Source of the DNA: Blastocladiella emersonii ATCC 22665
Lineage: Eukaryota; Fungi; Blastocladiomycota
Direction of reading: 5' to 3'
Length of the DNA: 20,409 nt
NCBI GenBank assembly: GCA_025594325.1
Contig: JANHCV010000021.1
Location: 1 to 20,409 of the forward strand
The notes beneath the pieces are model-generated. The model worked only from the letters and a program-made list of their open reading frames with translations. It searched no databases and was not told the origin of the DNA. Both the position numbers and the translations under genes were made by a program. Within the stretch, counting starts at the first letter, position 1. Each line of letters begins with the position of its first letter. Below are positions 1-20,409 of this stretch, one piece after another.

Positions 1-51
1 AATCGCAGCAAGCGAAGGGAATCAGTTTGATCAACGATCGTCAATCGCAGA

Positions 52-125
52 GGTCCCATAGCTCAGTTGGTTAGAGCGTGGTGCTAATAACGCCAAGGCC
101 GACGGTTCGACCCCGTCTGGGACCA
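52..125 (+). tRNA. trnI: tRNA-Ile(AAT)
   Basis: Acceptor GGTCCCA/TGGGACC+A; anticodon arm TGGTG-CT AAT AA-CGCCA; T-loop TTCGACC; T6 at 129-134. Confidence 0.97.
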
Positions 126-248
126 CTCTTTTTTCCTCCTCGCTCATCAGCACCGATCCTTGACGAGAATCTTCAGCGCTCGCTCGAGCCGCTTCGTGAT
201 TGATTACCTGGCTTGTACGCGCAAGAGCGCAAGCAGCAAAATGAAAAA

Positions 249-322
249 CGCTCTTGGGTGGACTCGAACCACCATCCTTTCGATTAACAGTCGAACGCGC
301 TAACCAATTGCGCCACAAGAGC
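249..322 (-). tRNA. trnN: tRNA-Asn(GTT)
   Basis: Minus strand GCTCTTG/CAAGAGC+G; arm TTCGA-CT GTT AA-TCGAA; T5 (A244-248). Confidence 0.97.
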
Positions 323-401
323 TCGCAGTAAGCTGCGGAAAGCTCAGCTTCGTTCGCCGCGAAAGCCGATCATCCAGACCAACTACTCGAGCTGATTCAA
401 T

Positions 402-474
402 GCGGAGTTGGCTCAGTCGGCAGAGCGTAGGTCTCATAATCCTAAGGTCGGGAGTTCGAGTCTCCCACTCCGCA
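402..474 (+). tRNA. trnM: elongator tRNA-Met(CAT)
   Basis: GCGGAGT/ACTCCGC+A; arm TAGGT-CT CAT AA-TCCTA with the U31-U39 pair typical of eukaryotic elongator Met; normal TTCGA T-loop; T5 at 481-485. Confidence 0.96.
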
Positions 475-567
475 TCATCCTTTTTGCTCGCGCGCGCCTT
501 GGATCAGTCGATCCTCGCGTAGAATCACACTCAACATCGCCGCGAGACCGCTCTGAGCAGCAAAAAA

Positions 568-649
568 CGACAACGACAGGATTTGAACCTGTGCAGGCAG
601 AGCCTAATTGATTTCTAGTCAATCCCCTTAACCACTCGGGCACGTTGTC
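568..649 (-). tRNA. trnS: tRNA-Ser(AGA)
   Basis: Minus strand GACAACG/CGTTGTC+G; arm ATTGA-CT AGA AA-TCAAT; long variable arm; T6 (A562-567). Confidence 0.97.
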
Positions 650-762
650 TTACACGCGGACACGCAACGGTCGATCAAGTTGCGCGAGCAAGAAAGCGAG
701 CGAGTCGATTGCGTTTGTTGCCGTAGCGGTTGGTGATCGATCGTACACGCTCAGAAATCGAT

Positions 763-845
763 GGGGAGATGGCCGAGTCGGTCTAAGGCGTCACGTTAAG
801 GCCGTGATCTCTTCGGAGGCGTGGGTTCGAATCCCACTCTCCTCA
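763..845 (+). tRNA. trnL: tRNA-Leu(AAG)
   Basis: GGGGAGA/TCTCCTC+A; arm TCACG-TT AAG GC-CGTGA; variable arm CTC-TTCG-GAG; T7 at 850-856. Confidence 0.97.
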
Positions 846-921
846 TCCCTTTTTTTCCCTCTCGCGAAGCATCTGGCTCGCGAGGGACGATCGTGAAGAT
901 AGACGCGCATCGGAGAAGCAA

Positions 922-993
922 GGCTCGATGGTCTAGTGGTATGATTCTCCCTTAGGGTGGGAGAGGTCCCGGGTTCAATCCCCGGTCGAGCCC
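922..993 (+). tRNA. trnP: tRNA-Pro(AGG)
   Basis: GGCTCGA/TCGAGCC+C (eukaryotic C73); arm CTCCC-TT AGG GT-GGGAG; T6 at 997-1002. Confidence 0.97.
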
Positions 994-1092
994 TTCTTTT
1001 TCTCGCTCGCTGTGAGCGGGACGAGCCTTTTGCGTCGCGTACAGCGCAAGAAAAAGGTGATCGACTCGAACTCGTCGCAGCAAAACGCGCTG

Positions 1093-1164
1093 CTCCGCAT
1101 CGGGGATTCGAACCCCGGCCACCTCGGTGAAAGCGAGGGATCCTGACCACTGGACCAATGCGGA
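1093..1164 (-). tRNA. trnE: tRNA-Glu(TTC)
   Basis: Minus strand TCCGCAT/ATGCGGA+G; arm CCTCG-CT TTC AC-CGAGG; T4 (A1082-1085). Confidence 0.96.
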
Positions 1165-1222
1165 TCTCGATGTGCGAGCGACTTGGAGGTCGAGAGCGAC
1201 CCGAGTACATGTAAACTTTGAT

Positions 1223-1304
1223 GTTCAGGTGGCCGAGCGGTCTAAGGCGCTAGTTTCAGGTACTAGTCTCTTCGGAGGCGAGGGTTCGAATCCCTTCCTG
1301 GACA
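1223..1304 (+). tRNA. trnL: tRNA-Leu(CAG)
   Basis: GTTCAGG/CCTGGAC+A; arm CTAGT-TT CAG GT-ACTAG; long variable arm; T4 at 1309-1312. Confidence 0.97.
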
Positions 1305-1589
1305 TTCGTTTTGCTCCCTCGCGCACAGCGCAAGCAGCGAAGCGTACACAGCTCGAGTCGGCGCACACGCTGCTGTGTCGCGAGGGCGGCTCCGATCGAG
1401 CTCTTTTTTCTCCAGAATGTAGTCGACAGTATGCTCGCTCCATGCTGAAAGCCCGAGCCTCATCGCTCTCATACAGCGCGAGTAATATGCGATCACCGAG
1501 GCCGCGGCGCACGATCGCCTCACGTCTCAAAGTCCAGCTCAAACTAGCGCAACAGCTCAAGGACAGTGTCGGCTCTACTTCACGCTCAC

Positions 1590-1984
1590 ACGGCCCTGGG
1601 TTCGATCCTGCTTGTTAGCGCATTTGCGAGTACCTTCGGATTTACTTTCACACTCAATCCGGGTCCGTTTGAGCTCGTACTCGAGTATGTTACATTGCTA
1701 TCTATTCTGGAGCTCCCGTATTAATCAAAAATTGATTGGGGCGATTTTGCTCCCGCACCACGTCTTGAGAGCCAAGAGGTCGCGGGTTCCATACCTGCCA
1801 CTTGCATTTGCATTTGTTTTACACGGGGCCGAGACACAAAACTCGGATTGCTCCCAAACTTTAACAGGGATCGTTATATGACGCGTGGACCTCAGAAAAT
1901 AATTTGCGCCTTTATTCCATTTATACAGCTCGAGTTGCGAGTGAGACGGAGTCGGGTCGCGGGTTCGATCCTGAGTGTGGTCAC
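1590..1984 (+). pseudogene. three degenerate tRNA-derived 3'-half (B-box/T-arm) remnants
   Basis: GGGTTCGATCCTG at 1598-1610 and 1961-1973; GGTCGCGGGTTC at 1778-1789 and 1955-1966; 1763-1798 folds as stem TCTTG/CAAGA + GGTC + T-arm GCGGG-TTCCATA-CCTGC; no 5' halves found. Confidence 0.5.
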
Positions 1985-2149
1985 TTGGTCGCTTTAGCTG
2001 GTCGACCGAGCGTATTAAATTGCAAAGCCATTTCTCAACGGATCTTTGATCTGTAAGTTGCATCATGTGTTCCTCTTTTACTCTGATTATATAAAAGTAA
2101 CAGATCGGCAAAGCATTGACAGATGCGAAAGCTCGGATGCACTGTCGAT

Positions 2150-2580
2150 TCCGGCGCTAGAGAACAGCTAGGCAGACGCCCTTGCACACGCAGGTTGGGG
2201 CACGTCACTGAACAAGATCAAAGGCAACAGATCCGCAAAAGCTGCAAAACTCAGGTCGCGACAGCGGTCCGTCCGACCCGGATCGACCCGAACCATTTTC
2301 CGCTACAAGGACGCTAGACAGAAGGCACTTCACATGGATGTTGGAGCACCTTGTTAGCTACGATTAGAAGCAACAGAATCAAAAAAGCTGTAAAACTCAT
2401 GTCGTGGGAGCGGTTCGACCGACCCGGATCGACCCGACCCCCAGTGCGCTACAGACATGCTAGACCAAAGGCGCTCCACATGAATGTTGGGGCACCTTGT
2501 TGATAATGATCAAGAGCAACAGATCCCAGAAAGCTGCAAAACTCATGTCACGGCACCGCCCCGACCGACCCGCACTCGAG
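2150..2580. repeat. 146-bp degenerate tandem subrepeat (two full copies plus partial flanking copies)
   Basis: GCAACAGA...AAAGCTG.AAAACTCA at 2224, 2370 and 2516; copies 2224-2369 and 2370-2515 align without gaps at ~76% identity by hand count. Confidence 0.9.
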
Positions 2581-2736
2581 TCGGTCCCCCGACATGGTCT
2601 CTTAAGATTTTTTCAATCTGTTGACTGCAATTGCTGCGGGAACTTAGCGCAAGCTTAAGTTTAGGAGGGCGCGCGAAAGCATTGAAGGATGCACCCGAGC
2701 GCACGTTTACGCACTCGAACACGTTCAAGTCGAGAG

Positions 2737-3086
2737 TTGACCCTGTTGCCGTCGGGATCATGCAAATCTGTTGACGCCATGCAACTCAGAATCACTGTAG
2801 CTATCCATTGATATCTGAGGCGTCATGATAGCCCAACGGGAAGGGGTCGAAATCGTGACACCGCGAGCAAAACTTTGGTGTCGCGCGGACTCGAACCGGT
2901 CGGGTCAATATTTGACCATGTTGCCGTCGGAATGATGCGAATCTGTTGACGCCATGCAACGCAGAATCGTTTTGCCTATCCATAGAGGTCTTAAGTGTCG
3001 CGAGAGTCGGTCGGGAACCTGGTGAAAAAGTGACGTTCTTTGGTCTCGGCGGGGGACTTGGCGAAATCGCGACCGATCGGCTGACT
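2737..3086. repeat. 175-bp degenerate tandem duplication
   Basis: 2737-2793 vs 2912-2968 match at 52/57; weaker colinear similarity continues downstream. Confidence 0.85.
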
Positions 3087-3263
3087 ACACTGTGCGCCGA
3101 GTCCCCCTTGGGGCGGGTCGCTTTTCGGTCTCCTTTGCCTCGAAACCGGCACCATCCTAGGCAATATATCACGGGGAACACGATGGTATCAACAGATTTC
3201 GCATAGGTCGGCTCTGAGGGGGTCAAAATCAAGTCTCGAGAAAAGAAAAGGGTAAAAAATGTT

Positions 3264-3336
3264 TACCCAGTGTGGGGCTCGAACCCACGACATTGAGATT
3301 AAGAGTCTCACGCTCTACCGACTGAGCTAACCGGGC
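3264..3336 (-). tRNA. trnK: tRNA-Lys(CTT)
   Basis: Minus strand GCCCGGT/ACTGGGT+A; arm TGAGA-CT CTT AA-TCTCA; T6 (A3254-3259). Confidence 0.97.
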
Positions 3337-3753
3337 TTGATATTCTACTCGAGCAATCACTTCATCTTGCGTTCCTGGCTGGACTTGAGCGTGGCGATCG
3401 GAGCTCGCGCTGGAGATCGTGGATGAGCGGGGGAGCACGCACGCGGCAGCTCGGCGATCACTAGCATCGCGCGCTCACTCTTCTTGCCGCTCGGATCGCT
3501 CACTGGTGCTCGCTTCACTTGTAAACGCCACGTTCGCTGCGTAGCGTTTGTCTCTCACTGTGGAGCGCCACAGTGATCTGGCGAGTGTGTTCGATCAACG
3601 AGCTTGTAGATGGACCGTCTCGGATGCTCAATGAGCGGTGGTGCTCGAACTGGAGCGGTACAGGTCGAGATACGGGCGAGCAAAGGTACGCGGGTCGATC
3701 AGCGCGGTTTGCGACTTGGCTTACTGTACGGCAGGTCGGCCCCGGACATCGAG

Positions 3754-3824
3754 GCATAGTTGGTTTAGTGGTATAATTACCGCCTGCCACGCGGTAGACC
3801 CGGGTTCGATTCCCGGACTATGCA
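3754..3824 (+). tRNA. trnG: tRNA-Gly(GCC)
   Basis: GCATAGT/ACTATGC+A; arm ACCGC-CT GCC AC-GCGGT; T5 at 3829-3833. Confidence 0.97.
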
Positions 3825-3887
3825 TCACTTTTTGCCCTTGAACTCGCCTCGCGCTCCGACCTTTTCGACCCCTTGCGACCGCATCCT

Positions 3888-4375
3888 TTACTCTTTTGCG
3901 AATCTGTCGACGCTACCCATGCGCTCGGGTCCTAGCGCATCCGTGTAGTCGAGTTTGGTGGCCTGAATCGACAAAAAGTTGCACGCGGTCCTTGCTGACC
4001 AGGTCCGCGCTAACCACTTGCAAATCTTGCAAGCGTTTGATGGTCTCTTGGGCGATGCCGACAACCTTGCGCACAATCGACGCGCACCACCGACTAGTTT
4101 GACTATGCGGGAGCTCGCGTTCAACAGATCCATGTGGCGTGCGCAAATGGGTGATCAAGGGCAGCGAGCGCGCTCCGATCCTGCACTTTGTGCGCTTGCG
4201 TCGCGAAGAGACGCGCGAACACGCCGATTCCACGTCGAGGCGGTCGATGATACTCTTGGGTCAGCATGTGTTGCGCGGCGGGCGGATCGCAATGATACTG
4301 GTCGAGTAATGAGCGGATGATCGACTCGAACACGCCTGCGGCGGGTCCTGTAGCGAGGACGCTCTCCAAAATTTC
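3888..4375 (-). pseudogene. possible decayed protein-coding fragment, unidentified
   Basis: Stop-free minus-strand frame 3913-4260 rich in G/C-ending codons (..IVRKVVGIAQETIKRLQDLQVVSADLVSKDRVQLFVD..) with an in-register antisense open frame 3979-4320; no family recognised. Confidence 0.25.
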
Positions 4376-4376
4376 A

Positions 4377-4450
4377 GTCTTCGTGGTGTAGTTGGTTATC
4401 ACGTCTGTCTAACACACAGACGGTCTCCAGTTCGAACCTGGACGAAGACA
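4377..4450 (+). tRNA. trnV: tRNA-Val(AAC)
   Basis: GTCTTCG/CGAAGAC+A; arm TCTGT-CT AAC AC-ACAGA; T6 at 4454-4459. Confidence 0.97.
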
Positions 4451-4534
4451 CTCTTTTTTCTCCTCGAGCTCGCTCGCTTTTCTCGCTACGCAAGTGCCGC
4501 GAGATCAGGATGCAGATCAAGAGACACAGAAGCA

Positions 4535-4606
4535 TCCCAATTGGTCCAGTGGTTAGGATCTCACGCTCTCACCGTGATGGCCGGGGTTCGATTCCCCGAT
4601 TGGGAG
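4535..4606 (+). tRNA. trnE: tRNA-Glu(CTC)
   Basis: TCCCAAT/ATTGGGA+G; arm TCACG-CT CTC AC-CGTGA; T4 at 4620-4623. Confidence 0.97.
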
Positions 4607-4749
4607 GAGTTTATTCTTCTTTTGCTCTCGCTCGCTTTTGCTCCGCGTCGTCGCGAGTGGCTCAGCCATAATACGGCGTTGTATTACGCTGTCTCGATGG
4701 CAAAACGAGCGAGTCGAGCGTGTGGCTCGCGCGCGAGAAGGAAAAAAAG

Positions 4750-4822
4750 TGGAGAATCGGGGTATCGATCCCCGTGCCTCTCGCATGCTAAGCGAGCGCT
4801 CTACCATTTGAGCTAATCCCCC
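4750..4822 (-). tRNA. trnA: tRNA-Ala(AGC)
   Basis: Minus strand GGGGGAT/ATTCTCC+A with G3:U70; arm CTCGC-TT AGC AT-GCGAG; eukaryote-type A54 T-loop ATCGATA; T7 (A4742-4748). Confidence 0.97.
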
Positions 4823-5193
4823 ATACTTTTAGACGGTGCAGCGAGCCTCAGATCGCCGAGCTCGGTTGCGGACTTGAACCGCGCGTTTCGCCATGTTCCC
4901 TTGGGCGGATCGACTCGCGCTTTCAGTATCACGCGTAGCACCACTGGATGCATGTCTCCTCCGAGTTACAGCTCAATCGGCTGCTTGGTGCGTGAGGGGC
5001 GATGTGCGTTGTCCAGGAGCGCTGCATCGTCTGCTGCTCACTCATGCAAGCGCGCGACCCGCTCTCGCGACGCGTTATACTGCGCGACGAAGCGGTCGAC
5101 ACGCTAGAGCGGTCACTCAGTTGAGAGCTAGTGCGTACGCGATGTAAAAGAGGAGAGAGCGAGCGGCTCTCGATCGAGAAGAATAATAAAAAG

Positions 5194-5266
5194 TGTCACC
5201 TCCGTGGATTGAACACGGGACCTTTAGATCTTCAGTCTAACGCTCTCCCAACTGAGCTAAGGTGAC
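5194..5266 (-). tRNA. trnF: tRNA-Phe(GAA)
   Basis: Minus strand GTCACCT/AGGTGAC+A; arm TTAGA-CT GAA GA-TCTAA; T5 (A5188-5192). Confidence 0.97.
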
Positions 5267-5380
5267 GTGAATGATCAAGATCGCAACGCGTGGTGACTCT
5301 CACCGCCGTGGCGAAGCTTTAATCGGATCAGGCAGCTCGGGTCGAGGCGATATAGCAGCGCGCTGTTGCTCTATCATCAT

Positions 5381-5463
5381 CCGACCATAGCTCAGTTGGT
5401 AGAGCGGAAGACTGTAGTGATATGGATATCTTTAGGTCCCTGGTTCGAATCCGGGTGGTCGGA
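5381..5463 (+). tRNA. trnY: tRNA-Tyr(GTA) with 10-nt intron (5418-5427)
   Basis: CCGACCA/TGGTCGG+A (eukaryotic C1-G72); arm GAAGA-CT GTA G[tgatatggat]A-TCTTT; canonical 37/38 intron position; T5 at 5469-5473. Confidence 0.96.
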
Positions 5464-5673
5464 CACTCTTTTTGCCTTGAGCACGCATCGAATGATCGAT
5501 CACACGCGTGACGCAGCGCACGCTCGTTTTGCAGCTGCGTTGGAGCGAGCCGAATCGACTGAGTCGCTCCCTCGCGCGCGTTCAAGTCTCCTGAAGCGCG
5601 CGTAGCAGCACGCTCGATCAGCAGCATTATTATCAGAGAGGATCGAGTAGCGCAGTTGCTTCGTACGATTGTA

Positions 5674-5746
5674 GCCTTCTTAGCTCAGTTGGCAGAGCGT
5701 CCGCCTAGTAAGCGGAAGGTCAGCAGTTCAAATCTGCTAGGAGGCA
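5674..5746 (+). tRNA. trnT: tRNA-Thr(AGT)
   Basis: GCCTTCT/AGGAGGC+A; arm TCCGC-CT AGT AA-GCGGA; T4 at 5747-5750 and T5 at 5753-5757. Confidence 0.97.
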
Positions 5747-5808
5747 TTTTGATTTTTCGTTTTGCGATCGAGCGGCAATAGATGAAACGCAGCGCGAGCA
5801 AAAAGGAG

Positions 5809-5880
5809 CTCTCCGGCCGGGAATCGAACCCGGGCCGCGTGCGTGACAGGCACGAATACTAACCACTATACTACCGGAGA
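5809..5880 (-). tRNA. trnD: tRNA-Asp(GTC)
   Basis: Minus strand TCTCCGG/CCGGAGA+G; arm CGTGC-CT GTC AC-GCACG; T5 (A5800-5804). Confidence 0.97.
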
Positions 5881-6290
5881 CCTTGATTTGTTACGGCTGC
5901 TGCAGTACAGGTACTCGCCGCCAGCTCGAGCCGACTTGCGCGAGCGATTACTCGAGACTCACGCAAGCAATCGACCTGATCTCGCGGATACCAGCTGCTC
6001 TCATGCTAGTCGAGAGCTATGCAAAGTCTCGCGCCGATCCGACGAGTCAATTCGTGTGAACGCGCTGTGCACGATTCGCGCGACGCAGCACTCATACGCG
6101 ATCAGCTGGTGTAGCGGGACGCCGATTCCAGCGCGGGCACATGCTTTCGACTCTGTAGCATCCATGGCGCGCCGCCGTTGCGCGAGATCTGCGGCAGAGT
6201 CCCGCGCAAAGCTGCTCGTCGCGACGCTCAAGTCAAAGTCCCTCGATTCGCGACGCGGTACCTGGGCGCTGTGCAGCCCGTCACATCGTT

Positions 6291-6363
6291 GGACCTATGG
6301 CCAAATGGATAAGGCGCCTGACTACGGATCAGGAGATTCCAGGTTCGATCCCTGGTAGGTTCG
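6291..6363 (+). tRNA. trnR: tRNA-Arg(ACG)
   Basis: GGACCTA/TAGGTTC+G; arm CCTGA-CT ACG GA-TCAGG; T4 at 6365-6368. Confidence 0.97.
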
Positions 6364-6854
6364 CTTTTGCTTCCCTCGCTCGCTCGATCGTTTCTCCTTT
6401 TTGCTCCGCGAGTTCTCACTCGTTTCGCTCTCCACCTCGCCTGCGTGTTCTCTTCAGCATCTCGCTCATTCCTTGTGCGTGTGAAGCGGATCGGATGCAT
6501 CGTCTCGCTTGAGAGCAGAGTCGCGATCAGCTCACTGCATCGCGCAAGTACAGCGGACGCAGCTCGACCCGCATGAAGCGTTGCGTTCAGCTCGGCAGCG
6601 GCGCGTGCTCGACGCACGCACCGCACCGCGCACGCGTCAGAGTCCAGCTCGCTCGCTCACGCTCCGCTCCGCGTCGCGCTTCGCGCGCTCGTACCTCCCC
6701 CTCCAGAAATACAAAATTTCCCGCTTCTGAGACCACCAGCGCGTAGCGCAAGCTCCGGAGAGTACGCTGGCAGTGATTGCGGGCGGATTCGTGAGCGCGA
6801 GTCGATCGCAGCAAGCGAAGGGAATCAGTTTGATCAACGATCGTCAATCGCAGA

Positions 6855-6928
6855 GGTCCCATAGCTCAGTTGGTTAGAGCGTGGTGCTAATAACGCCAAG
6901 GCCGACGGTTCGACCCCGTCTGGGACCA
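6855..6928 (+). tRNA. trnI: tRNA-Ile(AAT), copy 2
   Basis: Copy of 52-125 (+6803). Confidence 0.97.
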
Positions 6929-7051
6929 CTCTTTTTTCCTCCTCGCTCATCAGCACCGATCCTTGACGAGAATCTTCAGCGCTCGCTCGAGCCGCTTCGT
7001 GATTGATTACCTGGCTTGTACGCGCAAGAGCGCAAGCAGCAAAATGAAAAA

Positions 7052-7125
7052 CGCTCTTGGGTGGACTCGAACCACCATCCTTTCGATTAACAGTCGAACG
7101 CGCTAACCAATTGCGCCACAAGAGC
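7052..7125 (-). tRNA. trnN: tRNA-Asn(GTT), copy 2
   Basis: Copy of 249-322 (+6803). Confidence 0.97.
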
Positions 7126-7204
7126 TCGCAGTAAGCTGCGGAAAGCTCAGCTTCGTTCGCCGCGAAAGCCGATCATCCAGACCAACTACTCGAGCTGATT
7201 CAAT

Positions 7205-7277
7205 GCGGAGTTGGCTCAGTCGGCAGAGCGTAGGTCTCATAATCCTAAGGTCGGGAGTTCGAGTCTCCCACTCCGCA
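7205..7277 (+). tRNA. trnM: elongator tRNA-Met(CAT), copy 2
   Basis: Copy of 402-474 (+6803). Confidence 0.96.
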
Positions 7278-7370
7278 TCATCCTTTTTGCTCGCGCGCGC
7301 CTTGGATCAGTCGATCCTCGCGTAGAATCACACTCAACATCGCCGCGAGACCGCTCTGAGCAGCAAAAAA

Positions 7371-7452
7371 CGACAACGACAGGATTTGAACCTGTGCAGG
7401 CAGAGCCTAATTGATTTCTAGTCAATCCCCTTAACCACTCGGGCACGTTGTC
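7371..7452 (-). tRNA. trnS: tRNA-Ser(AGA), copy 2
   Basis: Copy of 568-649 (+6803). Confidence 0.97.
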
Positions 7453-7565
7453 TTACACGCGGACACGCAACGGTCGATCAAGTTGCGCGAGCAAGAAAGC
7501 GAGCGAGTCGATTGCGTTTGTTGCCGTAGCGGTTGGTGATCGATCGTACACGCTCAGAAATCGAT

Positions 7566-7648
7566 GGGGAGATGGCCGAGTCGGTCTAAGGCGTCACGTT
7601 AAGGCCGTGATCTCTTCGGAGGCGTGGGTTCGAATCCCACTCTCCTCA
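7566..7648 (+). tRNA. trnL: tRNA-Leu(AAG), copy 2
   Basis: Copy of 763-845 (+6803). Confidence 0.97.
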
Positions 7649-7724
7649 TCCCTTTTTTTCCCTCTCGCGAAGCATCTGGCTCGCGAGGGACGATCGTGAA
7701 GATAGACGCGCATCGGAGAAGCAA

Positions 7725-7796
7725 GGCTCGATGGTCTAGTGGTATGATTCTCCCTTAGGGTGGGAGAGGTCCCGGGTTCAATCCCCGGTCGAGCCC
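7725..7796 (+). tRNA. trnP: tRNA-Pro(AGG), copy 2
   Basis: Copy of 922-993 (+6803). Confidence 0.97.
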
Positions 7797-7895
7797 TTCT
7801 TTTTCTCGCTCGCTGTGAGCGGGACGAGCCTTTTGCGTCGCGTACAGCGCAAGAAAAAGGTGATCGACTCGAACTCGTCGCAGCAAAACGCGCTG

Positions 7896-7967
7896 CTCCG
7901 CATCGGGGATTCGAACCCCGGCCACCTCGGTGAAAGCGAGGGATCCTGACCACTGGACCAATGCGGA
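7896..7967 (-). tRNA. trnE: tRNA-Glu(TTC), copy 2
   Basis: Copy of 1093-1164 (+6803). Confidence 0.96.
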
Positions 7968-8025
7968 TCTCGATGTGCGAGCGACTTGGAGGTCGAGAGC
8001 GACCCGAGTACATGTAAACTTTGAT

Positions 8026-8107
8026 GTTCAGGTGGCCGAGCGGTCTAAGGCGCTAGTTTCAGGTACTAGTCTCTTCGGAGGCGAGGGTTCGAATCCCTTC
8101 CTGGACA
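8026..8107 (+). tRNA. trnL: tRNA-Leu(CAG), copy 2
   Basis: Copy of 1223-1304 (+6803). Confidence 0.97.
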
Positions 8108-8392
8108 TTCGTTTTGCTCCCTCGCGCACAGCGCAAGCAGCGAAGCGTACACAGCTCGAGTCGGCGCACACGCTGCTGTGTCGCGAGGGCGGCTCCGATC
8201 GAGCTCTTTTTTCTCCAGAATGTAGTCGACAGTATGCTCGCTCCATGCTGAAAGCCCGAGCCTCATCGCTCTCATACAGCGCGAGTAATATGCGATCACC
8301 GAGGCCGCGGCGCACGATCGCCTCACGTCTCAAAGTCCAGCTCAAACTAGCGCAACAGCTCAAGGACAGTGTCGGCTCTACTTCACGCTCAC

Positions 8393-8787
8393 ACGGCCCT
8401 GGGTTCGATCCTGCTTGTTAGCGCATTTGCGAGTACCTTCGGATTTACTTTCACACTCAATCCGGGTCCGTTTGAGCTCGTACTCGAGTATGTTACATTG
8501 CTATCTATTCTGGAGCTCCCGTATTAATCAAAAATTGATTGGGGCGATTTTGCTCCCGCACCACGTCTTGAGAGCCAAGAGGTCGCGGGTTCCATACCTG
8601 CCACTTGCATTTGCATTTGTTTTACACGGGGCCGAGACACAAAACTCGGATTGCTCCCAAACTTTAACAGGGATCGTTATATGACGCGTGGACCTCAGAA
8701 AATAATTTGCGCCTTTATTCCATTTATACAGCTCGAGTTGCGAGTGAGACGGAGTCGGGTCGCGGGTTCGATCCTGAGTGTGGTCAC
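8393..8787 (+). pseudogene. tRNA-derived B-box remnants, copy 2
   Basis: Copy of 1590-1984 (+6803). Confidence 0.5.
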
Positions 8788-8952
8788 TTGGTCGCTTTAG
8801 CTGGTCGACCGAGCGTATTAAATTGCAAAGCCATTTCTCAACGGATCTTTGATCTGTAAGTTGCATCATGTGTTCCTCTTTTACTCTGATTATATAAAAG
8901 TAACAGATCGGCAAAGCATTGACAGATGCGAAAGCTCGGATGCACTGTCGAT

Positions 8953-9383
8953 TCCGGCGCTAGAGAACAGCTAGGCAGACGCCCTTGCACACGCAGGTTG
9001 GGGCACGTCACTGAACAAGATCAAAGGCAACAGATCCGCAAAAGCTGCAAAACTCAGGTCGCGACAGCGGTCCGTCCGACCCGGATCGACCCGAACCATT
9101 TTCCGCTACAAGGACGCTAGACAGAAGGCACTTCACATGGATGTTGGAGCACCTTGTTAGCTACGATTAGAAGCAACAGAATCAAAAAAGCTGTAAAACT
9201 CATGTCGTGGGAGCGGTTCGACCGACCCGGATCGACCCGACCCCCAGTGCGCTACAGACATGCTAGACCAAAGGCGCTCCACATGAATGTTGGGGCACCT
9301 TGTTGATAATGATCAAGAGCAACAGATCCCAGAAAGCTGCAAAACTCATGTCACGGCACCGCCCCGACCGACCCGCACTCGAG
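8953..9383. repeat. 146-bp degenerate subrepeat, copy 2
   Basis: Copy of 2150-2580 (+6803). Confidence 0.9.
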
Positions 9384-9539
9384 TCGGTCCCCCGACATGG
9401 TCTCTTAAGATTTTTTCAATCTGTTGACTGCAATTGCTGCGGGAACTTAGCGCAAGCTTAAGTTTAGGAGGGCGCGCGAAAGCATTGAAGGATGCACCCG
9501 AGCGCACGTTTACGCACTCGAACACGTTCAAGTCGAGAG

Positions 9540-9889
9540 TTGACCCTGTTGCCGTCGGGATCATGCAAATCTGTTGACGCCATGCAACTCAGAATCACTG
9601 TAGCTATCCATTGATATCTGAGGCGTCATGATAGCCCAACGGGAAGGGGTCGAAATCGTGACACCGCGAGCAAAACTTTGGTGTCGCGCGGACTCGAACC
9701 GGTCGGGTCAATATTTGACCATGTTGCCGTCGGAATGATGCGAATCTGTTGACGCCATGCAACGCAGAATCGTTTTGCCTATCCATAGAGGTCTTAAGTG
9801 TCGCGAGAGTCGGTCGGGAACCTGGTGAAAAAGTGACGTTCTTTGGTCTCGGCGGGGGACTTGGCGAAATCGCGACCGATCGGCTGACT
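9540..9889. repeat. 175-bp degenerate duplication, copy 2
   Basis: Copy of 2737-3086 (+6803). Confidence 0.85.
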
Positions 9890-10066
9890 ACACTGTGCGC
9901 CGAGTCCCCCTTGGGGCGGGTCGCTTTTCGGTCTCCTTTGCCTCGAAACCGGCACCATCCTAGGCAATATATCACGGGGAACACGATGGTATCAACAGAT
10001 TTCGCATAGGTCGGCTCTGAGGGGGTCAAAATCAAGTCTCGAGAAAAGAAAAGGGTAAAAAATGTT

Positions 10067-10139
10067 TACCCAGTGTGGGGCTCGAACCCACGACATTGAG
10101 ATTAAGAGTCTCACGCTCTACCGACTGAGCTAACCGGGC
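10067..10139 (-). tRNA. trnK: tRNA-Lys(CTT), copy 2
   Basis: Copy of 3264-3336 (+6803). Confidence 0.97.
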
Positions 10140-10556
10140 TTGATATTCTACTCGAGCAATCACTTCATCTTGCGTTCCTGGCTGGACTTGAGCGTGGCGA
10201 TCGGAGCTCGCGCTGGAGATCGTGGATGAGCGGGGGAGCACGCACGCGGCAGCTCGGCGATCACTAGCATCGCGCGCTCACTCTTCTTGCCGCTCGGATC
10301 GCTCACTGGTGCTCGCTTCACTTGTAAACGCCACGTTCGCTGCGTAGCGTTTGTCTCTCACTGTGGAGCGCCACAGTGATCTGGCGAGTGTGTTCGATCA
10401 ACGAGCTTGTAGATGGACCGTCTCGGATGCTCAATGAGCGGTGGTGCTCGAACTGGAGCGGTACAGGTCGAGATACGGGCGAGCAAAGGTACGCGGGTCG
10501 ATCAGCGCGGTTTGCGACTTGGCTTACTGTACGGCAGGTCGGCCCCGGACATCGAG

Positions 10557-10627
10557 GCATAGTTGGTTTAGTGGTATAATTACCGCCTGCCACGCGGTAG
10601 ACCCGGGTTCGATTCCCGGACTATGCA
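10557..10627 (+). tRNA. trnG: tRNA-Gly(GCC), copy 2
   Basis: Copy of 3754-3824 (+6803). Confidence 0.97.
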
Positions 10628-11179
10628 TCACTTTTTGCCCTTGAACTCGCCTCGCGCTCCGACCTTTTCGACCCCTTGCGACCGCATCCTTTACTCTTTT
10701 GCGAATCTGTCGACGCTACCCATGCGCTCGGGTCCTAGCGCATCCGTGTAGTCGAGTTTGGTGGCCTGAATCGACAAAAAGTTGCACGCGGTCCTTGCTG
10801 ACCAGGTCCGCGCTAACCACTTGCAAATCTTGCAAGCGTTTGATGGTCTCTTGGGCGATGCCGACAACCTTGCGCACAATCGACGCGCACCACCGACTAG
10901 TTTGACTATGCGGGAGCTCGCGTTCAACAGATCCATGTGGCGTGCGCAAATGGGTGATCAAGGGCAGCGAGCGCGCTCCGATCCTGCACTTTGTGCGCTT
11001 GCGTCGCGAAGAGACGCGCGAACACGCCGATTCCACGTCGAGGCGGTCGATGATACTCTTGGGTCAGCATGTGTTGCGCGGCGGGCGGATCGCAATGATA
11101 CTGGTCGAGTAATGAGCGGATGATCGACTCGAACACGCCTGCGGCGGGTCCTGTAGCGAGGACGCTCTCCAAAATTTCA

Positions 11180-11253
11180 GTCTTCGTGGTGTAGTTGGTT
11201 ATCACGTCTGTCTAACACACAGACGGTCTCCAGTTCGAACCTGGACGAAGACA
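11180..11253 (+). tRNA. trnV: tRNA-Val(AAC), copy 2
   Basis: Copy of 4377-4450 (+6803). Confidence 0.97.
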
Positions 11254-11337
11254 CTCTTTTTTCTCCTCGAGCTCGCTCGCTTTTCTCGCTACGCAAGTGC
11301 CGCGAGATCAGGATGCAGATCAAGAGACACAGAAGCA

Positions 11338-11409
11338 TCCCAATTGGTCCAGTGGTTAGGATCTCACGCTCTCACCGTGATGGCCGGGGTTCGATTCCCC
11401 GATTGGGAG
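11338..11409 (+). tRNA. trnE: tRNA-Glu(CTC), copy 2
   Basis: Copy of 4535-4606 (+6803). Confidence 0.97.
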
Positions 11410-11552
11410 GAGTTTATTCTTCTTTTGCTCTCGCTCGCTTTTGCTCCGCGTCGTCGCGAGTGGCTCAGCCATAATACGGCGTTGTATTACGCTGTCTCGA
11501 TGGCAAAACGAGCGAGTCGAGCGTGTGGCTCGCGCGCGAGAAGGAAAAAAAG

Positions 11553-11625
11553 TGGAGAATCGGGGTATCGATCCCCGTGCCTCTCGCATGCTAAGCGAGC
11601 GCTCTACCATTTGAGCTAATCCCCC
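11553..11625 (-). tRNA. trnA: tRNA-Ala(AGC), copy 2
   Basis: Copy of 4750-4822 (+6803). Confidence 0.97.
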
Positions 11626-11996
11626 ATACTTTTAGACGGTGCAGCGAGCCTCAGATCGCCGAGCTCGGTTGCGGACTTGAACCGCGCGTTTCGCCATGTT
11701 CCCTTGGGCGGATCGACTCGCGCTTTCAGTATCACGCGTAGCACCACTGGATGCATGTCTCCTCCGAGTTACAGCTCAATCGGCTGCTTGGTGCGTGAGG
11801 GGCGATGTGCGTTGTCCAGGAGCGCTGCATCGTCTGCTGCTCACTCATGCAAGCGCGCGACCCGCTCTCGCGACGCGTTATACTGCGCGACGAAGCGGTC
11901 GACACGCTAGAGCGGTCACTCAGTTGAGAGCTAGTGCGTACGCGATGTAAAAGAGGAGAGAGCGAGCGGCTCTCGATCGAGAAGAATAATAAAAAG

Positions 11997-12069
11997 TGTC
12001 ACCTCCGTGGATTGAACACGGGACCTTTAGATCTTCAGTCTAACGCTCTCCCAACTGAGCTAAGGTGAC
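11997..12069 (-). tRNA. trnF: tRNA-Phe(GAA), copy 2
   Basis: Copy of 5194-5266 (+6803). Confidence 0.97.
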
Positions 12070-12183
12070 GTGAATGATCAAGATCGCAACGCGTGGTGAC
12101 TCTCACCGCCGTGGCGAAGCTTTAATCGGATCAGGCAGCTCGGGTCGAGGCGATATAGCAGCGCGCTGTTGCTCTATCATCAT

Positions 12184-12266
12184 CCGACCATAGCTCAGTT
12201 GGTAGAGCGGAAGACTGTAGTGATATGGATATCTTTAGGTCCCTGGTTCGAATCCGGGTGGTCGGA
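12184..12266 (+). tRNA. trnY: tRNA-Tyr(GTA) with intron, copy 2
   Basis: Copy of 5381-5463 (+6803). Confidence 0.96.
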
Positions 12267-12476
12267 CACTCTTTTTGCCTTGAGCACGCATCGAATGATC
12301 GATCACACGCGTGACGCAGCGCACGCTCGTTTTGCAGCTGCGTTGGAGCGAGCCGAATCGACTGAGTCGCTCCCTCGCGCGCGTTCAAGTCTCCTGAAGC
12401 GCGCGTAGCAGCACGCTCGATCAGCAGCATTATTATCAGAGAGGATCGAGTAGCGCAGTTGCTTCGTACGATTGTA

Positions 12477-12549
12477 GCCTTCTTAGCTCAGTTGGCAGAG
12501 CGTCCGCCTAGTAAGCGGAAGGTCAGCAGTTCAAATCTGCTAGGAGGCA
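12477..12549 (+). tRNA. trnT: tRNA-Thr(AGT), copy 2
   Basis: Copy of 5674-5746 (+6803). Confidence 0.97.
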
Positions 12550-12611
12550 TTTTGATTTTTCGTTTTGCGATCGAGCGGCAATAGATGAAACGCAGCGCGA
12601 GCAAAAAGGAG

Positions 12612-12683
12612 CTCTCCGGCCGGGAATCGAACCCGGGCCGCGTGCGTGACAGGCACGAATACTAACCACTATACTACCGGAGA
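12612..12683 (-). tRNA. trnD: tRNA-Asp(GTC), copy 2
   Basis: Copy of 5809-5880 (+6803). Confidence 0.97.
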
Positions 12684-13093
12684 CCTTGATTTGTTACGGC
12701 TGCTGCAGTACAGGTACTCGCCGCCAGCTCGAGCCGACTTGCGCGAGCGATTACTCGAGACTCACGCAAGCAATCGACCTGATCTCGCGGATACCAGCTG
12801 CTCTCATGCTAGTCGAGAGCTATGCAAAGTCTCGCGCCGATCCGACGAGTCAATTCGTGTGAACGCGCTGTGCACGATTCGCGCGACGCAGCACTCATAC
12901 GCGATCAGCTGGTGTAGCGGGACGCCGATTCCAGCGCGGGCACATGCTTTCGACTCTGTAGCATCCATGGCGCGCCGCCGTTGCGCGAGATCTGCGGCAG
13001 AGTCCCGCGCAAAGCTGCTCGTCGCGACGCTCAAGTCAAAGTCCCTCGATTCGCGACGCGGTACCTGGGCGCTGTGCAGCCCGTCACATCGTT

Positions 13094-13166
13094 GGACCTA
13101 TGGCCAAATGGATAAGGCGCCTGACTACGGATCAGGAGATTCCAGGTTCGATCCCTGGTAGGTTCG
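13094..13166 (+). tRNA. trnR: tRNA-Arg(ACG), copy 2
   Basis: Copy of 6291-6363 (+6803). Confidence 0.97.
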
Positions 13167-13657
13167 CTTTTGCTTCCCTCGCTCGCTCGATCGTTTCTCC
13201 TTTTTGCTCCGCGAGTTCTCACTCGTTTCGCTCTCCACCTCGCCTGCGTGTTCTCTTCAGCATCTCGCTCATTCCTTGTGCGTGTGAAGCGGATCGGATG
13301 CATCGTCTCGCTTGAGAGCAGAGTCGCGATCAGCTCACTGCATCGCGCAAGTACAGCGGACGCAGCTCGACCCGCATGAAGCGTTGCGTTCAGCTCGGCA
13401 GCGGCGCGTGCTCGACGCACGCACCGCACCGCGCACGCGTCAGAGTCCAGCTCGCTCGCTCACGCTCCGCTCCGCGTCGCGCTTCGCGCGCTCGTACCTC
13501 CCCCTCCAGAAATACAAAATTTCCCGCTTCTGAGACCACCAGCGCGTAGCGCAAGCTCCGGAGAGTACGCTGGCAGTGATTGCGGGCGGATTCGTGAGCG
13601 CGAGTCGATCGCAGCAAGCGAAGGGAATCAGTTTGATCAACGATCGTCAATCGCAGA

Positions 13658-13731
13658 GGTCCCATAGCTCAGTTGGTTAGAGCGTGGTGCTAATAACGCC
13701 AAGGCCGACGGTTCGACCCCGTCTGGGACCA
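13658..13731 (+). tRNA. trnI: tRNA-Ile(AAT), copy 3
   Basis: Copy of 52-125 (+13606). Confidence 0.97.
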
Positions 13732-13854
13732 CTCTTTTTTCCTCCTCGCTCATCAGCACCGATCCTTGACGAGAATCTTCAGCGCTCGCTCGAGCCGCTT
13801 CGTGATTGATTACCTGGCTTGTACGCGCAAGAGCGCAAGCAGCAAAATGAAAAA

Positions 13855-13928
13855 CGCTCTTGGGTGGACTCGAACCACCATCCTTTCGATTAACAGTCGA
13901 ACGCGCTAACCAATTGCGCCACAAGAGC
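13855..13928 (-). tRNA. trnN: tRNA-Asn(GTT), copy 3
   Basis: Copy of 249-322 (+13606). Confidence 0.97.
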
Positions 13929-14007
13929 TCGCAGTAAGCTGCGGAAAGCTCAGCTTCGTTCGCCGCGAAAGCCGATCATCCAGACCAACTACTCGAGCTG
14001 ATTCAAT

Positions 14008-14080
14008 GCGGAGTTGGCTCAGTCGGCAGAGCGTAGGTCTCATAATCCTAAGGTCGGGAGTTCGAGTCTCCCACTCCGCA
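14008..14080 (+). tRNA. trnM: elongator tRNA-Met(CAT), copy 3
   Basis: Copy of 402-474 (+13606). Confidence 0.96.
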
Positions 14081-14173
14081 TCATCCTTTTTGCTCGCGCG
14101 CGCCTTGGATCAGTCGATCCTCGCGTAGAATCACACTCAACATCGCCGCGAGACCGCTCTGAGCAGCAAAAAA

Positions 14174-14255
14174 CGACAACGACAGGATTTGAACCTGTGC
14201 AGGCAGAGCCTAATTGATTTCTAGTCAATCCCCTTAACCACTCGGGCACGTTGTC
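14174..14255 (-). tRNA. trnS: tRNA-Ser(AGA), copy 3
   Basis: Copy of 568-649 (+13606). Confidence 0.97.
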
Positions 14256-14368
14256 TTACACGCGGACACGCAACGGTCGATCAAGTTGCGCGAGCAAGAA
14301 AGCGAGCGAGTCGATTGCGTTTGTTGCCGTAGCGGTTGGTGATCGATCGTACACGCTCAGAAATCGAT

Positions 14369-14451
14369 GGGGAGATGGCCGAGTCGGTCTAAGGCGTCAC
14401 GTTAAGGCCGTGATCTCTTCGGAGGCGTGGGTTCGAATCCCACTCTCCTCA
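14369..14451 (+). tRNA. trnL: tRNA-Leu(AAG), copy 3
   Basis: Copy of 763-845 (+13606). Confidence 0.97.
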
Positions 14452-14527
14452 TCCCTTTTTTTCCCTCTCGCGAAGCATCTGGCTCGCGAGGGACGATCGT
14501 GAAGATAGACGCGCATCGGAGAAGCAA

Positions 14528-14599
14528 GGCTCGATGGTCTAGTGGTATGATTCTCCCTTAGGGTGGGAGAGGTCCCGGGTTCAATCCCCGGTCGAGCCC
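14528..14599 (+). tRNA. trnP: tRNA-Pro(AGG), copy 3
   Basis: Copy of 922-993 (+13606). Confidence 0.97.
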
Positions 14600-14698
14600 T
14601 TCTTTTTCTCGCTCGCTGTGAGCGGGACGAGCCTTTTGCGTCGCGTACAGCGCAAGAAAAAGGTGATCGACTCGAACTCGTCGCAGCAAAACGCGCTG

Positions 14699-14770
14699 CT
14701 CCGCATCGGGGATTCGAACCCCGGCCACCTCGGTGAAAGCGAGGGATCCTGACCACTGGACCAATGCGGA
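14699..14770 (-). tRNA. trnE: tRNA-Glu(TTC), copy 3
   Basis: Copy of 1093-1164 (+13606). Confidence 0.96.
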
Positions 14771-14828
14771 TCTCGATGTGCGAGCGACTTGGAGGTCGAG
14801 AGCGACCCGAGTACATGTAAACTTTGAT

Positions 14829-14910
14829 GTTCAGGTGGCCGAGCGGTCTAAGGCGCTAGTTTCAGGTACTAGTCTCTTCGGAGGCGAGGGTTCGAATCCC
14901 TTCCTGGACA
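14829..14910 (+). tRNA. trnL: tRNA-Leu(CAG), copy 3
   Basis: Copy of 1223-1304 (+13606). Confidence 0.97.
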
Positions 14911-15195
14911 TTCGTTTTGCTCCCTCGCGCACAGCGCAAGCAGCGAAGCGTACACAGCTCGAGTCGGCGCACACGCTGCTGTGTCGCGAGGGCGGCTCCG
15001 ATCGAGCTCTTTTTTCTCCAGAATGTAGTCGACAGTATGCTCGCTCCATGCTGAAAGCCCGAGCCTCATCGCTCTCATACAGCGCGAGTAATATGCGATC
15101 ACCGAGGCCGCGGCGCACGATCGCCTCACGTCTCAAAGTCCAGCTCAAACTAGCGCAACAGCTCAAGGACAGTGTCGGCTCTACTTCACGCTCAC

Positions 15196-15590
15196 ACGGC
15201 CCTGGGTTCGATCCTGCTTGTTAGCGCATTTGCGAGTACCTTCGGATTTACTTTCACACTCAATCCGGGTCCGTTTGAGCTCGTACTCGAGTATGTTACA
15301 TTGCTATCTATTCTGGAGCTCCCGTATTAATCAAAAATTGATTGGGGCGATTTTGCTCCCGCACCACGTCTTGAGAGCCAAGAGGTCGCGGGTTCCATAC
15401 CTGCCACTTGCATTTGCATTTGTTTTACACGGGGCCGAGACACAAAACTCGGATTGCTCCCAAACTTTAACAGGGATCGTTATATGACGCGTGGACCTCA
15501 GAAAATAATTTGCGCCTTTATTCCATTTATACAGCTCGAGTTGCGAGTGAGACGGAGTCGGGTCGCGGGTTCGATCCTGAGTGTGGTCAC
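15196..15590 (+). pseudogene. tRNA-derived B-box remnants, copy 3
   Basis: Copy of 1590-1984 (+13606). Confidence 0.5.
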
Positions 15591-15755
15591 TTGGTCGCTT
15601 TAGCTGGTCGACCGAGCGTATTAAATTGCAAAGCCATTTCTCAACGGATCTTTGATCTGTAAGTTGCATCATGTGTTCCTCTTTTACTCTGATTATATAA
15701 AAGTAACAGATCGGCAAAGCATTGACAGATGCGAAAGCTCGGATGCACTGTCGAT

Positions 15756-16186
15756 TCCGGCGCTAGAGAACAGCTAGGCAGACGCCCTTGCACACGCAGG
15801 TTGGGGCACGTCACTGAACAAGATCAAAGGCAACAGATCCGCAAAAGCTGCAAAACTCAGGTCGCGACAGCGGTCCGTCCGACCCGGATCGACCCGAACC
15901 ATTTTCCGCTACAAGGACGCTAGACAGAAGGCACTTCACATGGATGTTGGAGCACCTTGTTAGCTACGATTAGAAGCAACAGAATCAAAAAAGCTGTAAA
16001 ACTCATGTCGTGGGAGCGGTTCGACCGACCCGGATCGACCCGACCCCCAGTGCGCTACAGACATGCTAGACCAAAGGCGCTCCACATGAATGTTGGGGCA
16101 CCTTGTTGATAATGATCAAGAGCAACAGATCCCAGAAAGCTGCAAAACTCATGTCACGGCACCGCCCCGACCGACCCGCACTCGAG
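15756..16186. repeat. 146-bp degenerate subrepeat, copy 3
   Basis: Copy of 2150-2580 (+13606). Confidence 0.9.
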
Positions 16187-16342
16187 TCGGTCCCCCGACA
16201 TGGTCTCTTAAGATTTTTTCAATCTGTTGACTGCAATTGCTGCGGGAACTTAGCGCAAGCTTAAGTTTAGGAGGGCGCGCGAAAGCATTGAAGGATGCAC
16301 CCGAGCGCACGTTTACGCACTCGAACACGTTCAAGTCGAGAG

Positions 16343-16692
16343 TTGACCCTGTTGCCGTCGGGATCATGCAAATCTGTTGACGCCATGCAACTCAGAATCA
16401 CTGTAGCTATCCATTGATATCTGAGGCGTCATGATAGCCCAACGGGAAGGGGTCGAAATCGTGACACCGCGAGCAAAACTTTGGTGTCGCGCGGACTCGA
16501 ACCGGTCGGGTCAATATTTGACCATGTTGCCGTCGGAATGATGCGAATCTGTTGACGCCATGCAACGCAGAATCGTTTTGCCTATCCATAGAGGTCTTAA
16601 GTGTCGCGAGAGTCGGTCGGGAACCTGGTGAAAAAGTGACGTTCTTTGGTCTCGGCGGGGGACTTGGCGAAATCGCGACCGATCGGCTGACT
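16343..16692. repeat. 175-bp degenerate duplication, copy 3
   Basis: Copy of 2737-3086 (+13606). Confidence 0.85.
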
Positions 16693-16869
16693 ACACTGTG
16701 CGCCGAGTCCCCCTTGGGGCGGGTCGCTTTTCGGTCTCCTTTGCCTCGAAACCGGCACCATCCTAGGCAATATATCACGGGGAACACGATGGTATCAACA
16801 GATTTCGCATAGGTCGGCTCTGAGGGGGTCAAAATCAAGTCTCGAGAAAAGAAAAGGGTAAAAAATGTT

Positions 16870-16942
16870 TACCCAGTGTGGGGCTCGAACCCACGACATT
16901 GAGATTAAGAGTCTCACGCTCTACCGACTGAGCTAACCGGGC
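16870..16942 (-). tRNA. trnK: tRNA-Lys(CTT), copy 3
   Basis: Copy of 3264-3336 (+13606). Confidence 0.97.
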
Positions 16943-17359
16943 TTGATATTCTACTCGAGCAATCACTTCATCTTGCGTTCCTGGCTGGACTTGAGCGTGG
17001 CGATCGGAGCTCGCGCTGGAGATCGTGGATGAGCGGGGGAGCACGCACGCGGCAGCTCGGCGATCACTAGCATCGCGCGCTCACTCTTCTTGCCGCTCGG
17101 ATCGCTCACTGGTGCTCGCTTCACTTGTAAACGCCACGTTCGCTGCGTAGCGTTTGTCTCTCACTGTGGAGCGCCACAGTGATCTGGCGAGTGTGTTCGA
17201 TCAACGAGCTTGTAGATGGACCGTCTCGGATGCTCAATGAGCGGTGGTGCTCGAACTGGAGCGGTACAGGTCGAGATACGGGCGAGCAAAGGTACGCGGG
17301 TCGATCAGCGCGGTTTGCGACTTGGCTTACTGTACGGCAGGTCGGCCCCGGACATCGAG

Positions 17360-17430
17360 GCATAGTTGGTTTAGTGGTATAATTACCGCCTGCCACGCGG
17401 TAGACCCGGGTTCGATTCCCGGACTATGCA
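17360..17430 (+). tRNA. trnG: tRNA-Gly(GCC), copy 3
   Basis: Copy of 3754-3824 (+13606). Confidence 0.97.
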
Positions 17431-17982
17431 TCACTTTTTGCCCTTGAACTCGCCTCGCGCTCCGACCTTTTCGACCCCTTGCGACCGCATCCTTTACTCT
17501 TTTGCGAATCTGTCGACGCTACCCATGCGCTCGGGTCCTAGCGCATCCGTGTAGTCGAGTTTGGTGGCCTGAATCGACAAAAAGTTGCACGCGGTCCTTG
17601 CTGACCAGGTCCGCGCTAACCACTTGCAAATCTTGCAAGCGTTTGATGGTCTCTTGGGCGATGCCGACAACCTTGCGCACAATCGACGCGCACCACCGAC
17701 TAGTTTGACTATGCGGGAGCTCGCGTTCAACAGATCCATGTGGCGTGCGCAAATGGGTGATCAAGGGCAGCGAGCGCGCTCCGATCCTGCACTTTGTGCG
17801 CTTGCGTCGCGAAGAGACGCGCGAACACGCCGATTCCACGTCGAGGCGGTCGATGATACTCTTGGGTCAGCATGTGTTGCGCGGCGGGCGGATCGCAATG
17901 ATACTGGTCGAGTAATGAGCGGATGATCGACTCGAACACGCCTGCGGCGGGTCCTGTAGCGAGGACGCTCTCCAAAATTTCA

Positions 17983-18056
17983 GTCTTCGTGGTGTAGTTG
18001 GTTATCACGTCTGTCTAACACACAGACGGTCTCCAGTTCGAACCTGGACGAAGACA
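17983..18056 (+). tRNA. trnV: tRNA-Val(AAC), copy 3
   Basis: Copy of 4377-4450 (+13606). Confidence 0.97.
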
Positions 18057-18140
18057 CTCTTTTTTCTCCTCGAGCTCGCTCGCTTTTCTCGCTACGCAAG
18101 TGCCGCGAGATCAGGATGCAGATCAAGAGACACAGAAGCA

Positions 18141-18212
18141 TCCCAATTGGTCCAGTGGTTAGGATCTCACGCTCTCACCGTGATGGCCGGGGTTCGATTC
18201 CCCGATTGGGAG
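18141..18212 (+). tRNA. trnE: tRNA-Glu(CTC), copy 3
   Basis: Copy of 4535-4606 (+13606). Confidence 0.97.
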
Positions 18213-18355
18213 GAGTTTATTCTTCTTTTGCTCTCGCTCGCTTTTGCTCCGCGTCGTCGCGAGTGGCTCAGCCATAATACGGCGTTGTATTACGCTGTCT
18301 CGATGGCAAAACGAGCGAGTCGAGCGTGTGGCTCGCGCGCGAGAAGGAAAAAAAG

Positions 18356-18428
18356 TGGAGAATCGGGGTATCGATCCCCGTGCCTCTCGCATGCTAAGCG
18401 AGCGCTCTACCATTTGAGCTAATCCCCC
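18356..18428 (-). tRNA. trnA: tRNA-Ala(AGC), copy 3
   Basis: Copy of 4750-4822 (+13606). Confidence 0.97.
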
Positions 18429-18799
18429 ATACTTTTAGACGGTGCAGCGAGCCTCAGATCGCCGAGCTCGGTTGCGGACTTGAACCGCGCGTTTCGCCAT
18501 GTTCCCTTGGGCGGATCGACTCGCGCTTTCAGTATCACGCGTAGCACCACTGGATGCATGTCTCCTCCGAGTTACAGCTCAATCGGCTGCTTGGTGCGTG
18601 AGGGGCGATGTGCGTTGTCCAGGAGCGCTGCATCGTCTGCTGCTCACTCATGCAAGCGCGCGACCCGCTCTCGCGACGCGTTATACTGCGCGACGAAGCG
18701 GTCGACACGCTAGAGCGGTCACTCAGTTGAGAGCTAGTGCGTACGCGATGTAAAAGAGGAGAGAGCGAGCGGCTCTCGATCGAGAAGAATAATAAAAAG

Positions 18800-18872
18800 T
18801 GTCACCTCCGTGGATTGAACACGGGACCTTTAGATCTTCAGTCTAACGCTCTCCCAACTGAGCTAAGGTGAC
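18800..18872 (-). tRNA. trnF: tRNA-Phe(GAA), copy 3
   Basis: Copy of 5194-5266 (+13606). Confidence 0.97.
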
Positions 18873-18986
18873 GTGAATGATCAAGATCGCAACGCGTGGT
18901 GACTCTCACCGCCGTGGCGAAGCTTTAATCGGATCAGGCAGCTCGGGTCGAGGCGATATAGCAGCGCGCTGTTGCTCTATCATCAT

Positions 18987-19069
18987 CCGACCATAGCTCA
19001 GTTGGTAGAGCGGAAGACTGTAGTGATATGGATATCTTTAGGTCCCTGGTTCGAATCCGGGTGGTCGGA
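18987..19069 (+). tRNA. trnY: tRNA-Tyr(GTA) with intron, copy 3
   Basis: Copy of 5381-5463 (+13606). Confidence 0.96.
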
Positions 19070-19279
19070 CACTCTTTTTGCCTTGAGCACGCATCGAATG
19101 ATCGATCACACGCGTGACGCAGCGCACGCTCGTTTTGCAGCTGCGTTGGAGCGAGCCGAATCGACTGAGTCGCTCCCTCGCGCGCGTTCAAGTCTCCTGA
19201 AGCGCGCGTAGCAGCACGCTCGATCAGCAGCATTATTATCAGAGAGGATCGAGTAGCGCAGTTGCTTCGTACGATTGTA

Positions 19280-19352
19280 GCCTTCTTAGCTCAGTTGGCA
19301 GAGCGTCCGCCTAGTAAGCGGAAGGTCAGCAGTTCAAATCTGCTAGGAGGCA
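19280..19352 (+). tRNA. trnT: tRNA-Thr(AGT), copy 3
   Basis: Copy of 5674-5746 (+13606). Confidence 0.97.
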
Positions 19353-19414
19353 TTTTGATTTTTCGTTTTGCGATCGAGCGGCAATAGATGAAACGCAGCG
19401 CGAGCAAAAAGGAG

Positions 19415-19486
19415 CTCTCCGGCCGGGAATCGAACCCGGGCCGCGTGCGTGACAGGCACGAATACTAACCACTATACTACCGGAGA
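19415..19486 (-). tRNA. trnD: tRNA-Asp(GTC), copy 3
   Basis: Copy of 5809-5880 (+13606). Confidence 0.97.
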
Positions 19487-19896
19487 CCTTGATTTGTTAC
19501 GGCTGCTGCAGTACAGGTACTCGCCGCCAGCTCGAGCCGACTTGCGCGAGCGATTACTCGAGACTCACGCAAGCAATCGACCTGATCTCGCGGATACCAG
19601 CTGCTCTCATGCTAGTCGAGAGCTATGCAAAGTCTCGCGCCGATCCGACGAGTCAATTCGTGTGAACGCGCTGTGCACGATTCGCGCGACGCAGCACTCA
19701 TACGCGATCAGCTGGTGTAGCGGGACGCCGATTCCAGCGCGGGCACATGCTTTCGACTCTGTAGCATCCATGGCGCGCCGCCGTTGCGCGAGATCTGCGG
19801 CAGAGTCCCGCGCAAAGCTGCTCGTCGCGACGCTCAAGTCAAAGTCCCTCGATTCGCGACGCGGTACCTGGGCGCTGTGCAGCCCGTCACATCGTT

Positions 19897-19969
19897 GGAC
19901 CTATGGCCAAATGGATAAGGCGCCTGACTACGGATCAGGAGATTCCAGGTTCGATCCCTGGTAGGTTCG
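19897..19969 (+). tRNA. trnR: tRNA-Arg(ACG), copy 3
   Basis: Copy of 6291-6363 (+13606). Confidence 0.97.
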
Positions 19970-20409
19970 CTTTTGCTTCCCTCGCTCGCTCGATCGTTTC
20001 TCCTTTTTGCTCCGCGAGTTCTCACTCGTTTCGCTCTCCACCTCGCCTGCGTGTTCTCTTCAGCATCTCGCTCATTCCTTGTGCGTGTGAAGCGGATCGG
20101 ATGCATCGTCTCGCTTGAGAGCAGAGTCGCGATCAGCTCACTGCATCGCGCAAGTACAGCGGACGCAGCTCGACCCGCATGAAGCGTTGCGTTCAGCTCG
20201 GCAGCGGCGCGTGCTCGACGCACGCACCGCACCGCGCACGCGTCAGAGTCCAGCTCGCTCGCTCACGCTCCGCTCCGCGTCGCGCTTCGCGCGCTCGTAC
20301 CTCCCCCTCCAGAAATACAAAATTTCCCGCTTCTGAGACCACCAGCGCGTAGCGCAAGCTCCGGAGAGTACGCTGGCAGTGATTGCGGGCGGATTCGTGA
20401 GCGCGAGTC

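Follow-up and report, generated by a model that had tools for sequence, protein, structure and literature searches.

We found that the window (the whole 20,409-bp stretch of DNA analyzed here) consists of three head-to-tail copies of a 6,803-bp unit that carries 18 different tRNA genes. Our favored reading, which we consider probable, is that this is a repeated nuclear block in which the 18 genes of each unit are separate RNA polymerase III genes, the identity of the copies is kept in the manner of rDNA, and the dosage of all the genes scales together.

Exact self-comparison divided the window into units 1 (1–6803), 2 (6804–13606) and 3 (13607–20409), the end of the window being a unit boundary. 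Units 2 and 3 were the same at every base, and unit 1 differed from them by a single mismatch, at window position 1 (a, compared to g at 6804 and 13607). The features of unit 1 recur at +6,803 and +13,606, and the tRNA coordinates given by ARAGORN follow the same 6,803-bp period. The spacer that leads from tRNA-Arg(ACG) to tRNA-Ile(AAT) of the following unit is present twice (6364–6854 and again 13167–13657), which establishes the head-to-tail join. The presence of three copies is uninformative on the real copy number because the exact-multiple length resembles what an assembler yields when it closes a path through a repeat, and the perfect identity among copies may come partly from consensus polishing. 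The unit has a GC content of 55% and 2.6 tRNA genes per kb (tRNA makes up 19.8% of its length), a density far beyond chance expectation. No short tandem repeats (STRs) were present in the 6,803-bp unit, repeat searches revealed no telomere-like repeats in it, and it contains no replication or partition genes.

ARAGORN with default settings found 17 tRNA genes per unit (51 in the window). The eighteenth, tRNA-Tyr(GTA) (5381–5463, + strand), was recovered by Rfam (59.6 bits) and was seen by ARAGORN only in intron mode; it bears a 10-nt intron at the canonical position 37/38 (5418–5427, + strand; i(38,10)). All 18 genes covered the Rfam tRNA model fully (1–71 of 71) with scores of 53–74 bits (the gathering score is 29). 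Eleven genes lie on the + strand: in unit 1 these are, in addition to tRNA-Tyr, Ile(AAT) (52–125, 66.6 bits, with a T6 run 4 nt downstream), Met(CAT) (402–474, 69.3 bits, of the elongator type with T54 and the T-loop TTCGAGT), Leu(AAG) (763–845, 56.5 bits), Pro(AGG) (922–993, 53.5 bits), Leu(CAG) (1223–1304, 53.4 bits), Gly(GCC) (3754–3824, 66.1 bits), Val(AAC) (4377–4450, 59.9 bits), Glu(CTC) (4535–4606, 60.8 bits), Thr(AGT) (5674–5746, 68.1 bits) and Arg(ACG) (6291–6363, 62.6 bits). The seven genes on the − strand are Asn(GTT) (249–322, 74.3 bits, with a T5 run at +1), Ser(AGA) (568–649, 60.4 bits), Glu(TTC) (1093–1164, 62.6 bits), Lys(CTT) (3264–3336, 69.2 bits), Ala(AGC) (4750–4822, 56.0 bits, with the variant T-loop GGATCGATACC), Phe(GAA) (5194–5266, 67.7 bits) and Asp(GTC) (5809–5880, 62.0 bits). 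As the genes are on both strands, the unit cannot be a single long transcript. Leu(CAG) with its 3′ flank is 74% identical to Leu(AAG) with its flank (repeat family D5).

The 18 distinct anticodons serve 16 amino acids (Leu and Glu twice each), and Cys, Gln, His and Trp have no tRNA in the unit. Together the anticodons make up the I34/G34 'major' set with a small number of C34 species added, and all four amino acids left out are rare ones. Eight anticodons begin with A34 (Ile, Ser, Leu, Pro, Val, Ala, Thr and Arg), no gene encodes the CCA end (0 of 18), and every gene is followed by a run of 4–7 T that begins 1–14 nt past its 3′ end. Positions −10 to −1 of the genes are 62% A+T compared to 44% for the whole unit. 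Judged by the A34 anticodons, the Tyr intron, the lack of encoded CCA and the T-runs, the cassette genes are of the eukaryotic nuclear type. The original prediction of a 6,803-bp head-to-tail repeat with 18 intact, non-redundant genes for 16 amino acids, each with its own oligo-T terminator and all of eukaryotic origin, is thus borne out by self-comparison, ARAGORN and Rfam.

The one long spacer of the unit, which had also been predicted to hold subrepeats, lies between Leu(CAG) and Lys(CTT) (1306–3263; 1,958 bp, 52% GC). It contains a 146-bp subrepeat in 2.4 copies with 76% matches (D1/D2, 2216–2572) and a 175-bp direct repeat in two copies with 74% identity (D3, 2722–3034). No RNA family matched the spacer even at E ≤ 10, no protein family or homologue matched it, and it had no pronounced A+T-rich unwinding region beyond one 100-bp bin at 35% GC. 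Three orphan B-box-like motifs were observed in it where 0.13 were expected: GGTTCGATCC at 1599–1608 and again at 1962–1971 (both + strand), and GGTTCGAGTC at 2888–2897 (− strand). Most likely, the spacer has no function and was either amplified along with the rest or accumulated at the repeat junction.

Related cassettes were found in other organisms. The closest, L004, is a contig of 5,847 bp whose 30-nt terminal overlap closes it into a 5,817-bp unit with 18 tRNA genes; L003, a separate assembly from the same related lineage, crosses the same closure junction. The window has 16 anticodon species in common with L003/L004, with tRNAs 83–100% identical (100% for Thr(AGT) in both; Leu(CAG) is missing from L004), and gene order and orientation are kept in four blocks (Ile-Asn-Met, Ser-Leu(AAG)-Pro(AGG), Tyr-Thr-Asp and Lys-Gly). 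The L003/L004 unit also has one long spacer, which is unrelated to that of the window (no similarity to the L004 spacer). Between L003 and L004, divergence in the tRNAs (0.9% of sites) is six-fold lower than in the spacers (5.2%; Fisher p = 7e-14). The tRNAs are therefore under strong purifying selection, as measured in the L003/L004 lineage and not in that of the window itself. Beyond L003/L004, shorter fragments that share microsynteny with the window are present in four more metagenome and read-set contigs: the gene order Lys-Glu(TTC)...Pro(AGG)-Leu(AAG) occurs in L001/L002, L006/L007 and L009/L010, with tRNAs 92–100% identical to those of the window (Lys(CTT) is 100% identical to the L001 copy over 74 nt). 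Between lineages, conservation is confined to the tRNAs and the spacers are not conserved. Rearranged versions of the window's block are present in related uncultured organisms. A more distant marine cassette, L012, is a closed 6.8-kb unit with 42 tRNAs plus 5S, U2 and U6. The cassette is thus real and intact as originally predicted, but its implied uniqueness is weakened: it belongs to a broader pattern of self-closing cassettes, related (L004) or analogous (L012), of which we found no description in the literature searched.

How could such a block work? We propose that every gene would act as its own transcription unit, with internal A- and B-box promoter elements, the A+T-enriched 10 nt upstream and the oligo-T terminator. 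The block probably derives from an older dense tRNA cluster common to the related organisms, and both the window's lineage and one or more others would have repeated it as a whole. Gene conversion together with unequal crossing-over would maintain the identity of the copies, as they do in arrays of rDNA, 5S and Entamoeba tRNA genes. The long spacer contains decayed tRNA remnants and local subrepeats. As unit number changes, the main I34/G34-type decoders of the 16 amino acids would gain or lose gene dosage jointly, so that an rDNA-style dosage module is a plausible reading of the cassette. Since the genes are present 1:1 while demand for the tRNAs is unequal, the cassette alone cannot set the tRNA pool, and other tRNA genes must exist elsewhere.

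Could the unit instead be an extrachromosomal circular multicopy element, with the long spacer as its replication origin and the window as a multimer or rolled-out read of a 6.8-kb circle? rDNA circles are known as episomes in Entamoeba, Naegleria and Euglena, and the window is exactly 3.000 units without unique flank. L004 self-closes with a k−1 overlap and L012 with an overlap equal to k, and both junctions are spanned by independent contigs from another data set; a chromosomal tandem array, however, would give closure of the assembly graph equally well. A single long tRNA-free stretch is present in each of the three closed cassettes (1.96, 2.22 and 1.04 kb), but these stretches have no sequence in common between lineages, that of L012 is occupied by 5S and U2 genes and not by an obvious origin, and that of the window has no marked unwinding region beyond its single 35% GC bin. 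Given also that the unit lacks replication and partition genes and that the eukaryotic tRNA arrays found in the literature are all chromosomal, we regard a circle as unlikely.

An artefact, in which an ordinary dense tRNA cluster (one, at most two copies) was tripled in assembly or through rolling-circle or concatemer library chemistry, seems still less likely. The exact-multiple length, the zero differences between copies and the odd mismatch at base 1 do look like software output, and L001, L006, L009 and L010 are seen as non-repeated fragments only. Yet a single-copy cluster should assemble with unique flanks, the Arg-to-Ile join needs at minimum a tandem duplication, or else a circle, and the same closure is found independently in two other lineages, each backed by its second contig; moreover, low-coverage eukaryotes in metagenomes would be expected to yield multicopy regions on assembly. 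We give equally little credence to a real array with a mainly structural or regulatory role, for instance as a chromatin boundary bound by TFIIIC/Pol III, a block of heterochromatin or at a chromosome end, or a reserve that is silenced for the most part. That two lineages retain 16 anticodon species in common, with tRNAs under strong purifying selection, fits working genes better than mere protein-binding sites; the unit is without telomere-like repeats, and the long segments of L004 and L012 have no orphan B-boxes, although the three in the window could be extra TFIIIC sites. Precedents for such roles do exist: the CTCF-binding VNTR at human 1q23.3 has been linked to boundary function (PMC4041453), Entamoeba arrays were proposed as a telomere substitute with many copies perhaps inactive (PMC2652664), and the Arabidopsis Ser/Tyr (SYY) cluster is reported to be silenced in most tissues.

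We return to the nuclear tandem block as the preferred reading and compare it with known systems. In an animal, Xenopus laevis, a 3.18-kb tandem tRNA repeat reportedly carries about 8 genes on both strands that are separately transcribed (Clarkson and co-workers, about 1980), and it resembles the window in joining various tRNA genes of both orientations in one tandem unit. The protist Phytophthora infestans has monomeric, dimeric and trimeric units (1–3 genes; e.g. 513 nt and 850 nt), which resemble the window as tandemly repeated tRNA genes with little divergence; there the amplification is massive and ascribed to unequal crossing-over (PMC9584435). Nothing in the analysis pointed to an oomycete origin of the window. 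Even a three-gene ncRNA unit, the SL RNA-5S-U2 repeat of Diplonema papillatum, was termed 'exceptional' (PMC10161547). The 'tRNA array units' of bacteria, mycobacteriophages and archaea reach a similar density (20 or more different genes, about 2 per kb or more) but are prokaryotic, single-copy, co-oriented and operon-like (PMC4758250, PMC5966550). The window differs from them in its A34 anticodons, the 37/38 intron, the per-gene T-runs and the use of both strands, and searches among plasmids, prokaryotic genomes and viral contigs gave no match to it.

The rDNA and 5S rDNA share with the window the tandem arrangement of housekeeping RNA genes, homogenization within the array and a spacer able to hold subrepeats, but each rDNA unit gives rise to a single Pol I transcript, and an origin, a fork barrier and enhancers are defined in its IGS, none of which was recognized in the window. 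Entamoeba has 25 different small units of 1–5 tRNA genes, 6 in one species (Clark et al. 2006; Tawari et al. 2008, PMC2652664), and the function of these arrays beyond tRNA supply is not known (PMC2652664). Like the window, they are head-to-tail units of several different tRNA genes, near-uniform within an array, and gene adjacency and orientation are kept across species while intergenic sequence is not. However, they are A+T-rich, many contain microsatellite-like STRs and some a 5S gene, whereas the window has one 6.8-kb, 55% GC unit with 18 species, no STRs and one 2-kb spacer. The human 1q23.3 tRNA VNTR has a GC-rich unit of similar size (7.3 kb) with tRNA genes on both strands, but only 5 of them, making up <6% of the unit, in copies 98% identical (Darrow & Chadwick 2014, PMC4041453), compared to 18 genes, 20% of the unit and 100% identity in the window. 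Transposon fragments occur in the human unit, as does a conserved CTCF site, while no conserved non-tRNA element was found in the window; between the human and mouse arrays only the tRNA genes are conserved (PMC4041453), the same pattern as between the window and L004. Thus, the literature on Entamoeba, human, Phytophthora and Diplonema agrees with the original statement that known eukaryotic arrays have few species per unit, and the 18 tRNA kinds per unit of the window are far more than in any tandem tRNA array that we found described.

We compared the three units of the window base by base. The 20,409 bp are exactly 3 × 6,803 bp, and the units are joined head to tail, with two unit-to-unit junctions inside the window. 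There was no difference between units 2 and 3, and unit 1 deviated from them at window position 1 alone. At this sole mismatch the window has an a, and positions 6804 and 13607 carry a g; it looks like an effect of the contig end or of path closure rather than a biological variant. Near-identity of copies, as in concerted evolution, was thus seen among the three units of the window, to which consensus polishing could contribute. The window spans a whole number of units (chance probability ∼1 in 6,803), and the contig therefore resembles a closed assembly-graph path or a multimeric circle; the three copies carry no information on the real copy number. Genes for tRNA make up 19.8% of the unit, 11 of the 18 being on the + strand and 7 on the − strand. 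The original prediction had described a cassette with this period, 18 tRNA genes, their terminators and a spacer with subrepeats, and it was right in every detail that could be checked.

With default settings, ARAGORN identified 51 tRNA genes in the window (17 per unit). The 18th gene of each unit, at 5381–5463 on the + strand (coordinates are those of unit 1), came from the Rfam covariance model. In the intron mode of ARAGORN it is a tRNA-Tyr(GTA) interrupted at the canonical 37/38 site by a 10-nt intron, and it was overlooked by the default mode because of this intron. All 18 genes per unit matched Rfam RF00005 over positions 1–71 of 71 with 53–74 bits (gathering score, 29). Ahead of the long spacer the order is Ile-AAT, Asn-GTT, Met-CAT, Ser-AGA, Leu-AAG, Pro-AGG, Glu-TTC and Leu-CAG, and past it Lys-CTT, Gly-GCC, Val-AAC, Glu-CTC, Ala-AGC, Phe-GAA, Tyr-GTA, Thr-AGT, Asp-GTC and Arg-ACG. 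Judged by its T-loop, Met-CAT is of the elongator type. These 18 species serve 16 amino acids; the unit has no genes for Cys, Gln, His or Trp.

The anticodon set is of the eukaryotic type, with A34 in the four-codon boxes and in Ile, and G34 in the two-codon boxes. Eight species have A34 (Ile-AAT, Ser-AGA, Leu-AAG, Pro-AGG, Val-AAC, Ala-AGC, Thr-AGT and Arg-ACG), which is read as inosine in eukaryotes. An internal B-box (GGTTCGANNCC-like T-arm, pattern G(G)TTC[GA]ANNC) is present in 17 of the 18 genes, and the Ala gene carries the variant GGATCGATACC. Furthermore, a run of T4–T7 begins 1–14 nt 3′ of every gene, and a 3′ CCA is encoded in none of the 18. The A34 anticodons, the Tyr intron, the oligo-T tract of each gene and the lack of CCA therefore indicate independent nuclear eukaryotic genes of the Pol III type, each a separate transcription unit. 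As the genes lie on both strands, a single transcript as long as the cassette is ruled out. The 10 nt upstream of the genes are 62% A+T compared to 44% for the unit, which would be compatible with a Pol III start-site context.

Beyond the terminators, the pentamer CTCGC occurs within 40 nt in 13 of the 18 genes (e.g. 126–165, 475–514 and 846–885). It is present in 16% of random 40-mers of the unit (binomial p = 2e-7) and in 3 of the 18 upstream regions. The genes may have this pentamer in common as a post-terminator element, or it may go back to a common origin of the spacers. We also observed that Leu(AAG) and Leu(CAG) (779–870 and 1238–1329) are 74% identical, with the similarity reaching ∼25 nt into the 3′ flanks. 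This similarity, together with the lack of Leu(CAG) in a related unit (L004, see below), suggests that Leu(CAG) may have originated as a local duplicate of a Leu gene and then changed its anticodon. Rfam also reported 'Plastid-ycf2 5′UTR' matches of 25–40 bits that are exactly antisense to tRNA genes (52–126, 922–994 and 6291–6364, − strand). We rejected this reading as an artefact of tRNA-like structure; the scores are under the gathering score of that family (65.7).

The long spacer (1306–3263, 1,958 bp) contains subrepeats of 146 bp (2.4 copies) and 175 bp (2 copies). Three orphan B-box-like decamers were found in it (1599–1608 and 1962–1971 on the + strand, 2888–2897 on the − strand, with a variant near 1785), compared to 0.13 expected, and in their flanks T-arm folding is lost. 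In addition, the spacer has 25 short matches to the unit's own tRNAs versus 7–19 in 20 shuffles. We read the decamers and the matches as putative decayed tRNA remnants; alternatively, they might be extra TFIIIC sites. The long segments of L004 and of L012, a more distant marine unit, lack such decamers. No Rfam match was obtained in the long spacer even at E ≤ 10, and no Pfam match above noise in ten spacer ORFs; the most protein-like of the spacer ORFs had no homologue, and an exact look-up of the longest ORF returned no record. Scans of the spacers for bacterial-type promoters and terminators gave counts at chance level.

Relatives of the cassette were searched for in protein collections with a spurious ORF (794–1210, − strand) that spans Leu(AAG), Pro(AGG) and Glu(TTC), and the contigs encoding matches were retrieved for comparison of gene order. 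Four related lineages were recovered. One of them is represented by L003 (GCA_054403835.1, contig JBQVBY010088344.1) and L004 (a Logan contig, SRR20705920), which are 96% identical. The 5,847-bp contig L004 starts and ends with the same 30 nt and so is a closed path of 5,817 bp; the closure is crossed independently by L003, where Gly, Lys and Glu-TTC are followed by the spacer. The unit of L003/L004 has 18 tRNA genes and has 16 anticodon species in common with the window, at 83–100% identity. The intron-containing Tyr is 96% identical by BLAST, intron included. Leu-CAG and Arg-ACG are exclusive to the window, and Pro-CGG and Val-CAC to L004. Four blocks have the same order and orientation in the window and in L004: Ile-Asn-Met, Ser-Leu(AAG)-Pro(AGG), Tyr-Thr-Asp and Lys-Gly.

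The other three lineages are fragments. L001/L002 (ENA metagenome, 49% GC) carry Lys, Glu-TTC, Pro-AGG(−) and Leu-AAG(−), and L006/L007 (Logan, 41% GC) have the same gene order with wider spacing plus Met. L009/L010 (JGI metagenome, 33% and 41% GC) carry Gly, Arg-ACG, Lys, Glu-TTC, Glu-CTC and Pro-AGG(−), with tRNAs 92–99% identical to those of the window. Syntenic cassettes in relatives, which the original prediction had raised, thus exist in L003/L004 and in three fragment lineages that share gene order. The cassette goes back to an older shared cluster, and a common set of 'major' decoders has been retained. Lys and Glu-TTC are adjacent in all four related lineages, while in the window they are split by Leu-CAG and the long spacer. 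Because the split is seen in the window only, either the arrangement of the window is derived or the repeat junction fell there.

Among named database matches we found single-tRNA overlaps alone, in the early-diverging fungi Coelomomyces and Ramicandelaber; the Coelomomyces contig (L005), with its single tRNA, was rejected as a relative. The overlaps are at most a faint hint that the window comes from this part of the fungi. Two more contigs, L011 and L016, were rejected as ordinary homogeneous tRNA arrays in other genomes, retrieved because the probe ORF contains tRNA-Pro. L011 (10014–11162) is a Pro/Gln array with a ∼180-nt period on a 2.1-Mb ENA contig, and L016 (111–2503) has 16 Pro genes with a 153-nt period. 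The Thr…Asp synteny pattern had no match in JGI metagenomes, and the tRNA sequences had none in published papers. Two candidate sources were rejected. An oomycete, considered on account of GC content and sequence style, had no support; the arrays of Phytophthora infestans have 1–3 genes per unit, and GC falls to 33% among the relatives. Blastocystis, considered on account of the 41–55% GC spread, had no sequence evidence in its favour; such arrays are not mentioned in its genome paper, and relatives of the cassette are present in JGI metagenomes.

The related cassettes differ in composition. The observed/expected ratio of CpG is 1.31 in the window versus 0.43–0.78 in the related cassettes (L001, L004, L006, L009 and L010), and GC content ranges from 33% to 55% across the window and these cassettes despite near-identical tRNAs. 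The clade is therefore compositionally diverse, and its members perhaps differ in DNA methylation, too. The intron-containing Tyr of L003 (612–694) and L004 (2993–3075), which scores 59.6 bits with Rfam, is mislabelled by the ARAGORN intron mode as 'Asp-GTC with intron'; this mislabelling is an annotation pitfall for such cassettes.

Between L003 and L004, 0.9% of aligned positions differ in the tRNA genes and 5.2% in the spacers (odds ratio 6.1, Fisher p = 7e-14). The tRNA genes of the cassette are under purifying selection in this sister lineage, which argues for working tRNA genes. Pol III transcription of the genes in the window and the production of mature, charged tRNA are predictions from sequence, and this selection in the sister lineage is their sole, indirect support.

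Cassettes of a similar kind were found in more distant marine sequences. L012 (ENA ERZ907942, Tara Oceans, MEGAHIT contig k127_880801) measures 6,910 bp. The same 127 nt stand at both of its ends (the overlap equals k), which gives a closed unit of 6,783 bp, and the closure is spanned at 99% identity by L013 from another Tara sample. All 20 amino acids are served by the 42 tRNA genes of this unit (40 on one strand), among which A34 anticodons and a Tyr gene with an intron again occur. The unit further includes 5S rRNA (4065–4183), U2 (4311–4505) and U6 (1242–1346, − strand). A variant of its gene order is present in another contig (L015). The tRNAs of L012 are 78–92% identical to those of the window, and it therefore comes from a more distant eukaryote. 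A further Tara Oceans contig, L008 (ENA ERZ908262), has 18 tRNA genes in 3 kb (1–2992); its set is unlike that of the window (Cys, His, Gln, Leu-TAG and others) and its tRNAs are 69–90% identical. From the closures of the window, L004 and L012, self-closing multi-tRNA cassettes therefore occur in at least three lineages.

How is such a cassette maintained? We infer that the block would form a long chromosomal array, with copies homogenised by unequal crossing-over and gene conversion; the zero differences among the copies would be due to this homogenisation. The number of units would then set the gene dosage of the 18 species jointly. An internal weakness of this dosage idea is that a 1:1 gene ratio alone cannot match unequal tRNA demand. 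Less probably, the cassette is an extrachromosomal circular episome. The exact-multiple length of the window and the self-overlapping contigs of the relatives suit a circle, but they suit a tandem array equally. Against the episome, the unit contains no recognisable replication or maintenance genes, its spacer ORFs being devoid of Pfam matches and homologues, and no conserved spacer element stands out as an origin, although an origin defined by function alone would escape such a comparison. The A34 anticodons, the intron, the genes on both strands and the T-run of each gene are incompatible with a prokaryotic or phage tRNA array. Such an array is further excluded by the searches, as the window had no match in plasmids and the Lys and Thr tRNA probes had none in GTDB genomes or IMG/VR.

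The spacers also bear on the analogy with rDNA, to which the original prediction had likened the cassette. The analogy holds in that the spacer has internal subrepeats, but its elements are not conserved in relatives. A single long spacer (2,223 bp) is present in L004, too; it has no significant similarity to that of the window and is likewise without an Rfam match. The conserved elements expected of an rDNA-style module (origin, barrier, promoter) were therefore not found between the window and L004. Returning to the chromosomal array, the long spacer probably consists of DNA that was either amplified along with the cluster or gathered at the junction, which would account for one long spacer per closed cassette that is unrelated between lineages. 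This pattern would fit independent amplifications of an ancestral cluster and, equally, fast spacer turnover in an ancestral array.

A unit of 18 species would make the dosage of most of the decoding set one copy-number-variable genetic trait. A rearranged unit of this type, sharing 16 species with that of the window, is found in a second lineage, and L012 provides an analogue of 42 tRNAs together with 5S, U2 and U6. Such a trait offers a direct handle on an old question, namely the way in which tRNA supply keeps pace with growth rate and codon usage, and whether, like rRNA supply, it changes in evolution through the expansion of arrays. The significance of the cassette would rise sharply if it were highly multicopy or extrachromosomal. 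A broader view is that self-closing small-RNA cassettes of ∼6–7 kb, with contents from 18 tRNA species to a near-complete set (42 tRNAs for all 20 amino acids, with 5S, U2 and U6), are widespread for Pol III genes among some microbial eukaryotes, that they are kept as long homogenised arrays or multicopy extrachromosomal circles, and that, in the manner of rDNA episomes but for tRNA, the number of copies determines how much a cell can translate. We consider this view rather unlikely; a description of widespread cassettes of this kind was not found in open-access full text. Arrays of this kind are collapsed in assemblies or missing from them, and tRNA gene counts are therefore probably wrong for these organisms, for which there is a precedent in Phytophthora (PMC9584435).

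Finally, we compared the unit with known arrays. The original prediction had stated that described tandem units contain few tRNA species, and the published arrays that we found agree with this. The 3.18-kb unit of Xenopus reportedly has ∼8 genes. In Entamoeba, array units have up to 5 tRNA genes (6 in one species), and adjacency is conserved while intergenic sequence is not (PMC2652664). The human 1q23.3 VNTR contains 5 tRNA genes in 7.3 kb, of which the tRNAs alone are conserved in mouse (PMC4041453), and the arrays of Phytophthora infestans have 1–3 genes per unit (PMC9584435). A three-gene ncRNA repeat in Diplonema was termed exceptional (PMC10161547). Heterogeneous clusters and no such multi-species tandem unit were reported in a 2010 survey of 74 eukaryotic genomes, and no tandem unit of at least 18 tRNA species was encountered in open-access full text. 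The feature is real and tandem tRNA arrays are already known; this one stands out for the complexity of the unit and for its homologues and analogues elsewhere. While the tandem tRNA units described so far contain from one to a handful of species, the unit of the window contains 18.
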